Source: a virus (Duplodnaviria > Caudoviricetes). From it: a stretch of DNA of 64,000 bases. The stretch is from positions 2,403 to 66,402 of the IMG/VR virus record IMGVR_UViG_3300031998_000074; one strand, 5' to 3'. Positions 1 through 64,000 of the stretch are shown here, one piece after another. How positions within the stretch are numbered: the stretch's first letter is position 1; the number at the start of each line of letters is the position of its first letter. Below the pieces are notes generated by a model. The model saw only the letters and a list, made by a program, of their open reading frames with translations, had not been told where the DNA came from and searched no databases. The translations under genes were made by a program, and so were the position numbers.

Positions 1-194
1 TATCCTTGCTGCTGATTCTGAAGGTAATGAATATGGAACTACTAATTTTAAACATACATTATGTCCTATCATGGATAATGATGATAGAGTAATAGGATTA
101 GCATTGTTCCCATGGGAAGAACATATCATGGATGCAGACGAGGCTTGTTTTCGTGATAGATCTGCCACATTAAAAAATATACGGGAGGAATAAT

Positions 195-464
195 ATGGAA
201 TGTAAAACTTATATAGACAGTTGTATTGATGCTGTAGGTAATAGGTTTACTATAGGTGATACACTTGCACATGTACAGTGTAAGATACATGGATCAAATA
301 CCGGGCTTACTATTGAGAAGGGCATTGTTAGAGCAATAGAAATGCTTGGTACTCCAGGTCCGGATGAAGATAACATAGACGGTTACTTTACAATTTGTCT
401 TGAAAAGAAAGGCTGTAAAAGACTATCTAGGGTAACACCCAGTAAAGTTATCAAATTACCATAA
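195..464 (+). CDS. hypothetical protein
   Basis: ORF with GGAGG RBS, co-oriented with neighbours. Confidence 0.6.
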   Translation: MECKTYIDSCIDAVGNRFTIGDTLAHVQCKIHGSNTGLTIEKGIVRAIEMLGTPGPDEDNIDGYFTICLEKKGCKRLSRVTPSKVIKLP

Positions 465-479
465 AATATTGTAAACTAT
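463..479 (+). promoter_or_regulatory. phage promoter-like motif, variant copy (AAAATATTGTAAACTAT)
   Basis: one mismatch to the motif repeated at 6227, 12052, 18581, 22525 and 28180; intergenic, just before the 483 ATG. Confidence 0.55.
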
Positions 480-482
480 ATT

Positions 483-1052
483 ATGAAGAAATATTTTACT
501 TCCGATCTTCATCTATCACATCGCAATATATTAAAGTATTGTGGTCGTCCTTTCAAAGATGTAGACCGTATGAACCAGGTACTAATTAACAATATTAATA
601 CCCGGGCTACCAAAGATGACTTACTTATTCATGTAGGAGACTTCGCTTGTTATGGTAAGGAACGCGGTACAGAATGTACCCGGACTAAACCGGAAGTATA
701 CCTGGCTAAGATTAATCCTAAAACTATATTAATAAAAGGCAATCATGATATTAATAACAAAGTTAAGTATATGTGTAAAGGATTAATTATAGATATAGGT
801 AAGTTAGGATCAGTTACGGTATCCCATTATCCTACAACCGAAACTCATTGCCCTGTTGAGTTTCGTACCAAAGGTACACAAATTGGTTACCACATTTGCG
901 GACACGTACATAACCAATGGAAATTTATGTATGATCCGATATGTAATAAGATCAATATCAATGTAGGTGTTGACGCTTGGAATAACCAAATTGTATCTGA
1001 GGACGAACTTATAAATGCTGTATGCAAATACAAGAAGGAAAATAATTTATGA
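483..1052 (+). CDS. calcineurin-like metallophosphoesterase
   Basis: motifs SDLHL, VGDF, GNHD, SHYP, GHVH. Confidence 0.85.
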   Translation: MKKYFTSDLHLSHRNILKYCGRPFKDVDRMNQVLINNINTRATKDDLLIHVGDFACYGKERGTECTRTKPEVYLAKINPKTILIKGNHDINNKVKYMCKGLIIDIGKLGSVTVSHYPTTETHCPVEFRTKGTQIGYHICGHVHNQWKFMYDPICNKININVGVDAWNNQIVSEDELINAVCKYKKENNL

Positions 1053-2353
1053 CGTATGAAGTATTAAAGAATATACAAACATTCATTGATAAGATGAATG
1101 CCAGTAATAAACGCAAAGATAAAGAAGATGTATTATTAACCTGTATGACACCTGATGTTAAATGGATCTTAAAACTTACGTTTGATTACGATGTTCAGTA
1201 TTATATTACAAGTAAGTCTGTTGAGAAACTTAAGAACTCATTAGGAGGTGCTACTACAGGCTTAAATTTATTTGAAGTATTAGATAGATTAAGACTCAGA
1301 CTTGTAACCGGACATGCCGCGGCCCAGCTTGTACACTCATTCGTTTTAACATACCCGGAATATAAAGATCTTATATATAAAATTATTGATAAGGATCTTG
1401 GTATAGGTGTATCAACTAAGATCATTAATGATGTACATCCTGGTATGATTAAGGAATTTAAGGTAGCCTTGGCTCAGGACCTACGTAAGAAGCCTAATAC
1501 CAAACTGGACCAGGACTGGGTAATAGAGCGTAAACTTGATGGTAACCGCGCTATACTTATCTACAACAATCCACAGGATATACACATCTATTCCAGAACC
1601 GGACTTGAATATACAACCTTAAATAAAATCAAAGAGGATGTAGTAAAGCTTGGCTTAGATAATGATACAGTACTAGATGGTGAGATCTGTTTGGTAGATG
1701 AGAATGATCATGAAGACTTCCAGGGTATTATGAAAGAGATCCGTAGGAAAGATCATACCATACCAAATCCTAAATATATAGTCTTTGACATGATGCCTCT
1801 ACCTGTATTTGAAGGTAAAGAAACTGGACTTGTATATAAGGACAGGATCCAACCGTTCATAGATAAATATACCGAACTGGACCCGGATACTATTAAAACT
1901 ATTACACCTATTGAGTATGTAGACTACTCGGAAGAGAACCTTACATTCATGAAGAAGTGTGTAGTAGATGATCACTGGGAAGGTTTAATGTTCCGTAAGA
2001 ACGTACCATATGAAGGTAAGCGTACGGATAATTTATTAAAATTTAAGTCTTTCTTTGATGCAGAGTATGCGGTACTTGGCATTGAAGAAAGTGAGGTAAC
2101 CGAAGTTATTAATAATAAAGCTAACAAGATTAAAGCTGTTGGTAGCCTATTAATAAAGCATCAAGGATATACAGTCAAGGTTGGGTCCGGACTCAGTTTG
2201 GAACAGCGTAAAGCCTGGCTCCAAAACCCGGATCAAATCATAGGCAAAACCATCACGGTAAAGTACTTCGAGGAAACCACCGACCAAAATGGAAATAAAA
2301 GTTTACGTTTCCCTACTTTGGTTGTAGTGCATGGCGAGGAACGCGAAATATAA
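1049..2353 (+). CDS. lig: ATP-dependent DNA ligase
   Basis: KLDG adenylation motif, LDGE, EGLMFR, LLKFK, C-terminal OB fold (VGSG, SLRFP). Confidence 0.93.
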   Translation: MTYEVLKNIQTFIDKMNASNKRKDKEDVLLTCMTPDVKWILKLTFDYDVQYYITSKSVEKLKNSLGGATTGLNLFEVLDRLRLRLVTGHAAAQLVHSFVLTYPEYKDLIYKIIDKDLGIGVSTKIINDVHPGMIKEFKVALAQDLRKKPNTKLDQDWVIERKLDGNRAILIYNNPQDIHIYSRTGLEYTTLNKIKEDVVKLGLDNDTVLDGEICLVDENDHEDFQGIMKEIRRKDHTIPNPKYIVFDMMPLPVFEGKETGLVYKDRIQPFIDKYTELDPDTIKTITPIEYVDYSEENLTFMKKCVVDDHWEGLMFRKNVPYEGKRTDNLLKFKSFFDAEYAVLGIEESEVTEVINNKANKIKAVGSLLIKHQGYTVKVGSGLSLEQRKAWLQNPDQIIGKTITVKYFEETTDQNGNKSLRFPTLVVVHGEEREI

Positions 2354-2427
2354 CTCTTACACATGCGATTTCATAGGTATATGAAGCGTTTAGTTAGTAA
2401 GCCATGCGGAGTTAATGAGGAGGATAT

Positions 2428-2688
2428 ATGATAATATTAGCACTCATTGGAGTAATAGCAATCGTTGCTGTAATAGCAATGATAGTTGGTCTCTGTATGA
2501 CAATGGTAAACCAAACCCAGAACAGGGAATGCCACACCATGTCAGACAGATTCTTACAAAGATCATCCAGAGAAACTGAACAAAGGATATATAAAAATAT
2601 CTTTATGCCAATTGTTACAGAGCTTTGGTATTTAATCCTGTTGGTACTATTGTGTCTGTTTGTATCAGTAGGTAAGATCTTTAGTTAG
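2428..2688 (+). CDS. small membrane protein
   Basis: two hydrophobic segments, GAGGAGG RBS. Confidence 0.6.
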   Translation: MIILALIGVIAIVAVIAMIVGLCMTMVNQTQNRECHTMSDRFLQRSSRETEQRIYKNIFMPIVTELWYLILLVLLCLFVSVGKIFS

Positions 2689-2715
2689 TAAATGGTAGTA
2701 TAAAAAGGAGATACA

Positions 2716-3291
2716 ATGGAATACAAAATTCTATTAACAATAATAAGGATCTTTCTGTTTACAATCATAGCATTGTTTTTTATACACACTGCAGGTTGTA
2801 CTGTCAATTGTGAAGAGCATTTAGATGGTTGTGTACATCTGCTTAGGGATATGCAAAGACAAATGTCTATGGTAATACATTCAACACAAGCTGATGAACC
2901 AAAGTATACTTATTCATTTAGCTATGATACAGTAGATTCTTTAGATGCTGACATCTATGAAGTAGATGCCCGGATTACAGCTTATAATAACTTGCCGGAA
3001 CAAACTGATAGCACACCGAACACTATGGCAAGTGGCCGTCATGTATATGAAGGTGCAGTAGCTTTAAGCCGTGATTTACTAGCTCAATATAAAATAAAAT
3101 GGGGAGATATAGTATGCCTAGAAAAGCCAGGATTATGTTACATTGTGGAAGATACTATGAACGATAGGTATGATAACCGGGTTACGCCCGGGTCCGGACA
3201 TAGGGTAGACATATTTATGTTTTCACGTGAAATGGCTTTACAGACAAACTATAAAACCAAAATTAAAATTCTAAAATGGAGGAAACTATAA
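2716..3291 (+). CDS. 3D-domain cell-wall hydrolase-like protein with N-terminal anchor
   Basis: ITAYN...TMASG, VALSRD, VEDT, RVDIFM typical of the 3D (three-Asp) domain. Confidence 0.8.
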   Translation: MEYKILLTIIRIFLFTIIALFFIHTAGCTVNCEEHLDGCVHLLRDMQRQMSMVIHSTQADEPKYTYSFSYDTVDSLDADIYEVDARITAYNNLPEQTDSTPNTMASGRHVYEGAVALSRDLLAQYKIKWGDIVCLEKPGLCYIVEDTMNDRYDNRVTPGSGHRVDIFMFSREMALQTNYKTKIKILKWRKL

Positions 3292-3503
3292 TGGAAATAT
3301 TTACAGTACTGGTTCTGTGTATATGTGTGTTCCTGGTTCTGTTTCTTATACTCATTACTGAATCAATAACTACAAACACAGCAACCATAGTATGTAATAG
3401 CAGCCATCACGATATTGATTACAATAAAGAGTTTTCAAAGCGTGATGATTTTAATCACAAACCTAAAACGTTTGAGGAATTAAAAGATTATATTCAGAGG
3501 TAA
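3276..3503 (+). CDS. small membrane protein
   Basis: N-terminal hydrophobic helix. Confidence 0.5.
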   Translation: MEETIMEIFTVLVLCICVFLVLFLILITESITTNTATIVCNSSHHDIDYNKEFSKRDDFNHKPKTFEELKDYIQR

Positions 3504-3507
3504 TAAT

Positions 3508-4410
3508 ATGTTTGAAAATATTATAGGACAAGAGGCCATTAAGAATAATATAACAACTAATATATTATTTGCTAAGGGTACTCCGGGGGCTATAATACCG
3601 CATATATTATTCATTGGACCAGCAGGCTATGGTAAAACATTATTAGCAACTAGTATAGCCAAGGCCTTTGACAAACCGTATGTGTCCGGGTATGGCCCAT
3701 CCATTACTTCGGAAGAACAGTTAGTGAAGATGTTCCTATACCAGGATAAATTAATCCCGGAAGGAACTATCCTAATCATCGATGAGATTCATGCAGTTAA
3801 AGCTAACTTGCTTGAGAAGATCTATACTATTATGGAATCATTCTCGTTACCTGTCGGATCAACTACAATACAGTTCCCGAAGTTTACACTCATAGCTGGT
3901 ACAACTGATCCTCAATACTTAACTAAGTCAATGCGAGATAGGTTTAAGCTCACCTATGTCCTATCTAAATATACAGAGAAGGATATAGCAGACTTAGTCC
4001 GGCTTAAAATAGGTCCGGGTATAACTATTGATGATGACGTTTGTAAGAAGATCTATGAGTTTACCGCTGGTACACCCAGAAAGGTTATCAATCTTGCATA
4101 TAACTTGCGTGTCTATCTGTTCGTACATCCGAATAATAACAACCATGTAGACATGGATACCTTTGATACCTATCTTAAGTACCAGGGTTTAACAAAGGAA
4201 GGATTTACAGCTCAAGAATGTGAATACCTTAACTTATTAAGAGTGCACCAAAAGTTATCCGTAAATAGCTTAACGGCTATGCTTGGTATTAATGTTGGTG
4301 TAATCTTATACATAGTAGAGCCAAGCCTACTTGAAAGAGGCTTGATCCGGATTGTGTCCGGAGGTAGAGTCTTGACTGAGAAAGGTCAGGCCTTACTATC
4401 AAATATATAA
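3508..4410 (+). CDS. ruvB: Holliday junction branch-migration ATPase RuvB-like
   Basis: GPAGYGKT, IIDEIH, FTLIAGTT, MRDRF, GTPR, C-terminal winged helix with EPSLL and GR. Confidence 0.88.
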   Translation: MFENIIGQEAIKNNITTNILFAKGTPGAIIPHILFIGPAGYGKTLLATSIAKAFDKPYVSGYGPSITSEEQLVKMFLYQDKLIPEGTILIIDEIHAVKANLLEKIYTIMESFSLPVGSTTIQFPKFTLIAGTTDPQYLTKSMRDRFKLTYVLSKYTEKDIADLVRLKIGPGITIDDDVCKKIYEFTAGTPRKVINLAYNLRVYLFVHPNNNNHVDMDTFDTYLKYQGLTKEGFTAQECEYLNLLRVHQKLSVNSLTAMLGINVGVILYIVEPSLLERGLIRIVSGGRVLTEKGQALLSNI

Positions 4411-4421
4411 GGAGGTGTATT

Positions 4422-4742
4422 ATGATAAAAGTAACAAAAGCATGGATGACTACAGAATATTTAGGAGCATTGGATAGTAGATGTTTAATCTTCTCTACCA
4501 TAAACCATTATGCAACTAAGAAAGCTGTAGAAGAACAAGCAAAGGATTTTATCAAGTTTGTTAAGAAACATGGATATACAACTATTAATAAGACTAAAGG
4601 TTTATTAGATAGTGGTTTCTCTATAATTTGCACAAACAAAGAGGGCAAACAAGTTAAGTTTACGGCTTATCATGTAACCCTTAGCACACAGTGTAAAAGT
4701 ATTGATAGAGCAAAACATTTACGAAAGGATAAATTATGGTAA
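4422..4742 (+). CDS. hypothetical protein
   Basis: AAGGAGGT RBS, operonic position. Confidence 0.6.
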   Translation: MIKVTKAWMTTEYLGALDSRCLIFSTINHYATKKAVEEQAKDFIKFVKKHGYTTINKTKGLLDSGFSIICTNKEGKQVKFTAYHVTLSTQCKSIDRAKHLRKDKLW

Positions 4743-5032
4743 TGTCTTATCAATTAGATTATCCGGTAATTAACTTGTATGATAATGTGGTAGTGTTACA
4801 GTATAAAAGTTCAAATATGATCTTATGTGAGGATCAACGACTTGCAAACAAAATAGCCAATACGTATCTTCACAATTGTAATAAGACCATGTGGTCACAG
4901 TTAATGTACCGAGACATAAAACTTGCAACATATGTCATTGATAATATCAAAAAATATTATGGGCGTAACATTGCAAGCTTTATCAGAGTCAGTCCCAGGT
5001 TTATGATTCTTGAAGGGTACTTGACTTTTTAA
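4736..5032 (+). CDS. hypothetical protein
   Basis: overlaps the stop of the upstream gene. Confidence 0.55.
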   Translation: MVMSYQLDYPVINLYDNVVVLQYKSSNMILCEDQRLANKIANTYLHNCNKTMWSQLMYRDIKLATYVIDNIKKYYGRNIASFIRVSPRFMILEGYLTF

Positions 5033-5049
5033 CCGGTATTTGATATAAT
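5021..5049 (+). promoter_or_regulatory. sigma70-type promoter TTGACT-N17-TATAAT with extended -10 TG
   Basis: near-consensus -35 and -10 with 17 nt spacing, directly upstream of the sigma-like gene. Confidence 0.8.
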
Positions 5050-5072
5050 CACACATAACAAAAGGAGGAGTT

Positions 5073-5864
5073 ATGCTTGATGAGATAACTCGTAAGACAC
5101 GAGACGGTATAAGATACACCGATACCGAGATAGTGAGCAGTAAAGCAGATCCCTTGATGAGGGAGTTAGTACTAACCGGGTTATATAATTTTATATATAA
5201 ATTATATCTCACGCGCCTTATTGAAGACCAAAATAAGGAAGATCTTATTCAAGAAGCCTGTACCATAATGATTATGGTATACAACACTTGGCAACCTAAA
5301 GAAAGATATAAAGACAACCAGTATTCGTTCTACAAGTTCTTACTATCAAGTCTTTATAACCGACTACCTATGTTGAAGAATACTAAGTACAGTGGGTTGA
5401 TCCAGAAACCATACCTCACGAAGGAATATATAAAACAGGTTCTTGATAAACATCACATAACATATACAGAAGATGATGATCTGTTCAAGCTTTGGACAGA
5501 TTATATTTTTGGTATATCAAGTATTAATCCTCTGGACACAGTAGTACATAGAGACGATGAATCAGAAGACCTTACACTTAATGATGTTATCAAAGATACG
5601 TCTAACGATTTTTCAGCTGACCGATACTACACCCGGAACGAGATTCAATACACCATGCGCGACTTTGTCGGGGCATACAAGAACAAAGTCGAGCCTGTTG
5701 TATTTAACACCTTACAGAACATGCTCAACAATGAATTCGTTTCACTACAGGCTGAGGCCCGGAAGGCTAATATAATCGCAGAGAAAGAGGTGCGCAGTTT
5801 TACATCAAAAGTAAAACGCACACTCAAGCAACTCGCTAAAGATTTCAAAAATAAAGGCTTATAA
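5073..5864 (+). CDS. phage RNA polymerase sigma factor-like protein
   Basis: region 2-like EDLIQEA...FYKF and region 3-like PLDTVV...DLTLNDVIKD. Confidence 0.7.
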   Translation: MLDEITRKTRDGIRYTDTEIVSSKADPLMRELVLTGLYNFIYKLYLTRLIEDQNKEDLIQEACTIMIMVYNTWQPKERYKDNQYSFYKFLLSSLYNRLPMLKNTKYSGLIQKPYLTKEYIKQVLDKHHITYTEDDDLFKLWTDYIFGISSINPLDTVVHRDDESEDLTLNDVIKDTSNDFSADRYYTRNEIQYTMRDFVGAYKNKVEPVVFNTLQNMLNNEFVSLQAEARKANIIAEKEVRSFTSKVKRTLKQLAKDFKNKGL

Positions 5865-5880
5865 AGACAAGGAGGTTTGT

Positions 5881-6228
5881 ATGTCACGTATAACGCCATA
5901 CGCATTATTGATTACAATAATGGGTAGATATAATCGTTCAGTACAGAGCAAGTCACTCGGACGGGATCTTCATATATGTAAGATCATCCTTGATACATTC
6001 CGTTCGTATGATACAAAAGATTACGAGATCGCACAGTTAGTTCAATATGTATGTTCTTATGTGCAGACTTGTAAGCTACCACAATCATTTCCGTATACAG
6101 CAACGATCCTGCTCAACATCGCACGGCAGTATGTGTTCATTAAAGAGCAGTATAAGAGTACCCTCACTTTGAGTCCGGAACTACAGGAGTGGATTTCACA
6201 GGAAATATCAAAGTGTATAAATCGATAA
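5881..6228 (+). CDS. hypothetical protein
   Basis: AAGGAGGT RBS. Confidence 0.6.
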   Translation: MSRITPYALLITIMGRYNRSVQSKSLGRDLHICKIILDTFRSYDTKDYEIAQLVQYVCSYVQTCKLPQSFPYTATILLNIARQYVFIKEQYKSTLTLSPELQEWISQEISKCINR

Positions 6229-6244
6229 AAATATTGTATACTGT
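6227..6244 (+). promoter_or_regulatory. phage promoter-like motif AAAAATATTGTATACTGT
   Basis: exact repeated intergenic motif, with TGTATA 17 nt upstream of TATACT. Confidence 0.7.
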
Positions 6245-6272
6245 TAGTGAGTAGCACTTCAAATAGGGGAAG

Positions 6273-6650
6273 GTGATGCCAAATAAACCATACGCAATAA
6301 GAGAAATAAATACATCAGATATACACGTCATGCGCGAAGGCGCAATTATACCGGAAACATGTGAAGATATTGCAAGCTTAATTAACTACAACTTGTACCG
6401 GTTAGAGAACCCGGAATATGAAATAGCCGAGTTTAAACTCAAAGATGTTAAACCTTTGTGGGACACACTCGAGAAACATTATGGCAGAGCGTCGACTAAA
6501 TTTGTTATAATGTACTTATATTACTACATGGGGTTCTCTTACAGACAGATAGAACAGATATTACATATCTCTTTTGTGGCATGTTACAGGCATGCAATGC
6601 AAGCTATCGATTATTTAAAACAGGAGTTTTCAGATGATAAGCTTAAATGA
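6273..6650 (+). CDS. sigma70 region 4-like HTH DNA-binding protein
   Basis: YYYMGFSYRQIEQILHIS...RHAMQAIDYLK. Confidence 0.7.
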   Translation: MMPNKPYAIREINTSDIHVMREGAIIPETCEDIASLINYNLYRLENPEYEIAEFKLKDVKPLWDTLEKHYGRASTKFVIMYLYYYMGFSYRQIEQILHISFVACYRHAMQAIDYLKQEFSDDKLK

Positions 6651-7389
6651 TGAAAGCTTAAAGTCTTATTTAGATAAAAAAGGATTTATTCCAGAGGACT
6701 TATTTAAAGCTGGAGCTGTTATCGCAGATGCCGGTGAATTGTACTATACAAGCCCGGACTATAATATTCCTGGTCATCCTGAGTTTAGTACACACTGGAC
6801 TGAAGATAAGTCCGGGATCATGTCCAAAGACTTTGAAGATAAAGAGCTCAGTGTACTCGATATAATCAATAATAAATTACAAGTATATAAAGCATCCGGT
6901 TGTAATGCCGCAATCTTTGTTCCGATATTCTCGTTACAACAACAGTTAGTCGGTATGTCAATCCGTAAGATGCATGACACAAGTAAACATGATTCCTGGT
7001 TTAAGCCCGGGTGCCGTAAGGTAGATACAGTCTACGGGTTAAATACGGCTTTCAAAGATATTGTAATGAAACAGTCGATCATACTTACCGAAGGTGTTTA
7101 TGATACCATCGCATTACGTAAGTACGGATTCACACAGGCATGTGCTCTGTTAGGGACACACATGTCAAACTTACAATTTTTTCAGATAGCATCCATCACT
7201 AAGAACATATGTCTGTGCCTGGATAATGATGAGGCGGGTATCACAGCCTGTCAGAAGATCATAGACACATACAAAAAAATATATGGTGATGACGTACAAT
7301 TTTTTAAACTTGTACTTGATAAAGATCCGGACGAATTCTTAAAAGAAAAAGGTCCGGACGAATTAAAGCGGAGGCTACAGAAGTGTTAA
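6634..7389 (+). CDS. DNA primase catalytic (TOPRIM) subunit lacking the zinc-binding domain
   Basis: VYGL, TEGVYD, ALLGT, LDNDEAG, KDPDE. Confidence 0.85.
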   Translation: MISLNDESLKSYLDKKGFIPEDLFKAGAVIADAGELYYTSPDYNIPGHPEFSTHWTEDKSGIMSKDFEDKELSVLDIINNKLQVYKASGCNAAIFVPIFSLQQQLVGMSIRKMHDTSKHDSWFKPGCRKVDTVYGLNTAFKDIVMKQSIILTEGVYDTIALRKYGFTQACALLGTHMSNLQFFQIASITKNICLCLDNDEAGITACQKIIDTYKKIYGDDVQFFKLVLDKDPDEFLKEKGPDELKRRLQKC

Positions 7390-8183
7390 ATAACACAATC
7401 GATCCAGTATTAATGGAAAAAATAGCTAAAGTCAGATACAATAACGAAGGCTTTGGCTATTCAATAGATAATGTAGGTACTTATGTCCGGGTATCTAATG
7501 TACTTAAGTCGGTTAACTTTGACGATGGTATGTTAGCTAACTGGAAGGACAAGAAGACCAGAGAATATTTTGAGGAACACATTGACCCGGATAAAAAATA
7601 CGACGGGAGCAGTGTGTTGTATACATTCGGCAAGGCTATGCACGCTGCCGAAGATTATACAAACGCATCTTCTATTTATGGTAATCAGTTACATGATTGG
7701 CTTGAAACGTATTTGAACACAGGAGTGTTCCCGGAGGTACCACAAAGCCAGTATGCTAACGCAAAGATCTGCGCCGACTCAATGGCAAAGTTTTTGAAGG
7801 ATGCTCATATTACAAAAGATCTTTCCGTCAAGCCGGAACTCTTTACCTACTCAAAGATATATCAGTATGCCGGATGTGCAGATTGGTTATGCTATCGCAA
7901 CGGACAGTATATCTTATTTGATTGGAAGACATCAAATTACTTCCAACCGAAGTACTTCTGTCAGGTAGCGGCATATTGGAAATCACTCGAGGAGCTTTAT
8001 GGTATTAAGATATCTAAAGCTATGGTTATCAATTTTAATAAAAAGGTCGTAGACTATACTGTTAATACAGTTACTGAAGCTAACGTGAATGACTACTTTG
8101 ATTTGTTTAAGTGCTGTCTATTAGCATATAGATTTATTAAAAAATTCCCTATCACTGGCGGTTTTGCCGGCTTAGGGGTATAG
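7383..8183 (+). CDS. PD-(D/E)XK exonuclease
   Basis: GNQLH, E...YAGCAD...DWKTS, QVAAY. Confidence 0.8.
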   Translation: MLNNTIDPVLMEKIAKVRYNNEGFGYSIDNVGTYVRVSNVLKSVNFDDGMLANWKDKKTREYFEEHIDPDKKYDGSSVLYTFGKAMHAAEDYTNASSIYGNQLHDWLETYLNTGVFPEVPQSQYANAKICADSMAKFLKDAHITKDLSVKPELFTYSKIYQYAGCADWLCYRNGQYILFDWKTSNYFQPKYFCQVAAYWKSLEELYGIKISKAMVINFNKKVVDYTVNTVTEANVNDYFDLFKCCLLAYRFIKKFPITGGFAGLGV

Positions 8184-8191
8184 GAGAAATA

Positions 8192-8647
8192 ATGTTTAAT
8201 AGAACAAAATACAAACTCATCGTCTATCACGCAACCTCTTCTTTATTTGTAGTGATAGAGGAACGTTTATTGCCGGAAATGCTTAAGAAAATTCCGAATG
8301 CAAATAACGAAACCGTTGATGTGATCTGCACCTCAACCGACAAAGAAGCATTGCTCGCAGCTGCACGCTATATGAACAGTGCCTTTATGGCGGTTCTTGA
8401 AAAGATTAACAACAACCTCGAAGTGATTACAAACAATAGTGAGGCATTAAGAGAAGCCATGAAACATCTTCTTGTAGGGTTGCTTGAATCAGCCCTAAAA
8501 AAGGAGCAAGAGCAAGCAGCATGTGATGACCGCTGTGAAGATAGTGGCCTTTGTATTTGCGGAAAGAACCCGGAAGAAACCAAGCCGGCTAAGAAAGCAA
8601 AGAAAGCCAAAAAAGCTAAAAAGGCAAAGAAGGCTAAAAAGAAATGA
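8192..8647 (+). CDS. hypothetical protein with histone H1-like (KKA)n tail
   Basis: C-terminus PAKKAKKAKKAKKAKKAKKK. Confidence 0.7.
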   Translation: MFNRTKYKLIVYHATSSLFVVIEERLLPEMLKKIPNANNETVDVICTSTDKEALLAAARYMNSAFMAVLEKINNNLEVITNNSEALREAMKHLLVGLLESALKKEQEQAACDDRCEDSGLCICGKNPEETKPAKKAKKAKKAKKAKKAKKK

Positions 8648-9279
8648 AGATTGTAGCGATATCAGATACCCACTGGCATTATAATTTATATGAGAACTTA
8701 CCACCGGGTGACATCCTCGTCATAGCTGGTGATTATACTGGTAAAGGAGATCTTATGGATCTTATTACCTTCTTGTCTCATATATCTTTATTAAAGAAGA
8801 AGGGCCTGTATCGCGAGATAGTTATAATACCCGGTAACCATAATCTATATGAGGAAGAGAATATAGATAAGGTGCCGGGTTTTATGAAAGAAGCTGGGGC
8901 CACCTACTTGCTAGATTCCGGATGTACCATTGATGGTATATCTTTTTATGGCACACCCTGGAGTGTGACGTTTAACGACTGGGCATTTATGAAAGACGAA
9001 GAAGATCTGTTTTATAAGTTTAAGAAGATCCCAAAAGGCGTAGATGTCCTCATTACGCATACACCGCCATACGGAACCTTAGATGTTATACGAGGTAAGC
9101 ACCTCGGCTCACATGCACTTGAACAACGAATACTGTCTGTAAAACCTAAGATACATATCTTCGGGCATTTGCATAGTGCTCATGGTGTTGCACACAGTAA
9201 GTATACAGATTTTTATAATGTGTCTATGTTAAACGATAGATACGAAGTAGTTTATAAACCAACGATAATTGAACTATAA
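8644..9279 (+). CDS. metallophosphoesterase
   Basis: SDTH, AGDY, GNHN, THTPP, GHLH. Confidence 0.88.
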   Translation: MKIVAISDTHWHYNLYENLPPGDILVIAGDYTGKGDLMDLITFLSHISLLKKKGLYREIVIIPGNHNLYEEENIDKVPGFMKEAGATYLLDSGCTIDGISFYGTPWSVTFNDWAFMKDEEDLFYKFKKIPKGVDVLITHTPPYGTLDVIRGKHLGSHALEQRILSVKPKIHIFGHLHSAHGVAHSKYTDFYNVSMLNDRYEVVYKPTIIEL

Positions 9280-9288
9280 GGAGTCAAT

Positions 9289-10950
9289 ATGAAAAGAGTT
9301 GTCTTTACAGGAGATACTTGCAGGAACAAACTTAAAGAGGGGATAGACTTTGCAGCTAATGCAATTGCACCTACACTTGGACCCCGTGGTGCATCGGCTA
9401 TTATTCACACAAATTCATTTCCATATCCGGCAGTAATAGATGACGGTGTCACTATTGCCCGGGCCCTTTACCATGAAGATGGTGCCGTTAATACAGGCGT
9501 GGCGTTGATTAAAGAAGTTGCATCACAAGCTGATGATTCCGGTGGTGATGGTACAAGCACAGCCACATTATTTACACAACGTATTATCAGCGAAGGTATT
9601 AGACAAATCGCGGCGGGCACATCTAAACGTGCTATTAAAAATGGTATTGAACGTGCTACCAGGATTGTAACAGAATCAATAAAATCCCGGGCACATCAGG
9701 TCAAAGACATACACGACTTAACTAATATTGCAACAGTATCTTCTAACGATAAAGCTCTAGGAGAACTTGTAGCAAAGGCAATTGATAAAGTAGGTAAGGA
9801 AGGCCGTGTACAAGTAGAAGAATCAAACTATACTGAAACTGTTTTAGATACCATAAGTGGTATGACAATCAATAAAGGTATGGTAGATCGTGGGCTTGCT
9901 AATACTAAACAAGGTACATTTGAAAAGAAGAAATGTAAAATCGTTTTAATGGATAAGGAGCTCGGCTTACTTGAAGCAACTAAATTACTTGAAGTCGCGC
10001 TTGTTAAATCTGTACCTATACTTATCTTCGCGGAGACCTTCTCACCTGTAGTTATTGGTGGTATGAAATACAACGCAGCTCAACTTAAACTTGCAACCTG
10101 TGCAGTAAGGAACCCGGCTCATGGAGATCTTAAACGTGAACAGATGTCAGATATCTGTGAGCTTACAGGTGCCACAGTGCTAGGTGATGCAAATGGTATT
10201 ACCCTCGATGCATTAAACACAAAAGAAATGGAATCCATTGATAAGTATATGCAGTACTTTGGTGAAGCAGACGTTGTGGTCAGCAACAAAGAAACAATCT
10301 TGATGGTGGAAAAGATGAGTGATCGTGCGAATAAACGTATTGAAGAATTACGCACACAACTCCAGGAACCGACCTTGACTCCTTATGATAGGGATAACCT
10401 ACAAACAAGGCTCGCAAATTTAACAGGTGGTATCTCTATCATAAAGGTCGGTGGTTATACCGACACTGAAGTAACAGCTAAGAAAGCGAAGATCGAAGAC
10501 GCAAAGAACGCAACTAAGTCAGCCCTTGTATCCGGATATGTAGCTGGCGGTGGCAGTGCTTACTTAAGAGCTGCGTTAGATCTTAGTGAAGTATTATCAG
10601 ATAAGGAAGCCTTAGACGCAATTCCGGAAGAAGAAATTATAGGTATGCATATTGTGTTACAAGCACTTCCGGTTGTTACAGAGCAACTCGCAGAGAACTC
10701 CGGATTAAATGGTAAGACAATCGTAGATAAGATCTATGAAAAGATAGGAACAATTTATGGCTACGGTTTAAATGCGGTAACCGGAAAACTTTGTGATCTC
10801 TATGATGAAGGTATCATAGACTCAGTACAAGTAATTATTAATTCACTTGAGAAAGCATCATCAGTATCAGCAACAGTACTTATGTCTGAAACATTGATAA
10901 CAGAGCAAACTGAAGAATGTGATAAAGTGAATTGTGGAACGCGCCGCTAA
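9289..10950 (+). CDS. groEL: group I chaperonin GroEL-like
   Basis: TLGPRG, DDGVTIA, GDGTSTAT, KIEDAKNATK, GGG. Confidence 0.95.
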   Translation: MKRVVFTGDTCRNKLKEGIDFAANAIAPTLGPRGASAIIHTNSFPYPAVIDDGVTIARALYHEDGAVNTGVALIKEVASQADDSGGDGTSTATLFTQRIISEGIRQIAAGTSKRAIKNGIERATRIVTESIKSRAHQVKDIHDLTNIATVSSNDKALGELVAKAIDKVGKEGRVQVEESNYTETVLDTISGMTINKGMVDRGLANTKQGTFEKKKCKIVLMDKELGLLEATKLLEVALVKSVPILIFAETFSPVVIGGMKYNAAQLKLATCAVRNPAHGDLKREQMSDICELTGATVLGDANGITLDALNTKEMESIDKYMQYFGEADVVVSNKETILMVEKMSDRANKRIEELRTQLQEPTLTPYDRDNLQTRLANLTGGISIIKVGGYTDTEVTAKKAKIEDAKNATKSALVSGYVAGGGSAYLRAALDLSEVLSDKEALDAIPEEEIIGMHIVLQALPVVTEQLAENSGLNGKTIVDKIYEKIGTIYGYGLNAVTGKLCDLYDEGIIDSVQVIINSLEKASSVSATVLMSETLITEQTEECDKVNCGTRR

Positions 10951-12050
10951 TGTCCGGCGCGGTCATCACAACCATTGAAAAGGTTGAGGTGTCAACCAAG
11001 TATAGTTACGTCCGGACTATTCATTTGAAGGACTTATTATATAAGGTTGTATTAGTTTCAAATCAAATATACGAAGTAGGTGATAAAGTTTTATACATAC
11101 CGGACCGGGCTAAACTACCGGTCCGGCTACTAAAGGCCTTTGGCTTTTGGGACTATAGGGGAAATCATGGTCTTTTATCCGGTGTTAACTATAATGTGGT
11201 ACGCCCGTATTGTTTTAATGATGATTATGATTATTATTCTTGCGGTATTATTATACTACTCAGTAAGGTACTAGAAGCAGGAATTACATTAAGGGAAGAT
11301 CAAAGAACGCTCGATTCACAACTTGGAATAACCTATTTGGAAAAAAAGAACCCATATATATTTAGGGGAGATGAGTACTTCTTAGATCTTAACATTAACA
11401 AGAACATAGCAGTTGAACTAGAACGTTGCTATAAGCTATTTGAAAACACGGATGTTGTTTGTGAAGAATATATCAGAGGCAGGCAATTTTATATTACGTT
11501 TGATAAGAAGAAGATGTTCGAGCTGGCACATGGTATGTATGCTCGGATTCATATTACAGGCCAAAATTATGCTAAGTGTCGTTTTCTTTCTAATACCAAA
11601 CGAAATATGGAAGGTAACTTATTTTGCATAGTCACACATAAGAACGACTTTACAAATAAAGCTGTCGCAATATTACGTATGTATCCGAACATGGACAGGA
11701 TCACCTTTAATGTAGTGGTCCGGACTCAAGCTTTCGGAGCCAAGTTTACAGAGCAACTAAAGCATAGTGAGTACGTCGTTACGGATATATACATAGGTAA
11801 TTCAAATACCGGATATTTCTTTCCGTTAGAGCGTCGTAATTATTTATGTTCTTATTACGGAATGCCGGCACCTAAGATGATATATTCCGGACCTTATAAT
11901 TATGATGTCTTACATGGCCTGGCAAACATAGGTAATACAGCTAAGCATGTAGCCTGTACAGGTATTATTATAAGGAACCAAACAGATACCCGGGCCGTAT
12001 TGTACTCTGAGGATGCAAGATTACGCTATAGTTATTGTGTAAAAAATTAG
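10932..12050 (+). CDS. RNA ligase (DRB0094/Rnl2-like) homologue, apparently degenerate
   Basis: N-terminal OB/tRNA-binding-like module (YEVGDKVLYIP, YSCGII); motif I region reads EEYIRG with no lysine. Confidence 0.55.
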   Translation: MWNAPLMSGAVITTIEKVEVSTKYSYVRTIHLKDLLYKVVLVSNQIYEVGDKVLYIPDRAKLPVRLLKAFGFWDYRGNHGLLSGVNYNVVRPYCFNDDYDYYSCGIIILLSKVLEAGITLREDQRTLDSQLGITYLEKKNPYIFRGDEYFLDLNINKNIAVELERCYKLFENTDVVCEEYIRGRQFYITFDKKKMFELAHGMYARIHITGQNYAKCRFLSNTKRNMEGNLFCIVTHKNDFTNKAVAILRMYPNMDRITFNVVVRTQAFGAKFTEQLKHSEYVVTDIYIGNSNTGYFFPLERRNYLCSYYGMPAPKMIYSGPYNYDVLHGLANIGNTAKHVACTGIIIRNQTDTRAVLYSEDARLRYSYCVKN

Positions 12051-12051
12051 G

Positions 12052-12068
12052 AAAATATTGTATACTGT
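12052..12068 (+). promoter_or_regulatory. phage promoter-like motif AAAATATTGTATACTGT
   Basis: exact repeated intergenic motif, with TGTAAA 17 nt upstream of TATACT. Confidence 0.7.
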
Positions 12069-12082
12069 AAAAGGAGAGTGTA

Positions 12083-12604
12083 ATGAATAATACATTCGAG
12101 ATTAAATTAAAAATAAATATATTCCCGGAACTCACTGGTTATACCGATGACGAACTTAAGCACGCGCTTATTTTCCAATCATTCGATACAGGTACCGGGC
12201 TTAATTTATTTCAGACAACACCCGAGTTAGCAAAGAAAGCCACAATACTTAAATATAATGAAGTGGCTAAAATGTATTATAAAATGTTACAACCGGCAAT
12301 GGAGAAATTCCAAATACCGGCCCGAATCGTCTGTCTACTTAATAATACTTTAGGTAGTGATGACGTAACTAAATTAAAGTCAGAAACTATAAACTATGCT
12401 ATGACGTTTGTCTTTATATTTAACGACGATTATAGCAGTTATAAACTAGCTAACATCTATTTTGGAGATGCAGTAGCTCGTACCGGTAAGTGGGCAAACC
12501 CGGACCAAGTTCAATTGATGGCTAAGGCCTTAGGCGTTCAGTATTATTCAAAAGGGGAAATTGATGCCGAACAACAAATCGATCTTACAAGAACTGAAGA
12601 ATAG
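12083..12604 (+). CDS. hypothetical protein
   Basis: AAAGGAG RBS after the promoter motif. Confidence 0.65.
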   Translation: MNNTFEIKLKINIFPELTGYTDDELKHALIFQSFDTGTGLNLFQTTPELAKKATILKYNEVAKMYYKMLQPAMEKFQIPARIVCLLNNTLGSDDVTKLKSETINYAMTFVFIFNDDYSSYKLANIYFGDAVARTGKWANPDQVQLMAKALGVQYYSKGEIDAEQQIDLTRTEE

Positions 12605-14039
12605 AGTACATGCAAAATTAAAAGATTCAATTTTAACTTACAGTGAACCTGACACTAAAAGTAAACGGAGACATGACCGCAGTGAAGTTAATGCAACAAA
12701 GTCTCGCAGACAGGTAACAATCAGTAAATACGGAAAGAAAAAGAAATACATTATCTCAGCCGTTGTAGAAGGTGCTCCTATAGCATGGGATTTCGTGAAG
12801 GCTATGGAGTTATATACCAGACAACATAATGCAGAAATAGCTTTACTGTGGATGCGCGGTGTATACAAGAAAGATACCTTCTCAAACTGGGAGTTTGATC
12901 AGATCAGACCGTACATTACCACCAGCATAAAACTTAATGAAAATTTGGAAGCTCGTGACTTTGAATTAGCTCCAGCTAAATGCCTACCACTGGGCGGTCG
13001 TATAACTAAGCTGGGTACAAGGGAGACTTCTGTTATAGTTGCCAGTACAAAACAACATATGGAAGCTATACCATGTAACCCACCAAAGCTACCACATTGT
13101 ATGTGGTCAACAGGGACTATCTCTACCCCGAATTATTCTGAAACAGAGGTTGGTGCGCTCGCAAAACAAGAAAATACTTTAGGTGCGCTTGTTGTCGAAG
13201 TTATTGACAATAAGCGTTTCTTCATTAGGCCTGTACAATGGATCAACAACGGTTTTGTAGATCTCGGTATTAAGTACACAGCTAAGGGCATGAAGAAAGT
13301 AGCAACTAAAGCTATGGTCTTCGGTGATATACACTTCGGAGAAGAAGATCAACAGGCTTTAGATGTAGCAGTAGAACAGGCTAAGTATTTAAAGGCAGAA
13401 AAGATCTTTCTACATGATATAGGATCCTTTAATAGTATATCACATCACCTTGTATCACAATGTGTATCACGTTCCAAGCTGCCAAGCAATCTTAATACAT
13501 TGGAAAAGGAGCTGGACTATATCAGGTCCGGTCTTAAGACCCTGGTAGGACAGTTTAAAAAGGATACGCCTAAGTTTTATGTAGTAAGTTCAAACCACGA
13601 TGCTTTCTTACACAAATATTTAGAGAGTGGTTACTTTGTTAAAGAACCATTAAATGCTAAACTAGGGGCACAGATGTTTATAGACCTCTGTGATAATAAA
13701 AACCTGCTCGGAAAATACCTCGCAACAGACCACGTGCATTTTTTAAATAAATATGATAACATGTCTGTAGAAGGTATTGAGCTTGGGCTCCACGGACACG
13801 ACGGAGCATCCGGTGCACGAGGTAACACAGCGGTTTTCTTTAAGAATTTAAACAAATGTATTATTGGGCATCAGCATAGACCCGGTATTAGAGGCGGTTG
13901 CTACGTTGTTGGCACCTTAAGTAAATTACAACTACCTTACATGCGCGGTTTATCTGCCTGGTTACATGCTAATGCAGTTGTTTATGAGGGCGGTTATACC
14001 CAATTATTAGTTTATATAGGAGATACATGGCATGCCTAA
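12561..14039 (+). CDS. large phage metallophosphoesterase/nuclease
   Basis: GDIHFG, HDIGSF, SNHD, HGH, GHQH. Confidence 0.75.
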   Translation: MMPNNKSILQELKNRVHAKLKDSILTYSEPDTKSKRRHDRSEVNATKSRRQVTISKYGKKKKYIISAVVEGAPIAWDFVKAMELYTRQHNAEIALLWMRGVYKKDTFSNWEFDQIRPYITTSIKLNENLEARDFELAPAKCLPLGGRITKLGTRETSVIVASTKQHMEAIPCNPPKLPHCMWSTGTISTPNYSETEVGALAKQENTLGALVVEVIDNKRFFIRPVQWINNGFVDLGIKYTAKGMKKVATKAMVFGDIHFGEEDQQALDVAVEQAKYLKAEKIFLHDIGSFNSISHHLVSQCVSRSKLPSNLNTLEKELDYIRSGLKTLVGQFKKDTPKFYVVSSNHDAFLHKYLESGYFVKEPLNAKLGAQMFIDLCDNKNLLGKYLATDHVHFLNKYDNMSVEGIELGLHGHDGASGARGNTAVFFKNLNKCIIGHQHRPGIRGGCYVVGTLSKLQLPYMRGLSAWLHANAVVYEGGYTQLLVYIGDTWHA

Positions 14040-14063
14040 ATTTGGCTGCTTTTTCGGAAAATT

Positions 14064-14549
14064 ATGCAAAAACAGATTTTATTAGACGGAGACAAAAAGC
14101 TATTTACTGTATGTGACCCAGTCACTTTTCCCTTATCTGAAAAAGATAAAGGTACTATCCAGGATTTAATTGACACAACGATGGCAATTGACAATGCACT
14201 AGGCGTGGCAGCACCACAAATAGGTGAAACTGTACGTATCTTCGTGTATAATAATACAAAGGAGCATGGCACTGCAACTATGCGCGTCATGATTAATCCT
14301 ACTATAGTGAAAGAATATGGATCAACAAAGATGGGTTATGAAGGATGTCTATCTTTCCCGGGTTTTGTATATGAAGTACCTGCCTATGAGCTTATTAAGG
14401 TATCATATCAAGATGAGTCCGGACAGAAACATACACTTAAATTACGTGGCTTTGAAGCACGTATCTTTCAGCATGAGTTCAGACATCTAGATGGAATTTG
14501 CTGGCCGAAAGAAGCAATCAAACATTCAAAAGAGGAATTTAAAAAGTAA
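14064..14549 (+). CDS. def: peptide deformylase
   Basis: GVAAPQIG, EGCLSFPG, QHEFRHLDG. Confidence 0.93.
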   Translation: MQKQILLDGDKKLFTVCDPVTFPLSEKDKGTIQDLIDTTMAIDNALGVAAPQIGETVRIFVYNNTKEHGTATMRVMINPTIVKEYGSTKMGYEGCLSFPGFVYEVPAYELIKVSYQDESGQKHTLKLRGFEARIFQHEFRHLDGICWPKEAIKHSKEEFKK

Positions 14550-14550
14550 T

Positions 14551-14925
14551 ATGGCACGTAAAGAAACGAACAAAGAAGTTAAAACAGTAGCTTGTACCGG
14601 GTGCGGGAAAGGTAAGTTCACAGTACCGACCAGCACTAAGTATGTGTTCTGCCATCATTGCTTTACGACGTTAGGTAACAATAATAGGTACAAGCTAAAT
14701 ATGCCCATGTACAAACCTGTACATATCATTGTAGGAGAGACATATCAAGCAATAGATAATTATACATATAAGATAGTAAAGAAGGCGTACAAACTCAAAC
14801 ACAACGTGTTTTACGTATGTAAACGGCTACATGATAAATCGAAAGAGGTTTACGTACTAGGAGATTACTTTTTCAGTGCATTAGAGCAGGGGACTTCAAA
14901 TGCTAACAAAAAAACAGAGACTTAA
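14551..14925 (+). CDS. zinc-ribbon protein
   Basis: CTGC and CHHC; start moved to the ATG after the def stop. Confidence 0.55.
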   Translation: MARKETNKEVKTVACTGCGKGKFTVPTSTKYVFCHHCFTTLGNNNRYKLNMPMYKPVHIIVGETYQAIDNYTYKIVKKAYKLKHNVFYVCKRLHDKSKEVYVLGDYFFSALEQGTSNANKKTET

Positions 14926-17038
14926 TTATGCAAGAAAACAATTAAAAAAGGACTTTATTGGGATCAATGCTCAGATAGACTCAATTATAGATAGTATTGC
15001 ATCTTGGTATTTGCACCCGGAATTATGTACCAAACCGACAGTAATCTGTCTGTGGTCCATAACCGGACTCGGAAAGACAACATTAGTAAAAAATTTAGTT
15101 AATTATTTAGGGCTTGGCGACTGTTTCGTATCAGTTACCTTCAGCTCAAAAAGACATGGTGAAGATTCATTCAGCCAGCTTGTAGGATCTAAACTGGCAC
15201 CTACAGATCAGGGGATTTTATTCTTAGACGAATTTCAAAGATATAAAGCAATTGATAAGAAAGAGAACGACCTACGTAATATTGGGTATGATGATCTTTG
15301 GGGTTTATTAAGCGACGGTCAATTACTCAAACCAGCCAGTGCTGTGTTTGCTATGCAGACTATGCTCGAAATGATCGACGAATATAAGGCTGGTATCATC
15401 GAAGAATTACTCAACGCGGTTAAAGATAATAGTCGTAAGGATAGCCCTTGTGTTTACAGATCTTCCGGAGATGCAATAACATCCCACTCATATATGGGTA
15501 AGTATCAGTCCGAGCTTGGAAAACATGACAAGTCCGGATATATACCGCCACACGAATTTATATTTAAGGCATCTACCCTCGGAGAAAAAACATTCAAAGA
15601 GTTATTCAAATTACGTGCTGAATATAAAGCATTTGCCTATGAGCTGGATGCTAAAGAAGAACGTATTAAAGTAGAGTACTTACTTGAATCATTAAACTAT
15701 ATCTTCTTGCATCCGGTAGAACCAGAGAAATGGGATACCATTTCCTTCGACGATGTAGTTAACCTTATTACAGAAACACTTGAATACTATAAATATAATT
15801 TACCTAACGACAAGATGGCGTATAAGAAGCTGTTGGTTGTTATAGCCGGTAACCACGATGAGTTGTTTGGAGGCAAGTCTGAGTTTAGTAGTTCTTATAA
15901 AGATGTTGAATCCCTATATGACTACACAAGCAGACTTAAATGGTACCAACTTAAGTCGTTATTATTAACTAACTTGTACCCAGAACAAATCAGTAGGCTC
16001 GGCACAAATCATATCATCTACCCGTCGTTAACTGACAAGGCGTATAAGGCTATTATTAACAGGGAACTGAACTTTATTAAGTCCGAGTATAAACGTGAAG
16101 GTATAACGATTAAAATAACTGAGCGTGCCTTTGATGCAATATATAAGAACAGTGTGTTCCCAGCACAAGGCGCCCGGCCGATTAAGTCCAGGATACAAGA
16201 GATTGTATTAAGCCCTATCAGTTTATATGTAACTTTATATCCGAAGATTAAGTCAATTACATTTGATATAGATCCAACTGATAGTAAAGTTATTATCAAT
16301 GATAAAGAACTTAAATGTAAAGTTAATTTAGAAGTAACCGATAAAGAAAACGACGCATTAACTAGAAAGGATACATCAACCATAGTACATGAAGTTGGAC
16401 ACGCCATTGTAACGATGTGGTTATTTAACCTTCCATGTTTAATAGATCTTGCACCATTATCTTCGGATAGTGACGCATATACACAATTTCTCTTCTCACA
16501 AATACCGAACTACAGGAATATAACCGGGCTCAATAAAACAGCCCTGGCTAATATATGTATATACCTGGCCGGACGTGTTGCAGAAGAGTTTGTGTTTGGT
16601 ACTGAAAACACATCACATGGTAACTACTCCGACTATAAGATGGCTACACTGACTGCATCTAACTTATTACGTAACGTCGGTAACGGCAGTGGGATTGCAG
16701 CAGTGTCATCCCCGTTAACTTCTCCGTTTGACATAGACTCTGATCTTACACATGCAACCTGTGATGCAAGAGATGCTGAGATTGAAGCTTTACTTAAGAA
16801 AGAATATATGCGTGCTAAAGAAATATTAACCGCAGCTAAAGATGTTATGATTGGTATGGTTGAGTTCTTACAGAAGCATGCTTACATGTCAAGAAAGGCC
16901 AGTTTACCCTACCTTAAACAGATCCGTAAATTAAAGGCAGGTACCCGGGCCCAAACGTTATCCGCATTGGATATAAACAACATATGGAACAGTTTTAAAC
17001 ATAATGGTGTACAACACCTTAATAGAGGTAATCAATGA
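14900..17038 (+). CDS. ClpB-D2-like AAA+ ATPase fused to an FtsH-type M41 peptidase domain
   Basis: TGLGKTT, FLDEFQ, PEQISRL, GARPIK; HEVGH, LAGRVAEE. Confidence 0.8.
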   Translation: MLTKKQRLNYARKQLKKDFIGINAQIDSIIDSIASWYLHPELCTKPTVICLWSITGLGKTTLVKNLVNYLGLGDCFVSVTFSSKRHGEDSFSQLVGSKLAPTDQGILFLDEFQRYKAIDKKENDLRNIGYDDLWGLLSDGQLLKPASAVFAMQTMLEMIDEYKAGIIEELLNAVKDNSRKDSPCVYRSSGDAITSHSYMGKYQSELGKHDKSGYIPPHEFIFKASTLGEKTFKELFKLRAEYKAFAYELDAKEERIKVEYLLESLNYIFLHPVEPEKWDTISFDDVVNLITETLEYYKYNLPNDKMAYKKLLVVIAGNHDELFGGKSEFSSSYKDVESLYDYTSRLKWYQLKSLLLTNLYPEQISRLGTNHIIYPSLTDKAYKAIINRELNFIKSEYKREGITIKITERAFDAIYKNSVFPAQGARPIKSRIQEIVLSPISLYVTLYPKIKSITFDIDPTDSKVIINDKELKCKVNLEVTDKENDALTRKDTSTIVHEVGHAIVTMWLFNLPCLIDLAPLSSDSDAYTQFLFSQIPNYRNITGLNKTALANICIYLAGRVAEEFVFGTENTSHGNYSDYKMATLTASNLLRNVGNGSGIAAVSSPLTSPFDIDSDLTHATCDARDAEIEALLKKEYMRAKEILTAAKDVMIGMVEFLQKHAYMSRKASLPYLKQIRKLKAGTRAQTLSALDINNIWNSFKHNGVQHLNRGNQ

Positions 17039-17406
17039 GTTACGCATTACAAACACCTGAAGGTGAAGACTTGACTTCGTTCGATGTACAATATAGAAAG
17101 GACGGATCAATATATCATAAATTTGAGTTTTATCTCGTAGCCTTGTATAAACACATGGCTGCCATTCCGCCTAGTAAAGGTGGCACATTTTTGTGTGACA
17201 TCACAAAGCTACGCGCGGATCTTTTTGACTTCGTTTATGAGAACACATGTTCCAAAACTGTAAGTACAAAAATTAGTGATACTAAACGAGAGGATGTGAT
17301 AAAAGCCACAATAGATACAAAGAAACTTATACTTGATTGGTTCTTGCCAAAACAAGAGGCATTTGCCAATAAATGGAATTTAAAAATAAAACAAACTGGA
17401 GAATAA
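17035..17406 (+). CDS. hypothetical protein (paralogue of 21329..21703)
   Basis: shared C-terminus FLPKQxAFAxKW. Confidence 0.65.
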   Translation: MSYALQTPEGEDLTSFDVQYRKDGSIYHKFEFYLVALYKHMAAIPPSKGGTFLCDITKLRADLFDFVYENTCSKTVSTKISDTKREDVIKATIDTKKLILDWFLPKQEAFANKWNLKIKQTGE

Positions 17407-17407
17407 A

Positions 17408-17488
17408 ATGAATTGGCCAGAAGCAGTATTTTACACTGTAGCAATAATTTGCGGAAGTATCGTATTAATAAATTTATATAACAGATAA
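17408..17488 (+). CDS. 26-aa hydrophobic peptide (not in the ORF track)
   Basis: MNWPEAVFYTVAIICGSIVLINLYNR; GGAG RBS; fills the gap between two genes. Confidence 0.5.
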   Translation: MNWPEAVFYTVAIICGSIVLINLYNR

Positions 17489-17497
17489 GGAGAAAAT

Positions 17498-17740
17498 ATG
17501 GCGTATATTAAAGTGATCAGTAAAGGTCCCTCACAAGAGGAACGCGCAGCTGCCTTAGAAAAGGCTTTAAAGATATTTAAACGACAAGTTGAAAGGGAAG
17601 GTATCCTCAAAGACTTGAAGAAAAGAGAAGAATTTATTCCGAAGTCAGTGAGACGTAAACAAAAACGTGAAGAGGCTATTAAAAGACAACGCCGCTCACT
17701 CAAGAACAGAGCAAAATACTTCAAAAGACGTGATAAATAG
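17498..17740 (+). CDS. rpsU: ribosomal protein bS21
   Basis: LEKALKIFKRQVEREGILKDLKKREEFIPKSVRRKQKREEA matches the S21 pattern. Confidence 0.88.
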   Translation: MAYIKVISKGPSQEERAAALEKALKIFKRQVEREGILKDLKKREEFIPKSVRRKQKREEAIKRQRRSLKNRAKYFKRRDK

Positions 17741-17752
17741 GTGGTGATCTAG

Positions 17753-17983
17753 ATGTCGAAGAAAACCCATAAATTTCATAGGTTGGGTTATAAACGTGCT
17801 ATTACTATAGTACTTGATGAGATCGAATCTTTCGAGGACGGTGAGTGGGTAGACTTAGGTTCACCTGATGGCACTGTATACGAATGCACAGTATTAACAT
17901 TAAGGTCCGGAAAAGTATATTTTGTCTCCGAGCCTATTGATTTTATAGAAGAACTACTAGGGGAGATGGATAATGATCGTTAA
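17753..17983 (+). CDS. hypothetical protein
   Basis: AGGTGG RBS, operonic position. Confidence 0.55.
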   Translation: MSKKTHKFHRLGYKRAITIVLDEIESFEDGEWVDLGSPDGTVYECTVLTLRSGKVYFVSEPIDFIEELLGEMDNDR

Positions 17984-18572
17984 GATTTTAGATTGTACAC
18001 CGGACCCGGCTTTCACTATTAATATGACAGCTCGTCAGTGTTACAACAGCCGAGATAAATATGACAAAACCAAAGGAGTTGCCTTTGTCAAGGGCTTGAT
18101 TAGGTCCGGGCACTTAACACCTTTGGAATCAGCGAGTGTTGTATTTGATATTGAGGGTATATCACGAGCATGCTTAGCGCAGTTAACGCGACACCGTATT
18201 GGCGTGAGTTTTTGTGTTCAAAGCCAACGATATGTCAATCAAGAAAAAAGCGCGTATATCATTCCGCCGGACATTGTGAAAAATCAGAACGCCAGGTCGG
18301 TATATGAGAATGCTCTCATGACAACCCGGGCTGCATATCGGGAACTACTCCAATTGGGCATTAAAAAAGAAGATGCCCGGATGGTATTAACAGAGAGCAC
18401 TTGTACTAACCTCTCGATGACAGTTAATTTCCGTGAGCTACGTCATATATTTGAACTCCGTATGGCGAAGGATGCCCAGTGGGAAATCCAAGAGCTTTGT
18501 AAAAGCATGGCAAGCGAGCTTGATAAGCGTAGTTTGCGATGGGTTTACGAGGATATTGCAGATAAGTTGTAA
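17973..18572 (+). CDS. thyX: flavin-dependent thymidylate synthase
   Basis: GHLTPLE, RHRIGVSFCVQSQRY, EDAR, AQWEI. Confidence 0.95.
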   Translation: MIVKILDCTPDPAFTINMTARQCYNSRDKYDKTKGVAFVKGLIRSGHLTPLESASVVFDIEGISRACLAQLTRHRIGVSFCVQSQRYVNQEKSAYIIPPDIVKNQNARSVYENALMTTRAAYRELLQLGIKKEDARMVLTESTCTNLSMTVNFRELRHIFELRMAKDAQWEIQELCKSMASELDKRSLRWVYEDIADKL

Positions 18573-18580
18573 TTTCTTTA

Positions 18581-18598
18581 AAAAATATTGTATACTAT
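18581..18598 (+). promoter_or_regulatory. phage promoter-like motif AAAAATATTGTATACTAT
   Basis: repeated motif with TGTAAT 17 nt upstream of TATACT; precedes a non-coding tract. Confidence 0.7.
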
Positions 18599-18600
18599 AT

Positions 18601-19056
18601 TGCTAGGCCATTAAGCTACAAGGGGCTTTGCGACCTAGCCCACGCATCATCAGACTTATGTCTTTTGAATTGTCCGACATAGCACACACCTGGTGATGCC
18701 CAGTATGGAGAGGGAGAAATAGTCCGAGTCATTAGACGGCGTCCGGCGCATACCGGAAACGACAGCATCCTGAGTTTGGTTTAATGGACCATGAAGCGTA
18801 ATCCGTATTTAAGGGTTATGCCTAAACCAGGAAGGGACGAGAGGGTTTTTGATTATTTTACCCTGACTTCCTTTAAACCCCACATATGCCTCCATACCCA
18901 AAGAGATTCCGGTCTCTCTTAATCGCAAGTACTGGAGTGAACCCGCACTGATTACGGGAGGGATACCGACACCACACGTCGGTCGTGGTTAAAGTTCACC
19001 TAGTTTCTTGAACACCTCAGATGATGCCTGGTCCGGTAGGAAACCCGGACAAATTT
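18601..19056 (+). ncRNA. candidate structured ncRNA, about 450 nt, family unknown
   Basis: no credible ORF; long-range helices 18644-51/19020-27, 18703-10/18890-97, 18931-42/18994-19004; promoter motif before and hairpin after. Confidence 0.7.
19031..19056 (+). terminator. GC-rich hairpin, possible terminator or processing site
   Basis: GTCCGG-TAGGAAAC-CCGGAC followed only by AAATTT, so the U-tract is weak. Confidence 0.4.
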
Positions 19057-19597
19057 GAATATGTACGAGTATATTGAAAGTATTGTAATTATATTTGAGA
19101 ACTGCGAGTCTTTAACAATAAAAGGTAAAGATGTTGCGTACTTAAATTTATGGTCAGAACACGGTAAGTTTAATCTTGATACATTAGAGGGTGTTGTTTT
19201 TGACAACTACTTTGTTAACTTAGATATTGACTTATCTGAACTACCAAAAGAACAAGCAGCGGACCTAGTGAAACGTAAAGATATAACGTATTTAAGGCTT
19301 AAGATTAAAGGCCTAGACAATATCCTTGACGATACACTTACATTTCAAGTAGCATATCCTTGTTATTTCGATAGCTGGTTACCTAATCCGTACCAGGATA
19401 ATGAAGTAACAATTAATGAAGAGTCCGGGCATAATATACTGAATATATACATTCATAAATATTGGTCTTTGTTATCAATTAGACAGTGGCTTACAGATCA
19501 AGTCAAATCGTTCTTTAGATACTTTCCGAGAAATGTCTTGTGGATGTTAGAGAGTGCGTGGCTTGGTATAAAAGACCACCTAAAGTGGAGACACTAA
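19055..19597 (+). CDS. hypothetical protein
   Basis: 180-aa ORF co-oriented with neighbours. Confidence 0.65.
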   Translation: MNMYEYIESIVIIFENCESLTIKGKDVAYLNLWSEHGKFNLDTLEGVVFDNYFVNLDIDLSELPKEQAADLVKRKDITYLRLKIKGLDNILDDTLTFQVAYPCYFDSWLPNPYQDNEVTINEESGHNILNIYIHKYWSLLSIRQWLTDQVKSFFRYFPRNVLWMLESAWLGIKDHLKWRH

Positions 19598-19881
19598 TGG
19601 CCACGTTTCTGAGATGCCCTCACTGTGGAAAAGTGCAGAGGGATCTGCAAGGTGAGCATCTCTCTAGAAACGACGCTGGTGACTTACTAGACTTAAATGG
19701 GCGTATTATTAACGAGTACCCGGATGAGAAATGGTTACCAATATGGTGTGAGCACTGTCATAAAATATCAAGAGGGTACTATTGGGAAGAATGTACCCGA
19801 GATGATTGGGGCTGGTGGGACCGAGCCCGGGCCTGGTGGCTTTGGCACTGGGATGCGTTGGTAGATAGATTTAGATTTTAA
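19597..19881 (+). CDS. zinc-finger hypothetical protein
   Basis: CPHC and CEHC; start moved to the ATG after GGAG. Confidence 0.55.
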   Translation: MATFLRCPHCGKVQRDLQGEHLSRNDAGDLLDLNGRIINEYPDEKWLPIWCEHCHKISRGYYWEECTRDDWGWWDRARAWWLWHWDALVDRFRF

Positions 19882-19959
19882 GGAGTAGTGGTGTAGCCTG
19901 GCTAACACGCTCGCCTGTCACGCGAGAGATCGAGGGTTCAAATCCCTTCTATTCCGCCA
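19882..19959 (+). tRNA. tRNA-Asp(GTC)
   Basis: cloverleaf GGAGTAG/CTATTCC, anticodon stem CTCGC/GCGAG with loop CTGTCAC, TTCAAAT T-loop, encoded CCA. Confidence 0.95.
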
Positions 19960-20840
19960 GATTTCCAGTAGGCCTATCTGGCCGAAGTTATGGAAAACTC
20001 CAATGGGTACAGAGTATAAATTGGCCCTGTTGAGTATAAGTAGATAAAGTTCCCGGCTACCACATAGCGGACAGTACTCAGTCTAGTAGAGGACCTCCGT
20101 CAAAATCAATATGTGCTCCGAATACTAGGATAGTAGCGGACTCAACAATCAGGTGGCTAATGGTTGCCTGACTTCCTTAGGGATATGAAGAAAAACTATC
20201 TCTTACTTGGTGCATAATAAACCATGTACCAAGTCGATTTGAAAATTTGTGGCTTAAATGAAATACACATCGGGGTACATACCGTTGTGAATGTGTCAGC
20301 TACAGTGTGCTACGGAAGATAGGGTCTCATGTTCGAGAAGGACGTCCTCTCCTATAAACCAACAAGCTAGCAAGAGTTGGGAGCACCTTGTTAAAATGCT
20401 GAACTGCGAAGAGCCCGTGAATTTCGGGATGCCCACATAGATTTGTGTGCTTCGATGAGTGAGTTGTAGCAGTTGTATGGCCGACTATGACTCGATGTAG
20501 TTCGGAGTGCCTGGCGAAAATGCATTGAGTTAACCTAACGACTAATGCCATACATAGGTGCATTGAAGTGATGTTAGCCGGGTGTAGGCACCGGCCGGTA
20601 CACGAAACAATCTACATCTGTTAGAGAAGAGTGGCGTAGGTAAAACTACCAGAGGCTTCTTTAACCACACATACTTTGGAAAAGGATATAACCTCCCAGG
20701 CTTAAATGTTGTTAACATGTCAATGACGGCATTGCCTAAACAGGGGTGGATAATGAGCAAAACGTCCACTATGGTTGGATAATTCCATAAGGTAAAATAT
20801 TATCAGAAACCAGCCGGAAGTGCTCGTCCGGCTGGTAAAG
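19960..20840 (+). ncRNA. candidate large ornate ncRNA, about 880 nt, tRNA-adjacent (GOLLD/ROOL-like placement)
   Basis: no credible ORF; more than 12 local hairpins plus long-range complementarities; closes with a 10-bp hairpin at 20809-20836. Confidence 0.7.
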
Positions 20841-20848
20841 AGTTAAGT

Positions 20849-21232
20849 ATGATTAAAGAGTTATTAAGACAATTGAAAGAACATATCGTGTGGTTTTGGG
20901 ATTACCCATTACAGACACCTCGTATTATACGTAGTTTCTGTATGTTTCTATGGAAAGGGTACTCGGAGGTTGATCTTTGGTCTGTTGATTATTATCTGTT
21001 GAAAAAGTTCAATGAGATTATAGTTGACTTTGCTAAAGATGCAGATAACATAGGTTACCCAGGAGATCTCACACATGAAACATGGCAAGAATTGTTAAAG
21101 AATGCAAAGGAATGGTCTGACAAGATCTTAGCAGACGAGTATAGTACAACTGAGGATCTAATAGAGCTTGAGAACATTAAGCAAAAATGGTTGTTCTTTA
21201 TGTACGATCGTTTCTTTGACTTATGGACCTAA
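20849..21232 (+). CDS. hypothetical protein
   Basis: 127-aa ORF co-oriented with neighbours. Confidence 0.65.
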   Translation: MIKELLRQLKEHIVWFWDYPLQTPRIIRSFCMFLWKGYSEVDLWSVDYYLLKKFNEIIVDFAKDADNIGYPGDLTHETWQELLKNAKEWSDKILADEYSTTEDLIELENIKQKWLFFMYDRFFDLWT

Positions 21233-21233
21233 T

Positions 21234-21332
21234 ATGATTTCTTTGCTATTACGTTTCATAGAAATAATATTTGGCAACGTCGTGGCAGACGTAATAGCAG
21301 ATAAAATAGTACAGCGGAGGAAAAATAAATGA
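21234..21332 (+). CDS. 32-aa peptide (not in the ORF track)
   Basis: MISLLLRFIEIIFGNVVADVIADKIVQRRKNK; its stop overlaps the next ATG. Confidence 0.45.
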   Translation: MISLLLRFIEIIFGNVVADVIADKIVQRRKNK

Positions 21333-21703
21333 GCAAGTCGTTCAAATTAGAAGATAAAGAAGGTAAGGCGTTTACATATTTTGAAGTAGGATATGTTAAA
21401 TCAGCCGGCCTTGATCAATACGAAACAATATTAAATATATTCACAATAAACACTTTAAGAGCCTATCAAGTATCAAAACAATTTGGTAACATGCAGGATC
21501 AGTTCATGGAAGAACTGCAGAAGTTGCATGACGATTTTTACGATTGGGTTGACACAGCACACGAAAAGGATCTTGTGAAATGGATCATGCCTGAAAATGA
21601 CTTCAAAGGACAACAAGAAGTTATACAGGTTGTGCATGATTATTTCCTACCTAAGCAACTCGCTTTTGCTAAAAAGTGGGGCCTGAGCGTAAACGAAGAC
21701 TAG
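21329..21703 (+). CDS. hypothetical protein (paralogue of 17035..17406)
   Basis: similar N- and C-termini. Confidence 0.65.
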   Translation: MSKSFKLEDKEGKAFTYFEVGYVKSAGLDQYETILNIFTINTLRAYQVSKQFGNMQDQFMEELQKLHDDFYDWVDTAHEKDLVKWIMPENDFKGQQEVIQVVHDYFLPKQLAFAKKWGLSVNED

Positions 21704-22287
21704 TAGTAAAAATTATTTCCCCGGCAGCATTGGGGCAGAAGAGGATTAAGATGGAAAAAATTATAATGACAACGTTGTACAAAGACGCGAGCGAATGTAA
21801 TTTCGATTCGTTTCTCGACGAGGCGCTGTTAAACTTTGAAAACAGGATTGTTAATTTATATAATTATGTTAACGAACCAGTTGAAAAGAACTTAACAAAA
21901 GAACATGCAGGTGCGCTTAAGTTCATAAAATCAAGCATGTATAAGACCGACTTTTATAAGGTCTTTATTGAAGCTGGGAATATTATTCCTACGTATGAAG
22001 GGCAATTTCCGCCATCACTAGGGTTCCCATCTTTTGTTTTTAGGATTAATACTAAAAATATTAATTTTGAAACTGATTTACATAATGTGGCGGATAAGTT
22101 CGCCTGGGGAATGCAAAAACGTTATATTGATCCAAGCTCTCCGTTCGAACACCCCGAAATGCCGTCACAATTAAAAGAAATACCTAACTGGCGTGATCTA
22201 TTTGGAAAGGGAGAATTTCCGAGGTTCACAGTTTACACATTCCGGTTGGGTAATACAGAGTATTTTGCCTACACAATAGGTAAATAA
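21676..22287 (+). CDS. hypothetical protein
   Basis: long ORF; true start probably at an internal ATG. Confidence 0.6.
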   Translation: MGPERKRRLVVKIISPAALGQKRIKMEKIIMTTLYKDASECNFDSFLDEALLNFENRIVNLYNYVNEPVEKNLTKEHAGALKFIKSSMYKTDFYKVFIEAGNIIPTYEGQFPPSLGFPSFVFRINTKNINFETDLHNVADKFAWGMQKRYIDPSSPFEHPEMPSQLKEIPNWRDLFGKGEFPRFTVYTFRLGNTEYFAYTIGK

Positions 22288-22292
22288 TCTTC

Positions 22293-22367
22293 GCCGAGGT
22301 AGCTCAATGGTAGAGCAACGGTTTTGTAAACCGTAGGTTGTGGGTTCAATCCCCATCCTCGGCTCCA
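22293..22367 (+). tRNA. tRNA-Thr(TGT)
   Basis: GCCGAGG/CCTCGGC acceptor stem, ACGGT-TTTGTAA-ACCGT anticodon arm, TTCAATC T-loop, encoded CCA. Confidence 0.95.
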
Positions 22368-22370
22368 GAT

Positions 22371-22407
22371 TTAACAGCTGGGTTTCTAATATTTCCCCAG
22401 CTGTTAA
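22371..22407. terminator. 12-bp inverted repeat after tRNA-Thr
   Basis: TTAACAGCTGGG...CCCAGCTGTTAA. Confidence 0.6.
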
Positions 22408-22439
22408 AAAGGTCATGTTGAGACCTTGGTATGAACATT

Positions 22440-22470
22440 GTTATATATATATATATATATCTTATATAAC
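22440..22470. repeat. (TA)n tract within a GTTATATA/TATATAAC inverted repeat
   Basis: about nine TA units in an intergenic region. Confidence 0.85.
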
Positions 22471-22524
22471 TTGACACATAGAGCCCGGACCCTCCTTCAA
22501 ATAAAAAGTCCGGGCCTTTTAAAC

Positions 22525-22542
22525 AAAAATATTGTATACTGT
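22525..22542 (+). promoter_or_regulatory. phage promoter-like motif AAAAATATTGTATACTGT
   Basis: exact repeated motif; preceded by a GCCCGGAC/GTCCGGGC hairpin at 22483-22515. Confidence 0.7.
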
Positions 22543-22890
22543 TATTGAAGGTGCACAACTTCCCTCTAAACGTTGTTTGCTCTCAAAAAAACACCCTCTA
22601 CCGGGGACCCCAAAATTATGCTTTTCACCCGGTAGACCAGCTCACTACACTGAGTGCCCGTTGGCTACAAAGCGGCGTTTATTTGTGGCAGTCTCCTAAA
22701 GGGAAAGAAACCATGGTTACTTTATCTTCCGTGTTTTCTGTTGTTTCCCTTTACCTCCTTGCGAAAGCTAAGAGTGCCAGGACCACTCACGAGACGAAAA
22801 AGTACTGCTCCGTCGGATACTAGCGTAAATTAGTATTAATTGGGCTTCCGGGCCAAACTACAAATCCTCCCGGCCTGGAAGCTCTTATTT
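22543..22890 (+). ncRNA. candidate structured RNA or long 5' leader, about 340 nt
   Basis: helices 22597-605/22628-36, GTCTC/GAGAC, GAGTG/CACTC, 22844-54/22872-82 followed by a U-rich run. Confidence 0.55.
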
Positions 22891-22905
22891 TGGAGGAAGA
22901 GGAAT

Positions 22906-23241
22906 ATGAAGATAACAAGAAAACAATTAATGAAAGTAATTGAGGACCCGAAAGTTATATGCTGGTCGGATATTTACAAGCCATTAAATGTATTACCATT
23001 AATGGCAGCGTATAATCAGACGCATAATCAAATGTACTCAATAAGTCAGATACTTATGGGAGACACCCTTATGAAAGATATTGAGAAGATCCTTAAAGAA
23101 CGTATAAAACATAGTAAGGATAAACGGGTCCGCTTTTCAAATGAGAAACATCGTATGTCTTTATTTTCAATGGACGCATTGAATTCGTGTCCAACTACGG
23201 CTAAGACCGATATCAATTATATGGAGCTCAAAGATCTATGA
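22906..23241 (+). CDS. hypothetical protein
   Basis: start moved to the ATG after GGAGGAAGAGG. Confidence 0.65.
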   Translation: MKITRKQLMKVIEDPKVICWSDIYKPLNVLPLMAAYNQTHNQMYSISQILMGDTLMKDIEKILKERIKHSKDKRVRFSNEKHRMSLFSMDALNSCPTTAKTDINYMELKDL

Positions 23242-23669
23242 AATACAGATGCAAACCTGTTGTAATTGAAGCCTTACAATGGAAAGGCACTTGGACGGAA
23301 GATTTCAATTTGTTCACGAAGAATAACATGAACAGGAAGTTTTTTCATCAAGAATATGGTGCCTTGTATATAGAAACGCTGCAAGGCTCCATGCTTGCTA
23401 ATATTGACGACTGGGTCATCAAAGATAAGACCGGTAATTTCAAGCCGTGCGCAAAGGAAATATTTGAACAGTTATATGAACCTATCCCTGGCGCGCCGGA
23501 TGCTTACGGAAACGACATCCCCGAAGACGAGAAACGATATGCAATAGTGGAAGTTGGTCCGAACAACGAAATACCGTTCACCAGTTATGTACAAGTAAAA
23601 AAGAATGGCGGTGTATCGAAAGAGAAACTTGCCGAAATATTACCCTACGTGGGAAAGGGGTTAAAATGA
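23238..23669 (+). CDS. conserved phage protein (KPVVIEALQW family)
   Basis: MKYRCKPVVIEALQW...IETLQG...DDWVIK...KPC...FEQLYE. Confidence 0.7.
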   Translation: MKYRCKPVVIEALQWKGTWTEDFNLFTKNNMNRKFFHQEYGALYIETLQGSMLANIDDWVIKDKTGNFKPCAKEIFEQLYEPIPGAPDAYGNDIPEDEKRYAIVEVGPNNEIPFTSYVQVKKNGGVSKEKLAEILPYVGKGLK

Positions 23670-24022
23670 ACAAATTTATTAAAAGATTTAAACAAGGATT
23701 GCATTATCTAAACCCGGCCAATCTTGACTCCGATGCATTATGTGACTTTATTACTTGTTTCGCCGCAGCACTTATCTGTTTAATTTTGTTAATTGCACTA
23801 GTTTACACTTTTACTAACTTGCAGTATCATGCCGGCCGGGAAGAAGCCCAGGCTGAGATCCAAAGGCAAGAACAAGCACGGCAGGTAGAACTTGAAGGCA
23901 ATGCAGAAGAAGATGCAGCCAGATATAACTTGTATTTGCAGCAACAACAGGCCGCGTTCAGACGTCAACAGTTGAGACGCAGAGCGGGTGCACACGCAGT
24001 TAGAATAGGGAGACATTTATGA
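23666..24022 (+). CDS. membrane-anchored protein
   Basis: one transmembrane helix followed by a Gln-rich coiled coil. Confidence 0.6.
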   Translation: MNKFIKRFKQGLHYLNPANLDSDALCDFITCFAAALICLILLIALVYTFTNLQYHAGREEAQAEIQRQEQARQVELEGNAEEDAARYNLYLQQQQAAFRRQQLRRRAGAHAVRIGRHL

Positions 24023-24684
24023 AATTTGATACAAAAATATTAAAAGTTTGTTTAGATATATACCGCCTGTTACTCCAGAAGAACCAGGCTTATGGAAATT
24101 CCGCGTCTGATCCGTTACGCATTTTTTCAAAGACAGATAAGCTAGAGCAAATCCGGGTCAGAATGGATGATAAACTTTCCAGAATTAAGAACCAAACAGC
24201 TGATGACAGCGAAGATGCATATCAGGACTTGCTCGGCTATTTAGTTATTTACCAGGCAGAGAAATATTACGGTCAGTTGCCTGATAGGTTAGATAATGTA
24301 TACGTTGTTAATTCAGATGTTTTATATACATTAGACAAAGACGGTAAACAGGTTTTTAATGATCACGGCATTGATTTAGCCCGGGCTTTAAGCTTAGATC
24401 CGTCTGCTAGCCTTGTTGTACTTACTAAATACCCTATGGGTGAAAAGACAACAGAGCTTATACAGTTCTTAAAGGGTAATGATATTTTCTATAAATTATT
24501 AGCATGCCGTAAACCTGACGATAAACGTCCGGACACAGAAGCATTACCAGAATTGTTTGAGAATTTACGATCAGTTGTAGCAAACCCAGCCTGTACCTAC
24601 ACAATAATTGAGGATCCGGCTAACACGGAACTTATGGAAATTTGGAAGAACTTAAAGTTGCCGGTGTGGAGCTTAAGCAAGTAG
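24019..24684 (+). CDS. DUF1599/Nmad1-like domain fused to a HAD-like domain
   Basis: KNQAYGNS, RMDDKLSRI, DLLGY; C-terminal RKPDDKRPD and IIED. Confidence 0.6.
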   Translation: MKFDTKILKVCLDIYRLLLQKNQAYGNSASDPLRIFSKTDKLEQIRVRMDDKLSRIKNQTADDSEDAYQDLLGYLVIYQAEKYYGQLPDRLDNVYVVNSDVLYTLDKDGKQVFNDHGIDLARALSLDPSASLVVLTKYPMGEKTTELIQFLKGNDIFYKLLACRKPDDKRPDTEALPELFENLRSVVANPACTYTIIEDPANTELMEIWKNLKLPVWSLSK

Positions 24685-24691
24685 GTGTGTT

Positions 24692-26785
24692 GTGATTACT
24701 TTAGAAATTAATAATGTCCTCACAAAGATTGTAGGTGATTTACCGGACGAGGTATTGGCTCAGATACAGGATACATGCTCTTATAGTATTAAAGGTGCAG
24801 AGCATAGTGTCTATGGTGCTGAGACTTACTGTCCGTTTTGTAAGAAAATGACCTATCAATTATCTGCACAGGATTATATTAAATATGGGGACTTACTAAA
24901 TGACTGTTATACACGGCGCAAATGTCCTACGCATGGACTTGTTATTCCGGTAAGCTTGTGGGACGGACGTAAGATGCTTTTAGACAGACGTAATATGTCA
25001 ATTGCCACTGGTGTTGTAGGCAGAATTGTAAATATCTTTAGAGAACATAATGTAATCTTTAAGATCCAGGATTGCAGATATGCCCCGTTTACAAGACACA
25101 TGGCTTGGTATGGTCCGGAGCCTCGTTACTATCAAAAAGAGGCTGCAGAGCTATTAGTTAAAAACTCACGTGGTATTATTCATGCCGGTACCGGTACCGG
25201 TAAAACCTTAATGATGGGTTATATTGCTTCATTACTAGGTACAAACACTTTAGTCATTGCACATACTACCAGTGTGTTCAATCAATTACATGACGCACTT
25301 TCAGATTATTTAAGAACACCTATTGGTCGTATTGGTGATGGTCATGCGGATATACAGAAGATAACTATTGCAATGCCACCATCGCTAACAGAGTCTGTTA
25401 AGGTGTTAAAAAATAAAATGGTTAAAGGTGTCTGGCGTAAGGTGCCGGAGAACCAGCTGGTTATTAAAAGGGCATATTCCGACTTTTTAGTCAACATCGA
25501 ATCTTTACTCGTGGACGAATGCTTCCCAGGAAGAACCAGAGTTCTCACTGAAAAAGGATACATGTGCATTAGTAAAATTGTTAATGAAAAGACACCTGTA
25601 AAAGTATGGTCCTTTAACGGAAAAGACTTTGAATTAAAACCTATTGTCCGTTACATGAAACGCACCACAACAAATGATTTAGTGTGTATTACTTTAGAAG
25701 GGAATAAACAAATAAAGTGTACTCCAAATCATAAGATTTATGTATTGCAAGATAGGAAGATTACCAAAGTCCGGGCTGATAAATTAAACACGGACATGGA
25801 AATAATAGCCAGACCTAGAACAAGTACCTCAATCCCAGAGCAATCTAAATTATTGCCTAAATACAATACGAAGAAGATTGTTGCTATAACCACATCTCCG
25901 ATTAAGGCTCCGACGAATGTATATAATTTAGAAGTTGCAGATAACCATAATTATATTGTGGATCATAATGTGTTGGTATCTAACTGTCATCACATCTCAA
26001 GTGATACCGTGCAGTTAATATCAAACAACTGTGTTAATGCCTTTTACCGGGTCGCGGTTAGTGCAACACCATACCGGGATGATGGCACAGATATTTTAAT
26101 TGAAGCAGCATCCGGGAAAGTACAATACAGATACACATGTACCCGGGCAATAAATGACGGTTATCTTGCTAAACCAATAATTTATATTGTAAACTATAAA
26201 CAGAAGCGGCTTCCAAAAATGATTACCAAAACCAAAATCGATAAGATCACCGGAGCCGCAAAAGAAGAAACTAAGAAGTTAACCTACAAAGATGCGTACG
26301 ATGCGGTCATTACCAACAACCGTGAACGCAACATGCTTATCGAGGATCTTATACGCAAACAGTACGCACAAGGTAAAACAGTTCTTTGTTTAGTCCGATA
26401 TATTGAACACGGACATAATTTGTTAAATTTACTCAAGGACTTAGGGAAGGATGTCAGATACGTCAATGGTGAACTTGATTCTAAACTATTAATGCAAACA
26501 CTTGATGATCTCGATAAGAAAAAGGTCCGGGTAGTAATTGGCACCTCTGTCTTTAATGAAGGTGTTGACGTTAAACACTTGGATTGTGTTATTAATGCAA
26601 CAGCAGGTGACAGTTCGGTTAATGCTATGCAAATTGTTGGCCGGGCTTTACGTAAAGTTCCAGGTAAGGAACAAGTGGAGATTTTTGATATTGCTGATTA
26701 TGGGGTCAGATGGTTTACAAATCACTCAGCAAATAGAAAGAAAATGTACCATACCGAACCGGGCTTTACAATCAAGGAGATGTAG
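24692..26785 (+). CDS. SF2 (UvsW/XPB-like) helicase containing a mini-intein
   Basis: GTGTGKT, DE/CHH interrupted by the intein, SATPYR, EGVD, QIVGRALR. Confidence 0.9.
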   Translation: MITLEINNVLTKIVGDLPDEVLAQIQDTCSYSIKGAEHSVYGAETYCPFCKKMTYQLSAQDYIKYGDLLNDCYTRRKCPTHGLVIPVSLWDGRKMLLDRRNMSIATGVVGRIVNIFREHNVIFKIQDCRYAPFTRHMAWYGPEPRYYQKEAAELLVKNSRGIIHAGTGTGKTLMMGYIASLLGTNTLVIAHTTSVFNQLHDALSDYLRTPIGRIGDGHADIQKITIAMPPSLTESVKVLKNKMVKGVWRKVPENQLVIKRAYSDFLVNIESLLVDECFPGRTRVLTEKGYMCISKIVNEKTPVKVWSFNGKDFELKPIVRYMKRTTTNDLVCITLEGNKQIKCTPNHKIYVLQDRKITKVRADKLNTDMEIIARPRTSTSIPEQSKLLPKYNTKKIVAITTSPIKAPTNVYNLEVADNHNYIVDHNVLVSNCHHISSDTVQLISNNCVNAFYRVAVSATPYRDDGTDILIEAASGKVQYRYTCTRAINDGYLAKPIIYIVNYKQKRLPKMITKTKIDKITGAAKEETKKLTYKDAYDAVITNNRERNMLIEDLIRKQYAQGKTVLCLVRYIEHGHNLLNLLKDLGKDVRYVNGELDSKLLMQTLDDLDKKKVRVVIGTSVFNEGVDVKHLDCVINATAGDSSVNAMQIVGRALRKVPGKEQVEIFDIADYGVRWFTNHSANRKKMYHTEPGFTIKEM
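25520..25984 (+). mobile_element. mini-intein, 155 aa, no homing endonuclease
   Basis: starts CFPGRTRV, block B TPNH, block F VYNLEV...HNY, ends LVSN before a Cys extein. Confidence 0.9.
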
Positions 26786-26807
26786 TAGCATATAAAAAGG
26801 AGGAAAC

Positions 26808-27512
26808 ATGTTGACACCAGCTGATAGAGAGTATTTAGCCAAGAAGAAGATAGAACTGGTAGACAATTGTCCTAAGTGTCATGGACGGTCATCGAACTGT
26901 GATTGTGCTAAACGTTTTTCCTTGGAATACGCTAAAATAAGAGCGAACATTCCGGAAGCGTACCGCGAATTCACATTAGACCAGTTAATACATCCTGAGT
27001 TACAGGAACAGAAAGTAGAGCTTGAGAAGTATACTAAGAAATTTATAGAAGGGACAGCCTCTGATCTTTTAATTGCCGGATCATCAGGGACCGCTAAGTC
27101 ATCTGTGGCCGCGTATCTTTTAACAGAAGCATTAAAAATGCGCAAGTCCGGGTACTTCTTTTATAGTATCCGCACCGTGAAGGATATAATATCCAGCACG
27201 TGGGATAAGAATGCACCTGTAGATCCATTATTGCAAACATTAAAAACTAGCGATTGTATCGTTATTGATAATTTTAATTCCGGGCTCGGAATCCCGGACT
27301 TCATGAAAGCGTATATTGTGGAGACTTTAGATACAAGAAGGCTTTACGGTAAAAGGACAATTTTAGTGGCCAATGGTACCACAAATGCTATTGATAGCGA
27401 TAGCAAGGAAATTATAAGCCACTTGAAATTGACCAAAATACAGCTTACAGGCTTTAATTATAAGGATAAAGTGGTCAAGGCTACCAAGGGGAAAAAGAAT
27501 GCAAGAAAGTGA
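26808..27512 (+). CDS. DnaC/IstB-like helicase loader
   Basis: CPKC zinc motif, ANIPEAY, GSSGTAKS, IVIDN; directly upstream of DnaB. Confidence 0.72.
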   Translation: MLTPADREYLAKKKIELVDNCPKCHGRSSNCDCAKRFSLEYAKIRANIPEAYREFTLDQLIHPELQEQKVELEKYTKKFIEGTASDLLIAGSSGTAKSSVAAYLLTEALKMRKSGYFFYSIRTVKDIISSTWDKNAPVDPLLQTLKTSDCIVIDNFNSGLGIPDFMKAYIVETLDTRRLYGKRTILVANGTTNAIDSDSKEIISHLKLTKIQLTGFNYKDKVVKATKGKKNARK

Positions 27513-28800
27513 GAATACGGGCCTGGAACGCCGCTTTACGATTTGTGTCATACATAAAGAAGAAGCTTTACTCTATGCACGCAACATGGGCTTTAAGCCT
27601 AAAATGCTTACAGAGCAGCAGTATCAAGATTTGATAGATGGTGTTTTTAAGTATTATGATACCTACCATAAGCTACCAGATGTAAGTGCATTTTCATTGT
27701 TTTTACAAACATTAAATAAGAGCAACCTAGAACAAAGGTCCAGGTCCGGACTTTTATTCCAGGAACTTTTAATCGAAGAACCGGACACAGATGAATATCG
27801 TGTAGTTGTAGATGCTATTATGCGGACCTATAAAGCAAATGAATTGAAGCGTCTTGTTCTAAGCTACCAGAATAACTATAACGCCTTACATATTGAAGAT
27901 ACGTTGAATGCTTTGGCAGAGAAGACCGCAGAGTTACGTGACTTAGGCACGGCAGAAGAACTTATATCAGAGTACACAGCCCGGGCACAGGAACGTATCA
28001 AGCACTATGAAGACGTTAAGAACAAAAAATATGAAACTGGTTTATTGTACAATTTTCCCACATTAAATAGAGTTACCGGAGGACAGGACCGTAGAACCTT
28101 ATGGGTTATTCGTGGTGGTCCGAAAGCCGGTAAGTCGACAGCTATGTTAAATATGGCAAATCATGTGTGTGAAAACGGTAAAAATATTGTATACTTTACT
28201 GCAGAGGTATCTCGCGAAGTTTTGGAACGCAGATTGGACTCTTTAAGAACTGATATACCTGCCATGGTTATTAAGATGGGTCAAATGACCGAAGAGGAAG
28301 AACGCAGATACCGCGATACACTTTTAACGCATAACCCGAATAGAGGTAAATTCGTCATAGTTGACGGTGGTTATATGACAACGGATACTATTCTTAACGA
28401 CGTTAAAAAATTAAAGAGCGAGATGACGATTGACTTGGTTGTTGTAGACTATCTCGGTCTTATTAAAACCCCGTATAAAGCAGAGTCTAGATGGGTTGAA
28501 GTTGGTGAAGTCGCAAAGGCTTTACGTGCTCTGGCTAAGTCCGAAAATGTTCCTGTTCTGACTGCTAACCAGTCCAACCGCAAAGGTGAAACTGCAAACG
28601 CACAAGAAGTTGATAGAACCTGCGACCTATTAATAGACCTGACGAGAGACAACCCGGATGAAGATGCAATTGCCGGAGCATCAGTTGAAGTAACAGCAAC
28701 TATAGTTTTCTCTCGTGACAGCGGCTTGGCTACATGGCCTTTAGATTGCCGCTTTGACTTTGGTAGGATGGAGGAGCCGATTACGGCTTTCACACGGTAA
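27499..28800 (+). CDS. dnaB: replicative DNA helicase DnaB-like
   Basis: GGPKAGKS, FTAE, VVVDYLGLI, TANQSNR. Confidence 0.9.
   Translation: MQESENTGLERRFTICVIHKEEALLYARNMGFKPKMLTEQQYQDLIDGVFKYYDTYHKLPDVSAFSLFLQTLNKSNLEQRSRSGLLFQELLIEEPDTDEYRVVVDAIMRTYKANELKRLVLSYQNNYNALHIEDTLNALAEKTAELRDLGTAEELISEYTARAQERIKHYEDVKNKKYETGLLYNFPTLNRVTGGQDRRTLWVIRGGPKAGKSTAMLNMANHVCENGKNIVYFTAEVSREVLERRLDSLRTDIPAMVIKMGQMTEEEERRYRDTLLTHNPNRGKFVIVDGGYMTTDTILNDVKKLKSEMTIDLVVVDYLGLIKTPYKAESRWVEVGEVAKALRALAKSENVPVLTANQSNRKGETANAQEVDRTCDLLIDLTRDNPDEDAIAGASVEVTATIVFSRDSGLATWPLDCRFDFGRMEEPITAFTR
28180..28197 (+). promoter_or_regulatory. promoter-like motif copy inside the dnaB coding sequence
   Basis: AAAAATATTGTATACT exact match, encoding KNIVY. 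Confidence 0.4.
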
Positions 28801-29276
28801 TGGAATATACCACCGACATTGTTGAATTAATGAAGGGATACGGAATGGAGTTATCTCCCTTAGGGTCTGATAAGTTTGTTACGTATTGTAAATGGCATAA
28901 TGATACCGGAACTCCTAACCTGGTCGTGTACCCGGAAACAAACAGCGCATACTGTTTTGCCTGTTGTAAATATGTTACCCCTGTTGACGTAATCATGCAT
29001 TTTGAAAACATTGATTACACTGAAGCAACTAAGAGACTTTACGGGTCCGGGTATGAATGGCACAAATTACAGAAGAAGTCGACTACAAACAGTGATGTCG
29101 ATGTACACTACATGTATAAAATACTTAGTAGAAACTTCCGTAAGAAAATCATAGACGTTATTTCCAATGACAGTGCCGTTCAACAGATGCGTGAAATACT
29201 TTATAAACATACACATAACATACTACCCGCGGATAAGTTATTTCAAGCCTTAAAGGAAATAAAGAACATTAACTAA
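28800..29276 (+). CDS. stand-alone primase CHC2 zinc-binding domain protein
   Basis: CKWHNDTGTPNL...YCFAC. Confidence 0.82.
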   Translation: MEYTTDIVELMKGYGMELSPLGSDKFVTYCKWHNDTGTPNLVVYPETNSAYCFACCKYVTPVDVIMHFENIDYTEATKRLYGSGYEWHKLQKKSTTNSDVDVHYMYKILSRNFRKKIIDVISNDSAVQQMREILYKHTHNILPADKLFQALKEIKNIN

Positions 29277-29285
29277 GGAGGCCAC

Positions 29286-29795
29286 ATGGCTAATCAAAAA
29301 ACGGTGATTACTATCCCCGTGTATATTAATGAAGGTAAGCGTGAAGACTGGACGTTTGACACGGAAGAATTCAAGCTTACTGAACAGAACATTAATGAAC
29401 AAGCTATGAAAATTTCAAACGCTTATTCATTATGGTCAACTGTAGCTGCCTGGTATAGAAGTGCTATCCAAAAACTAGAAATAGAAGAAGCACCAAAAGA
29501 AGCTAGGTTCAAAAGTATCGCAGTAGACGCAGGACGTAAGAAAGGTATCAAATATGATTCCGAACGTGCTAAACAAGATGCAATCTATTTGTATCAGGAG
29601 GTGCCAACCGGACCTTACGTGTTTGCAGAAGAAGTATTAAAATATCAGAACTTAAAATCTGAATATTTATATTACTTGGACTTAGTTGAAAATGCTATAT
29701 TGAAAGCATTATCAATTGAAAAAGATATGATTGTTTCATTAGGTGCTCAGGTCCGGGCCGGATACTCAGCAACTACCAATGTAGTTACAAAATAA
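29286..29795 (+). CDS. hypothetical protein, possibly a UvsY-like recombination mediator
   Basis: helical, about 170 aa, located between the primase ZBD, SSB-like and RecA genes. Confidence 0.4.
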   Translation: MANQKTVITIPVYINEGKREDWTFDTEEFKLTEQNINEQAMKISNAYSLWSTVAAWYRSAIQKLEIEEAPKEARFKSIAVDAGRKKGIKYDSERAKQDAIYLYQEVPTGPYVFAEEVLKYQNLKSEYLYYLDLVENAILKALSIEKDMIVSLGAQVRAGYSATTNVVTK

Positions 29796-29809
29796 GAGAG
29801 GAAAAATAT

Positions 29810-30517
29810 ATGTCGTTATTTATTCAAAAACGTAAAGATGTAGTATTACCAGCAGGTATTTATCAAGGTCGTGTAAGTCGTATTAGATCAACAAGAGACG
29901 GTGAATCCATTATGATTATTGTATCCGTCGACACCCCGGGATATCAAGGGGTTGAAGTTACCGGATTCTGTAAAGCTAACTGGAACCCACCGACAGGTAG
30001 AACAACCGCCAACTTAAGACAATGGGTTATGAACCTAGGCGTTGAAGTTATTGATGGTCAAGAATCTTCAATTGACTTGGAATGCTTAAAAGGTCGCCCA
30101 TGCAGCATAGTTGTTAATCAATACCAAAGCATGGCCGGGGAAACACGCTGCAAAATTATGAACATGTTCCCTTTAAATTCTCCCGTCCCGAACCCGGTAC
30201 CTGCACCAGCTCCTGTTAAACAGGGTGTTTTTGTAGGTAAACCTGCAGTTAAACCAGCACCGGTACAAGCAGCCCCTGAGGTTCCTCCAATACCAGCAGT
30301 ACAACCTATTTCTATTAATACTGCTGCTCAAGCTCCGGTCAGCACAGTAGCTGTTCCGAGCCCTATCGGTGTTGGTACTGCAACTCCGCCACAAATGCCT
30401 AATGCAGTTACATATACACAACCTGCTCCGCAACAACCTGCTTCGCAACAACCTGTAGCTGCTCCAGTACAAGAACAACAAGTATCCGGGCCGAGTGAAG
30501 ACGGATTCAAATGGTAA
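29810..30517 (+). CDS. putative single-stranded DNA-binding protein with a Pro/Ala/Gln linker and acidic-aromatic tip
   Basis: LPAGIYQGRV OB-like start, low-complexity linker, ends SEDGFKW; upstream of RecA. Confidence 0.5.
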   Translation: MSLFIQKRKDVVLPAGIYQGRVSRIRSTRDGESIMIIVSVDTPGYQGVEVTGFCKANWNPPTGRTTANLRQWVMNLGVEVIDGQESSIDLECLKGRPCSIVVNQYQSMAGETRCKIMNMFPLNSPVPNPVPAPAPVKQGVFVGKPAVKPAPVQAAPEVPPIPAVQPISINTAAQAPVSTVAVPSPIGVGTATPPQMPNAVTYTQPAPQQPASQQPVAAPVQEQQVSGPSEDGFKW

Positions 30518-30523
30518 TAACAT

Positions 30524-31627
30524 ATGGCTAAAGAACTATCTTTCATAGAGAAGTTAAAAAAGGATCTGGTGGGTGTAGCTAAAGTAACTACACTCTCAGA
30601 TCCGGCCAATGAGGTCCAATATGAGCCATCTGGTATTTTAATGTTGGACTGGATTGCCGGCCGCGGTTTACCTAGAGGTAGATGGGTAGAAATATTCGGT
30701 ATGGAGTCTGGTGGTAAGTCATTACTCGCAGCTCTTATCGCAGCATCATATCAAAAAAGAGGAGAAGTTGTCGTCTGGGTTGATATGGAACGCTCCATTG
30801 ATCCTGTGTGGTACAAACGTTTAGGCTTAGATACAGATAAACTTATTATAATCCAACCGGACTCTGGTGAAGGTGCATTTAAGGCGTTACAAAGTGTTAT
30901 TGAAAGTGGTCAAGTAGGTTTGGCTGTGGTTGACTCAATTGCATCTATGGCTACAGACGATGAATTGGAAGAAGAGGCCGGACATAAGAACATGGCTATA
31001 TTGGCCAGGTTGTTATCCAACGAATTACGCAAGCTTAACGGTAAACTTGCAGATTCAAAATGCACTGTAATCCTGATTAACCAATTAAGATCTACAATGG
31101 CAGTTACAAGATACTCCGCAGCTGAAACAACGACAGGTGGTAAGGCCCTTCCATTCTATGCATCATTACGTTTCAGAGTAACAAAATCTACGGAGCCCGG
31201 ATCTTATATTCAAGATGCGAATGGTAAATATTTAGCACACACAATTAAAATCAAGAATATTAAGAACAAAACATCATCACCTAACTTAACTGGTCAATTC
31301 ATGCTCATTTATGATGGTGGTCCGGATAATAGGGCGGCGCTAGTGGCTTTGGCAGTCGAGAGAGGTTATATTACAACCGCTCCCGGTGGCTGGTATTATA
31401 TCAACTTCAATGGACAGAAAATCGCTAAGAAAGGTGAGAAGGCTTTAATTGAAGCATTGGCTGAAAATGTCGACTTACAGAACTTCTTATTTGATGCATT
31501 AGATGTTCATAAGATCTACAGAAACATGTTTGAAGTAGATAAACGTGAAGTTGTGTCTGCATCCGGTTTGGCTGAAATTGCCAAGCTTCCTGATGAAGAC
31601 GAAGAACCTAAAAAGAGGAAGAAATGA
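30524..31627 (+). CDS. recA: RecA/UvsX recombinase
   Basis: GMESGGKS, VVDSIA, INQLR, TTGGKALPFYASLR. Confidence 0.95.
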   Translation: MAKELSFIEKLKKDLVGVAKVTTLSDPANEVQYEPSGILMLDWIAGRGLPRGRWVEIFGMESGGKSLLAALIAASYQKRGEVVVWVDMERSIDPVWYKRLGLDTDKLIIIQPDSGEGAFKALQSVIESGQVGLAVVDSIASMATDDELEEEAGHKNMAILARLLSNELRKLNGKLADSKCTVILINQLRSTMAVTRYSAAETTTGGKALPFYASLRFRVTKSTEPGSYIQDANGKYLAHTIKIKNIKNKTSSPNLTGQFMLIYDGGPDNRAALVALAVERGYITTAPGGWYYINFNGQKIAKKGEKALIEALAENVDLQNFLFDALDVHKIYRNMFEVDKREVVSASGLAEIAKLPDEDEEPKKRKK

Positions 31628-32472
31628 TTTTATACGCAACTGATATACACTTGACTGACAAACAGCCTACAAATAGGCTTACGGACATTGTTGCTGCCGG
31701 GCTGAATAAGTTTGAGTATATATTGGCTGCAGCTCATAAACAGCATTCCTCAATTATCTTGGGTGGGGATCTATTTAATGGTGCCTGCCCAAGTTATAAT
31801 TTATTAACGTCTGTGATAGCTCTGATTAAGAAATATCCGGACGTCAATATTTACACTATATACGGGAATCACGACATAATACAAACGAATGTTTTTGGTG
31901 ACAATGCGGCAATTCATGCATTGACCAAATCCGGGCTTATTAAGCATCTTGATAAAACACAGCCTACAGAAATAGACGGTTTCAATGTCTTTGGTTTGGA
32001 TTATACAAAGGAGATGGTAAATGAATTTATGATTCCGGACATCTATGATAATACAATCTTAGTTACCCATTTACCCTTATTTCCAAATAAGCAGGTCTTT
32101 GACACAATCAGCTTAGCAGATTTCAAGACCAATGCTAAATACGTATTATGTTCACATATTCATAATCAGTTTAACGTTGACGTAAATAATGTTAAATTTA
32201 TTAATCCGGGCCCGGTATGTAGATTAAAACGCACAGAGAAAGACGATGTTCCGTCTTATTATTTATTTCATGACAATCAATGGTCTTTAGAAACCATACC
32301 TCATGAAAAAGCAGAGTTCCGTACAAAAGATGAATGCCCGGAAGATGTAGAAGATTTAGAAAATTATGCAAAGATCGAAGCACAAGATGTGATGGGTGTA
32401 TTAAAATCACACTGTGAGTCTGACAAAATATATGAAGCATGTGTCGGTTTAATAGAAAAACACACAACTTAG
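31624..32472 (+). CDS. sbcD: SbcD/Mre11-like nuclease
   Basis: TDIHL, GGDLF, GNHD, SHIH, NPG. Confidence 0.85.
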   Translation: MILYATDIHLTDKQPTNRLTDIVAAGLNKFEYILAAAHKQHSSIILGGDLFNGACPSYNLLTSVIALIKKYPDVNIYTIYGNHDIIQTNVFGDNAAIHALTKSGLIKHLDKTQPTEIDGFNVFGLDYTKEMVNEFMIPDIYDNTILVTHLPLFPNKQVFDTISLADFKTNAKYVLCSHIHNQFNVDVNNVKFINPGPVCRLKRTEKDDVPSYYLFHDNQWSLETIPHEKAEFRTKDECPEDVEDLENYAKIEAQDVMGVLKSHCESDKIYEACVGLIEKHTT

Positions 32473-32480
32473 GAGGGTCA

Positions 32481-32729
32481 ATGGCGTATACGACAGAACA
32501 ATTAAATAACTTAATGAAAAAGCTTGAAAACATCAAAAGCCAGCAAGATCGCTTGTCAGGGGAAGAAGCACAACTCCTTAAAGCTAAAGAAGAACTTAAA
32601 AAAGAATTTGCAGAGGCCGGTATTACTGTAGAAGGTTTGCCTGTACTTGAAAAACAATTACAGGAAGAAATAAAAAAGATCGAGGCCGATGTTACAAAGA
32701 TTTTAACTGAAACAGAGGGGAAACTATGA
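32481..32729 (+). CDS. small coiled-coil protein
   Basis: heptad-rich; start moved to the ATG after AGGAGG. Confidence 0.65.
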   Translation: MAYTTEQLNNLMKKLENIKSQQDRLSGEEAQLLKAKEELKKEFAEAGITVEGLPVLEKQLQEEIKKIEADVTKILTETEGKL

Positions 32730-33382
32730 CACTTGCTGATAAGGTCCTGGCATTACAAAAACGTGAAGCTTATTTACAAGCTCAATACGATGCTGTTACT
32801 TCTGAGATTGATAAATTGAAGAAGGACCAGGCCCGGGCTTTATCTGAGCTAGAGCTCTATAATGCATGTGCAAAGGCCCTATCAACAACGTCTATGCAAA
32901 TACAGGAAGGTATCACACACAAGATTGAGAAGATCGTTACCAGTATGTATAGATATGTGTTTGGTGGAACAGATGAATTTATTGTTAAGGTGGATAGGAA
33001 GCGCAAAGTGCCGGTAGCGACATTTTGGATTAAAACGTTAAAGAATGGTAAAGAGGTTCTTATTGATCCGATTACGGCGGAAGGAGGTGGTAAAGTCGAC
33101 GTTATAGCCCTCGGATTAAGGATAGCAGGCCTCTTGCTGTACGCACCCAATAAACGCAGAGTATTATTTTTAGATGAGCCTTTACGTTTCTTATCTTCCT
33201 CCTTAACTTCAGCACATCCTTATAGATTGCGTGCGGTAGATTTTCTTAAACAAGTTTCAAAGGCTTACGGCATTCAAGTTATTGCCGTAACACATGACTC
33301 AGAGTTGAAAGAATTAGCAGACTCAGTCACGAATGTCGCATTAGATTCGAAAGGATTTTCAGTTTTAACAAAGGAAAGTTAA
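32726..33382 (+). CDS. SbcC/Rad50 C-terminal half
   Basis: signature EGGG, Walker B LFLDEP, H-switch VTHD; no Walker A. Confidence 0.85.
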   Translation: MTLADKVLALQKREAYLQAQYDAVTSEIDKLKKDQARALSELELYNACAKALSTTSMQIQEGITHKIEKIVTSMYRYVFGGTDEFIVKVDRKRKVPVATFWIKTLKNGKEVLIDPITAEGGGKVDVIALGLRIAGLLLYAPNKRRVLFLDEPLRFLSSSLTSAHPYRLRAVDFLKQVSKAYGIQVIAVTHDSELKELADSVTNVALDSKGFSVLTKES

Positions 33383-33383
33383 G

Positions 33384-34103
33384 ATGGAATTAACATCATA
33401 TGAACGCGATGCTCAACAAGGACGCCTATTATTTATTGGCGTTGGGCATTATGGGGAAACAAAAATAGCAGGTCCGGTTACCAGCTGTGCTATTATGGTT
33501 GATTATGATAAGGTAACACCGGCACTGATTGACGCCGTGTTTGCACAACACTTGACCAAAGAAGTTGCACACGATATTGCTAAAAGTTTGAAGATTTTTG
33601 GTTCATATTTAGTGCCTGCGAAGACAATCAATGTTATAAAAGATTTGAATATAACAACACACTTAGCCGAACATGCCTCCACTATGGAAGCTGTCTTTAA
33701 CGGTTTTAAGGTGTTACGTGCAGATCCTCAACTTATTGTATCACATGATACAATCAGAGAGGTAGTCAAAAATGAAGATGTTGCAATACATACAGGGAAG
33801 GCAAAATCCGAGTATGTAATGCATAAGGATTGGAATCAGTTTAGTCAGTTGATCCCAAACATCAAATTTAAGGTGGAAAAACAAGAAACATTCACCTTGT
33901 TGTATGCCCGGGCTCTTGCTAAGAGATTTTGGGACGCGAACATGGAAGGTATCCGTGCCAAATATCCGGGCTACAACTTATGCTTAGATAAATTAGATGA
34001 GCATGAGACGTCTGTTCTTTCTACGTTGGGGATGACTATTCAACACAGACATTTCCTTCCGGAGATGAAACAGTTTACATTTGCACATAATATGTTGATA
34101 TAG
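33384..34103 (+). CDS. RNase HII-fold protein, apparently inactive
   Basis: IGVGHYGETKIAGPV, ALAKRFWD, YPGY, HR follow the RNase HII layout, but the catalytic D-E is absent. Confidence 0.65.
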   Translation: MELTSYERDAQQGRLLFIGVGHYGETKIAGPVTSCAIMVDYDKVTPALIDAVFAQHLTKEVAHDIAKSLKIFGSYLVPAKTINVIKDLNITTHLAEHASTMEAVFNGFKVLRADPQLIVSHDTIREVVKNEDVAIHTGKAKSEYVMHKDWNQFSQLIPNIKFKVEKQETFTLLYARALAKRFWDANMEGIRAKYPGYNLCLDKLDEHETSVLSTLGMTIQHRHFLPEMKQFTFAHNMLI

Positions 34104-34111
34104 GATTTTAA

Positions 34112-34807
34112 ATGAGTGAAAAACTAATTATAGGAATGGATAACGGGATAGGAGGCGACATCGCAATCCTGTCCTATAGTGGGAAACTAATTTATTATGG
34201 AAACGTTCCTACAATCAAAGAACCAATGTGGAAGAAGCCAGAGGTTAAATTTGTAAGGGACAAAAACAACAAGATTGTTAAAAACAAAAAAGGAGAAAAA
34301 AAGACGGTAACAAAACATGGGCATTACACATTAATAGATATGACTGCTCTTAAACGCTTACTCGTAAGTCATATTAGTGTGTTCTCAGAGTGTGAGTGTT
34401 TTCTTGAAAGACCCATGGTTAATATAGCTAATAATTGGCAAATACAGTCATCTATCTCAGCTGGTATGGCTTGGGCTTATGCAATTCATGTATTTCGCAC
34501 ATTAGAGCTGCCATTTAGTTATGTTGATTCAAGAACATATCAAAAGTATTTCTTCCCGGAAGCTTTAGTATTAAAGAATCCGGATGGAACAAAAAAACAT
34601 TCCAAACCAGGTGAGCGTAATAAACAGCTAAAGATTGAGGGCAAGGCTATGGCACAGAAGTTATTTCCGAACGCCATAATTAAAGCTCCCGCAGACGGTG
34701 ATGCACTACTAATAGCTGAATACAACAGATTACGTCTTACCAAAGGTGTAGGTAATACCTACGAGGAAGATTTAAAATTATGGGAGGCGACAAATAATGG
34801 TAACTGA
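34112..34807 (+). CDS. RuvC-like Holliday junction resolvase
   Basis: IIGMDNG, FLERP, DGDALLIA. Confidence 0.75.
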   Translation: MSEKLIIGMDNGIGGDIAILSYSGKLIYYGNVPTIKEPMWKKPEVKFVRDKNNKIVKNKKGEKKTVTKHGHYTLIDMTALKRLLVSHISVFSECECFLERPMVNIANNWQIQSSISAGMAWAYAIHVFRTLELPFSYVDSRTYQKYFFPEALVLKNPDGTKKHSKPGERNKQLKIEGKAMAQKLFPNAIIKAPADGDALLIAEYNRLRLTKGVGNTYEEDLKLWEATNNGN

Positions 34808-35150
34808 GAAAGAGCTTAGAGCTATTATAAATAAACATAATATCAATAAGTCATCTGACGAGGAAGCGATTTCACCAACAGTATCTGCTAATGCATATAA
34901 ATTACTTAAAATACTGAACGGTGAAAAGCTTACTGGGTTCAAGGTCGTAGCTACCCCTATGGGTACAGTTGATTTTGAATATAATACAGGCAGAGAAATA
35001 TTAATTCTTACAGCAGAACCTTGTGATAATTGTATAACTCTGGAACAAACACCTTGTGGTATTTTTGATCCGTTCAGAGAACGCTATGACTTATCTGTTA
35101 CAGAAAGTCGGGATGAGTTAATAAAGATTGTACAAGAAATAACTTGCTAG
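34797..35150 (+). CDS. hypothetical protein
   Basis: operonic ORF. Confidence 0.6.
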   Translation: MVTEKELRAIINKHNINKSSDEEAISPTVSANAYKLLKILNGEKLTGFKVVATPMGTVDFEYNTGREILILTAEPCDNCITLEQTPCGIFDPFRERYDLSVTESRDELIKIVQEITC

Positions 35151-35638
35151 GAGCAAATATGGAAAAGATTGTAGGTGTAAAAAGTGTAAAACAAGAAGTG
35201 TTAACGAAAGAATACTTAGACGAACGCAAACGTATTGCCTTTGCAGCAATTGATAAACTAGAAACGAAGCCAACATTAGAGAGCATGCTTAAGTCTGTAG
35301 ATGCTATATGGGAAAAGCATGGTAAAGTACAACTCGTATTTGAAAATAAGGACCAGCATTATGCCTACGTAACAACCTTGTTTCACGATGTAATTGAACC
35401 AATGTCGTTAGATGAGTACAAGGCTTACTTAAAGAAGTCGGTAGAACAACGCCTAGACGGTGTTGTTGGTTTGATGGAAAAGAATAAAATTATGGAAGCA
35501 GCAAAATTAAATAAAGAATATATTAACAAGTATACTGCCGACAAGCTTGAAGAAGGATTAAATGATCTTAAAGAACGCAATAGCAAGATAACATCCGCAA
35601 TAAAAGAGGAGATCGCAAAAGATGCTCAAAAGCATTAG
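35144..35638 (+). CDS. hypothetical helical protein
   Basis: operonic ORF. Confidence 0.6.
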   Translation: MLGANMEKIVGVKSVKQEVLTKEYLDERKRIAFAAIDKLETKPTLESMLKSVDAIWEKHGKVQLVFENKDQHYAYVTTLFHDVIEPMSLDEYKAYLKKSVEQRLDGVVGLMEKNKIMEAAKLNKEYINKYTADKLEEGLNDLKERNSKITSAIKEEIAKDAQKH

Positions 35639-36857
35639 ACTGCAAGATTTCCAAAGCCATGTGGATACCTCATTACCGCTGGGTCCGGGTCTAAACATTA
35701 TATCCGGACCTAGTGGCAACGGTAAAAGTTCTATATTGAGAGCTGTGTCTGCCACAGCCTATAATAACATACCCGGGCTAACCCCTGTCAGGCTACCTAA
35801 TGGTAAAGCATACACAATTACTATTGAGACAGAGTCCGGGACAGTCATACGCACCAAAGGAAAAAAATCTAACTCCTACAAATTAGGAGACACTTCATTC
35901 GAAGACGTTGGTGTTAGTGTGCCTGAAGCAGTTGAGAAGGTGCTAAATATAAGTCCTATTGAATTAGATGCAAACACGCAGATTAACATTAACTTTGCCA
36001 ATCAAATGGACGCGCCTTTCTTACTAACCGTACCTGATACAGCTAAAGTGAAGTTTTTAAACACCCTTGCCGGGACCAACGCAGTTGACTTAGCTGCAAA
36101 AGATGCGGTAAATTTGGCCAAGGATCGCGATAATCGCATTAAAGAGACCGAAGCCCTACTGGACATCAAAAATAACACAGCAAGCGTTTTACGTAAGAAT
36201 ATTGACCATTTACATGGACTTAATAAGTACCTTGCAGAGCAAATGGATAATTTGGCTGCTTTGAAGGCTGAGCTGGATAAGATACATATACTTATGGATA
36301 AATTCCTTAAATTCAAGACAGCATGGAATAAGTTAATCAAACGGAAAGCCGAATTTGAAGCATTGGACGTTAATAGCGCTATAGACAGAGTAAAACATTA
36401 TGTGATTATTTCTACGATGAATATTAAGAAAAATGCTCTAGAAACCGCCTTTCATTCTTTGTACGCCAGAAAAAAACAAGTAGCTAGTATTGATATTAAA
36501 GCAGCCCAGGCCCAGGTCCAACAGGCGCTTAAGGTCCACAATTTATCAACACGGTATTCGGACCTATATGAAAAGTACAAAAACATGTGTAAAAAGCGTG
36601 AAAAACTTTGTATACTAAATATAGGTGCCGGTAATGAGACTATTAAGAAGTTTCTTACAGTATCAGCTTTACATCAGAAGTATACAGCGTTAAAGGCTAA
36701 TTACCTGAATATCCATAAGCAATTACAGGATATAGAAAAGGAAAAATCGGCTTATAAACAGCAGTATATGACCTTGCTACAAGGAATGCAAATCTGTCCT
36801 GTTTGTAATAGCCCAATAACCGGTACCACATTGAACAACATTTTGGAGAAATTATGA
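35622..36857 (+). CDS. SbcC/Rad50 N-terminal half ending in a zinc hook
   Basis: LQDFQSH, GPSGNGKSS, Q-loop NQ, long coiled coil, terminal CPVC. Confidence 0.87.
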   Translation: MLKSIRLQDFQSHVDTSLPLGPGLNIISGPSGNGKSSILRAVSATAYNNIPGLTPVRLPNGKAYTITIETESGTVIRTKGKKSNSYKLGDTSFEDVGVSVPEAVEKVLNISPIELDANTQININFANQMDAPFLLTVPDTAKVKFLNTLAGTNAVDLAAKDAVNLAKDRDNRIKETEALLDIKNNTASVLRKNIDHLHGLNKYLAEQMDNLAALKAELDKIHILMDKFLKFKTAWNKLIKRKAEFEALDVNSAIDRVKHYVIISTMNIKKNALETAFHSLYARKKQVASIDIKAAQAQVQQALKVHNLSTRYSDLYEKYKNMCKKREKLCILNIGAGNETIKKFLTVSALHQKYTALKANYLNIHKQLQDIEKEKSAYKQQYMTLLQGMQICPVCNSPITGTTLNNILEKL

Positions 36858-37135
36858 TTCAGATAACAGACGCAAATTACGATGAAGAAATATTAAAATA
36901 TAAAGGGAAAGTTATTTTAGATGTTGGTGCTAAATGGTGTGGTAAATGTTCTGTATTTAAACCACAATTTATCGCCGCGGAAAGTAAATATCCGTACTTT
37001 AAGTTTTGTACAGCAGATGCAGACGAATTCGACGCTGTAACAAAATTAAACGTCGATCATATACCTGCCGTTTTTGTTTTTGAAGACGGTAAAATTGTTA
37101 AACAAGGTGGGGAAGAGGTATTAAATAGCTTATGA
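36854..37135 (+). CDS. thioredoxin
   Basis: WCGKC, HIPA cis-Pro loop. Confidence 0.85.
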   Translation: MIQITDANYDEEILKYKGKVILDVGAKWCGKCSVFKPQFIAAESKYPYFKFCTADADEFDAVTKLNVDHIPAVFVFEDGKIVKQGGEEVLNSL

Positions 37136-37206
37136 AAGAAATGTGTGAGGAAATAAACATTTAAAAGACAGAAATTTTGTCTTTAAGGAAGTGGAGGTTA
37201 AATAAC

Positions 37207-37389
37207 ATGGTAACAATAAAAGATCTGGAAATGCCAAAGAGTTGTTATAACTGTCCAATAGCATTTGGAGATTTGGCAGCTGTTTGTCATAGATGTGCAA
37301 TAACGATGGAAAATATTAATGATTACAGAAATGAAGAAAAGGGTAAAAGACACCCAAAATGTCCTTTAATTGAAGTGAATGTTAAATAA
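37207..37389 (+). CDS. small Cys-rich phage protein
   Basis: EMPKSCYNCP...KCPL; start moved to the ATG after GGAGG. Confidence 0.6.
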   Translation: MVTIKDLEMPKSCYNCPIAFGDLAAVCHRCAITMENINDYRNEEKGKRHPKCPLIEVNVK

Positions 37390-37391
37390 TT

Positions 37392-37664
37392 ATGTCAAGT
37401 CATTGCTTACAATATAAAAATAAATTTATACTTTTCCATACAGGTTGTGGTAATCCTGGTAATTATGAATTTGTAGTTTATAATAAACAAGAACATCGTG
37501 CTAATAGGCGATTTACATTTGATAATATAGAAGACAGAGAAAAAATTTTAGAAAAAGTTAAAGTATATATTGATACTTACTTTAACGATATTATGGAATG
37601 TGGCGATGATTGTCCGGGTTTAGGCACCTGTGGTAGAGGTATAGATGGCAACAGCAGAATGTAA
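37392..37664 (+). CDS. hypothetical protein
   Basis: operonic ORF. Confidence 0.55.
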   Translation: MSSHCLQYKNKFILFHTGCGNPGNYEFVVYNKQEHRANRRFTFDNIEDREKILEKVKVYIDTYFNDIMECGDDCPGLGTCGRGIDGNSRM

Positions 37665-37699
37665 AACTATGACAGATTTGTTTGGAGAGTTAAAATAAT

Positions 37700-40492
37700 A
37701 TGTTTTTTAATTGTACCAATTGTGAATTAGGTTGTGCCGGTAAACCTTGTGCTATACAAGGTGAGTTTTTCCTTCACGGACAGAACTCAGCCCGGGTTAT
37801 GATTATTGGTGATTTCCCACACAACACAGACATGCAATTGGGCAGACCCTTTACAGGAAATTTAGGACAAGAGCTTACCAAGTTTTTGTCTGCAAATTCA
37901 ATTCCGCTAAACTGTATATATGCTACAACACTTGTAAAATGCAGACCTGTAGGCGCAAACCAGCAAGACGGTACAATTAAAAAAGAATATATTGATAGAT
38001 GTAAGATTTATCTCGAAGAAGAGATTATAAATATAAATCCCGAAATAGTTGTTCTGTTTGGGGAGAAGGTATTTAGGGCCTTCTTCCCCAAACTTAAATT
38101 TTCCGGTGAACGCGGTAAGATCTTAACACACCCGGATTACAACATACCAATGCTTACTACATACAATCCTTTGGCTGCCTTAGCTTCATCTAAGTTTGAC
38201 CCGATTATACGTAGAGATTTTTATACCTTAAGCTTATTTTTGAATAATAAAATAACAACGACAAAGTCAAAGAAAGATTACATGCTCCTAACAGACAGTG
38301 TTGATATGATACATAAATTGGTTAAACGCATGGAGACAGTTGATACATTTGCATTCGATATTGAAACACACGGGTCCGGGCTCTTTAACTATAAGCTATT
38401 GTCTATTGCGTTTTCATGGAAGAAAGATACCGGTGTTGTAATACCAATTTACGAGAAAGACTTAGATCTTAGTAAGAAGCTTGAAGATATTATTGAATAT
38501 TGTGGATCAACTATAGAAGAAACAATAAAGAAAGTGAGTGCTAAGACACACAAAGAAACAGTTACAACTAAAAAACGCAAAGTTACAGCAGACGAGGTCC
38601 GGGCCAAGCTGGCCACGGAGGCTCCGCTATATTTAACCGACGAAGTCAAAGCTTTAGAAACACCCGCAAAGATTAAAAGTTATTTTACAAGTTTACTCGA
38701 TAAAAACCCTCCTCTCAAACGGCACTGGGGCGATAAACACGACGAAGTTATGAGCTGTATTAAGGCCATAATGGAAAGCCCCGTGCCCAAGGGAGCACAT
38801 AATGGATCGTACGATATAAACAGACTCCGTGGTAAAGGTATTATGGTTAATAATTATGCCTGGGACACAATTTTAATGCACCATATGGAAGATGAAGAGC
38901 GCGGCCATGGTTTAGATGAGTTATCGGAATTATATACAGAAGACGGCGGCTATAAAAAAGAAAAGGATAAATATTTAACATCAAGTCAGACTTCTTGGGC
39001 AAACATACCGATTGAAGTCTTGTTACCTTACAACGCTGGCGACGCAGATGTAACATTACAGTTATATCATAAATTTAAGGACATTATATATAAAGAACCG
39101 CAACGTGTTAAGCTTTTTGAGAACCATATCATGCCGGCACAGCGTATGCTCTGTGATATGGAATTTAGAGGTTCAAATATTGATAAGGAATGGGTTAAAA
39201 AGACTCGAGATGAATACCTGGTCCGGATGAAGGACTTAAAACTACAATTTTCAGATATTATTAGTCCGGTTGTGCCTAATGTATATGTTGTTGATTCTCC
39301 GGCTGAGCAAAAAGTCGTAGAAGACCAGATTAAGGCCAGTAGAGGAGAAGACGCCACAATGCCGTACTTCTTAAATATGAACTCAGTACAGCAGCTTGTT
39401 GTGTTGTTCCGTGATTATTATAAAGAGAAGCTGGATAAGACAACAGCTACCGGTGTGGCATTAGACTCAACCATTTTAACAAAGATAGCTAAACATAATA
39501 AAGCAGCAAAAGTTTTACTTGAATATAAGAAATTAAAGAAATTGGAAAGCACGTATCTATCAGGTATTATGGACATGATGGATGCCGATGATAAGCTACA
39601 TACTCAGTTCTTGCTTTATGGTACTAAGACGTCGCGCCTGGCATCCAGATCGCCCAATCTTCAAAACTTCCCGGGTGATATGAAGCCTATGTTTATTCCA
39701 CCAAGCAAAGATTATCTCTGTGTGAACGTAGACCAGTCAGCTGCTGAATTACACGTTTTGGCCTGGATGGGTAACGATAAACGTATGATTGATATTTTTG
39801 AGCATAAACGTGACTTACATAGGGAAACAGCCGCAGGGGTATTCAAAAAGAAACTGGAAGAAGTGTCCGATGAAGAACGTAAGATTGCTAAGAGAATTTC
39901 ATTTGGTACGGCCTATGGTGTGTCCGGGCCCGGGCTTGTAGGTATATTGGAACCAGAAGGTGTAAAGATTTCAGCATCACAGGGTGACAAGTATATTGAG
40001 CAGTGGAAGAAGACGTACCCGGGTTGTGCTCGGTTTTTACGTGATTCTATCCGCGCCTTTAAGACTAAAGGGTTCCTGGAAACACCCTTCGGACGTAGAA
40101 GACATAAATATAAAGTATATACAGATAAATTTAAAGAATCTTCATCAGATAGACAAGCACAGAATTTTACCATCCAATCAACTGCATCAGATATTCAACT
40201 ATATGAGATGGTAACTATGTACCCGGACTTATTAAAGAACGGTATATTACCTGTACTAACCGTGCATGACTCTATAGTTATGTACTGTCCTAAGGATAAG
40301 TTGGAGTGGCTCAGAGATTTTTATCATGAGAAGACATGCCGCCGTTTCAATAATGATGAGTTCCCGGGTTTAAATAATTGTTGGATGTGGACAGAAATGG
40401 AAGTAGGACGCAACTACGGTGAGCATATTAAATTACCATACGAAGGAGACTTTAATGAGTGGAAAGAACAAAACAAATTCTTATTTGAGTAA
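37700..40492 (+). CDS. polA: family A DNA polymerase with an N-terminal uracil-DNA glycosylase-like domain
   Basis: UDG: CTNC, VKCRP, C; exonuclease FDIET; polymerase DQSAAE, AKRISFGTAYG, VHDS. Confidence 0.93.
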   Translation: MFFNCTNCELGCAGKPCAIQGEFFLHGQNSARVMIIGDFPHNTDMQLGRPFTGNLGQELTKFLSANSIPLNCIYATTLVKCRPVGANQQDGTIKKEYIDRCKIYLEEEIININPEIVVLFGEKVFRAFFPKLKFSGERGKILTHPDYNIPMLTTYNPLAALASSKFDPIIRRDFYTLSLFLNNKITTTKSKKDYMLLTDSVDMIHKLVKRMETVDTFAFDIETHGSGLFNYKLLSIAFSWKKDTGVVIPIYEKDLDLSKKLEDIIEYCGSTIEETIKKVSAKTHKETVTTKKRKVTADEVRAKLATEAPLYLTDEVKALETPAKIKSYFTSLLDKNPPLKRHWGDKHDEVMSCIKAIMESPVPKGAHNGSYDINRLRGKGIMVNNYAWDTILMHHMEDEERGHGLDELSELYTEDGGYKKEKDKYLTSSQTSWANIPIEVLLPYNAGDADVTLQLYHKFKDIIYKEPQRVKLFENHIMPAQRMLCDMEFRGSNIDKEWVKKTRDEYLVRMKDLKLQFSDIISPVVPNVYVVDSPAEQKVVEDQIKASRGEDATMPYFLNMNSVQQLVVLFRDYYKEKLDKTTATGVALDSTILTKIAKHNKAAKVLLEYKKLKKLESTYLSGIMDMMDADDKLHTQFLLYGTKTSRLASRSPNLQNFPGDMKPMFIPPSKDYLCVNVDQSAAELHVLAWMGNDKRMIDIFEHKRDLHRETAAGVFKKKLEEVSDEERKIAKRISFGTAYGVSGPGLVGILEPEGVKISASQGDKYIEQWKKTYPGCARFLRDSIRAFKTKGFLETPFGRRRHKYKVYTDKFKESSSDRQAQNFTIQSTASDIQLYEMVTMYPDLLKNGILPVLTVHDSIVMYCPKDKLEWLRDFYHEKTCRRFNNDEFPGLNNCWMWTEMEVGRNYGEHIKLPYEGDFNEWKEQNKFLFE

Positions 40493-40721
40493 TCAAAGTA
40501 GTATAAATTACACGGAAACCGAAGAAGAAAAAGAACTGGATTTCGGTACAAAAGTATGTGGTATTCTCATGTTGCTAATGATATTCTTTCTAGGTATAGT
40601 CGTTGGTTATTTTATTGAAGGTATCACAGCAGACAAACGTATCGCAACTGAATTGTGTTCAAAAAATAATTACGATTTTTGTGGTTCTGTAACCAAAACC
40701 ACTTATTTTATAAAGAGGTAA
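40455..40721 (+). CDS. membrane protein
   Basis: one transmembrane helix; AAGGAG RBS. Confidence 0.6.
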   Translation: MSGKNKTNSYLSNQSSINYTETEEEKELDFGTKVCGILMLLMIFFLGIVVGYFIEGITADKRIATELCSKNNYDFCGSVTKTTYFIKR

Positions 40722-40723
40722 TA

Positions 40724-40798
40724 ATGTTAACTTTAGTCGCGGGTGTCTCTGGTTTTGTAGTTGGTGTTATAATGGGATATTTACTTTTTGTGGAGTGA
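40724..40798 (+). CDS. 24-aa hydrophobic peptide (not in the ORF track)
   Basis: MLTLVAGVSGFVVGVIMGYLLFVE; GAGGT RBS. Confidence 0.5.
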   Translation: MLTLVAGVSGFVVGVIMGYLLFVE

Positions 40799-41337
40799 TT
40801 ATGAAACGATGGTATATATTATTTTCAGAATATGAAAACACAGTTGCAACAGCCAAACGTATGGTTAAACACTGTATGCCTAAAGGCTGTGGCATGTTTG
40901 TTCCAATAATGATGCGCAATGAAGAATATCATGTTAATAAGTTAACAACTAAACCGGTATATCCGTTTTATATATTTATTTACTGTGAAGAAGAGAAGCA
41001 GTTAGACACTATAATTAGGCGTATGGAATCTGCAAAAATGTACGGGTACTTTTTACGTAATCCCGACGGAACTTATGCAACAATAACTACAGATGATATA
41101 CGCAAGATTGATGAACAAGGAAGTATTTTTACGAATAATGTAGTTAAACAAAAGCCGTTAAAAACACGCTTTGCATTGGGCGACTTAATCGAAGTTGTAT
41201 GTGGCCCGATGAAAGGTGTGGTAGGCACAATTTGTAGTATCAACGCAAAATACATCAATATCTTGTACACTATTGATAAAGGTGGTGTAATTGAACTGCC
41301 TGTATTTCCGTCTGATATAAAATTAAAAGGAGAATAA
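40795..41337 (+). CDS. NusG-family transcription elongation factor
   Basis: NGN-like WYIL...YPFYIFI and KOW motif GDLIEVVCGPMKGVVG. Confidence 0.8.
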   Translation: MIMKRWYILFSEYENTVATAKRMVKHCMPKGCGMFVPIMMRNEEYHVNKLTTKPVYPFYIFIYCEEEKQLDTIIRRMESAKMYGYFLRNPDGTYATITTDDIRKIDEQGSIFTNNVVKQKPLKTRFALGDLIEVVCGPMKGVVGTICSINAKYINILYTIDKGGVIELPVFPSDIKLKGE

Positions 41338-41338
41338 T

Positions 41339-41728
41339 ATGGGTGAACCAGCATATAAAAGAGCCTTAAGAGAAGTACAAGTTCCCTACACTATTGATAG
41401 GGAAACAGGTGAACAGAAGCCGATCTTTAAACAAATCGACGTCGATGAAGAGACTAGGAAAGAGAAAAAAGCAGCCGAACTAGCCAAGAAAACTGTGATT
41501 GTTAATTTGCCTATTGGTGCAAACTTAGAAGTTGCAACAAAGGTATTGAACGCTATTACGGCCGCACAGAAAAAAGGCTTGAATTTAAGTGTTCCAGAAG
41601 ATCTTGAATTGTTAATGAATGCACTTGAAATCAAGAAAGATGTGAAACCTGTTGAAAAGAAAATCCCGGCTAAAAAGCCAGCTAAGAAAGTAACAAAGAA
41701 GAAATCTAAAACAGCTACCAACGGTTAA
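41339..41728 (+). CDS. hypothetical protein with a Lys-rich PAKK tail
   Basis: KKIPAKKPAKKVTKKKSK. Confidence 0.65.
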   Translation: MGEPAYKRALREVQVPYTIDRETGEQKPIFKQIDVDEETRKEKKAAELAKKTVIVNLPIGANLEVATKVLNAITAAQKKGLNLSVPEDLELLMNALEIKKDVKPVEKKIPAKKPAKKVTKKKSKTATNG

Positions 41729-41746
41729 TACCGTTGGAGCTGTTTT
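41708..41746. terminator. bidirectional intrinsic terminator between the converging arms
   Basis: AAAACAGCT-A-CCAACGG-TTAATA-CCGTTGG-AGCTGTTTT. Confidence 0.85.
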
Positions 41747-41963
41747 ATTTGGGATCATGTTTTTTGCGGTTATGTAGGTAATAGATCAGATACGAGTCTA
41801 ATACACCTAAAGCAGCTAAAATCACTGAACTATCACCCTTGTTTTGTATGATGACAACGGTCATCAATACACAAACAAAAACTGTTACTTTGTTCCTGAA
41901 TGAACAAAGATCGGAAAATAAAGAGGTTATAAGTTTTATAATTTTACAAAATAACTCTTTCAT
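41745..41963 (-). CDS. small two-helix membrane protein, holin-like
   Basis: two hydrophobic segments, basic C-terminus, last gene of the structural arm. Confidence 0.4.
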   Translation of the reverse strand: MKELFCKIIKLITSLFSDLCSFRNKVTVFVCVLMTVVIIQNKGDSSVILAALGVLDSYLIYYLHNRKKHDPK

Positions 41964-43228
41964 TAATCTTCCCTTATTTTAAATCCTAATGCAATCCCTG
42001 CGCCACCAGCCCAGCGTGAACTTGATGTGTAGTGTTCCGGACTAGATGAATACCCGGACAATGTACTAACTTCTCCGTATTCACCCATTCCTTTATCAAA
42101 ATAGTAGAATGGTTGTGCTTCATCAATGTCCCCATCGCCTGGTAAAACACCCCAGATATATTTATACTGGTCTTGTATTTTTGCAATATACCAACCAGTC
42201 TGTCCCATGCAAAGTTGTGGGTAGTTATTCATAATTGACCAGCGCCATTGTTTTACGTTACTTGTAAAGGATTCATCGTTGGTGATAGCCCCATTCGCTG
42301 TTATAGCTCCTTTATTTATTGTGTTGGATCCACTATTGCGCGTGCTGATTTCAATTGTTTTAGCTGCAATAATAATCATACCGCCACCTTTTGTTGGACC
42401 ATCCCACGCTTGTGCAGGGTAGACACCATTTGCCTGTATAACACTTATATCACAGTCCGGGTCAACTCCATATTCTTTACCATCTATAATTAAATGGGAG
42501 AAGTATAAAGCTACAAAACCGCCAGCAGGTCCGGACATCCTTGACCTTCTACCCCCATAGTTAGAGGGGCAATAGTCATAGTCACCACAGGAGTTAAAGC
42601 TATATGAGCTACCATGCGTATGATGATGCGACCATCTGTTATGTTTATAGTAGTGATAGTGGTAACCAGCTGCACCACATAAATATGTTTTCTGATCGAG
42701 AAATCCTAGCTGTGAACCATACGGTATTAATCTGTCAAACATTTGTGAAGACGCAGAGTATCCAAGAGATTGTGTTATAACATCTTTTACCGGAATAGGA
42801 CATATTATTTGTTCATCAATACGCCCGCTTCCCCAACGGTTAATACTACCTTGCCCGTCTGCAGAAATATGCCCGTTGCTTGTAATTGTTAATTTGTTTG
42901 AACATCTTAAAATAAGCGGGTAGGTATCCGTAATAGCTGCAGGCTGAAACCCATCAGTTGCATTATAGTTTCTACTATTAAAAACAAGAGTTCCATCTAC
43001 AGTAAGATTTGTAAAATTTAAGTTCCCAGCTGTAAGGGCAGTTCCATTAGAATTTGTTTCAATATTAGCCAGATCTGTTAATTTCCGTAGTCCGGACACT
43101 GTTACAGTGCTATTTGTACCCCGGCCCGGACCAAACATAGAGACACCATTGGAGGCAAGGGTAAATCCACCTAATACAGTTGATGTTCTATCTGATGCGT
43201 TTAATAAGTTTATAATTGATCCTAACAT
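41963..43228 (-). CDS. glycine-rich virion/tail-associated protein
   Basis: Gly-rich beta-solenoid-like sequence within the tail module. Confidence 0.5.
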   Translation of the reverse strand: MLGSIINLLNASDRTSTVLGGFTLASNGVSMFGPGRGTNSTVTVSGLRKLTDLANIETNSNGTALTAGNLNFTNLTVDGTLVFNSRNYNATDGFQPAAITDTYPLILRCSNKLTITSNGHISADGQGSINRWGSGRIDEQIICPIPVKDVITQSLGYSASSQMFDRLIPYGSQLGFLDQKTYLCGAAGYHYHYYKHNRWSHHHTHGSSYSFNSCGDYDYCPSNYGGRRSRMSGPAGGFVALYFSHLIIDGKEYGVDPDCDISVIQANGVYPAQAWDGPTKGGGMIIIAAKTIEISTRNSGSNTINKGAITANGAITNDESFTSNVKQWRWSIMNNYPQLCMGQTGWYIAKIQDQYKYIWGVLPGDGDIDEAQPFYYFDKGMGEYGEVSTLSGYSSSPEHYTSSSRWAGGAGIALGFKIRED

Positions 43229-43229
43229 A

Positions 43230-44039
43230 TTAACCTCCTATTGGTGTGCAGCGTGTTTCAAAAGTTATACCGGGTTTATCTATATTATTTCCTGTGCCAC
43301 CAATAGCTTCTATAGCTGGACTTGGTAATGTTTCAGGATCTACAATCCTGATGTTTTTAGCACATACTATGAGACAGCCACCGGAGGAAGTATCAGTACT
43401 ACCACCCGGTGCAGAGAGATATGCTTTAATACTGTTTGCGTCTTTTAATCTGAGCAAGTCCGGGCCTACTTTAGCTGTATTATAATACACAAAAATACTA
43501 CCACCGCTACCATTTGCTCCGGTATATATGAATTCAGGTGTTTGTATAATAACACTTGATTCAACCATTGATTTTAATTTTGGCAATGCGGTTATGCTAT
43601 TATATGTTGTACGCGCTGATATTGTATGTGTGCTGTTACTGCTGATCCAGCTTTGCTCTAATGTTAAAGTATCTTTTACAAAGATTATAGCCAGGTCGCT
43701 TCTGGCTGCAAGCATTGTTTTAGGACCAATCCAAAGGTTATTATAATATAATCTTCCTGTTGGTAAGTAATGCAAGGCCTCTACTGTATTTGTTGGGTGC
43801 CAAGTTGTCTTAAAAGACTTGTCCCGGATTGCACTGGTATTTGTCTGCGCCCAGTAACCTTCACTGTTTAAGATTTGTGTGTAATCTGCAGGAAGTAACG
43901 CATTTGGTGCTGTACTATCTGAACCATAATAAATGTCACCTAAGCTTCCGTCACCATATAAGTCATGGTACATGTTATTCGAGATGCGAAGAACACGGTT
44001 CTTGATAACATTTAATTTAGATAAGATATAGGCTATCAT
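43230..44039 (-). CDS. virion/tail-associated protein related to 41963..43228
   Basis: shared GG-x-IIxAKxI and AIxAxG motifs. Confidence 0.5.
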   Translation of the reverse strand: MIAYILSKLNVIKNRVLRISNNMYHDLYGDGSLGDIYYGSDSTAPNALLPADYTQILNSEGYWAQTNTSAIRDKSFKTTWHPTNTVEALHYLPTGRLYYNNLWIGPKTMLAARSDLAIIFVKDTLTLEQSWISSNSTHTISARTTYNSITALPKLKSMVESSVIIQTPEFIYTGANGSGGSIFVYYNTAKVGPDLLRLKDANSIKAYLSAPGGSTDTSSGGCLIVCAKNIRIVDPETLPSPAIEAIGGTGNNIDKPGITFETRCTPIGG

Positions 44040-45934
44040 TCGTAAGCCTCCTCAACTCTAGTTACAAGATTCGTTTCCGGATCGTATGTAAATGTATTAT
44101 ACCTATGTACGCCACCACCTAAATAGTAATCAATGCGTGTCAGGTTGCCTTGATCAAACATGTTCAACGGCTTCTCATAAGTAAAGTCTATGTAACCGTT
44201 ACGATCACCAGTGTAAATCATAATCTGGATATTTGGATAGGCATATACAATGTTTAATTGATCCACGAACCCAAGTTCATCTGCGGCTGAGTTCGCTGTG
44301 GTGTCTTGAGCATCCGGACTCATCAAACAAATTGACGTCGCAGCTGATATAGCTAAGTAACCGTCTGGTGTTAAATATGGATACGCCTTTATATAATACT
44401 GACCTGTTACATCATCTTGTACTGTAGCTGCTGCAATTATTTCTTCTACAATTTGGTTTGGATCATTAGTTGTAAAGGTTAATGTTACCGGAGCAGTCAT
44501 ATCACCGTCAATCACCATTGTTAAACGTTTACCGCTTACGTTAAAACTACCATAATTATGTGTTCCAACGATCCTGGCGTTGTGTAAGTAACAATTATCA
44601 TTTACAAGTGGTGCAAATTGTGTTATTGAGAATATTTCGTCCGGGCGAATGATCTTGGTTGACATGTTAAAGAAACGTCTTTGATCTTTGAATGTACCCG
44701 GTATAATACCCCAGTTAGATAATTGCCCGGCTTCTGTACTATATGTAACCACACCCCATTTTAATGAACAAATCGGGAGCTTTGAAGGATCCTTCATGAT
44801 TGCAGTAAAGTTAGAATCTTTCTCAGAAGAAACCGGACCCAGTACCTGTATTGAAATTGCATTGGCATCTACATAATATAAATAATAGCCTGCATAAGAA
44901 TCTGAGTTACGCCCTTCAAATGAATATGTATATTCGTTTGAAAATGAAGCTGGAAAGAAAGAAGTTCCGCCAATAACACAGCACTCATTGTATTTTAAAC
45001 TTAACGGCGCAATATAAACAGTTGCGCGGTCAGTGGCACTTTCATCTAGGTAATAAGGATAAAATGCTGATTTGGTTGAATTTAAACTGTCCGTGCGTAT
45101 GCCGTTTACGTGTAATAATTTTTGGTGATTACCTGTTGCACCAATATCAATACCTAGGTCTTCTGCACTTAAACCATGAATATTGGTTGAAGTCACTGTA
45201 CCGGACCCTATTGCATTAATATGATCTTCAAAGGATTGTGTTTCTCCGTAGTTGGATGCCGTAATATTAGTAACAACGCCCGCCACGCTTTCTGCAGCAA
45301 CGTATGCGCGTTCTCTGACTGATTCATCTGGAGTTATATTTCCCCATCTATCAATTGTAATTTTAGCAAGTATAATATCACCGTCAATAACAGGTAGAAC
45401 ATCAACATCATCCGCGTCTTCTCTATCATCATTTATTTGTGTTTCAGTAAGTCTTAGATAGAACTCATACCCGGGGGTCATATAAGGATAACCGCGTTCT
45501 TTTGTTATAACGTTAACTACCGGTATACTCGTGTCCGGACTCTCTTTATATCTAACAACAACATAGTAGACACGGTTACGTCTAAAATTAGTTGTGCTTA
45601 AGTCTGTAAGCAATGCGTTTTTGGTAAAGTCCGGGCGGAGTCCGGTAATAGAGGGCTGGTTTGCCGTAATAGCATGTGGGATCACAATGCGGTTACCATA
45701 TTTATCGTATGCTGTAAAATAGTAAATACCTAAAGTATCCGTGGAGCCTGTATATATAATTTTTTCAGATGATATTTTATCCAGCACGCCCGGGTGAGTA
45801 AGATCCGTTAAAATATTACGAATACCCTCACCTAAGAACGATTGTATATCATTTAATTCTGTGCCATCAAGTACAAAACCACTTTTAAATTCAATATGCT
45901 TCATCTTATTCTCCACGTAAATCTGTATAGCCAA
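44036..45934 (-). CDS. baseplate/tail protein, paralogue of 45906..48272
   Basis: shared DH-IGSGT-T--N-HGLS motif. Confidence 0.55.
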   Translation of the reverse strand: MAIQIYVENKMKHIEFKSGFVLDGTELNDIQSFLGEGIRNILTDLTHPGVLDKISSEKIIYTGSTDTLGIYYFTAYDKYGNRIVIPHAITANQPSITGLRPDFTKNALLTDLSTTNFRRNRVYYVVVRYKESPDTSIPVVNVITKERGYPYMTPGYEFYLRLTETQINDDREDADDVDVLPVIDGDIILAKITIDRWGNITPDESVRERAYVAAESVAGVVTNITASNYGETQSFEDHINAIGSGTVTSTNIHGLSAEDLGIDIGATGNHQKLLHVNGIRTDSLNSTKSAFYPYYLDESATDRATVYIAPLSLKYNECCVIGGTSFFPASFSNEYTYSFEGRNSDSYAGYYLYYVDANAISIQVLGPVSSEKDSNFTAIMKDPSKLPICSLKWGVVTYSTEAGQLSNWGIIPGTFKDQRRFFNMSTKIIRPDEIFSITQFAPLVNDNCYLHNARIVGTHNYGSFNVSGKRLTMVIDGDMTAPVTLTFTTNDPNQIVEEIIAAATVQDDVTGQYYIKAYPYLTPDGYLAISAATSICLMSPDAQDTTANSAADELGFVDQLNIVYAYPNIQIMIYTGDRNGYIDFTYEKPLNMFDQGNLTRIDYYLGGGVHRYNTFTYDPETNLVTRVEEAYE

Positions 45935-48272
45935 TGCAGCTTATTACTTCACCAACACCATTCATCCTAGTTGCAACAAAGTCGGTCCCGGACTTAACAA
46001 CGTCAACGTGATCTGTGACGTTTCTTAATACCGATTGAGCCGGACCTGCTTGGACCAATGTTGTAGTGCCTGTAGAAACACTAGCTGCTCCTGTTGTTAA
46101 TTTCAACATACCGACGTTATATAAAACTGAATCATCTGCGTTAAGGTTCTTATCAATATATAGTGTTCCGTTATTTAATAAAATATCTACTAAACCACTA
46201 CCACTGACATAATACACGGTGCGAGTTTCCATTGAAGAGTGTAGCCCAAATGTTGACCTTAAGTCACGATATGTGAAATGCCCGATTACCGGGATACCAG
46301 CAGGTATGACCGTGCGTGCCGCATAAGTAGCAGCACCAAATTCTAAGTTATAATTTGGCATTATAACTTTTAACGTTGAACCTGTAGGTATGGTTGTAAA
46401 TTGTGTTAATACAACGTTATCTGTTGAATTCTTCACTGTATAGAAAGAACCAACACGTCTTACAAATGTATAACCTTGTATGGCTGTTGTAGATGTACCT
46501 AATAAAATGTTATACCCGGATGGGTCTGTATCAAAAGCAACATCTACCGCGCCATCGCTACCACGGCCTATTACAAAAATATGGTAATCACGATATGCCA
46601 TATTTTCCGGTAAAATATCTGGAACTAATCCACCTGTAGTGGCTGCAGAGAAACCACCCGGCAACCAAGGTGACGTAAATGTTTTTGTTATTGCAGTGTT
46701 TAGTTTTAAGTCCATGCTATTTGATGCATCACGGCATGCACCCGGACCAATAAGGAGTCTGGTATCATCTAACCTTGTAATCTTAAACCCGGACATATAC
46801 CCCATTGGTAATACGGATGATCCATCTAATACAACACCACTCGCCAATGTAAGTGTTTTTACTTTAACTAGATATTTGCTGTAATCAAGCATATCTTCTG
46901 TTCTGGCTACACCACCATATACTTCATTTGTTGTATATTTGCTTGTTTGTAAATTATCTGCAGTTACAGAACCAAAGAGTCTTAAGTCAACTTTGGTAAG
47001 GAAGTTTGACTCAACATCTGCCTGGATTGTTGTAGCTTCTTTAATTTGACGGAATTCAAACTTGGCAAGATTAAAGTAATTTTGAAGATTGTAATCTTCT
47101 ATACTCATGGTCGTTATTTGACCTACTTCTTCTCCACGTGCATCATCTGTATTAAGTGTATAAACAGTTATAATTTGTGATGTGCTAGTGCCGTTAACGG
47201 TTGGGATAAAACCACCAACTAATGTTTTATTTACAACATCAACACCGATAATATATGTACCGTCTGCAAGAGCCGTGCCTGTCCCGTAAGACCCGGACCT
47301 AAACACAAGCTCGAATTTTGTGTATGTGTTTGCTGCCGGTTCTTTATAAATATAGTTTGCATGATTACCACGATGTTGAACGAATTCACCTTCTGTAAAG
47401 TTATAAATGATTAATGAGTCGGTTTCGCCGTTTAATGTTCTGTGGTTTAATTGAATAAACAACGCTGATTCTGTGCTGGACCTATCTGCAATAATACCAG
47501 AACTATGCAATGTGCGTTCGTGATCATGGACTGAAGAAGCGTCTGCACCAAAGTCTGATAAACTCAAGCCATGTGGGTTCTTTTCAGTTGGTGTACCTGA
47601 CCCGATACACATAACGTGATCTTGTAAAGTTGTAGGATTATATGTAGGTGCATAATAGGTTGTCTTTGTTGTAGTAGGTGTAGTTTTAATTTTGCTACCT
47701 TCGATTGTTGAAACATCCATGTTACCTACTGTATAAATTTGTAAAGCTTGCCCATCATAAAATACTTGTGCAATTTTAACAAGGTAAGGTTCACCTTCAG
47801 CATTAACAACTGGGTCTTCAGAACGTAATGCGTAAAATTCAAAGCCCGGGTTTATTCTAGTAGGATAAAATTCACCGCTGGTAATATGTGCTCTTGGTGA
47901 CCCGTAAGCTTCGATATAGTTTACATAAATATCATAATAAATATTAGGTGTCCAGCCAAAATATTCGTCTGGAATCTCACCTTGTTGGGACAATCTGTGT
48001 TCGGTTTCTTGGTTGCGGATGTCTAAAGCTAGGGACTTAATTGTTTTGTATACTTTAACTCTTTCACCCGCAGGAGTCAATGCCGTAAACGGCTGAATGT
48101 TAATAGTATTTTTTAAACCATTTACCACATAAACATCTGACGTCTTTCCCAAAATACCTTTTGAGAAGAAGTCTAGGGCGCGTTCTTTAATTTGTTTAGA
48201 TAGAACGTCCTGTACATTATTTAAGTCATCTGACTCTACTGTTATACCGCTGAAAAAATATGTCCCTTCCAT
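45906..48272 (-). CDS. baseplate/tail-fibre protein
   Basis: paralogous N-terminus; C-terminal fibre-like domain (GACRD...RRVGSF). Confidence 0.55.
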   Translation of the reverse strand: MEGTYFFSGITVESDDLNNVQDVLSKQIKERALDFFSKGILGKTSDVYVVNGLKNTINIQPFTALTPAGERVKVYKTIKSLALDIRNQETEHRLSQQGEIPDEYFGWTPNIYYDIYVNYIEAYGSPRAHITSGEFYPTRINPGFEFYALRSEDPVVNAEGEPYLVKIAQVFYDGQALQIYTVGNMDVSTIEGSKIKTTPTTTKTTYYAPTYNPTTLQDHVMCIGSGTPTEKNPHGLSLSDFGADASSVHDHERTLHSSGIIADRSSTESALFIQLNHRTLNGETDSLIIYNFTEGEFVQHRGNHANYIYKEPAANTYTKFELVFRSGSYGTGTALADGTYIIGVDVVNKTLVGGFIPTVNGTSTSQIITVYTLNTDDARGEEVGQITTMSIEDYNLQNYFNLAKFEFRQIKEATTIQADVESNFLTKVDLRLFGSVTADNLQTSKYTTNEVYGGVARTEDMLDYSKYLVKVKTLTLASGVVLDGSSVLPMGYMSGFKITRLDDTRLLIGPGACRDASNSMDLKLNTAITKTFTSPWLPGGFSAATTGGLVPDILPENMAYRDYHIFVIGRGSDGAVDVAFDTDPSGYNILLGTSTTAIQGYTFVRRVGSFYTVKNSTDNVVLTQFTTIPTGSTLKVIMPNYNLEFGAATYAARTVIPAGIPVIGHFTYRDLRSTFGLHSSMETRTVYYVSGSGLVDILLNNGTLYIDKNLNADDSVLYNVGMLKLTTGAASVSTGTTTLVQAGPAQSVLRNVTDHVDVVKSGTDFVATRMNGVGEVISCIGYTDLRGE

Positions 48273-48274
48273 GA

Positions 48275-51200
48275 TTAATCCTTATTTATAAATACACATA
48301 AGTCCCAATGATCCGCTGTTATTGGCTGATATGTGTTAGTTGTTTTATTTAATACTTGTAAATTTGAATACCTTACGAGAACATCTGTTGAGTTATCTAC
48401 CACATCAAAATATGAAACCTCATTATCTATGGTGGTAGCCGATGTTAAGAACGTATAAGACGTGCCGTCTATAATAACTGTACTTGTACTCGGAGTCAGG
48501 GTTGAGTTCTCGAATCTGCCGGGTGATAATGCTACATAATCGCCATGCGCATATCCTAATTCCGGAACTATACATTTTAAGTAACAATCCGTTGTTACAT
48601 CAAACCCAAAATTATGGTGTATAGTTTCACTTTGACTGGTCAAACCTGTGATTGGAGAATGTACAGTGTATTCATTACCATATCTGTATGAAATCAGGTC
48701 CGATAAAATTGCATCCTCAAAAGTTGCACCGGATGTGACCCTATTAAGTGTAACCTTACCTAACAAGATGCAGTCTGTAGGCTCCCAATCATATATACCG
48801 GTATCACTTCCAATTTCTTTACAAATGTGTACTTTGTCAATGCTTACTCCAAGATTAAACCAGAGAGCACCTTCGTTCAAAGCGTTGGCTGTCGGAGCAT
48901 AGCTTTGTACATAAACTAAGTTTTCAGGAACGCCTACAACAACTTCTGACATATATTCTTTGTAAAGAACTAAAGTAGTTGTTGCACCTAAGTCCAGAAG
49001 TTCAACTTCGTTTAAAGCCTCATACACATCTGGAGATGTTTGAACATACTTCTGTTGGTATGCGGAGTATGTTAATTGTTTATTTAAAATCTCCAGGTTC
49101 TTAGAAGGGTACGCCATAGAAAAGGCAGGAACCTTGCTTATCTTTTTGAAAAATTTAATGTTTGCTATTTCCCATGTGGTACGATCTGTATATGTTGTAA
49201 CACTAGTTTCCGGGTCCGTTAAAGATCCTTGAAATACATCGTATCCGGCAGCTGCTTGTTCTGGTGTGTATTCCTGATGTGGGAAATAGGTAGCAACCAC
49301 ACGCATATGTAGTTGATTGGCACCTTCTAACAGTGTTACTAGATCTGAATTTTTGTACACTTGCGCGTTTTCGTTTTCAATTCTGTTCCATAATGCAAAC
49401 GGAACTGTAATCTTTTTGTAATTATCCTCATCTAATTCTATGTCGGCTAAGTTACCATAATCATAAGAAATATTGAAAATAGGATCAACTACTGTTTCAG
49501 CTGTGCAGCTCCCACAGGTAATTGTATTTGTACCATCTGATGCTGTAAATTTGTAGTTACTTGCACTAACATCAATATAATCAGTAACGACATATCCGGA
49601 ATCATTAATAAGGTATGGATCCGTATATAATGTATACTCGTCCGGATCTAGAGATTCAGAATATCTTTGGGGAGTCGCACTTTCTGTATAATAATAAAGT
49701 CCGGTTTCAACCGCGGTCCATCTGTATCTTATTACAGTGTGACTGTCATCAAATTCAGAGGATTCATCTACAACATCGTACCAGTCTGTACCATTTAAAG
49801 AGGTCTGAAGTTTTATTTCTGCAGGAGTTGTATCTTCTCTTGTATGCTTAAGTTTTAATAAACCTGGGTAAAATTCTGATGCATTTCCAACTGTCGTCGA
49901 TTCCTTTAATGTAACTTGGTAATAACTTGGTGTATATCCGGACTCAAGTACATAGGGTGTTCCAATTGGATTTACACCATCATTCACAACACGTTCAACC
50001 CTATTACCGGTAACATCATAAACACGTTTACACCCGTCAATTGCAAAACCTCCGGCAGGTGCACCAGTAACAACAGGTTTTGTACAAGACCAGTATAATG
50101 TTGAGCATCTTGGGTTTTCTGTATCTGTATCTGGCTCAACATTTTGTACGTTAGCTACAGCATTAATTGCTGTATCACTACCTTCGGACACATCTACCTT
50201 TGAGGGCTCAGCCGGAGTTACGTTTGAATATGAGTAGTTACCGTTTGGTTCTGTATCTGTTATAATTTCAAAGCAGTGTGTATTAAATTGATGTAACGCA
50301 TCTGCATTTCCTTCAGAATCAATTTTGCCACCAAGCAATACGTTTTCTTGAGAGCTTTGTACTTTCAAGTCCACGTACGTCTTTATGGCTTGCTCTGTTA
50401 ATAAGGTGGATTCAGAATTACCTGCTAATGAAGCGTCATTAGATATATTATTTACAGTTACCCCCGATGTTAAGGACAATTGTGATTGCGCTGTATTAAT
50501 AAGAAGAAATTGCCCATCTAAATAGCGCACAAGGGCAATTGATTTTGTGTTTAATGTACCTGGTGCTAAAGAAGAACCATCAAGATTATAAACTATTACG
50601 TTCTCTAATTCGCCTACCCTTATCCTGGGATCCGTTGCAATATTTGTGGCACTAGGTAAAAATGCTAACATTGTGCCATTTGTATAAGAACTAATAGGAG
50701 GGATGGAACCAAAGGCAGTTAATTGATAGGCATTTTCTGATGCAATATATGCGTTGTCGTAAAATGCATTACCAATAAACTGGGACACGGCCCGGGTAAG
50801 TGAAGTATAATCTGTTGATGTATATGCAATACCGGCTGCGGTAACAAGGTTACGTACCTGAGTTAATAATGTGTCCATAAGAGCTGTATCACTCTCACCG
50901 TTGGCTGCAGAGGAACTGGTAATGTTCCAGTGATCTTCTGTTCCTAATGCTGAATCCCCTTTAACAAAAACCATATCGTATAATACACCCGGGTATAATA
51001 CATTAGGTTGTATTTCTTGGTTATCTTTTAATACTGGATAAGTATATGTGTCCAGCATTGTACTAAATCTAACCTTAGGTGTACCTGTGTTTGTTACACT
51101 AGGCGTGAAAGTTACACGCATTCCAGGTACCACGGTAGCAGGTTCTGCATAACCATTATAGTAAGGAACAAGAGTGTAGGAGGTTGTAGGCTCTTGTTCA

Positions 51201-51427
51201 ACAGACTTAAACATAAAGGCAGTACCAATAAGCTGTGTTATTGCCTTGAATAATTGATCCGTAGCCGATGCAAGATAAACTTGCCCAGTCGCCTCAATAA
51301 TTTCCTGTATTGATGTGTTACCACTGCCGTTCAAAAGTTGCTGAAAATTGTAATTAAGTTTTTCAGCATCAGTTGGATACTTATACAGTGGGTTCGAGTT
51401 CTTTAATTTAATTAAGTCTGCTGCCAT
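48275..51427 (-). CDS. large tail-fibre/structural protein
   Basis: internal duplication (GMRVTFTPSVTN / GTMLAFLPSATN) typical of fibre N-termini. Confidence 0.6.
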   Translation of the reverse strand: MAADLIKLKNSNPLYKYPTDAEKLNYNFQQLLNGSGNTSIQEIIEATGQVYLASATDQLFKAITQLIGTAFMFKSVEQEPTTSYTLVPYYNGYAEPATVVPGMRVTFTPSVTNTGTPKVRFSTMLDTYTYPVLKDNQEIQPNVLYPGVLYDMVFVKGDSALGTEDHWNITSSSAANGESDTALMDTLLTQVRNLVTAAGIAYTSTDYTSLTRAVSQFIGNAFYDNAYIASENAYQLTAFGSIPPISSYTNGTMLAFLPSATNIATDPRIRVGELENVIVYNLDGSSLAPGTLNTKSIALVRYLDGQFLLINTAQSQLSLTSGVTVNNISNDASLAGNSESTLLTEQAIKTYVDLKVQSSQENVLLGGKIDSEGNADALHQFNTHCFEIITDTEPNGNYSYSNVTPAEPSKVDVSEGSDTAINAVANVQNVEPDTDTENPRCSTLYWSCTKPVVTGAPAGGFAIDGCKRVYDVTGNRVERVVNDGVNPIGTPYVLESGYTPSYYQVTLKESTTVGNASEFYPGLLKLKHTREDTTPAEIKLQTSLNGTDWYDVVDESSEFDDSHTVIRYRWTAVETGLYYYTESATPQRYSESLDPDEYTLYTDPYLINDSGYVVTDYIDVSASNYKFTASDGTNTITCGSCTAETVVDPIFNISYDYGNLADIELDEDNYKKITVPFALWNRIENENAQVYKNSDLVTLLEGANQLHMRVVATYFPHQEYTPEQAAAGYDVFQGSLTDPETSVTTYTDRTTWEIANIKFFKKISKVPAFSMAYPSKNLEILNKQLTYSAYQQKYVQTSPDVYEALNEVELLDLGATTTLVLYKEYMSEVVVGVPENLVYVQSYAPTANALNEGALWFNLGVSIDKVHICKEIGSDTGIYDWEPTDCILLGKVTLNRVTSGATFEDAILSDLISYRYGNEYTVHSPITGLTSQSETIHHNFGFDVTTDCYLKCIVPELGYAHGDYVALSPGRFENSTLTPSTSTVIIDGTSYTFLTSATTIDNEVSYFDVVDNSTDVLVRYSNLQVLNKTTNTYQPITADHWDLCVFINKD

Positions 51428-51435
51428 TTCAACTC

Positions 51436-53757
51436 CTACTTGTTAAAAACTGACCTTAAATAGTTTGCATAACCATATGTGTATCGTTCTTCAATTAATA
51501 CACCGTCTTTATCATAAAAATTCAAAACTACTTTTGTATATGCAGGTTTATACATGTCAATAACTTTCTTTATAACTTCTCTATTATATTGTGTATCATA
51601 CCTGTCATAAACGTCTATTTGCCACGTTGGCATGCGATCTTTTTGATCGTACAAAATAATTGGGTTGGCCACGATGCTAACATTCTCATCATCTGCCAAG
51701 TAATATAACTCAGATAACGGTTTCTGTAAAGAATCAGCATGGGAGTAAATAACGTTAAATATCTTGTCCTTGTACTCTGTAATACGTGGTGCACATCCGG
51801 TCAAGTCATATACCAAATTATAAATTGTTTTATACATTGTTTGGCCTTTCAAGTTCTCAACCATACACTGGAAAGCGTGTCTTTCCTCAGCTGTATTTCT
51901 GAATAATGACGTATCTAAATCGAAGACAGTTTCCCATCTCTTGTTACCTGTTACAATATCGGATTCAGATACACTTAAGTTTCTGCGCTGTTCAGTTACA
52001 TACTGCATAAAATTATCTTCGGCGTGAGCCTTTGCATTAATAATGTTTGCCGCCTCACCTGAGTCAAAATCGGTTGTATATACCTCACCATCATAAGGTA
52101 ATGTTTTCTGGAATACAGCTTCAAAAACAGGTTTACTTATATCGTATGGTAACAGGAACTTGGCTTGTTTATACAATATTTCAACTAACCAGTTATCAGT
52201 TGCTTTGTCGTAAGTATATCTAACTGTACTATATTTAGGAATATCCGGTAAACGTATCCCTTGTTCATATGGGAACCTATATACAAATAAAGGTATAGAC
52301 CCGGTATTTGTAATGGTATAATCTGCCCCGTCCGACGGATTTTCTGGGAGTACTACAATTTCATCATCTAACTGTAAAGACTTAACACGATATATTAAAT
52401 ATGAGTGCGCAAAATCGGACTTATACTGTTGTGATTTGAAACGTACTCTATAATAAAAGGAGTAGGATTGTCCGGGCTGGCGCTCCGGCATCTGTATTGT
52501 TGCTGCATAAACCAATCCTGTTAAATCGTATGTCCCACTATCTTTGGAGCCACAAATAAGTTCCACCGGATCCCATGGGTTTTTATCTTCTGGGATAGCA
52601 ACAAAGCTTTCCTTTGTATATGTTTTCTTATTTGGTGAATCAAACGTGTCAACATCATCTATTTCCAAAATGAAATCAACTGTATCTGGAGTGAAATACC
52701 TTACACATTTCTTTGACTCTTTTAAATGTTTAATATGTACTGGGTTAATCTTAGCCTGTCCAGACACATACCCAATATATTTACCAATACCTTCAGATAC
52801 GGAAGAAAGGGAATACTCACCAACATATTGTCTATCATAATAAAGAACACTGGTTCCGTCTTTTAATGTTAATGTATATGTATGTGTGTTTCCAATATCG
52901 GATCTTAGCACTATTGTAGTCGAACCAAAGATAAGTTGATTTCTTGATATAATCAAAGTTGCGCGGTTAACACCGTCATCTATGATCATTTCATACGAAG
53001 CGTCAACATCATAATTGTCCGGACCGGTAAAGGATACGAATGGTGATCCGCTACTTTCAATAAATTGATCATCTTGATCAAGATAGCCTAATACGCCATT
53101 CTGGTTTATAGCATGCACAGTTAAGACAGGCTCATCATTTTTCGTAATATAAACTGCTTGAACCTCACCGGACCAATTTGCAAGTGAGCTGTCTTCTGCT
53201 GTAAATAATTTTAACGGAGATGTTGCGGTTTCAAATTCACCAGGGTGTGTAAATAACATTTCATCATTAATAGAAACTTTAGGTCCGGAAACTGTAAAAG
53301 TATAAAGACCTGATTTTATAAAAACGTAAGTGCCCGTTGCTGTTTGTGTTCCGTATGTAAATATTATGTTATCTTCACCTGACCCGGCTACCGCAAAAAT
53401 GAATTGACCTAATGAATTGTCAACCGCGTTTCCAAAAAGAACTTGCGGAGTTTCATTTTCAATATCTATATATGCAGTGATTTTAATTGTATGATTTTCA
53501 GTTGGGATAATATCCGTTGTTATTTCTTGTGTACCATCACAAATCAACCCATAATCGGGAAATTTAGCAACGACCTCCATGGAGTTGCCAATTGAAGGAA
53601 CAGCTATATTATCTGTAAGAGATAGGTAGCATTTTTCATTAGCTACCGGTTGTAAAATGATAAATTCAGAATCGGCCGTAGGCATAACATACGGCTGAGG
53701 TGTGATATAATCAACACCTGTTACAATCCAATTGTTTAATTTATATAATGATCCCAT
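51436..53757 (-). CDS. baseplate-associated protein with lectin-like domains
   Basis: ConA-like segment (GLICDGTQEITTDIIP) and a C-terminal baseplate-wedge-like segment. Confidence 0.5.
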   Translation of the reverse strand: MGSLYKLNNWIVTGVDYITPQPYVMPTADSEFIILQPVANEKCYLSLTDNIAVPSIGNSMEVVAKFPDYGLICDGTQEITTDIIPTENHTIKITAYIDIENETPQVLFGNAVDNSLGQFIFAVAGSGEDNIIFTYGTQTATGTYVFIKSGLYTFTVSGPKVSINDEMLFTHPGEFETATSPLKLFTAEDSSLANWSGEVQAVYITKNDEPVLTVHAINQNGVLGYLDQDDQFIESSGSPFVSFTGPDNYDVDASYEMIIDDGVNRATLIISRNQLIFGSTTIVLRSDIGNTHTYTLTLKDGTSVLYYDRQYVGEYSLSSVSEGIGKYIGYVSGQAKINPVHIKHLKESKKCVRYFTPDTVDFILEIDDVDTFDSPNKKTYTKESFVAIPEDKNPWDPVELICGSKDSGTYDLTGLVYAATIQMPERQPGQSYSFYYRVRFKSQQYKSDFAHSYLIYRVKSLQLDDEIVVLPENPSDGADYTITNTGSIPLFVYRFPYEQGIRLPDIPKYSTVRYTYDKATDNWLVEILYKQAKFLLPYDISKPVFEAVFQKTLPYDGEVYTTDFDSGEAANIINAKAHAEDNFMQYVTEQRRNLSVSESDIVTGNKRWETVFDLDTSLFRNTAEERHAFQCMVENLKGQTMYKTIYNLVYDLTGCAPRITEYKDKIFNVIYSHADSLQKPLSELYYLADDENVSIVANPIILYDQKDRMPTWQIDVYDRYDTQYNREVIKKVIDMYKPAYTKVVLNFYDKDGVLIEERYTYGYANYLRSVFNK

Positions 53758-53759
53758 TT

Positions 53760-55907
53760 TTAATTACTATGCGCAAAACTTACTACTATACCTGCATTAT
53801 TTCCTTTCTTACTGGATGCTCCCCAATCTGTACCACCCACACAGGTGAGTGAATCTACCCGGTAATGTGTTCCTGAGCTGCCTTGTGTAAAGTCTGAGGC
53901 AACGTATCCATTCCCACCTTTAGCAGATAGATCACCTCCGCTTGCTGAAGACGTTCCTGATCCGCCATGTCCACCATACGGAGTTCCAGAGGTATGAGAG
54001 CTACTGCTACCCGATGATCCATCATAGTTAAGTCCGGACCCACCCCAGGTACCAGCACCTCCTCCGTAACCCCCGCCACCACCAGCAAAACTGTACCAAT
54101 TTTGGTTACCGCTGCTAGTGTAAGATCCTGTTCTAACAGACCCGGCCCCGCCTCCTCCGGCTACAAGTTTAAGAGAGTTATCTATATATAAAGCTAAACC
54201 GGTGTGGCCACATGTGCCTGTATATGTACGAGAGTCCGCGGTTCTTGATGGCGCATTAGCACCAATACGTTGTATTTTTACAACAGCACCTGCATATAAA
54301 TATACTGTACAAGTTGCTGTACCACCACGACCGCTACCTGCATATTTACTAGACGCAGCACCTGATGGTGAAATACTACTAGTGCTATCAGATCCCGCGG
54401 CTTTCAATGTAATAGCATAATTACCAGCTGTAACATCTGATATAGTAGTTGTGAACAATGTGTACACATTTGACGTACTATCTGTACCGGAGACACTGTA
54501 CGACGGGTAATCAATTGCCATAGTTCCGGTAACGGTTGTTGTAGTGCTTACTGTTCCGGTACTTGTAAAAGATTTGTACCCGGACTTAGTTGCATTAATC
54601 GTATAATTAAAGTTAACACCTTCTTCCAACAAAGCTACTGAGCCGTTAGTCCCATTTATATTTACGGTATCCGGAACCGGGCTAATTTCAGCTGTTAATC
54701 TGCCTGCCGTGATCACTGTATCAGCGCTTATTACTTTAGATCCAGTATAGCTTATTACTCCAGTATCCGTGGCGGTATAACTAATTGTCGTGCCGTCCAC
54801 AATGTATATTGCATCAGTACCGGACCCGTTAATATCAAAAGTTGCATTTTGTCCTGTAACCGCATAAACAGGAATTGTTAAATCTATTAAAGCTGTACCA
54901 CTTCCAGTAGTACCTGTGTATCCATTACGAGATACTGTCCAGAGATATTCTATTCCAACAGGTAATTTTGTTGTTGCGGAACCCACTCCTGTAAAAGTTG
55001 AGCCCAACGAGGTAATAGTAACCACTGCGTCATTAGCAGTAACCGCTATAGCCTTATAATCAACATATATACTGTCGGTGACATTTGTACTTCCGATCTG
55101 TGTATATACCGGAGAACCTAACAACGTAATAGAGTAAGAATATTCAAACGTTGTTCCACTAACAAAGAACACCCCTGAGGTTGTCTGGTTATTGATTTGT
55201 ATAACAGCATCGTTTTCAGAGCATGTTACAGATAGCCCATTTAATTGGATATTTGTTGTATCCAGGGCTGTCCCAATAGCCGTGAAAGTACTAAACCCAG
55301 GCTTACTCATAGAATACGTATATGTAAATGGGGTTCCCTTGTTAAAGAAGACGGAGTTCGTCTCTGCACCGTTAATTACAATGGTTGTATCCGGAATATC
55401 AGTATTAATTTGGAAAGAGCCTATATCTACGGTTGTATCAGAGGAAGCTTGCCCGGACCTGGTCAACGTTGTATACCCCTCCTTAGACACGGAGTATACA
55501 TAAGAAATTGGAGCTGAATTGTCAAAAAGTAGGCCGGATGTACCGGTAATCATTTCTCCGTGGGTTTCTGATGTAAGGAGTGTAGACGTTTCTGCCGGAG
55601 CATTTAATGTAACGGAATTAATAGTTATAGTTAAGTTCTGATTTAAAATCCCGGACCCGGACATTGTATTGTACCCCGGCTTAGAAACAGACCAGGAATA
55701 TTCAGTACCAGGCTCAAGTGAAAGTGATCTGGTCTGGACACCGTTTATTATAATAGTTGCATCTGTAAGAGCACAATTTACCTTAATTGTACGAAGCCCG
55801 GCCCCTGATAGCTTAAATACGTATAAGCCATCATGGTCGTAAAACTTACGTCTAATCCTGTACAAGCGATTATTTAACTTAAGGTATGATGCAACTCTGC
55901 GTTTCAT
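53760..55907 (-). CDS. repeat-rich (PEGA/Ig-like) receptor-binding protein with a Gly-rich C-terminus
   Basis: repeated YSxSKxGY / I-ING units and GGGG tracts. Confidence 0.6.
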   Translation of the reverse strand: MKRRVASYLKLNNRLYRIRRKFYDHDGLYVFKLSGAGLRTIKVNCALTDATIIINGVQTRSLSLEPGTEYSWSVSKPGYNTMSGSGILNQNLTITINSVTLNAPAETSTLLTSETHGEMITGTSGLLFDNSAPISYVYSVSKEGYTTLTRSGQASSDTTVDIGSFQINTDIPDTTIVINGAETNSVFFNKGTPFTYTYSMSKPGFSTFTAIGTALDTTNIQLNGLSVTCSENDAVIQINNQTTSGVFFVSGTTFEYSYSITLLGSPVYTQIGSTNVTDSIYVDYKAIAVTANDAVVTITSLGSTFTGVGSATTKLPVGIEYLWTVSRNGYTGTTGSGTALIDLTIPVYAVTGQNATFDINGSGTDAIYIVDGTTISYTATDTGVISYTGSKVISADTVITAGRLTAEISPVPDTVNINGTNGSVALLEEGVNFNYTINATKSGYKSFTSTGTVSTTTTVTGTMAIDYPSYSVSGTDSTSNVYTLFTTTISDVTAGNYAITLKAAGSDSTSSISPSGAASSKYAGSGRGGTATCTVYLYAGAVVKIQRIGANAPSRTADSRTYTGTCGHTGLALYIDNSLKLVAGGGGAGSVRTGSYTSSGNQNWYSFAGGGGGYGGGAGTWGGSGLNYDGSSGSSSSHTSGTPYGGHGGSGTSSASGGDLSAKGGNGYVASDFTQGSSGTHYRVDSLTCVGGTDWGASSKKGNNAGIVVSFAHSN

Positions 55908-56188
55908 TATAATTGTTTTCTAAGTTCTTCTATTTGTGCTTCTACTTCTGCAATTTTATTTAATGCAAATTCGTCACCTTGAATAGCTGCACGGATATTA
56001 CGTGCTGTAATAGTGCTTTCCAAAGCAACAATTTGGTCCTGAATCGTAGGAACATACGGTGCATTTTCAACTACTTCATAGTATGTACCTTTGTCTTCAA
56101 GATGTGCATTATTTTGATTGCACCACACGGCTGTGTCCGCGTATTGTTTACTTGTATACTGACCTTTATATAATCTGGTTCCTATCAT
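55907..56188 (-). CDS. tail-fibre assembly/chaperone-like protein
   Basis: YADTAVWCN...IEDKG-type motif; start moved to the ATG after GGAG. Confidence 0.55.
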   Translation of the reverse strand: MIGTRLYKGQYTSKQYADTAVWCNQNNAHLEDKGTYYEVVENAPYVPTIQDQIVALESTITARNIRAAIQGDEFALNKIAEVEAQIEELRKQL

Positions 56189-56198
56189 AACATCTCCT

Positions 56199-56375
56199 TT
56201 ATTTATCTTCCTTTGGTAATTGCGGTACATATCCTTTTATATACCAGGCACCATCTTGTGCCTGTTCCACATCCATTTCGGTCATCCCGATGGATTTGTA
56301 ATATTCCGTATTTGTGCCTACACCTACTGCACAAAGTTTTGTTTCTTCATCCAATATTTGCGCATATTTTATCAT
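56199..56375 (-). CDS. 58-aa tail-fibre-associated protein (not in the ORF track)
   Basis: MIKYAQILDEETKLCAVGVGTNTEYYKSIGMTEMDVEQAQDGAWYIKGYVPQLPKEDK; fills the gap with RBS and overlap. Confidence 0.7.
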   Translation of the reverse strand: MIKYAQILDEETKLCAVGVGTNTEYYKSIGMTEMDVEQAQDGAWYIKGYVPQLPKEDK

Positions 56376-57184
56376 AAAGTCACCTCAGGAAAAAAAGTAA
56401 AATAAAATCTTTCACCACCCGATGTTGATCCCCTAGATAAGATATCTCCTTGAGAAACAGGGAGAAACATTGCTGCTTCTCCAGCACTCCATACTAAGGC
56501 AACTTTTACACCATTTATTCTTACTGGAACACCATCTGAATTGCCATGCGCATTCATACTTAAATAACCTTTACTAGGGCAGGTATATGTTCCTGTCTGT
56601 CCATTAAGTCCTGAGCCATTTAGTGTACCCTCAATTCCAGCACTATAATCCGGTCTTCCTAACATATTTACTACCTCACTTTCTAAAGTTGTAATTCTTT
56701 GTAAAACTTCATTTGATACTGTCCCAGACGTGGGAGTATTTTCATTAGAAGGTTCAATGCTTATTGCAGTGGAACCACTAATAGTTGTACCTGAAATATA
56801 GCCGCAAGCGTACCACCAGAGGCTACCACCTTGCGCACTAGTTCCGGTTAACCCTGTTGTTGTTTTACTATTTGGACAGATTTGTCTGTATTGTGTAGTA
56901 TAAGTGGACGTTTCAACACTTTGAGCAACAACTGTATAATTATTGTCAATAAATGGCTGTAAATAAGTAACGGTACCACCTGTGGCAACAAAACCGCCCT
57001 GTTCACACCATTGTCGTGTTGTACCGTCGGACTGAATCTCAGCAAATACTTTACACCATTCGGTCCCGTCTATGTAGCTTGCAACTAACTTACGTAACCC
57101 GGAAGTTGTAGACCTGTTATTTAAGTCCCGGTCCATTTTGTTATTTAATGCTTCCCCTATTTGGTCAACGTCAATATCTGGCAT
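56372..57184 (-). CDS. short tail-fibre protein
   Basis: NGTEW...EQGG domain shared with the C-terminus of 57193..59799. Confidence 0.65.
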   Translation of the reverse strand: MPDIDVDQIGEALNNKMDRDLNNRSTTSGLRKLVASYIDGTEWCKVFAEIQSDGTTRQWCEQGGFVATGGTVTYLQPFIDNNYTVVAQSVETSTYTTQYRQICPNSKTTTGLTGTSAQGGSLWWYACGYISGTTISGSTAISIEPSNENTPTSGTVSNEVLQRITTLESEVVNMLGRPDYSAGIEGTLNGSGLNGQTGTYTCPSKGYLSMNAHGNSDGVPVRINGVKVALVWSAGEAAMFLPVSQGDILSRGSTSGGERFYFTFFPEVTL

Positions 57185-57192
57185 AAATTCTC

Positions 57193-59799
57193 CTATATTC
57201 CTCTAGCAACCCAACATGCTTGTACATCATGTAAAGCGCCGTCGTTGTTATCACTTCCTAACATCCGGCATCCGAGGGTTGTATATGAATCTACAGAAAC
57301 TATATCGGCAGACTTATATGTTGGATCAACAATTGTGCCTGAATTTCGTGTTGCTGTACAATTGTATTGTGTATTTGAAAAACTACGTAAAAATGTTATA
57401 GTTGCGTAGCCATTAACTAACGTTACAACTCCACCTTGTTCAAGCCAAACGCGCTGTGTTTTATTAGCATCACTAAAATACTCTCTATACCATTCAGTGC
57501 CATTTACGTAAGTTGTTACATATAAACCATTTGTGCTGAATAAAGTTGTATCTGCCTTGGCTGCAAGGTCTGTCATAACCTGATCTACATCAACTACATA
57601 GTCAGGTTTAACACTAGAGGCAACAACTATATAATAGTAGCCCTTGATTGTTTGTGGCTGTACTGTTGTTGAATTTCCGTATATTGCATTGGAGACTGAA
57701 GCTAGTGTTGATTGTAAAGTTACCAAGTTGGATCCGGTTTCTTCATAAAACAAGCTTGAATTTCCACCGTCATAATGCCCGTATGCGGATACAGAGTGGT
57801 CATGATCCGGTAACCCGGCTTCAACTAAATCACCAAGTGCTGTTACAGTTAAAGTACCTTCGACAATACCAGTTACTTTGGGTAGCCTGACTGTATTATT
57901 AGTTGCATCATATACAAATTTACCACATACACCATAAGTTGTCACAGATTGTTGCCAGTTTTCTTCTGTTGTAAAGCAGTCTGGGTAATCAATACTTAGT
58001 CCTTGTATATAAGTTGCAAAGGCCGCGTAAGACCCATTCCCGTCTAGTAATGCACCATCAAGCAAATGCAAACATGCATCTGTTTGCGGAAGTAAACTAA
58101 AAATAGTTTCACCTATATTGCGTGAATAATTAGGTTTCCAATCCGCACGTTCCCCATCTGTAACAAGTATTTCACCTGCATGCCCGGCCTGGTTAGGTAG
58201 CCCGGCCTGCGTGAGTCCGGTTCCACCAACGTAAAAATATAAGTACATTTCCGTGGCTGGAGGTTGTACTGTATTTGCGTTGTCTTTAAATATAGGGTTG
58301 AAATCACTTAACTTCGTGTATGTACTTTCTAAATTGTTACTACCACTAGCAATAGATCCGTCTACTGACCCACTTTCATTACTTAATTGAATACGGCCAT
58401 TTGGTAATCCAGGTTCAACGTAATTGCCCGGACCGGTACGGAGCCCGGTAAATCCAAATTTGGTTCTAGGCAGTTTAAATAGTTTGTTTTCTGTATCTAA
58501 AATATAGTACCAGGCTACGCCGGTTTCATTGTATAGTGTTGCTATCTCATCCTGTAATTCTGGTGTAGATATCTTAAATCCCTTTGGCGTTGTGCGTATA
58601 TCTATTAAATATTTAGATGAATAATAGTATCCATTTGTTGCACTTGCTATTACATATGGTAAAACTAAAAAACGACCAGCCGCAAATAAAACTGAACCTG
58701 CCCACAGCGATGGAACACTATCTTTTATAATATTCCAAGTAGCACCGTCTGTAGAAGCATAAAACCTTGTACCATTTGTGGACATAATATCAGACGAGGC
58801 CGTAACATATGTACCATTACTATATGCTATACCCATTGGGACAGATCCTAAGGATGCAGAGTGCTCTATCCACGTTGCACCATCATCAGAAATCCAGGAT
58901 CCTTGTGCATGTACCGCTACAAATTTGTTGTCACCAAATGTCACAGCATACACAGATTTGTTAGCTGATGGAACTGTGCTACTTAACCAGGTTATACCAT
59001 CGTCTGAATAAGCACATACGTAAGATCCACCTCCAGCAGCAACGAACCTATTATTACCGTAAGCAACGCTCCACCATTGTGCGGATGTTGGAAGTGTGGT
59101 AGCTGTCCAGTTTATACCATCGGTAGAATATGCGGCTTTGTTGCTTCCATAAGCAACAGCTACAAATTTACCATTTCCATAAGTAATACCTGTCCATCCC
59201 GCAGAACTTGGTAATGTTGTAGCCGTCCAGTTTCTACCATCAGATGAGTAGGCCGCAACATCCGATGATGATTGAGAACTGCCTGCAATAGCAACAAACA
59301 TATTGTTACCAAAAGCAACCCCAGACCATGGGGCAGAGGCTGGCATCGTCATTGTAGCCCAGTGCACACCATCTTGAGATATGGCCCCTGTTGTAGTTGC
59401 TGGAGTATTTGTGCCATAGCATACCAATACAATGGTACCATTTCCATATGCACCATTCCAGGTTCCTAGATCGGTTACAACAGGTAAATCTGTCGAATAT
59501 GTCCAATTATTGACAGTACCAATTGCTTCTCCAGGTGTTCCGTGGTCCCATTCGTCTTTTAATAAATTGTATACACCTTTATAAACATCACCACTCTGCC
59601 AGCTAAAGGTATCTGCTCTCAACCAGCAAATATCTTCTGCTATATGGTCCATCCACATAGGAGTTAACAAAGGTATACTTAAATTATCAGTTACCTCAAC
59701 TGCATATAACTCTGCGTTACTAGGGTCAATAGTATCATAAATTTCTTCAGACATGAAGTTTATTTTTACTGCTGGTATTTCTGTTGTTCTCTTTATCAT
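57193..59799 (-). CDS. tail-fibre protein with beta-propeller-like repeats and a collar-like domain
   Basis: repeated W-x-VAYGNGxFVA...SxDG-x-W units; RLPKVTG/EAGLP collar motifs. Confidence 0.75.
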   Translation of the reverse strand: MIKRTTEIPAVKINFMSEEIYDTIDPSNAELYAVEVTDNLSIPLLTPMWMDHIAEDICWLRADTFSWQSGDVYKGVYNLLKDEWDHGTPGEAIGTVNNWTYSTDLPVVTDLGTWNGAYGNGTIVLVCYGTNTPATTTGAISQDGVHWATMTMPASAPWSGVAFGNNMFVAIAGSSQSSSDVAAYSSDGRNWTATTLPSSAGWTGITYGNGKFVAVAYGSNKAAYSTDGINWTATTLPTSAQWWSVAYGNNRFVAAGGGSYVCAYSDDGITWLSSTVPSANKSVYAVTFGDNKFVAVHAQGSWISDDGATWIEHSASLGSVPMGIAYSNGTYVTASSDIMSTNGTRFYASTDGATWNIIKDSVPSLWAGSVLFAAGRFLVLPYVIASATNGYYYSSKYLIDIRTTPKGFKISTPELQDEIATLYNETGVAWYYILDTENKLFKLPRTKFGFTGLRTGPGNYVEPGLPNGRIQLSNESGSVDGSIASGSNNLESTYTKLSDFNPIFKDNANTVQPPATEMYLYFYVGGTGLTQAGLPNQAGHAGEILVTDGERADWKPNYSRNIGETIFSLLPQTDACLHLLDGALLDGNGSYAAFATYIQGLSIDYPDCFTTEENWQQSVTTYGVCGKFVYDATNNTVRLPKVTGIVEGTLTVTALGDLVEAGLPDHDHSVSAYGHYDGGNSSLFYEETGSNLVTLQSTLASVSNAIYGNSTTVQPQTIKGYYYIVVASSVKPDYVVDVDQVMTDLAAKADTTLFSTNGLYVTTYVNGTEWYREYFSDANKTQRVWLEQGGVVTLVNGYATITFLRSFSNTQYNCTATRNSGTIVDPTYKSADIVSVDSYTTLGCRMLGSDNNDGALHDVQACWVARGI

Positions 59800-60494
59800 G
59801 ACACAATCCTATCAAATGCAATTAAAACTTTTCCGCTAAATCTGCAGTCCGGGTTAAACGGTACATACGCATATGCACCAGTGATAGCCCCTCCAGAGTA
59901 TATTAATTTTACGGAATCGACCTCTACCTCTTCATTTGTACTACCTGAATAAAATGTGGTTGAGATGTTGTAGACCGGAATATTAACCGGAAGTCTTAAT
60001 CGGTATTCATTGCTTTCGGCTACATATTCCCAAGAATAATTTGTAAAAGAATATAAAATTGTATTACCTGCATATAAAGCAGTTGCCACCCAGCAGCCCG
60101 GGCTTTGTACCATAGGGTCATTATTACCTGTGTACTTAAATTCACCATTAGACGTTTCAGCTGCATTAAGACAATTTTTATCTGAGTAAAGTTGGACACC
60201 TGTTGGTACAGTATCTCCGGTTGTACCAGCAAATTTTGAATAGCGAGTGCGTAAATTACCTTCACTTGCTGTATCTTCATCGTTTACTTCATAGTAAAAA
60301 ACAGGAACAACAATATCAGGTAGTTGCTCTGGGAAAAGATCATGTATGTCCGGGAACTTACGATACTCGTACAAGATACCGGACTCATAGCATAAAGCAG
60401 TAGATCCTGCAAACGCGGTCTTTATACGCTTCAGATCTTCAATGGTATCAACAATATGATACCTTACATCTATCTGTGATTGTTGTGTCCTCAT
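59796..60494 (-). CDS. hypothetical structural protein
   Basis: position in the tail module. Confidence 0.5.
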   Translation of the reverse strand: MRTQQSQIDVRYHIVDTIEDLKRIKTAFAGSTALCYESGILYEYRKFPDIHDLFPEQLPDIVVPVFYYEVNDEDTASEGNLRTRYSKFAGTTGDTVPTGVQLYSDKNCLNAAETSNGEFKYTGNNDPMVQSPGCWVATALYAGNTILYSFTNYSWEYVAESNEYRLRLPVNIPVYNISTTFYSGSTNEEVEVDSVKLIYSGGAITGAYAYVPFNPDCRFSGKVLIAFDRIVS

Positions 60495-60991
60495 GCTAAT
60501 ATCCTTTCAATACGTATAATATCCCCAACCTGTAACGGAGATAAAATTCTAATATAATTGGTCTCAACAAAGGTTACATCCATACTACCCGGTTCTTTGT
60601 TTAGTACCACGCCGTTCTTTAAAATTGATACGCCGCTAAGTGCATACATAGAAGCTGTTACATCAAACGGTTCAAGGGCACCGCCATAAACAACTTTACC
60701 GTCTTCAACTCTACCGGTTGGTGTCTCTTTATATAGCTTCGGGGTTTGATCCAAGAACAATAACGGGGTAAGGTTATCGTCAGACGGATTTTCCTTAACT
60801 ACATAGTACATTACAACCATAGTATCAATTTCAGTTACATCTTGTACGATTGCACTTGCTCCGGATACTAATGATTCCCATTGAGATACTTGTTCGTTCT
60901 CATATTCACTTAACACAAACTGAAAGGTTTGTGTGTTCTTTTCTTCATTTCTATAGGTTGTTAACCTTAATGGTGACATTATATTTGCCAT
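60491..60991 (-). CDS. hypothetical structural protein
   Basis: position in the tail module. Confidence 0.5.
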   Translation of the reverse strand: MANIMSPLRLTTYRNEEKNTQTFQFVLSEYENEQVSQWESLVSGASAIVQDVTEIDTMVVMYYVVKENPSDDNLTPLLFLDQTPKLYKETPTGRVEDGKVVYGGALEPFDVTASMYALSGVSILKNGVVLNKEPGSMDVTFVETNYIRILSPLQVGDIIRIERILA

Positions 60992-60994
60992 ATT

Positions 60995-61780
60995 CTACCC
61001 CAAATCAAAATTTATAGCGCAGTCTATTTCAGTTCCTACTGCGTTTTTTACTTTCACATGTATTAATAAAGTGTATGTTCCTGCGCCGTTTTGGCTAGGG
61101 ATTACATCTAGAGATAACCCGCTCATTGATGCAATGCGTTCTTCATCTGTTAAATTGGCAGATTGATTCGTTATTAAATAGTTAACACAATCAACGATCT
61201 GTTTTTGAATAATAATCCTTGTGTCTTCTTTTATTGTTGTACCAACCAATGAGTAAAGTTCTGTACCATATGTTTCATCAAAGGGAGATGTACCCAACGG
61301 TGTCATCAAAGCTTTTAATATACGTTGTTTTATTTTATTAACACCAGTTACTAATACAGCACGCCCTTTATTGTCAATAGTTATATCCTTTATAACAGAG
61401 GTTCCTGTGCAACGAGGACAATCCTTTGGGTTTGCGGTAAAGTCAATAAGGATAACTGGTGGTACAAGATCTTCCATATTTATAGCACCTGGGTGAAACT
61501 CAATCTCAGTTGGGGATACAAAATCATAATCATGAATGCCTATTTGTGCGTTGGCGCCAACAATATTTTTTGTAGAAACAAGTTTTGATTGTATATTGTT
61601 TGAATTATGTTCCCGGATATATTTTTGTTCTGCATCCCAGGCACGAATGTAAGTTAACGCCTTGTTTGGTATAACTTCACACGGCAATTTAGCTCTATAC
61701 GTGTCATTGTGTTTATACAATGTCAATGTATAATTTTGTATTTTATGCGGGCATTTTGAAACAAAGAATATATCGTACAT
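60995..61780 (-). CDS. baseplate wedge protein, gp25-like C-terminal domain
   Basis: KQRILKALMTPLGT-PF--TYG; adjacent to baseplate J. Confidence 0.75.
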   Translation of the reverse strand: MYDIFFVSKCPHKIQNYTLTLYKHNDTYRAKLPCEVIPNKALTYIRAWDAEQKYIREHNSNNIQSKLVSTKNIVGANAQIGIHDYDFVSPTEIEFHPGAINMEDLVPPVILIDFTANPKDCPRCTGTSVIKDITIDNKGRAVLVTGVNKIKQRILKALMTPLGTSPFDETYGTELYSLVGTTIKEDTRIIIQKQIVDCVNYLITNQSANLTDEERIASMSGLSLDVIPSQNGAGTYTLLIHVKVKNAVGTEIDCAINFDLG

Positions 61781-61781
61781 A

Positions 61782-63188
61782 TTAACCTATTAAAATATCG
61801 TTGCCATCAATGCGCAAGTATTCAAGTGGTGCTACCTCAATATCGGCAACGCCATCCTGATCAACTAATGCAAATTTACGCATCGGTAATTTGATGTAAT
61901 CGACCCCAGCCGTATTTTCGACTATATTGATAATATCAGATTGTCGTAACGCCTGTTGTAATTTAAAGTTATTAATAAAGCTTTCAATACCATCTTTACA
62001 AGAGTTGATGACAACATCTTTATTATATCCGGGCAACGTAACAATATCAAAATCCATACCAACATTTAATCTTGTGGTTTCTCTTATTGCCACATCAGAT
62101 GTAATTATACGGACATCATCGTCATCAAAGGCATCCTGTGTCCTTTTAATAAGAGAGTTATATGTGTATGTAATCGTGTAATACGGAGACTCTGTGGTTA
62201 AAATAACGTTATTATATGTATCCGTTGTCCACACTAATTTATCTTTTCCTCTAGGAGATCCTGCATATATAGATGTAGTATCTTTTGCAATAATAAATCC
62301 GTGATTTTCTGTGTAAGTTACCCCGTCTAATACAACAGATACTGTTCCTTTAACAACAGGCTGGTTCTGTAAAATAACAGATTGTGTTGCAGATTCTGTG
62401 CTAACTTCTTGTGTAACACTTGAATGTTCTTCACCCAAAATATAAATATCTACCGTACCCGGACCACGCACTGAAAATTCAGAATTTGGATCTACAACAA
62501 CCGCATCTGTAATAGCTGGATCCGATAGTGCCTTTTGTAAATACGCAGCCTTTGTTCCGTAGACGCGTCCTTGTAAACTTAATCTAACACGATTTATAAG
62601 ACTAACTGTATCTTCTACATCTGCACCGTTTACAATTGCATTTGTGTTATATACTTCAGAAATGCCGGCAGGGGCACTTGAAATAACTGTAATGGACCCA
62701 GAAGGAACATTTCCTGATGTGCCAGGGGTTGTAGCTTGAATACTTACAGTAACCTCATAATACCCGGTTACCGGATTTATAGGGGTACTCTCTGTAATAA
62801 CACCTGAAGTTGTAGTCGTAAAAGCTTGTGAATCAGAACCACCTGTACTTACTGTTAAGCCTACAGGGATTGTGTAGACAGCCCCGGACGTAGGTAGGGT
62901 AGAAGCACAAAATGTTGCTGTACCAAATGCTTGGGTTGCTTCATTTCTGTAAATACCAAAAGACGCGGCTAGTATGTCGGCTTCTTCATCTGTAAAGGAG
63001 TCAGGATCAAACAGATACAGAAGTCTTACACGATCTTCTTCTGAGTATAAAGATGCTAATTCGTTGGCAAAGGATTCAACACCTAAGTCAACAGCCACAT
63101 TACCTGTGGAACTTAAGTCAATTTGCGGGTTAGTATAATTAATCCGCTTTTTTAAATCTTCTATGATTTCAATTGCTGTCTTTTGCAT
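61782..63188 (-). CDS. baseplate J-like protein
   Basis: FGIYRNEATQAFG, IQATTPGTSGNV, GADVED...R. Confidence 0.88.
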   Translation of the reverse strand: MQKTAIEIIEDLKKRINYTNPQIDLSSTGNVAVDLGVESFANELASLYSEEDRVRLLYLFDPDSFTDEEADILAASFGIYRNEATQAFGTATFCASTLPTSGAVYTIPVGLTVSTGGSDSQAFTTTTSGVITESTPINPVTGYYEVTVSIQATTPGTSGNVPSGSITVISSAPAGISEVYNTNAIVNGADVEDTVSLINRVRLSLQGRVYGTKAAYLQKALSDPAITDAVVVDPNSEFSVRGPGTVDIYILGEEHSSVTQEVSTESATQSVILQNQPVVKGTVSVVLDGVTYTENHGFIIAKDTTSIYAGSPRGKDKLVWTTDTYNNVILTTESPYYTITYTYNSLIKRTQDAFDDDDVRIITSDVAIRETTRLNVGMDFDIVTLPGYNKDVVINSCKDGIESFINNFKLQQALRQSDIINIVENTAGVDYIKLPMRKFALVDQDGVADIEVAPLEYLRIDGNDILIG

Positions 63189-63189
63189 A

Positions 63190-63756
63190 TTACATTATTG
63201 TAACCGACAATGTCAGTACGACTCCTTTTATTTGTGTTAAAAGCGTTACACCTGCTTCTGTTAATTTAGTTTCCGCCTCTGCTAAGTCTTTCCGGGCGTT
63301 GTCCAGATCTTCTTTGGCTTTAGTACACTCTTGTAAAGCCTGAGTTACCTGTGCAGCTTCAGCTGAAACATCTGATGCTGTAGAGGCAATCCTAGGATCA
63401 CTGATAACACCCGTATGTTGTGCTGGACCACCAACAGCTGTTATTTGTCCTCCAGGAACACTCATTGCAAAGGTCATTACCTTTTGTGCATATTTATCTA
63501 ACTCTGTGTTATATTCTTTTTGTTTAACTTCTAAGTTGAGCTCAGCCGCGTGTACGTTCCCGTCGCATGTATCATAATTTGTTGCTGCTTCATCGTATGC
63601 TGTTTGTGAATTTTGCAACGTTGTTACAACAGATGTTAGGTCTGGTAATGCAGCCATGACTCTTGGGGCATTTAGTATTGCGGCTATTATCTGGTTCGAG
63701 CTTTGTGTCGCTGAAACATTTATACCGCGTTCTCTAAAATAATCTAGTACGGTCAT
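63190..63756 (-). CDS. coiled-coil structural protein
   Basis: helical heptads, upstream of baseplate J. Confidence 0.5.
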   Translation of the reverse strand: MTVLDYFRERGINVSATQSSNQIIAAILNAPRVMAALPDLTSVVTTLQNSQTAYDEAATNYDTCDGNVHAAELNLEVKQKEYNTELDKYAQKVMTFAMSVPGGQITAVGGPAQHTGVISDPRIASTASDVSAEAAQVTQALQECTKAKEDLDNARKDLAEAETKLTEAGVTLLTQIKGVVLTLSVTIM

Positions 63757-63968
63757 AGGCTCCTCAATGTATTATAATCCGGAGCTTGAGGATTAGCCTC
63801 TATTAACTTCAACATTGTCTGCTCTGTAAACGCCCCTTGTTCCAAAACAGTATCATCCGGATCATATGTTCTGGGACAAATTTTATATTTATCAATCGGT
63901 GTCAAATCATCATATTCTGCCGCTGATACCAATTCAAATTTTGTGGTTTGAGTATCATATTTTACCAA
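63753..63968 (-). CDS. hypothetical protein
   Basis: operonic overlap with the next gene. Confidence 0.5.
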   Translation of the reverse strand: MVKYDTQTTKFELVSAAEYDDLTPIDKYKICPRTYDPDDTVLEQGAFTEQTMLKLIEANPQAPDYNTLRSL

Positions 63969-64000
63969 CGGAAGATTCCCTGTAATATAAAAATAAATGT

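Follow-up and report, generated by a model that had tools for sequence, protein, structure and literature searches.

A young 8-bp palindrome, GYCCGGRC, accumulates across the sampled genome of an uncultured phage

A fixation bias that is genome-wide, symmetric between strands, and independent of reading frame turns near-cognate sequences of this phage into the 8-bp palindrome GYCCGGRC, mostly via synonymous changes. The bias started after the split from a relative with 70% PolA identity, and it has acted independently in the lineage of the window and in a sister lineage with 83% PolA identity. The real unit is this palindrome (half-site RYCCGG), and CCGG is merely its core.

CCGG abundance and sequence composition

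The phage is uncultured and comes from the cattle gut (rumen). The window (the whole 64,000-nt stretch analyzed) has a GC content of 38.5%, and chance CCGG therefore amounts to about 3.3 per 2,400 nt, not the roughly 2 that the sequence-only reading had derived from a GC content of about one third. That reading had correctly counted 11 CCGG in positions 1-2400, but the count in 44,600-45,600 is 8, where it had given about 10. Its wider claim of a window-wide excess in both gene arms holds: 354 CCGG occur in the window (361 across the 66.4-kb record) vs. 87 expected under an independent (iid) model and 236 under a maximal-order (order 2) Markov model, and CCGG ranks first among the 256 tetramers by Markov z-score (11.7). 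The commonest 6-mers are GTCCGG (60) and CCGGAC (59), with 30 CCCGGG, all three being contexts that had been named from the sequence.

Genes contain 338 CCGG. A synonymous codon shuffle leaves 188 ± 10 (z = 15), and a shuffle that keeps amino acids, codons, and every dinucleotide leaves 248 ± 6.8 (z = 13); a z-score near zero under such control is what had been proposed as evidence against the excess. CCGG is in excess in all three frames (observed/expected under the codon shuffle: 141/110, 146/63, and 51/14), in both gene arms, and in non-coding DNA (23 vs. 5.7 expected).

It is extremely improbable that codon usage, amino-acid content, and neighboring-base preferences produce the excess by themselves, and ordinary composition is already largely refuted. 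Roughly half of the 4× excess over iid does disappear once protein and codon usage are fixed (188 vs. 87), CCHG words stand at 1.56× over iid even without CCGG, and bare CCGG exceeds the proper nulls by 1.4-1.8×. Karlin's tau for bare CCGG is 0.98, so that the 4-mer alone is not over-represented by the Karlin criterion, and the residual after a log-linear fit to all three-position margins is 1.12×. These low values are hard to read because such measures take up a good part of any genuine word enrichment: a pure 4-mer boost, planted as a control, gave a tau of only 1.33 and a log-linear residual of only 1.50×. Against composition stand the z-scores of 13-15 in the codon- and dinucleotide-preserving shuffles, together with 59 unrelated phage loci in which the ratio of CCGG to iid expectation has a median of 0.54 and a maximum of 1.55. 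Furthermore, the odds ratio between a left C and a right G is 3.07 with CG as the middle only, and 0.8-1.6 with every other middle. The choice of codon follows the whole tetramer: TCC usage is 65% before GG, compared with 15% before G followed by another base and 15% elsewhere, and the preference needs GG, G alone being insufficient. Likewise, CGG usage is 22% after C vs. 2-4% otherwise, and CCG usage is 44% before G vs. 19-32%. The evidence supports an excess that acts on DNA itself, and not on proteins or codons.

Form and distribution of the GYCCGGRC word

The CCGG signal becomes very large only at the longer word GYCCGGRC. RCCGGY is not enriched (0.86×), CCGG with one good flank reaches 1.6×, and YCCGGR reaches 3.0×; the flank preferences on the two sides of CCGG are mirror images. 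Among dinucleotides 5' of CCGG, GC (6.4×), GT (5.2×), and AC (3.2×, so that ACCCGG is likewise enriched) are favored, with CN and GA at 1× or below, and position -3 of the half-site is flat (1.5-2.0× for all four bases). The half-sites GYCCGG/CCGGRC number 200 in the 66.4-kb record, and 190 in genes vs. 34 expected (5.6×, z = 28). Full GYCCGGRC sites total 41 (617 per Mb), about 50× over a hand estimate of roughly 0.8 from base composition and vs. 27.7 expected if the halves were independent. In genes there are 39 vs. 2.4 ± 1.45 (16× over the synonymous null, another point against composition), the maximum among 400 synonymous shuffles being 8. Full sites use frames 0, 1, and 2, and 2 of the 41 are non-coding. 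The distributed site proposed by the sequence-only reading therefore stands as a genome-wide, DNA-level excess, but its unit is GYCCGGRC and not CCGG. The sites are as follows (window coordinates; no strand assigned).

1-64000: genome-wide scatter of CCGG (354 CCGG)
2185-2192: GTCCGGAC full site, DNA ligase gene
3192-3199: GTCCGGAC full site
6752-6759: GCCCGGAC full site, primase Toprim gene
7352-7359: GTCCGGAC full site
9457-9464: GCCCGGGC full site, GroEL-like gene
11010-11017: GTCCGGAC full site, RNA ligase-like gene
11718-11725: GTCCGGAC full site
14417-14424: GTCCGGAC full site, peptide deformylase gene
18104-18111: GTCCGGGC full site, ThyX gene
19423-19430: GTCCGGGC full site
19825-19832: GCCCGGGC full site
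22483-22515: two non-coding full sites, GCCCGGAC at 22483 and GTCCGGGC at 22508, downstream of tRNA-Thr
24379-24386: GCCCGGGC full site
24527-24534: GTCCGGAC full site
25769-25776: GTCCGGGC full site, helicase gene
27744-27751: GTCCGGAC full site, DnaB-like gene
27979-27986: GCCCGGGC full site
29751-29758: GTCCGGGC full site
32831-32838: GCCCGGGC full site
33906-33913: GCCCGGGC full site
38374-38381: GTCCGGGC full site, PolA, common to the 83% relative
38597-38604: GTCCGGGC full site, PolA
39922-39935: two overlapping full sites, GTCCGGGCCCGGGC, PolA
42529-42536: GTCCGGAC full site, minus-strand structural arm
43090-43097: GTCCGGAC full site
43124-43131: GCCCGGAC full site
43458-43465: GTCCGGGC full site
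44639-44646: GTCCGGGC full site
45533-45540: GTCCGGAC full site
45629-45636: GTCCGGGC full site
52470-52477: GTCCGGGC full site
53017-53024: GTCCGGAC full site
54032-54039: GTCCGGAC full site
55451-55458: GCCCGGAC full site
58426-58433: GCCCGGAC full site
60096-60103: GCCCGGGC full site

CCGG density is uniform over genes (chi2 p = 0.8). Site spacing is exponential (KS p = 0.56) with a dispersion index of 1.03, i.e., Poisson scatter; neither the periodicity raised by the sequence-only reading nor quasi-periodic spacing of the kind reported for HIP1 was found among the sites. Half-sites show no strand polarity (53 top-only vs. 65 bottom-only, and balanced within each gene arm), and the word thus lacks the orientation bias of polar motifs such as Chi and KOPS. 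No enrichment of sites occurs at gene boundaries. The two non-coding sites at 22483 and 22508 are mutually complementary and can therefore pair as an 8-bp stem closing a 17-nt loop. The suggested placement of CCGG in hairpin stems is not special, since 3.3% of CCGG lie in perfect stems of at least 6 bp vs. 3.0% of the genome.

The word in related phages

The 83% relative has the same grammar (half-sites 73 vs. 14.4 expected, full sites 14 vs. 0.7, RCCGGY 22 vs. 27), which is absent in the 70% relative and in the 54-61% relatives. When full sites are aligned between the window and the 83% relative, 5 of 16 are shared, 11 are window-only, and 8 are relative-only; none of 14 aligned window sites is present in the 70% relative. 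Because the word is present at 83%, mostly at different sites, and absent at 70%, the fixation bias is recent, ongoing, and at the DNA level. CCGG at synonymous sites is conserved like other synonymous bases (excess 0.25/0.13 vs. 0.16-0.24), and conservation beyond ordinary synonymous ancestry was not found for individual sites. Sites arise without extra amino-acid change (identity 0.68 vs. 0.71 overall). The lack of conservation, periodicity, and strand polarity speaks against binding sites at set positions and against recombination signals with an orientation; a binding site for DNA-organizing proteins and a repair or recombination signal had been among the proposals made from the sequence.

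A phage-encoded dimeric protein might nevertheless dock at GYCCGGRC for compaction, packaging, or global transcription control, with selection on density and not on particular sites. A word of 8 bp with two-fold symmetry and half-sites that act additively is what dimeric DNA-binding proteins typically recognize, and full-site density is alike in both sister lineages, at about one per 1.6-2.1 kb. We consider docking quite unlikely, given that the only 2 of 41 sites in non-coding DNA resemble one hairpin, that gene-boundary enrichment, periodicity, and positional conservation are lacking, and that the available regions showed no candidate binding protein confined to the two lineages with the word.

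The youth of the word (present at 83%, absent at 70%, with mostly lineage-specific sites) means that gains can be polarized. It also means that the enzyme can be sought by gene presence/absence between close relatives, and that methylation can be checked in virome long reads.

Candidate causes and known systems

Our best explanation, put forward tentatively, is that GYCCGGRC is the target of a dimeric methylation or modification enzyme of the CCGG family, accumulating via selection or methylation-biased repair. An 8-bp, two-fold-symmetric, half-site-additive specificity fits a dimeric DNA enzyme, which points to a methyltransferase or other modification target. The gene for the putative reader would lie either in the ~58% of the phage genome outside the record or in the host. 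CCGG-family type II sites include CRCCGGYG (SgrAI), RCCGGY (Cfr10I/BsrFI), and GCCGGC (NgoMIV); these share with the phage word a CCGG core, degenerate symmetric flanks, a length of up to 8 bp, and reading by a dimer, but the phage flanks G-Y ... R-C match none of them. We know of no restriction or modification enzyme with the specificity GYCCGGRC, and none was found in a literature search. By one route, each modified site would give a small advantage, through protection from host nucleases or as a self mark; by another, methylation would bias mismatch correction toward new sites, as in the ratchet that Elhai put forward for cyanobacterial highly iterated palindromes (HIPs). Selection and biased repair are inseparable by sequence data alone. 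A more specific version, which we regard as unlikely, is that GYCCGGRC is a self-written, self-read 8-bp identity tag of the phage or a partner enzyme, its density selected as a self or protection mark; such a tag system would be so young that two sister lineages are independently filling their genomes with the word.

The search for a CCGG methyltransferase suggested by the sequence-only reading gave no C5 (PF00145) or N4/N6 (PF01555) methyltransferase and no Vsr (PF03852) in the 66-kb record (42% complete by CheckV), nor any methyltransferase family among precomputed Pfam matches for ~7 kb further upstream. The large ORFs belong mostly to replication, repair, or tail functions. Precomputed Pfam matches on the contig of the 83% relative include no methyltransferase, only tail-sheath, baseplate, head-fiber, and PolA families. 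Very short patch (VSP) repair in the Dcm/Vsr system of E. coli (Bhagwat and McClelland, 1992, and Merkl et al., 1992, as cited by Rusinov et al., 2015; PMC4687349) illustrates how repair tied to a cytosine-methylation site can raise that site's abundance genome-wide. Unlike that system, the phage shows neither a vsr gene in its 66 kb nor the hallmark depletion of T:G deamination-product words (CTGG/CCAG 1.03×). A deamination-plus-VSP route is therefore unsupported, T not being preferentially lost at the variable position; TCGG/CCGA stands at 0.72×, yet all TCGN words are low, and the variable position keeps its T:A ratio.

The closest parallels are the cyanobacterial HIPs, which comprise HIP1 (GCGATCGC) and the alternates rCCGGy, GGCGCC, and GCsGC (Elhai, 2015; PMC4390886; Xu, Lawrence and Durand, 2018; PMC5861425). 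Alternate HIPs are found together with a cognate methyltransferase, one example being rCCGGy in Oscillatoria PCC 10802 (PMC4390886). For HIP1, Xu et al. (PMC5861425) report selection and periodicity, and a later source (PMC13756078) reports evolutionary conservation with a quasi-periodic distribution. The phage word resembles HIPs as an 8-bp palindrome far over codon-aware expectation, in coding DNA and all frames, at about one per 1-2 kb; it is also lineage-specific and of unexplained cause, and one alternate HIP is likewise CCGG-cored. It differs in that its carrier is a phage and not a cyanobacterium, its flanks are of the opposite class (Y..R, with RCCGGY not enriched), its sites are neither conserved beyond neutral expectation nor periodic, and a cognate methyltransferase has so far not been found in the phage's 66 kb (42% complete, CheckV). 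Furthermore, the phage word is evolutionarily very young, being absent at 70% PolA identity. HIP1-type palindromes have gone unexplained for decades, partly since they are ancient and saturated. If the identity-tag reading were true, the origin and spread of an iterated palindrome would be directly observable and testable, which has so far been impossible for HIP1. If the reader is a modification enzyme, it would have a new sequence specificity within the CCGG family and would offer a concrete case of protective-mark selection or methylation-biased repair shaping a whole viral genome.

It is possible, if rather less probable than not, that the word is a host-type signature: a host rich in RYCCGG/GYCCGGRC through its own methylation, repair, or mutation, toward which the phage drifts, with word-free relatives infecting other hosts. 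The word tracks the phage sub-lineage, as does palindrome avoidance (GATC 0.97× in the window phage vs. 0.3-0.5× in distant relatives), suggesting a host shift. Helicobacter genomes (~39% GC) over-represent CCGG instead of avoiding it, and the authors say that they can offer no biological explanation (Rusinov et al., 2015; PMC4687349). They resemble the phage in having a CCGG-type restriction site in excess in an AT-rich genome, but their excess is modest (Kr about 1.4-1.5), concerns bare CCGG, and occurs in genomes with CCGG restriction-modification genes, whereas the phage has a Karlin tau near 1 for bare CCGG and carries its signal in the extension to 6-8 bp. Bacteria rich in CCGG also live in the same habitat. 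In ruminant Elusimicrobiota of the 'Ca. Ruminimicrobiellum' group, CCGG stands at 4.5-6.3× iid, and of the seven bacterial samples whose tetranucleotide usage correlates best with that of the phage, six come from this group (r 0.53-0.59 vs. a median of 0.36). However, the grammar of Elusimicrobiota differs, with CCG/CGG favored in every context, NCC favored before any G, the CGG codon unused, and no Y..R flank preference; GYCCGGRC reaches at most 80/Mb in 89 genomes of the family, with similar control counts, and no spacer-like matches to window positions 1-20,000 were found there. One Clostridia family has GYCCGGRC at 10-47× over its reversed control; in 20 kb sampled from the member G491, the GG-specific NCC bias of the phage recurs (S = 1.64) and YCCGGR is preferred to RCCGGY. 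The density in this family is only 55-80/Mb, however, and five of its genomes gave no spacer-like matches to window positions 20,001-60,000. The densest genomes among 401 sampled Clostridia have ~220/Mb (controls being high too), well under the phage, and none of ~620 sampled bacterial genomes, a small share of possible hosts, comes near 617 full sites per Mb. If a host does carry GYCCGGRC, the word would serve as a host-prediction marker for a ~160-kb rumen phage family without a cultured relative.

Phage primases recognize trinucleotides (GTC in T7; GTT/GCT in T4), giving pppAC or pppGC primers, and the 5'-GYC-3' start of the half-site is similar to these. The phage's unusual split DnaG-type primase might need an extended site, the palindrome serving both strands: the half-site reads as GYC + CGG, equally frequent on both strands, and the Toprim (6634-7389) and the zinc ribbon (28800-29276) of the phage's own primase lie in two separate genes. 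Primase start sites are nonetheless a highly unlikely cause. Primases of the T7 type do not read template 3' of GYC, which is where the conserved bases sit; on the 5' side of GYC, among the bases that would enter the primer, position -3 is flat and no preference shows. ACCCGG is enriched too (3.2×), and the word is absent from the 70% relative although its primase is split between the same genes (zinc-ribbon gene in L085).

Phages normally keep restriction sites rare instead of accumulating them, and restriction-site avoidance at CCGG is ruled out by its over-representation. Against the expectation that phages shed short palindromes, this phage amasses an 8-bp palindrome while avoiding others, which fits the distributed-site idea of the sequence-only reading: TCGA stands at 0.37×, CTAG at 0.43×, and many 6-mers at 0.3× or less.

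The CCGG excess and the word GYCCGGRC

The window (38.5% GC) contains 354 CCGG sites, compared with 87 expected from base composition and 236 under a maximal-order Markov model, and the Markov z-score (11.7) is the highest among the 256 tetramers. Within genes, 338 CCGG were counted versus 188 ± 10 in shuffles that fix protein sequence and per-gene codon usage (z = 15), with an excess in every one of the three frames; a shuffle that also fixes all dinucleotides, in which frame 0 is invariant by construction, gives 248 ± 6.8 (z = 13). The excess reported in the sequence-only reading is real, and the observation is both confirmed and sharpened: it outlasts control for codon usage and CG/GG dinucleotides (z = 13–15, nowhere near zero), with protein and codon structure accounting for roughly half of its fourfold size relative to base composition. 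The count of 11 CCGG in positions 1–2400 was reproduced, and the cluster placed at 44.6–45.6 kb is present, with 8 sites rather than about 10. Non-coding DNA carries 23 CCGG versus 5.7 expected. The ratio of CCGG to chance expectation from base composition (CCGG/iid) is 4.07 in the window; across 59 unrelated phage loci, the median is 0.54 and the highest value 1.55. Other palindromes are avoided in the same genome (TCGA, 0.37×; CTAG, 0.43×; TTCGAA, 0.14×; ACGCGT, 0.12×).

Codon choice depends on the neighboring bases. TCC constitutes 65% of TCN codons before GG, versus 15% before a G followed by another base and 15% elsewhere; CGG constitutes 22% of Arg codons when C precedes and 2–4% otherwise; and the CCG codon stands at 44% before G and 19–32% otherwise. 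The odds ratio between a left C and a right G is 3.07 when the middle is CG, versus 0.8–1.6 for all other middles. For CCGG, Karlin's tau is 0.98, and just 1.12× remains after a log-linear fit that includes all three-position margins. A planted pure 4-mer boost of equal size yields only a tau of 1.33 and a residual of 1.50×, so much of a real word boost is lost in both measures; even so, they show that there is more to the signal than bare CCGG.

When CCGG sites were divided by their flanks and each class compared with synonymous shuffles, YCCGGR was enriched 3.0× (157 vs. 52 expected; z = 19) and CCGG with one good flank 1.6×, whereas RCCGGY was not enriched (40 vs. 47). Among the dinucleotides 5′ of CCGG, GC (6.4×), GT (5.2×), and AC (3.2×) are favored, while CN, GA, AA, and AG do not exceed 1.1×; the preferences on the two sides are mirror images. 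Genes contain 190 copies of the half-site GYCCGG/CCGGRC versus 34 expected (z = 28) and 39 of the full palindrome GYCCGGRC versus 2.4 ± 1.45 (maximum of 8 over 400 shuffles); the whole record has 41 full sites, 38 of them in the window. Full sites lie in all three frames and in many different peptides, and exceed the number expected if the halves were independent (41 vs. 27.7). The unit of the excess is therefore longer than CCGG, namely GYCCGGRC. Of the distributed site proposed in the sequence-only reading, the genome-wide, DNA-level bias stands, and bare CCGG as the unit does not.

CCGG density is even over genes (chi-squared p = 0.80 for a Poisson model whose rate scales with composition), and half-sites are equal on both strands in either gene arm. 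Intervals between sites follow an exponential distribution (KS p = 0.56; dispersion 1.03) and show no periodicity. No clustering was found beyond a small surplus of consecutive pairs 5–6 nt apart (14 vs. approximately 4 expected, around three times commoner). The suggested link to hairpin stems was not borne out, as there is no concentration of CCGG in stems (3.3%, compared with 3.0% of the genome). A terminator-like arrangement lies at 22483–22515, downstream of tRNA-Thr: the word occurs there twice in non-coding DNA (GCCCGGAC ... GTCCGGGC), the two copies making up an 8-bp inverted repeat around a 17-nt loop, and T-rich sequence follows.

The phage and its relatives

The source record is linear (66,402 nt, of which the window is bases 2403–66402), is 42% complete by CheckV estimate, and was found in bovine gut metagenome runs; runs with a small share of the phage were left out as habitat evidence. 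The genes lie in two arms.

Gene arms of the window
To approximately 41.7 kb, rightward: ligase, clamp loader, split DnaG-type primase, GroEL-like, RNA ligase, peptide deformylase, FtsH-like protease, bS21, ThyX, two tRNAs, helicases, UvsX-like recombinase, SbcCD-like genes, and PolA
Beyond approximately 41.7 kb, leftward: baseplate and fibre genes

PolA (family-A DNA polymerase; 37700–40492) has an inserted UDG-superfamily domain (PF03167) along with 3′-5′ exonuclease and polymerase domains; several relatives' PolA genes (1230–1345 aa) carry inteins or LAGLIDADG insertions. Host-like protein-quality and translation genes (GroEL, RNA ligase, peptide deformylase, FtsH-like protein, and bS21) stand in a row at 9289–17740, the FtsH-like protein being 712 aa (AAA+/ClpB-D2/peptidase-M41). 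A split thymidylate synthase with an intron in the gap after ThyX was dropped because ThyX is complete (Pfam 1–187 of 191) and Rfam reports no intron. An 82.7-kb contig from another sample has the same genes and at least 7 kb more upstream of window position 1, with approximately 20 small ORFs, one of which has a Pfam match on record (GP88). At 37135–37364, contigs of gut runs X4 and X5 have 20 other letters in place of 228 nt covering most of a 70-aa ORF (37177–37389), which is an indel polymorphism between strains. In strain contigs from public runs, 2 of the 40 differences listed (of approximately 1,160) fall in CCGG, compared with 2.1% of positions, too few to speak to constraint. The strains in runs X3–X5 are 2–5% divergent. 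The longest contigs read, of 163 kb in run X3 and 170 kb in run X7, may belong to this phage, whose full genome is put at ~160 kb, as are those of its 83% and 70% relatives.

PolA is at most 30% identical to that of any cultured phage; the closest counterparts of the baseplate protein are in Bacillus phage G and C. difficile phages. No close relatives were found in the phage collection by megablast or in IMG/VR by PolA alone; the PolA alignment recovered relatives of at most 32% identity in IMG/VR and no relative in GTDB genomes. Relatives obtained via PolA homologues are metagenomic contigs of 158–184 kb, and that of the relative at 83% PolA identity runs on into a tail sheath gene, so the virion is contractile-tailed.

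CCGG/iid is 4.07 in the window, 3.3 at 83% PolA identity, 2.3 at 70%, and 0.85–1.9 at 54–61%, and the context-specific codon bias declines in step. In the 83% relative, the grammar matches that of the window phage (half-sites, 73 vs. 14.4; full sites, 14 vs. 0.7; RCCGGY, 22 vs. 27), whereas this grammar is absent from the 70% and more distant relatives. Comparison of the window with the 83% relative shows no greater conservation of CCGG at synonymous positions than of other synonymous bases, and comparison with the 70% relative shows none. Five of the 16 aligned window full sites recur in the 83% relative, mostly within PolA, which is well conserved, and 11 are window-only; eight more are relative-only, and none of 14 was found in the 70% relative. 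Codons under lineage-specific sites match the average in protein-level conservation (0.68 vs. 0.71). The presence of the word in the 83% but not the 70% relative, with mostly lineage-specific sites, shows that the word is young and still arising, independently in two sister lineages, mostly via synonymous change.

TCGA is avoided in the window and in relatives L001–L004 and L085–L090 (0.06–0.37×, except 0.68× in L004, the most distant), and CTAG is avoided throughout the phage family (0.3–0.5×). GATC stands at 0.3–0.5× in distant relatives but 0.97× in the window lineage, which suggests that the host restriction repertoire changed as the GYCCGGRC word rose.

The host and its base composition

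Strong Shine–Dalgarno usage and the baseplate affinities loosely indicate a Bacillota-like host. GroEL is very divergent (at most 38% identical to that of any named bacterium), with best named matches in Elusimicrobiota and a cyanobacterium; ThyX matches include the ruminant 'Ca. Ruminimicrobiellum'; and bS21 homologues gave phage relatives only.

If the host genome were itself rich in the word, phage usage could simply follow it, a reading that we consider rather unlikely. Ruminant-gut Elusimicrobiota of the following group have CCGG at 4.5–6.3× iid and provide six of the seven top tetranucleotide correlations with the phage among bacterial samples.

Samples of the 'Ca. Ruminimicrobiellum' group
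Loci L097, L178, L179, L183, L184, L186, L187, and L190; genomes G002 and G077–G081; 30–33% GC

Their grammar is unlike that of the phage, however: CCG/CGG is favored in all contexts and NCC before any G, the Y..R flank preference is absent, and GYCCGGRC reaches at most 80/Mb, similar to the reversed control. This CCGG count is reached by a different route than the phage's: CCG/CGG is generally preferred around CpG, as are NNC|GNN codon junctions, and the CGG codon is nearly unused. One Clostridia family (G491, G542, G524, G511, and G534) has GYCCGGRC at 10–47× over the reversed control, and the 20-kb sample of G491 shows a GG-specific NCC codon bias similar to the phage's; the density in this family is just 55–80/Mb, however, and none of the 401 sampled Clostridia comes near the phage's 617/Mb. 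For part of the window, spacer-like matches were absent from five genomes of this family and, in 89 Elusimicrobiota-family genomes, amounted to tRNA and GroEL similarity only; one 25-nt exact match to the phage in the latter is of doubtful meaning.

Candidate mechanism and known systems

The data show a strand-symmetric, genome-wide fixation bias toward an 8-bp word of two-fold symmetry, with roughly additive half-sites. From this pattern, we infer that GYCCGGRC may be read by a dimeric sequence-specific DNA enzyme. CCGG-family restriction–modification sites have the same layout, with a CCGG core and symmetric flanks; to our knowledge, no enzyme has the exact specificity GYCCGGRC, and a literature search for the octamer found none, yielding nothing but p53 and cloning papers unrelated to it. 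The genome could be filled either by weak selection on each modified site or by methylation-biased mismatch correction, a ratchet put forward by Elhai for HIP1 (a highly iterated palindrome of cyanobacteria) and alternate HIPs, including rCCGGy (PMC4390886); in sequence data, the two are equivalent in population-genetic terms. Deamination plus VSP repair is not supported, and the simple VSP model was rejected: CTGG/CCAG is not depleted (1.03×) and T is not preferentially lost.

As for the CCGG methyltransferase to which the sequence-only reading pointed, no methyltransferase or Vsr gene was found in the 66-kb record (42% complete), and none is on record among precomputed Pfam hits in the approximately 7 kb upstream on the longer contig or in the walked parts of the 83% relative's contig. 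Such an enzyme, if it exists, would be encoded in the unsampled part of the phage genome or by the host.

Among phenomena already described, the closest to the present case are the HIPs of cyanobacteria, including rCCGGy (PMC4390886, PMC5861425), and the over-representation of CCGG in Helicobacter, for which no explanation is given (PMC4687349). In contrast, the word described here is phage-borne, has flanks of the opposite class (Y..R) to those of rCCGGy, shows neither positional conservation nor periodicity, and is evolutionarily very recent.

Follow-up and report, generated by a model that had tools for sequence, protein, structure and literature searches.

A probable new family of large structured RNA encoded next to thyX in a small clade of uncultured bovine-gut or rumen phages

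A tract of 460 nt located between the thymidylate synthase gene thyX and a 178-aa gene of unknown family in an uncultured phage (positions 18597-19056 of the analysed window, plus strand) encodes, with a probability that we put at about 80%, a real structured RNA of a new family. The phages that carry it are uncultured and form a small clade from the bovine gut or rumen. Its locus is of a modular build, in which a conserved promoter-like site is followed by a leader with helix P1 and the GCACACACC block, an optional block of ~330 nt, and a final hairpin that ends 10 nt before the next gene. Within the ornate ~330-nt block, a multi-helix domain 1 is arranged around an invariant junction, and is followed by a faster-evolving 3' domain.

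Results

Locus and Source Phage

The window, i.e., the whole 64-kb stretch of DNA that was analysed, is a part of an IMG/VR virus record with an estimated completeness of 42%, and near-identical DNA is present in bovine-gut metagenome runs of several studies. Upstream of the RNA tract lies a complete thyX gene (17973-18572, plus strand), whose product, a flavin-dependent thymidylate synthase, matches Pfam Thy1 with E = 1e-57. The gene downstream (19061-19597, plus strand) starts with an ATG at 19061, 10 nt after P11, the last hairpin of the RNA, and all genes neighbouring the tract are on the plus strand. Most other genes of the window are preceded by AGGAG-like sites 5-10 nt upstream, whereas no Shine-Dalgarno site is seen at the usual distance ahead of the downstream gene.

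Homologues of the downstream gene were found in the related contigs L002, L003, L027, L030 and L032. Its protein product did not match any Pfam family, matched weakly a PHROG of unknown function, and had no usable neighbour in the protein atlas. The AlphaFold prediction for this protein shows a beta-rich domain followed by two helices (mean pLDDT 71), for which Foldseek found no PDB match at E <= 0.001. In two of the contigs the homologues of this gene are adjoined by HNH_3 homing-endonuclease genes (L003, 5562-6059; L030, 4236-4775). An intein was noticed in the contigs L006, L007 and L009 of more distant thyX-bearing phages, the first gene of which encodes a family A DNA polymerase with an intein (weak Intein_splicing match and a faint LAGLIDADG match); the same polymerase in the related contig L010 is devoid of it.

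Two tRNA genes follow the RNA tract, that of tRNA-Asp 0.8 kb and that of tRNA-Thr 3.2 kb downstream. Farther upstream, at 14900-17737, there is a cluster of translation and proteostasis genes, including those encoding an FtsH-like AAA+/peptidase M41 protein (14900-17035) and ribosomal protein bS21 (17498-17737). A 161-aa ORF at 14064-14549 is probably a peptide deformylase gene, as judged by synteny with L003.

Folding, Composition and Coding Potential

The plus strand of the tract folds with an energy of -144.2 kcal/mol (z = -2.8), which was reached by none of 100 shuffled sequences; for the minus strand, z was -1.6 and 8 of 100 shuffles folded as well. The G+C content of the tract is 0.47-0.50 vs about 0.34-0.40 in most neighbouring stretches, with thyX, upstream, at ~0.45. 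The original prediction of a structured RNA at this place, made from the sequence of the window, quoted a number of perfect helices, all of which are there, including GCATCATC/GATGATGC at 18644-51/19020-27 and GTATGGAG/CTCCATAC at 18703-10/18890-97. By our own arithmetic, a perfect 8-bp helix is to be expected about 1-2 times by chance in 460 nt, and thus the quoted helices alone prove little; the support for the structure comes from the relatives of the sequence.

The prediction had also described the tract as free of any credible ORF. Consistent with that, no ORF within it is conserved between the two lineages in which the RNA was found, referred to here as W-type and L-type. A minus-strand ORF of 50 aa (18768-18616) might be taken for a small protein gene, since an ORF located at this place in L003 encodes a similar stretch of ~17 N-terminal residues, and several of the differences between the two are synonymous in that frame. 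However, a 1-nt indel within the conserved block shifts the frame, so that the products are unrelated after ~18 residues. Moreover, the ORF has no Shine-Dalgarno site, all its neighbours are on the plus strand, and the same differences are compensatory in the RNA helices. The likeness of the N-termini thus reflects the conserved nucleotides of the RNA block rather than coding, and a protein gene on this strand is barely credible.

Comparison with Known RNA Families

When the whole window was searched with the 4227 models of Rfam 15 at their gathering scores, only two tRNAs were matched. As cmsearch assigned the RNA to no catalogued family, its earlier description as unclassified is borne out. 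With the threshold relaxed to E of up to 10, the window RNA, its 3' domain and the RNA of L003 gave only sub-threshold chance matches, with no relevant family among them: Baculoviridae_NAE on the minus strand (18.7 bits vs the gathering score of 51), IS1222_FSE (11.9 vs 45 bits) and, in L003, flpD (17.7 vs 40 bits). There was no Rfam match to ROOL, GOLLD, group I or group II introns, RNase P, tmRNA, 6S RNA, SRP RNA, T-box leaders or known riboswitches, which agrees with the view, previously reached by eye, that the RNA is not an RNase P RNA, a tmRNA or a group I intron. The ROOL and GOLLD models were not listed for the window RNA or L003 at E up to 10 even with lax filters, and with the group I intron model nothing was matched at E up to 10, whether the stretch searched was 161, 411 or 901 nt long. 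Several resemblances noticed by eye were rejected as well. A stretch similar to P4 of RNase P has no conserved partner strand and no support from Rfam, and neither a B12 box, nor a T-box sequence, nor a mimicry of helix 45 of 16S rRNA found such support. A literature search revealed nothing relevant on this RNA.

Homologues and Their Distribution

Relatives were collected from metagenome contigs encoding close homologues of the two flanking proteins, and by a scan for the invariant block of the RNA. Homologues of the RNA were found in two lineages only: W-type, represented by the window, L027/L028, L034 and L036, and L-type, represented by L003 and L029. Among the W-type sequences, L036 is exactly the same as the window, a single change separates L034 from it, and for L027 and L028 the identity is 97.9%; the metagenome runs X4, X7, X9 and X10 add further variants. 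The two L-type sequences, L003 and L029, are 98.8% identical to each other. Between the L-type and the window only 18682-18790 can be aligned by blastn, at 81% identity, and the flanking proteins of the two lineages are ~75% (ThyX) and ~53% (downstream gene product) identical. The closest syntenic relative, L002 (ThyX 76% identical), has the promoter and the downstream gene, and a leader of just 130 nt between them.

Beyond these lineages the RNA was not encountered. A blastn search of 50,697 phage records gave no match, no relatives were found in IMG/VR with ThyX or with the downstream protein, and pattern scans of IMG/VR for the invariant block yielded nothing. A looser pattern gave 13 IMG/VR matches, which we regard as chance ones, as their flanks have no similarity to those of the RNA. 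The scan of JGI metagenomes added only further W-type and L-type copies, plus five chance matches, and the one match among GTDB genomes, in Catenulispora, was judged to be due to chance as well; of the two models described below, R2 was applied to it and did not match. In the more distant thyX relatives L004-L013, thyX is followed by no gap. With model R1, 15 sources were searched, among them L002, L030, L032 and the remaining ORF-free tracts of the window, and no extra copy was detected.

Covariation between the Two Lineages

The main evidence for the structure comes from the comparison of W-type and L-type sequences. Of 80 base pairs that could be aligned by hand, 47 are identical in both lineages, 25 differ by compensatory double changes, and 4 by one-sided changes; 4 are broken. 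When the 3' partners in this alignment were slid by 1-3 positions as a control, only 1-3 double changes were seen, and ~35-45% of positions were paired. For a semi-independent check, a core covariance model of 136 positions (R1) was built from W-type sequences alone. This model recovered L003 and L029 at 88.9 bits (E = 1e-25), and in the resulting alignment, which is fitted to the model and contains three distinct rows only, 96.8% of cells were paired and 8 of 31 pairs were changed on both sides, as compared with 0-1 in slid controls. None of 500 shuffles reached this number of double changes. The compensatory changes that a model built from homologous phage loci had been expected to reveal are thus present. 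These counts are to be read as a few independent events, as two diverged lineages are known and the 3'-domain helices come from a manual alignment.

Several helices named in the original prediction are supported by this comparison: the P2 helix, both TCCGG/CCGGA hairpins and the AGAGA/TCTCT hairpin all have compensatory changes between the lineages, and so does the helix at the position of the ACTGGAGTGAAC/GTTCACCTAGT stem. The variation within each lineage points in the same direction. Apart from a compensatory change in P9, the changes in L027 either map to the loop of P9 or leave a pair intact as G-U, and the five differences between L003 and L029 are located in loops or junctions, or convert G-U to A-U.

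Architecture of the RNA

Helices were defined in both lineages from conserved anchor blocks (positions within the RNA, the W index, are window coordinates minus 18596). The 5' end of the W-type RNA forms a hairpin, P0 (18602-18639), with a GCUAGG/CCUAGC stem and an inner stem. This stem, which had been predicted, is present in the window but confined to its own lineage: L003 is without P0 and its RNA begins almost directly with P1. The P1 stem-loop (18644-18698; 18644-53 paired with 18689-98) encloses a hairpin, P1a (18657-62/18676-81), and the conserved loop block GCACACACC (18682-90). In the W-type, P1 has 10 bp; in L003 it has 9 bp and one mismatch, with two compensatory changes. The leader of L002 contains an equivalent helix of wholly different sequence around the same GCACACACC block. 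In P1a, the sequence from run X10 carries A18658U together with U18680A, which turns an A-U pair into U-A.

A helix between 18644-51 and 19020-27 had been proposed to close a domain of ~380 nt. We did not find this to hold for the family, as this helix is restricted to the W-type and competes with P1, which covaries in three lineages. Thermodynamic folding of the W-type favours the long-range helix over P1, and that of L003 favours a different long-range helix, which consumes the 3' strand of P1 and P11. A conformational switch between P1 and the long-range pairings is possible on the basis of these predictions. The conserved layout is not a single closed domain but a chain, composed of P1, domain 1 closed by P2, P7, the P8 domain and P11.

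Domain 1 (18703-18897) is closed by P2 (18703-10/18890-97), in which four pairs show compensatory changes, and contains the invariant 28-nt junction block (18717-18744). It further comprises the helices P3b (18728-30/18735-37) and P3 (18742-46/18753-57); a three-way junction in which P4' (18768-72/18828-32 and 18774-76/18825-27) meets P4 (18777-82/18786-91) and P5 (18796-804/18813-21); and a variable hairpin, P6 (18833-72). The 3' domain (18898-19030) comprises the P7 hairpin (18902-07/18912-17), P8 (18931-35 and 18937-41 paired with 18995-19004), P9 (18942-45/18955-58), P10 (18966-70/18978-82), and a W-type-only tail, in which 19020-27 is located. P7, P8 and P9 show compensatory changes when aligned by hand to L003, and within the W-type, P9 of L027 is changed from CCCG/CGGG to CCUG/CAGG, accompanied by many loop changes. 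P9 and P10 were not recovered by thermodynamic folding, and R2, a model derived from W-type sequences, gave only a weak alignment of the L003 3' domain (15.6 bits, E = 0.1). Thus, we regard the homology of the 3' domain (P7-P10) between the lineages, as it appears from the alignments, as tentative.

The last hairpin, P11 (19031-19050), has 6 bp, two of them with compensatory changes in L003, and a conserved 8-nt loop, UAGGAAAC (UAGGUAAC in L003). This loop contains AGGA, and the element AGGA/AGGU is conserved between the lineages. The outermost pairs of P11 are loose, as seen from T19032C in L034 and in runs X7 and X9, and from a 2-nt deletion in L027.

When the MAFFT alignment was scanned for helices of 5 bp or more kept by both lineages, 31 were found, as compared with a mean of 5.3 and a maximum of 17 in column shuffles. 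Two of the 31 cross other helices. A candidate loop-junction pseudoknot between loop L3 (18748-52) and 18885-89 shows one compensatory change, and the pairing of UAGUC (18720-24) with 18987-91 shows one-sided changes only.

Modularity and Mosaic Identity of the Locus

L002 retains the promoter, P1 and the downstream gene without the ornate block of ~330 nt (18699-19030), so that this block is a discrete module, dispensable for the locus. The leader of L002 continues after P1 with an A/U-rich stretch and then a strong hairpin, located 12 nt ahead of the homologous ATG. A comparison with L027 points to modularity as well. The identity between the window and L027 shifts sharply by segment, from 79% at the end of thyX to 98-99% in the RNA, 84% in the next gene, 98% in the following ORF and 66% in the gene of tRNA-Asp. 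This makes the RNA a discrete cassette, either strongly constrained or recently exchanged; the high identity to L027 could be the result of recent recombination rather than of selection. In the more distant phages L030 and L032, it is tRNA genes that immediately precede the homologues of the downstream gene, which indicates that genes of stable RNAs abut this gene without terminators elsewhere too.

Promoter-like Motif and Transcription Unit

A promoter-like site at 18567-18596 (plus strand) precedes the RNA. It consists of a -35-like hexamer (18567-72) and a 16-mer (18581-96) that ends with TATACT and recurs in the window, with four exact and three near copies in all, each on the plus strand. 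The other copies are at 462-477, 6227-42, 12051-66, 22525-40, 28180-95 and 36601-16; the one at 28180 is within an ORF. In a shuffle control that allowed three mismatches, this number of matches was attained by 9 of 100 shuffles. Often the 16-mer is preceded by a TGTGTAAAAA-like or TTGTAA element, and the 16-mer with its -35-like element is kept upstream of the RNA locus in three lineages (L002, L003 and L027). The copy at 462-477 ends 5 nt ahead of an ATG, a spacing that suggests a leaderless mRNA with transcription starting ~6 nt past the motif. By the same spacing, the RNA would start at ~18602, which is the first base of the 5' hairpin, in agreement with the expectation that it begins right after a promoter motif.

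The other end of the transcription unit differs from what had been anticipated. AAAUUUGAAU lies between P11 and the ATG at 19061, and P11 was not listed as terminator-like in a simple terminator scan. The RNA had been described as self-contained, with a terminal hairpin and its own transcription unit. The hairpin is there, but there is no U-run after it and the RNA is not self-contained; with no intrinsic terminator and the next ATG 10 nt after the hairpin, the notion of a separate transcription unit fails. The simple scan, which covered the window up to 23500, revealed no plus-strand terminator between 19056 and 22520. The first downstream hairpin with a T-run, as read by eye, is at 22483-22521 (plus strand) and consists of an 8-bp G+C-rich stem, a 17-nt loop and CTTTT. 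It is a likely intrinsic terminator directly before the promoter copy at 22525, and probably marks the end of the operon. Since no plus-strand terminator is listed before it, we infer that the RNA heads an operon of ~3.9 kb with two small ORFs, tRNA-Asp, an ORF-free tract of 890 nt, three more ORFs and tRNA-Thr.

Other Structured Tracts

The ORF-free tract of 890 nt (19960-20848), located directly after tRNA-Asp, is G+C-rich and folds with z = -3.3; Rfam gave nothing for it at E up to 10. L027 has it with 97% identity, although the identity of the adjacent tRNA-Asp is only 66%. The end of the tract is formed by a 9-bp hairpin (20810-18/20827-35), 13 nt ahead of the next ATG, a layout like that of P11. 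The tract may encode a second large RNA. A third structured tract (22541-22900; fold z = -3.3) follows the promoter copy at 22525 and is ~70% identical to L002:6548-6826. The gene listed there with a TTG start at 22840 probably starts later, because there is a GGAGGAAGA at ~22890 and no Shine-Dalgarno site at the TTG. In L002, the region 4301-6548 contains four tRNA genes (Asp, Ser, Met, Thr) with ORF-free gaps of 0.6-0.7 kb, and short segments similar to window 20157-20206 occur in it twice, which may represent repeated RNA modules.

Discussion

Large, intricately folded RNAs of bacteria and phages are rare, and those of known function are mostly ribozymes or cores of ribonucleoproteins. ROOL and GOLLD, large ornate RNAs of phages and prophages, are not among the latter. 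The rumen-phage RNA resembles them in its length of several hundred nt, its many helices, and its occurrence in a phage-encoded tRNA island in the rumen or gut, but it is shorter (~330-450 nt), occurs in two lineages only, and abuts a gene without a terminator. Phage T4 makes small stable RNAs co-transcribed with its tRNAs. Similarly, the RNA described here is proposed to be a stable RNA released by processing from a polycistronic transcript of the tRNA region and not by its own terminator, although it is much larger and more elaborate than the T4 RNAs, and the processing is in this case only proposed.

As to function, we lean, at slightly under even odds, to a stable RNA that would be released by processing from the start of a tRNA/ncRNA operon transcript. 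The RNA would be transcribed as the first element of the ~3.9 kb operon and would then be excised to give a stable non-coding RNA, like the tRNAs at the same position in the distant relatives. Its invariant junction could be a working site for a protein, a ligand or catalysis, and the last hairpin would serve to mark the processed end, or to protect it, and not to terminate transcription. This reading is weakened by the finding of no terminator and no recognisable processing signal, and an RNA that abuts a gene without a Shine-Dalgarno site fits a cis-acting leader equally well.

That the whole 460 nt are an untranslated, cis-acting 5' leader of the downstream gene or operon is possible, if doubtful, and to the same degree the ornate block could be a sensor or a ribosome-loading platform, possibly switching between P1 and the long-range pairings. 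The promoter directly upstream, the ATG 10 nt downstream with no terminator between, and the AGGA/AGGU conserved in the P11 loop are all as would be seen in a leader. In addition, both lineages can form a strong long-range helix competing with P1, in the W-type between the 5' strand of P1 and 19020-27, and in L003 between the 3' strand of P1 and the 5' strand plus loop of P11, and the alternative partners of the P11 5' strand stay paired in both. Like T-box leaders and riboswitches, the phage RNA has a promoter on one side and a start codon on the other, and might form conserved alternative pairings. However, the competing helices are non-homologous between the lineages, no helix hides the start codon or forms a terminator, and no Rfam model of these classes is matched. 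Moreover, in the sister phage L002 the gene, the promoter and P1 are present and the block is missing; the block itself also exceeds known riboswitch aptamers in size. An unlikely reading is that of a functionless structured spacer or relic, spread by recombination among close phages and conserved through recent common descent. The mosaic identity of the window and L027 (66% to 99% by segment), the very narrow distribution, with nothing further in IMG/VR, JGI metagenomes and GTDB genomes, and the absence of the block from L002 would all be consistent with it. Against this, the diverged lineages keep the 28-nt invariant block and their helices through 25 double changes, and the variants within each lineage avoid breaking pairs.

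The absence of the ornate block from L002, i.e., its being an insertion or a deletion, would also agree with a self-processing insert related to group I introns, with a P3-P7-like pseudoknot, placed inside an older leader; we consider such an origin quite improbable. The core of the idea is that UAGUCC (18720-25) would pair with G-N-GRYUA (18985-91), leaving one bulged base, in a candidate 6-bp helix similar in sequence to P7. The pairing holds in both lineages at positions aligned by MAFFT, as GACUA in L003 and GGUUA in the W-type, and is crossed by P8 in the manner of P3. The bases flanking it are similar to the consensus of the group I S and R elements, although in a permuted order, a resemblance that we take as a lead only. 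Yet the Rfam group I model remains unmatched on short stretches even at E = 10, and the order of strands is non-canonical, with the 3' strand of P7 upstream of its 5' strand. Furthermore, the pairing shows one-sided changes and not real covariation, and there is no conserved U-G of a 5' splice site, as the P7 hairpin has U-G in the W-type and U-A in L003. It would be rather surprising if the optional 330-nt block, inserted into an older leader and built around such a permuted group I-like P3-P7 pseudoknot, were a new self-processing or catalytic RNA that excises or circularises itself, or cuts the operon transcript to free the downstream mRNA.

The preferred reading remains that of a stable RNA released from the head of the operon. 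The narrow distribution of the RNA limits the weight of the finding for now. Nevertheless, it would represent another class of ornate phage RNA from a tRNA island, one with a presence/absence contrast between sister phages and a sharply defined invariant junction. As such, it may serve as a compact test case for the roles of ornate RNAs in infection, be it the take-over of translation, RNA processing or sensing.

Follow-up and report, generated by a model that had tools for sequence, protein, structure and literature searches.

What is carried by a tract of 889 nt that separates a phage tRNA gene from the next protein gene and holds no ORF of its own? The window, by which we mean the whole 64,000-nt stretch of DNA analyzed, belongs to a viral contig that carries GroEL, PolA, helicase, and baseplate genes. 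Its ORF-free tract (19960-20848, + strand) lies between tRNA-Asp and a gene starting at 20849. A sequence-only reading had described a gene-free gap here and proposed that it holds a large, densely structured non-coding RNA directly after the tRNA; the gap is borne out by the lack of a credible ORF under four genetic codes, and the RNA by covariation across six lineages. The landmarks of the locus are as follows.

18585-18596, + strand: phage promoter motif ATATTGTATACT, a presumed function
19882-19959, + strand: tRNA-Asp (GTC) with encoded CCA (ARAGORN; Rfam tRNA, 62.8 bits)
19960-20848, + strand: the whole structured tract without an ORF, 889 nt
20849-21232, + strand: orf127, encoding a 127-amino-acid, five-helix protein; it follows six of the seven copies of the RNA

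No tract-spanning ORF of more than about 100 codons exists under table 11, table 4, or codes in which TAG or TAA is read as Q. When stop-to-stop peptides were compared with those of the relatives' tracts, no conserved peptide was found; the matches came from the nucleotide motif of helix P1 alone, in several frames and on both strands, and hence indicate no conserved protein, so that the search for a protein ORF conserved across the region in the relatives was negative. GC content is 0.42-0.49 in the tract versus about 0.35 in the flanking genes. ARAGORN and the Rfam tRNA and tmRNA models detected no cloverleaf inside the tract (the tRNAs of the window are tRNA-Asp and tRNA-Thr), and a tRNA, a tmRNA, or a degenerate tRNA array within it was rejected on that ground.

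Homologs, located via flanking protein families, show that six phage lineages, all from bovine/gut metagenomes, carry this element: that of the window, L129, L003, L131, L133, and L144/L145. The element begins 2-5 nt past tRNA-Asp in all six (2-3 nt past its 3' end in the window), and L144 has a paralog directly after tRNA-Ser, a tRNA thus preceding the element in seven of seven copies. Copies are between 345 and 951 nt long. A covariance model, R1, trained on five sequences, matches eight, and the three from outside the training set (E 1e-5 to 3e-8) all lie just downstream of tRNAs. Counted in few independent lineages, and on alignments that had been fitted to the model, 93.2% of the cells in helices P1-P4 of the eight sequences are paired, compared with 32-48% when partners are slid, and 20 of 27 pairs are changed on both sides; the observed value was reached by none of 500 shuffles on all five measures. 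With the five training sequences by themselves, 93.1% of cells were paired and 14 of 27 pairs changed, a result that none of 500 shuffles reached on four measures and 5 of 500 reached on the fifth. These counts, from six lineages, bear out the covariation among homologs that had been named as a check. G-U pairs are frequent in the helices, which fits an RNA read from the + strand. We consider it highly probable that window positions 19960-20848 constitute a conserved structured RNA. It has no coding capacity, its structure is specific to the + strand, and its place after a tRNA is fixed.

The elements of this RNA, from 5' to 3', are listed below.

19962-67/19991-96 (element 19962-19996), + strand: P1 outer stem, 100% of cells paired in eight sequences
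19997-20000/20012-15 (element 19997-20028), + strand: P2, six of six pairs changed on both sides
20004-08 with 20024-28, + strand: candidate H-type pseudoknot formed by the P2 loop
20028-20147, + strand: variable insertion domain closed by an 8-bp helix, 20028-35/20140-47 (TGTTGAGT/ACTCAACA)
20149-71, + strand: P3, a 7-bp stem TCAGGTG/TGCCTGA, 92% of cells paired, six of seven pairs changed on both sides
20172-75/20187-90 (element 20172-20197), + strand: P4, with a stem sequence that differs among lineages
20205-20234, + strand: P5, an 11-bp hairpin ACTTGGTGCAT/ATGTACCAAGT with comparative support
20235-20264, + strand: conserved single-stranded linker (with UUUGAAAAUUUGUGGCUUAAAUGAAAUA), 80% identical to L003 1291-1325
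20265-20296, + strand: P6 hairpin ACACAT/ATGTGT; other sequences pair at the same place in relatives
20359-20380, + strand: P7 hairpin CCAAC/GTTGG, in two lineages only
20395-405 (element 20395-20505), + strand: AAUGCUGAACU motif, in five of five lineages examined
20399-404/20500-505, + strand: P8, enclosing the conserved GCUUCGAU (20449-56)
20506-20808, + strand: lineage-specific 3' extension, GC-rich, with many predicted hairpins (minimum free energy [MFE] z -2.4)
20809-20836, + strand: terminal 10-bp hairpin without a U-tract, 12 nt upstream of the orf127 start codon

Conservation is best at the far 5' end, adjoining the tRNA. P1, in which four of six outer pairs are changed on both sides among the eight sequences, encloses an invariant internal loop (AGUA...GAAGUUA) and a hairpin, GGCC-UAUCU-GGCC (19971-83); 27 nt of this loop are identical between the window and L003. 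P2 is followed by an A-rich linker (within 19997-20028), and its loop probably forms a pseudoknot with 20024-28, as suggested by the four to five possible pairs in five of five lineages, the middle one being A-U in two and G-C in the rest. A pairing of the P4 loop with the P2-P3 junction was dropped: it cannot form in L131, whereas the P2-loop pseudoknot fits all lineages. The insertion domain is missing from L003 and L131, and in L133 that site is occupied by another insertion, 62 nt long and likewise closed by an 8-bp helix; this analogous helix supports the long-range pairing 20028-35/20140-47 that had been proposed from the window. Helix-closed insertions of variable size thus occupy fixed sites, an arrangement typical of large non-coding RNAs. 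The P3 loop, GCUAAUGGU (20156-64), is conserved, and the G-U pairs of P3 would be A-C if read on the other strand. P4 is CTTC/GAAG, CCTC/GAGG, GTCT/AGAC, CCTG/CAGG, or CGTC/GACG in different lineages and is followed by a conserved (U/A)(U/A)AAACU motif. The architecture is not uniform, since copy 1 of L144/L145 lacks a convincing P1-P2 and has a reordered linker motif.

Downstream of this core, P5-P8 and the terminal hairpin show full pairing from unrelated sequence in the window versus L003. All 11 pairs of P5 are kept in L129 through two changes (G-U to A-U and U-A to U-G), and an unrelated 9-bp helix takes its position in L003. Motifs resembling the linker occur in L133 and also in L144/L145, there directly after tRNA-Asp, and the linker is followed by CCCCGAA/TTTGGGG in L003 and CTGTGCC/GGCAGAG in L133 as counterparts of P6. 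The L003 counterpart of P7, ACAAC/GTTGT, lies just upstream of a common AATGCTGAACT motif; for P8, the window and L129 read CTGAAC/GTTCGG and L003 reads CTGAACT/GGTTCAG. Counterparts in other lineages are confined to the first approximately 550 nt of the tract, the last approximately 340 nt being lineage-specific; the 3' extension (20506-20808) has no counterpart in L003, L131, or L133, and its structure is without comparative support. A hairpin analogous to the terminal one precedes the next start codon in L003, L131, and both L144 copies (by eye in L144), and that of L131 carries a U-tract, seen in the sequence, and is terminator-like, ahead of the next gene. Window and L129 are 97.1% identical in the tract and 98.2-98.7% in adjacent genes; tract identity being no higher than that of its neighbors, this pair shows no extra constraint.

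The local hairpins listed in the sequence-only reading are all present where it placed them, and those at 20149-71, 20205-34, ACACAT/ATGTGT, CCAAC/GTTGG, and 20809-36 (the last through analogous hairpins in relatives) are backed by comparison. Four further long-range complements, CTATCT/AGATAG, GCTACA/TGTAGC, GTATGGC/GCCATAC, and GATGTAG/CTACATC, can be found in the sequence, some of them also paired in the MFE fold, but comparison gave them no support. Folding energy, proposed there as another check, gave a divided answer. The whole tract has an MFE z of -3.54 on the + strand (equaled by 0 of 20 shuffles) and -2.12 on the - strand, compared with -0.91, +0.28, and +0.30 for three coding controls of equal length, but 200-nt local windows and three sub-domains were indistinguishable from coding background, so that the case could not rest on thermodynamics alone.

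How such an RNA might be made is suggested by its surroundings. The promoter motif has five exact + strand copies in the window versus approximately 0.008 expected for an exact 12-mer; those at 6231, 12055, 18585, and 22529 head gene blocks, and that at 28184 lies inside the 27499-28800 ORF. The 18585 copy likely starts a unit comprising tRNA-Asp, the RNA, orf127, and tRNA-Thr; no promoter or terminator was found between tRNA-Asp and the RNA, 18585 being the nearest promoter motif. We propose that a large structured RNA would be made on the + strand within a polycistronic unit from this motif, and that its 5' end would be set when host tRNA-processing enzymes excise the upstream tRNA, whose 5' end would be cut by RNase P and whose 3' end by RNase Z or by RNase E plus trimming. 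The freed molecule, which would run from P1 through P2 and its probable pseudoknot, the insertion site, P3, P4, P5, the linker, P6-P8, and the 3' extension to the terminal hairpin, would be a stable folded non-coding RNA acting during infection. It would probably work with the small helical orf127 protein, much as OLE RNA works with an adjacent partner protein. We infer, in short, transcription, processing, independence from the orf127 mRNA, and partnership with the orf127 protein; for the whole mechanism of a large non-coding RNA co-transcribed with a tRNA, freed by tRNA processing, and acting with orf127, we see the chances as even.

The main rival to this reading holds that the tract is the structured 5' leader of the orf127-family gene and acts in cis; such a leader would control translation, mRNA stability, or processing and have no trans role. 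An orf127 homolog does follow six of the seven copies, and in L144 the tRNA-RNA-orf127 module is duplicated, RNA and gene having been copied as a pair, each pair after a different tRNA. Between a stable hairpin and the start codon there are always 10-45 nt, the hairpin adjoining the ribosome-binding site, and in the window, which has no terminator between the RNA and orf127, the terminal hairpin without a U-tract stands 12 nt from the start codon, so that the RNA could be a plain 5' UTR. L133 argues otherwise: its 5' core is complete, but the genes that come after it are an HNH endonuclease gene and tRNA-Ser, and no homolog of orf127 was found within 7 kb. The U-run of the terminator-like hairpin in L131 separates RNA from gene, and the distant orf127 homologs (L136-L141 and L143) have no such tract upstream. 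Moreover, a size of 345-951 nt with helix-closed variable domains is far above that of known bacterial leaders, and conservation peaks beside the tRNA rather than in the gene-proximal part. The protein itself offers no functional clue, as its AlphaFold model (pLDDT 90.9, five helices) matched generic helical bundles only in Foldseek and VIA-align. We regard the leader as unlikely, yet as the alternative to be taken most seriously.

A mobile or self-splicing element beside the tRNA, or its remnant (a group I-like intron or decayed homing-endonuclease cargo), would be in keeping with the company that the tract keeps in related phages: intron-containing tRNA genes in L131 and L133 and free-standing HNH and PD-(D/E)XK endonuclease genes, all in the same region, as well as a tRNA gene swapped as a cassette in L129. 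Tract length also varies greatly among lineages, and group I tRNA introns are, like the present element, structured RNAs of a few hundred nucleotides tied to tRNA genes and homing endonucleases. The element, however, follows an intact tRNA rather than lying inside one and has no flanking exons; tRNA-Asp is complete with its CCA, and the ORFs on either side are intact and match their orthologs over their entire length, which leaves no exons to join. One position and orientation have been kept although a flanking protein is only 36% identical, no ORF remnant was detected, and GC is elevated along the entire tract, as it would not be in decayed coding sequence. No Rfam intron model matched (group I intron, RF00028, at E<=10 in the window and the L133 and L131 tracts), in a search whose sensitivity for introns is limited, since the putative tRNA introns of L131 and L133 were also missed at E<=0.1. 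We judge such an origin very unlikely.

Equally small is the chance that the tract acts as DNA (a replication origin, packaging site, or protein-binding array) or is a non-functional spacer. On the DNA, the invariant 27 nt of the P1 loop could serve to bind a protein, but many hairpins are kept by compensatory changes, the G-U pairs work on the + strand only, and no repeats or iterons were seen. In a spacer, five to nine helices would not persist where the neighboring protein falls to 36% identity.

There remains the question of whether the RNA belongs to a known family. In Rfam 15 (4227 families, cmscan), no family but tRNA was found in the window at the gathering threshold or at E<=10; the relatives were scanned at E<=5 (L003) and E<=0.1 (L129, L131, and L133), and the L133 and L131 tracts at E<=10. 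The covariance models of ROOL (RF03087), GOLLD (RF01998), and OLE (RF01071) matched neither the window nor the relatives searched. A "cow-rumen-3" match at 20148-20230 (12 bits, E 9) is absent in relatives and was treated as chance. With no Rfam 15 match in any lineage, the RNA is not a member of GOLLD, ROOL, OLE, or the group I introns. That the tract has diverged strongly from GOLLD or ROOL but belongs to one of them, sharing as it does their setting (phage, tRNA genes, rumen) and a similar size (family properties, PMC5737381), is scarcely credible given that Rfam 15 with permissive filters yielded no match other than tRNA at E<=10 in the window and four other lineages, L129 having been covered only at E<=0.1. 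Of the two identities that the sequence-only reading had offered, membership in the GOLLD/ROOL class is therefore not supported, as neither the window nor any relative gave a match to these Rfam 15 covariance models even at E<=10, and a new large non-coding RNA fits, with covariation support and no Rfam family.

The resemblance to GOLLD and ROOL is in setting only. ROOL, an ornate RNA of approximately 580 nt that was discovered in metagenomes from the cow rumen, frequently sits in phages or prophages and next to tRNA genes, with which it is possibly co-transcribed (PMC5737381); it has no assigned function. The present RNA is like it in phage setting, tRNA adjacency, rumen origin, and size range, but differs in being fixed 2-5 nt from a tRNA 3' end and in being known from one small phage clade only, with no recognized common motif. 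GOLLD, a giant structured RNA of phages and prophages that lies near tRNAs, combines a variable part with a conserved one; here, in contrast, it is the 5' end that is conserved and the 3' end that is variable. OLE RNA, which is large and structured, lies immediately upstream of the small partner protein gene oapA and forms a complex with that protein. The present RNA likewise precedes a small protein gene in six of seven copies, but the OLE model does not match, the five-helix orf127 protein looks soluble, and the partnership is hypothetical. The stable RNAs of the T4 tRNA cluster (species 1 and 2, rnaC/rnaD), approximately 120-140 nt long and of unknown function, are co-transcribed and processed with tRNAs. 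Staphylococcus phage K has lncRNAs near tRNAs, likewise co-transcribed and processed with them and without an assigned function (PMC9241854). Both sets resemble our element as phage non-coding RNAs among tRNA genes, the T4 RNAs being far shorter.

The distribution is narrow, the element having been found in bovine/gut assemblies only. When the tracts of the window, L133, and L131 were compared with 50,697 deposited phage genomes, they matched tRNAs only or nothing. Exact searches with 20-23-mers of the P1 loop gave no new match in IMG/VR or GTDB species genomes and, in JGI metagenomes, found the window's lineage, L003, and one chance match in a high-GC coding region only; a 15-mer scan gave approximately 118 chance matches, none resembling the tract, and a tRNA 3'-end pattern had no match in IMG/VR. 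Protein-based searches for the locus (single proteins; an orf180 alignment against IMG/VR and genome contigs) yielded no relatives or one truncated contig, R1 found no second copy within the window, and contigs from four bovine/gut DNA runs showed L129-like and L003-like variants only and no new lineage. The RNA is a new, narrowly distributed, previously uncatalogued family. We propose to call it tRNA-trailing RNA, defined by a covarying P1-P4 core that lies 2-5 nt past a tRNA gene on the same strand, as is found here. More tentatively, and with some doubt, it may represent a new giant ornate phage RNA class: a compact multi-domain particle, coupled to a tRNA gene and released by tRNA processing, that may form multimers as ROOL and GOLLD do or a ribonucleoprotein with the orf127 protein; it would serve takeover of translation or tRNA metabolism or counter-defense and would be one of at least 2-3 such RNAs in a single operon, approximately 4 kb long, of this phage.

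Conserved complex RNAs of more than approximately 300 nt are rare in bacteria and phages, the rRNAs, RNase P, group I and II introns, OLE, GOLLD, ROOL, raiA, and a few others making up the class, and most of its understood members perform unusual biochemistry. The tRNA-trailing family adds a covariation-supported example. Because the RNA is fused to the 3' end of a tRNA gene, a biogenesis based on processing is directly testable, and the spread of natural sizes, 345 to 951 nt, delimits a minimal core on which structural studies can focus. Large RNA families of rumen phages are missed by catalogue searches because the families are narrow; uncultured rumen phages do harbor them.

The window covers the greater part of a viral contig of 66.4 kb from IMG/VR (completeness estimate 42%), and its genes include those for GroEL, an FtsH-like protease, ThyX, a PolA-type polymerase, a helicase, and baseplate proteins. 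Its DNA polymerase shares at most ~30% identity with that of any deposited phage, and the DNA sequencing runs that contain window sequence are bovine gut metagenomes. The sequence-only reading had described a gene-free gap of about 880 nt after tRNA-Asp, and such a gap is indeed present: it measures 889 nt and holds no notable ORF under table 11, table 4, TAG=Q, or TAA=Q.

19882–19959: tRNA-Asp(GTC), ending just 5' of the 889-nt tract
19960–20848: ORF-free tract, 889 nt
20849 (start): 127-aa ORF (orf127), the next gene 3' of the tract

GC content is 0.42–0.49 in the tract versus ~0.35 in the adjoining genes, and no conserved peptide was found among the tracts of the window and its relatives. 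Between an upstream 180-aa gene and tRNA-Asp lies a 113-aa CxxC-rich ORF (19540–19881), which is missing from the related contig L003, has a 102-aa counterpart in L133, and is called variously as 46, 94, or 113 aa by gene callers in near-identical contigs.

Direct DNA searches of deposited phages, and of IMG/VR, JGI metagenomes, and GTDB genomes with exact motifs, were unsuccessful; related phage contigs (L numbers) were recovered via the families of the neighboring proteins. Searching with the 127-aa protein gave L003 (64% amino acid identity) and the near-identical strains L004–L006, and its profile gave L144 and L145/L146. A profile of the 180-aa protein led to L129/L130 (93% nucleotide identity overall), L131/L132 and L133/L134 (36% amino acid identity), and L135. 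With the exception of L135, every lineage has tRNA-Asp 3' of the 180-aa-family gene, either immediately or past one small ORF, and an ORF-free tract behind that tRNA.

Length of the ORF-free tract by lineage
L131: 345 nt
L003: 454 nt
L144: 477 nt
Window: 889 nt
L129: 897 nt
L133: 951 nt

The family is narrow, comprising six lineages, and bovine-gut origin is established for window-, L129-, and L003-type strains only. Between the window and L129, the tract (97.1% identity) and adjacent genes (98.2–98.7%) are conserved alike, and this pair is therefore uninformative on constraint. The tRNA-Asp of these two phages has been swapped as a cassette (window 19882–19959 and L129 1410–1481 are only 54% identical, in flanking DNA of 97–98% identity); the RNA starts at the identical position behind either version, and the L129-type replacement also occurs in one bovine-gut run.

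The tract very probably contains a conserved, strand-specific structured RNA element. The ~35 nt directly 3' of the tRNA are nearly invariant and fold into a hairpin, P1. Covariation is seen in the outer stem of P1 (TTTCCA/TGGAAA, TTCTCA/TGAGGA, TTCTCA/TGAGAA, TTTCCA/TGGGAA), within which lie an internal loop that does not vary (AGUA opposite GAAGUUA) and an inner hairpin, GGCC-UAUCU-GGCC; we take the AGUA/GAA arrangement to be a candidate motif of the loop E / sarcin-ricin type. Next is P2 (window ACTC/GAGT, other lineages CGTTG/CAACG), then a linker rich in A, then a segment of 5 nt. In each of the five lineages examined this segment could base-pair with the P2 loop, the middle pair being A-U in two and G-C in the rest, which suggests an H-type pseudoknot. 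A site of variable insertion comes next, empty in L003 and L131 and occupied by 62 nt in L133 and 120 nt in the window, both insertions being closed by 8-bp helices. On its 3' side are P3, with loop GCUAAUGGU and a freely covarying stem, and P4, whose stem differs by lineage (CTTC/GAAG, CCTC/GAGG, GTCT/AGAC, CCTG/CAGG, CGTC/GACG); P4 is followed by the motif UUAAACUU, in the window AAAAACUA.

A covariance model of this P1–P4 core, R1, was built from five sequences. In this training set 93.1% of cells are standard pairs, versus 29–46% after a shift of the 3' partners by 1–3 columns, and 14 of 27 pairs have changed on both sides; none of 500 shuffles matches the observed values on four of five measures, and 5 of 500 do so on the fifth, further pair types. 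R1 detected three sequences outside the training set (E 1e-5 to 3e-8), all just 3' of tRNA genes: one behind tRNA-Asp in each of L144 and L145, and a further, complete L144 copy immediately behind tRNA-Ser. The sequence-only reading had proposed covariation among homologues as a check on a structured RNA, and the outcome favors it: with all eight sequences, which represent few lineages (L129 is near the window and L145 near L144 copy 1) in alignments fitted to R1 (doubtful at P1–P2 for L144 copy 1 and L145), 93.2% of cells are paired versus 32–48% when slid, both sides have changed in 20 of 27 pairs, and 0 of 500 shuffles equal the observed values on all five measures. Numerous G-U pairs, which become A-C on the opposite strand, point to the + strand transcript as the bearer of the structure.

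Farther 3', P5, a linker, P6, P7, motif AAUGCUGAACU, and P8 occur in collinear order in both the window/L129 and L003, and L133 and L131 have recognizable versions of some of these elements. P5 is a perfect helix of 11 or 9 bp with unrelated sequences in window/L129 and L003; L129 keeps 11 of 11 pairs despite G-U to A-U and U-A to U-G changes. The conserved P5–P6 linker is 30 nt, and P8 encloses a conserved GCUUCGAU. L003 has two extra GAAA-tetraloop hairpins between P4 and P5. A stable hairpin ends every copy examined except that of L133, 10–45 nt 5' of the next start codon; in L131 it precedes a U-run and is terminator-like. The window's final ~340 nt (20506–20808) have no counterpart in other lineages, and their structure is a prediction.

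Against dinucleotide shuffles, the comparison that had been proposed, the whole + strand tract folds better than expected (z -3.54; 0 of 20 shuffles as good), with a weaker excess on the - strand (z -2.12) and z of -0.91, +0.28, and +0.30 for three equal-length coding controls. Since 200-nt local windows and three sub-domains are unremarkable, thermodynamics by itself is poor support.

The window's + strand carries five exact copies of the 12-mer ATATTGTATACT, versus ~0.008 expected by chance (our arithmetic), and this motif is likely a phage-specific promoter class: the copies at 6231, 12055, 18585, and 22529 head gene blocks, and that at 28184 lies inside an ORF (27499–28800). No promoter- or terminator-like site above chance was found between tRNA-Asp and the RNA or within the RNA. 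Inspection shows a hairpin carrying a short U-run around 22485–22522, and the simplest reading is a single transcription unit from 18585 to this hairpin, which would comprise a first non-coding tract, two small ORFs, tRNA-Asp, the RNA, three small ORFs, and tRNA-Thr. From established tRNA biology, host tRNA-processing enzymes would cut out tRNA-Asp and so generate the RNA 5' end. We favor, at about an even chance, a discrete large non-coding RNA freed by tRNA processing, perhaps with orf127 as its partner.

An orf127 homologue lies 3' of six of seven RNA copies, and in L144 the tRNA-RNA-orf127 unit occurs twice, behind tRNA-Asp and tRNA-Ser, with both protein genes intact. That the tract is instead a cis-acting leader of orf127 ranks second and is rather unlikely. 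In L133 an HNH endonuclease gene follows the RNA and the 7 kb examined contain no orf127 homologue, and more distant orf127 homologues have no upstream tract of the same kind. The orf127 protein is confidently predicted (pLDDT 90.9) to be a bundle of five helices, with generic fold matches only; the window's orf127 has no Pfam match, and for 12 of 24 family members the sole match is PHROG 11543, to which no function has been assigned. The L144 tandem module (3328–5315) consists of tRNA-Asp, a 477-nt tract, and a 125-aa gene, then tRNA-Ser, a 494-nt tract, and a 127-aa gene; in the first copy, the conserved linker motif comes straight behind the tRNA and P1–P2 is not convincing, so that the domain order of this copy seems rearranged.

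Rfam 15 (4227 models) yielded two tRNAs and nothing else in the window at gathering threshold, and no meaningful match in 19700–21000 at E<=10 or in the relatives' homologous tracts; there is therefore no detectable GOLLD, ROOL, OLE, HEARO, group I/II intron, tmRNA, or RNase P. The tract RNA belongs to no Rfam family. The sequence-only reading's alternative of a new large RNA thus outlives its GOLLD/ROOL assignment, and a diverged GOLLD or ROOL is a minor reading, these two being the closest likeness in setting and scale; in presumed biogenesis the closest is the stable RNAs of the T4 tRNA cluster. An intron-like or mobile remnant, beside the same Rfam result, and a DNA-level element, beside the strand-specific pairing, are likewise minor.

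Intron-containing tRNA genes do occur in relatives (L131 3971–4228; L133 ~900–1545) according to ARAGORN with introns allowed: a 182-nt intron in a tRNA-Asn and, in another tRNA, a 572-nt intron that contains a PD-(D/E)XK-family ORF. Their cores, which we take to resemble group I (IC3) introns, have no Rfam match at E<=0.1. A second ORF-free, GC-rich (0.47) tract at 18600–19054, directly 3' of the 18585 promoter motif, shares 97% identity with L129, and its 18682–18790 segment is ~81% identical to L003, where the flanking 180-aa gene has only ~65% DNA identity; it has no Rfam match at E<=5 and is probably a further structured RNA or leader. A third, at 22368–22840 after tRNA-Thr, contains a strong 10-bp hairpin (22373–22406), the GC hairpin with its U-run (~22485–22522), and the promoter motif at 22529. 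Two more long non-coding tracts, L131 2926–3400 and L133 55–389, start with sigma-70-like promoters, have conserved motifs in common, such as ACCTCAAAAGRCCCTA..CGACGG..GGGACGATTTGA, and may represent another RNA family of this phage clade.

Narrow as it is, the tract RNA family is of interest for large-RNA research, because it offers natural minimal and expanded forms and a testable biogenesis.
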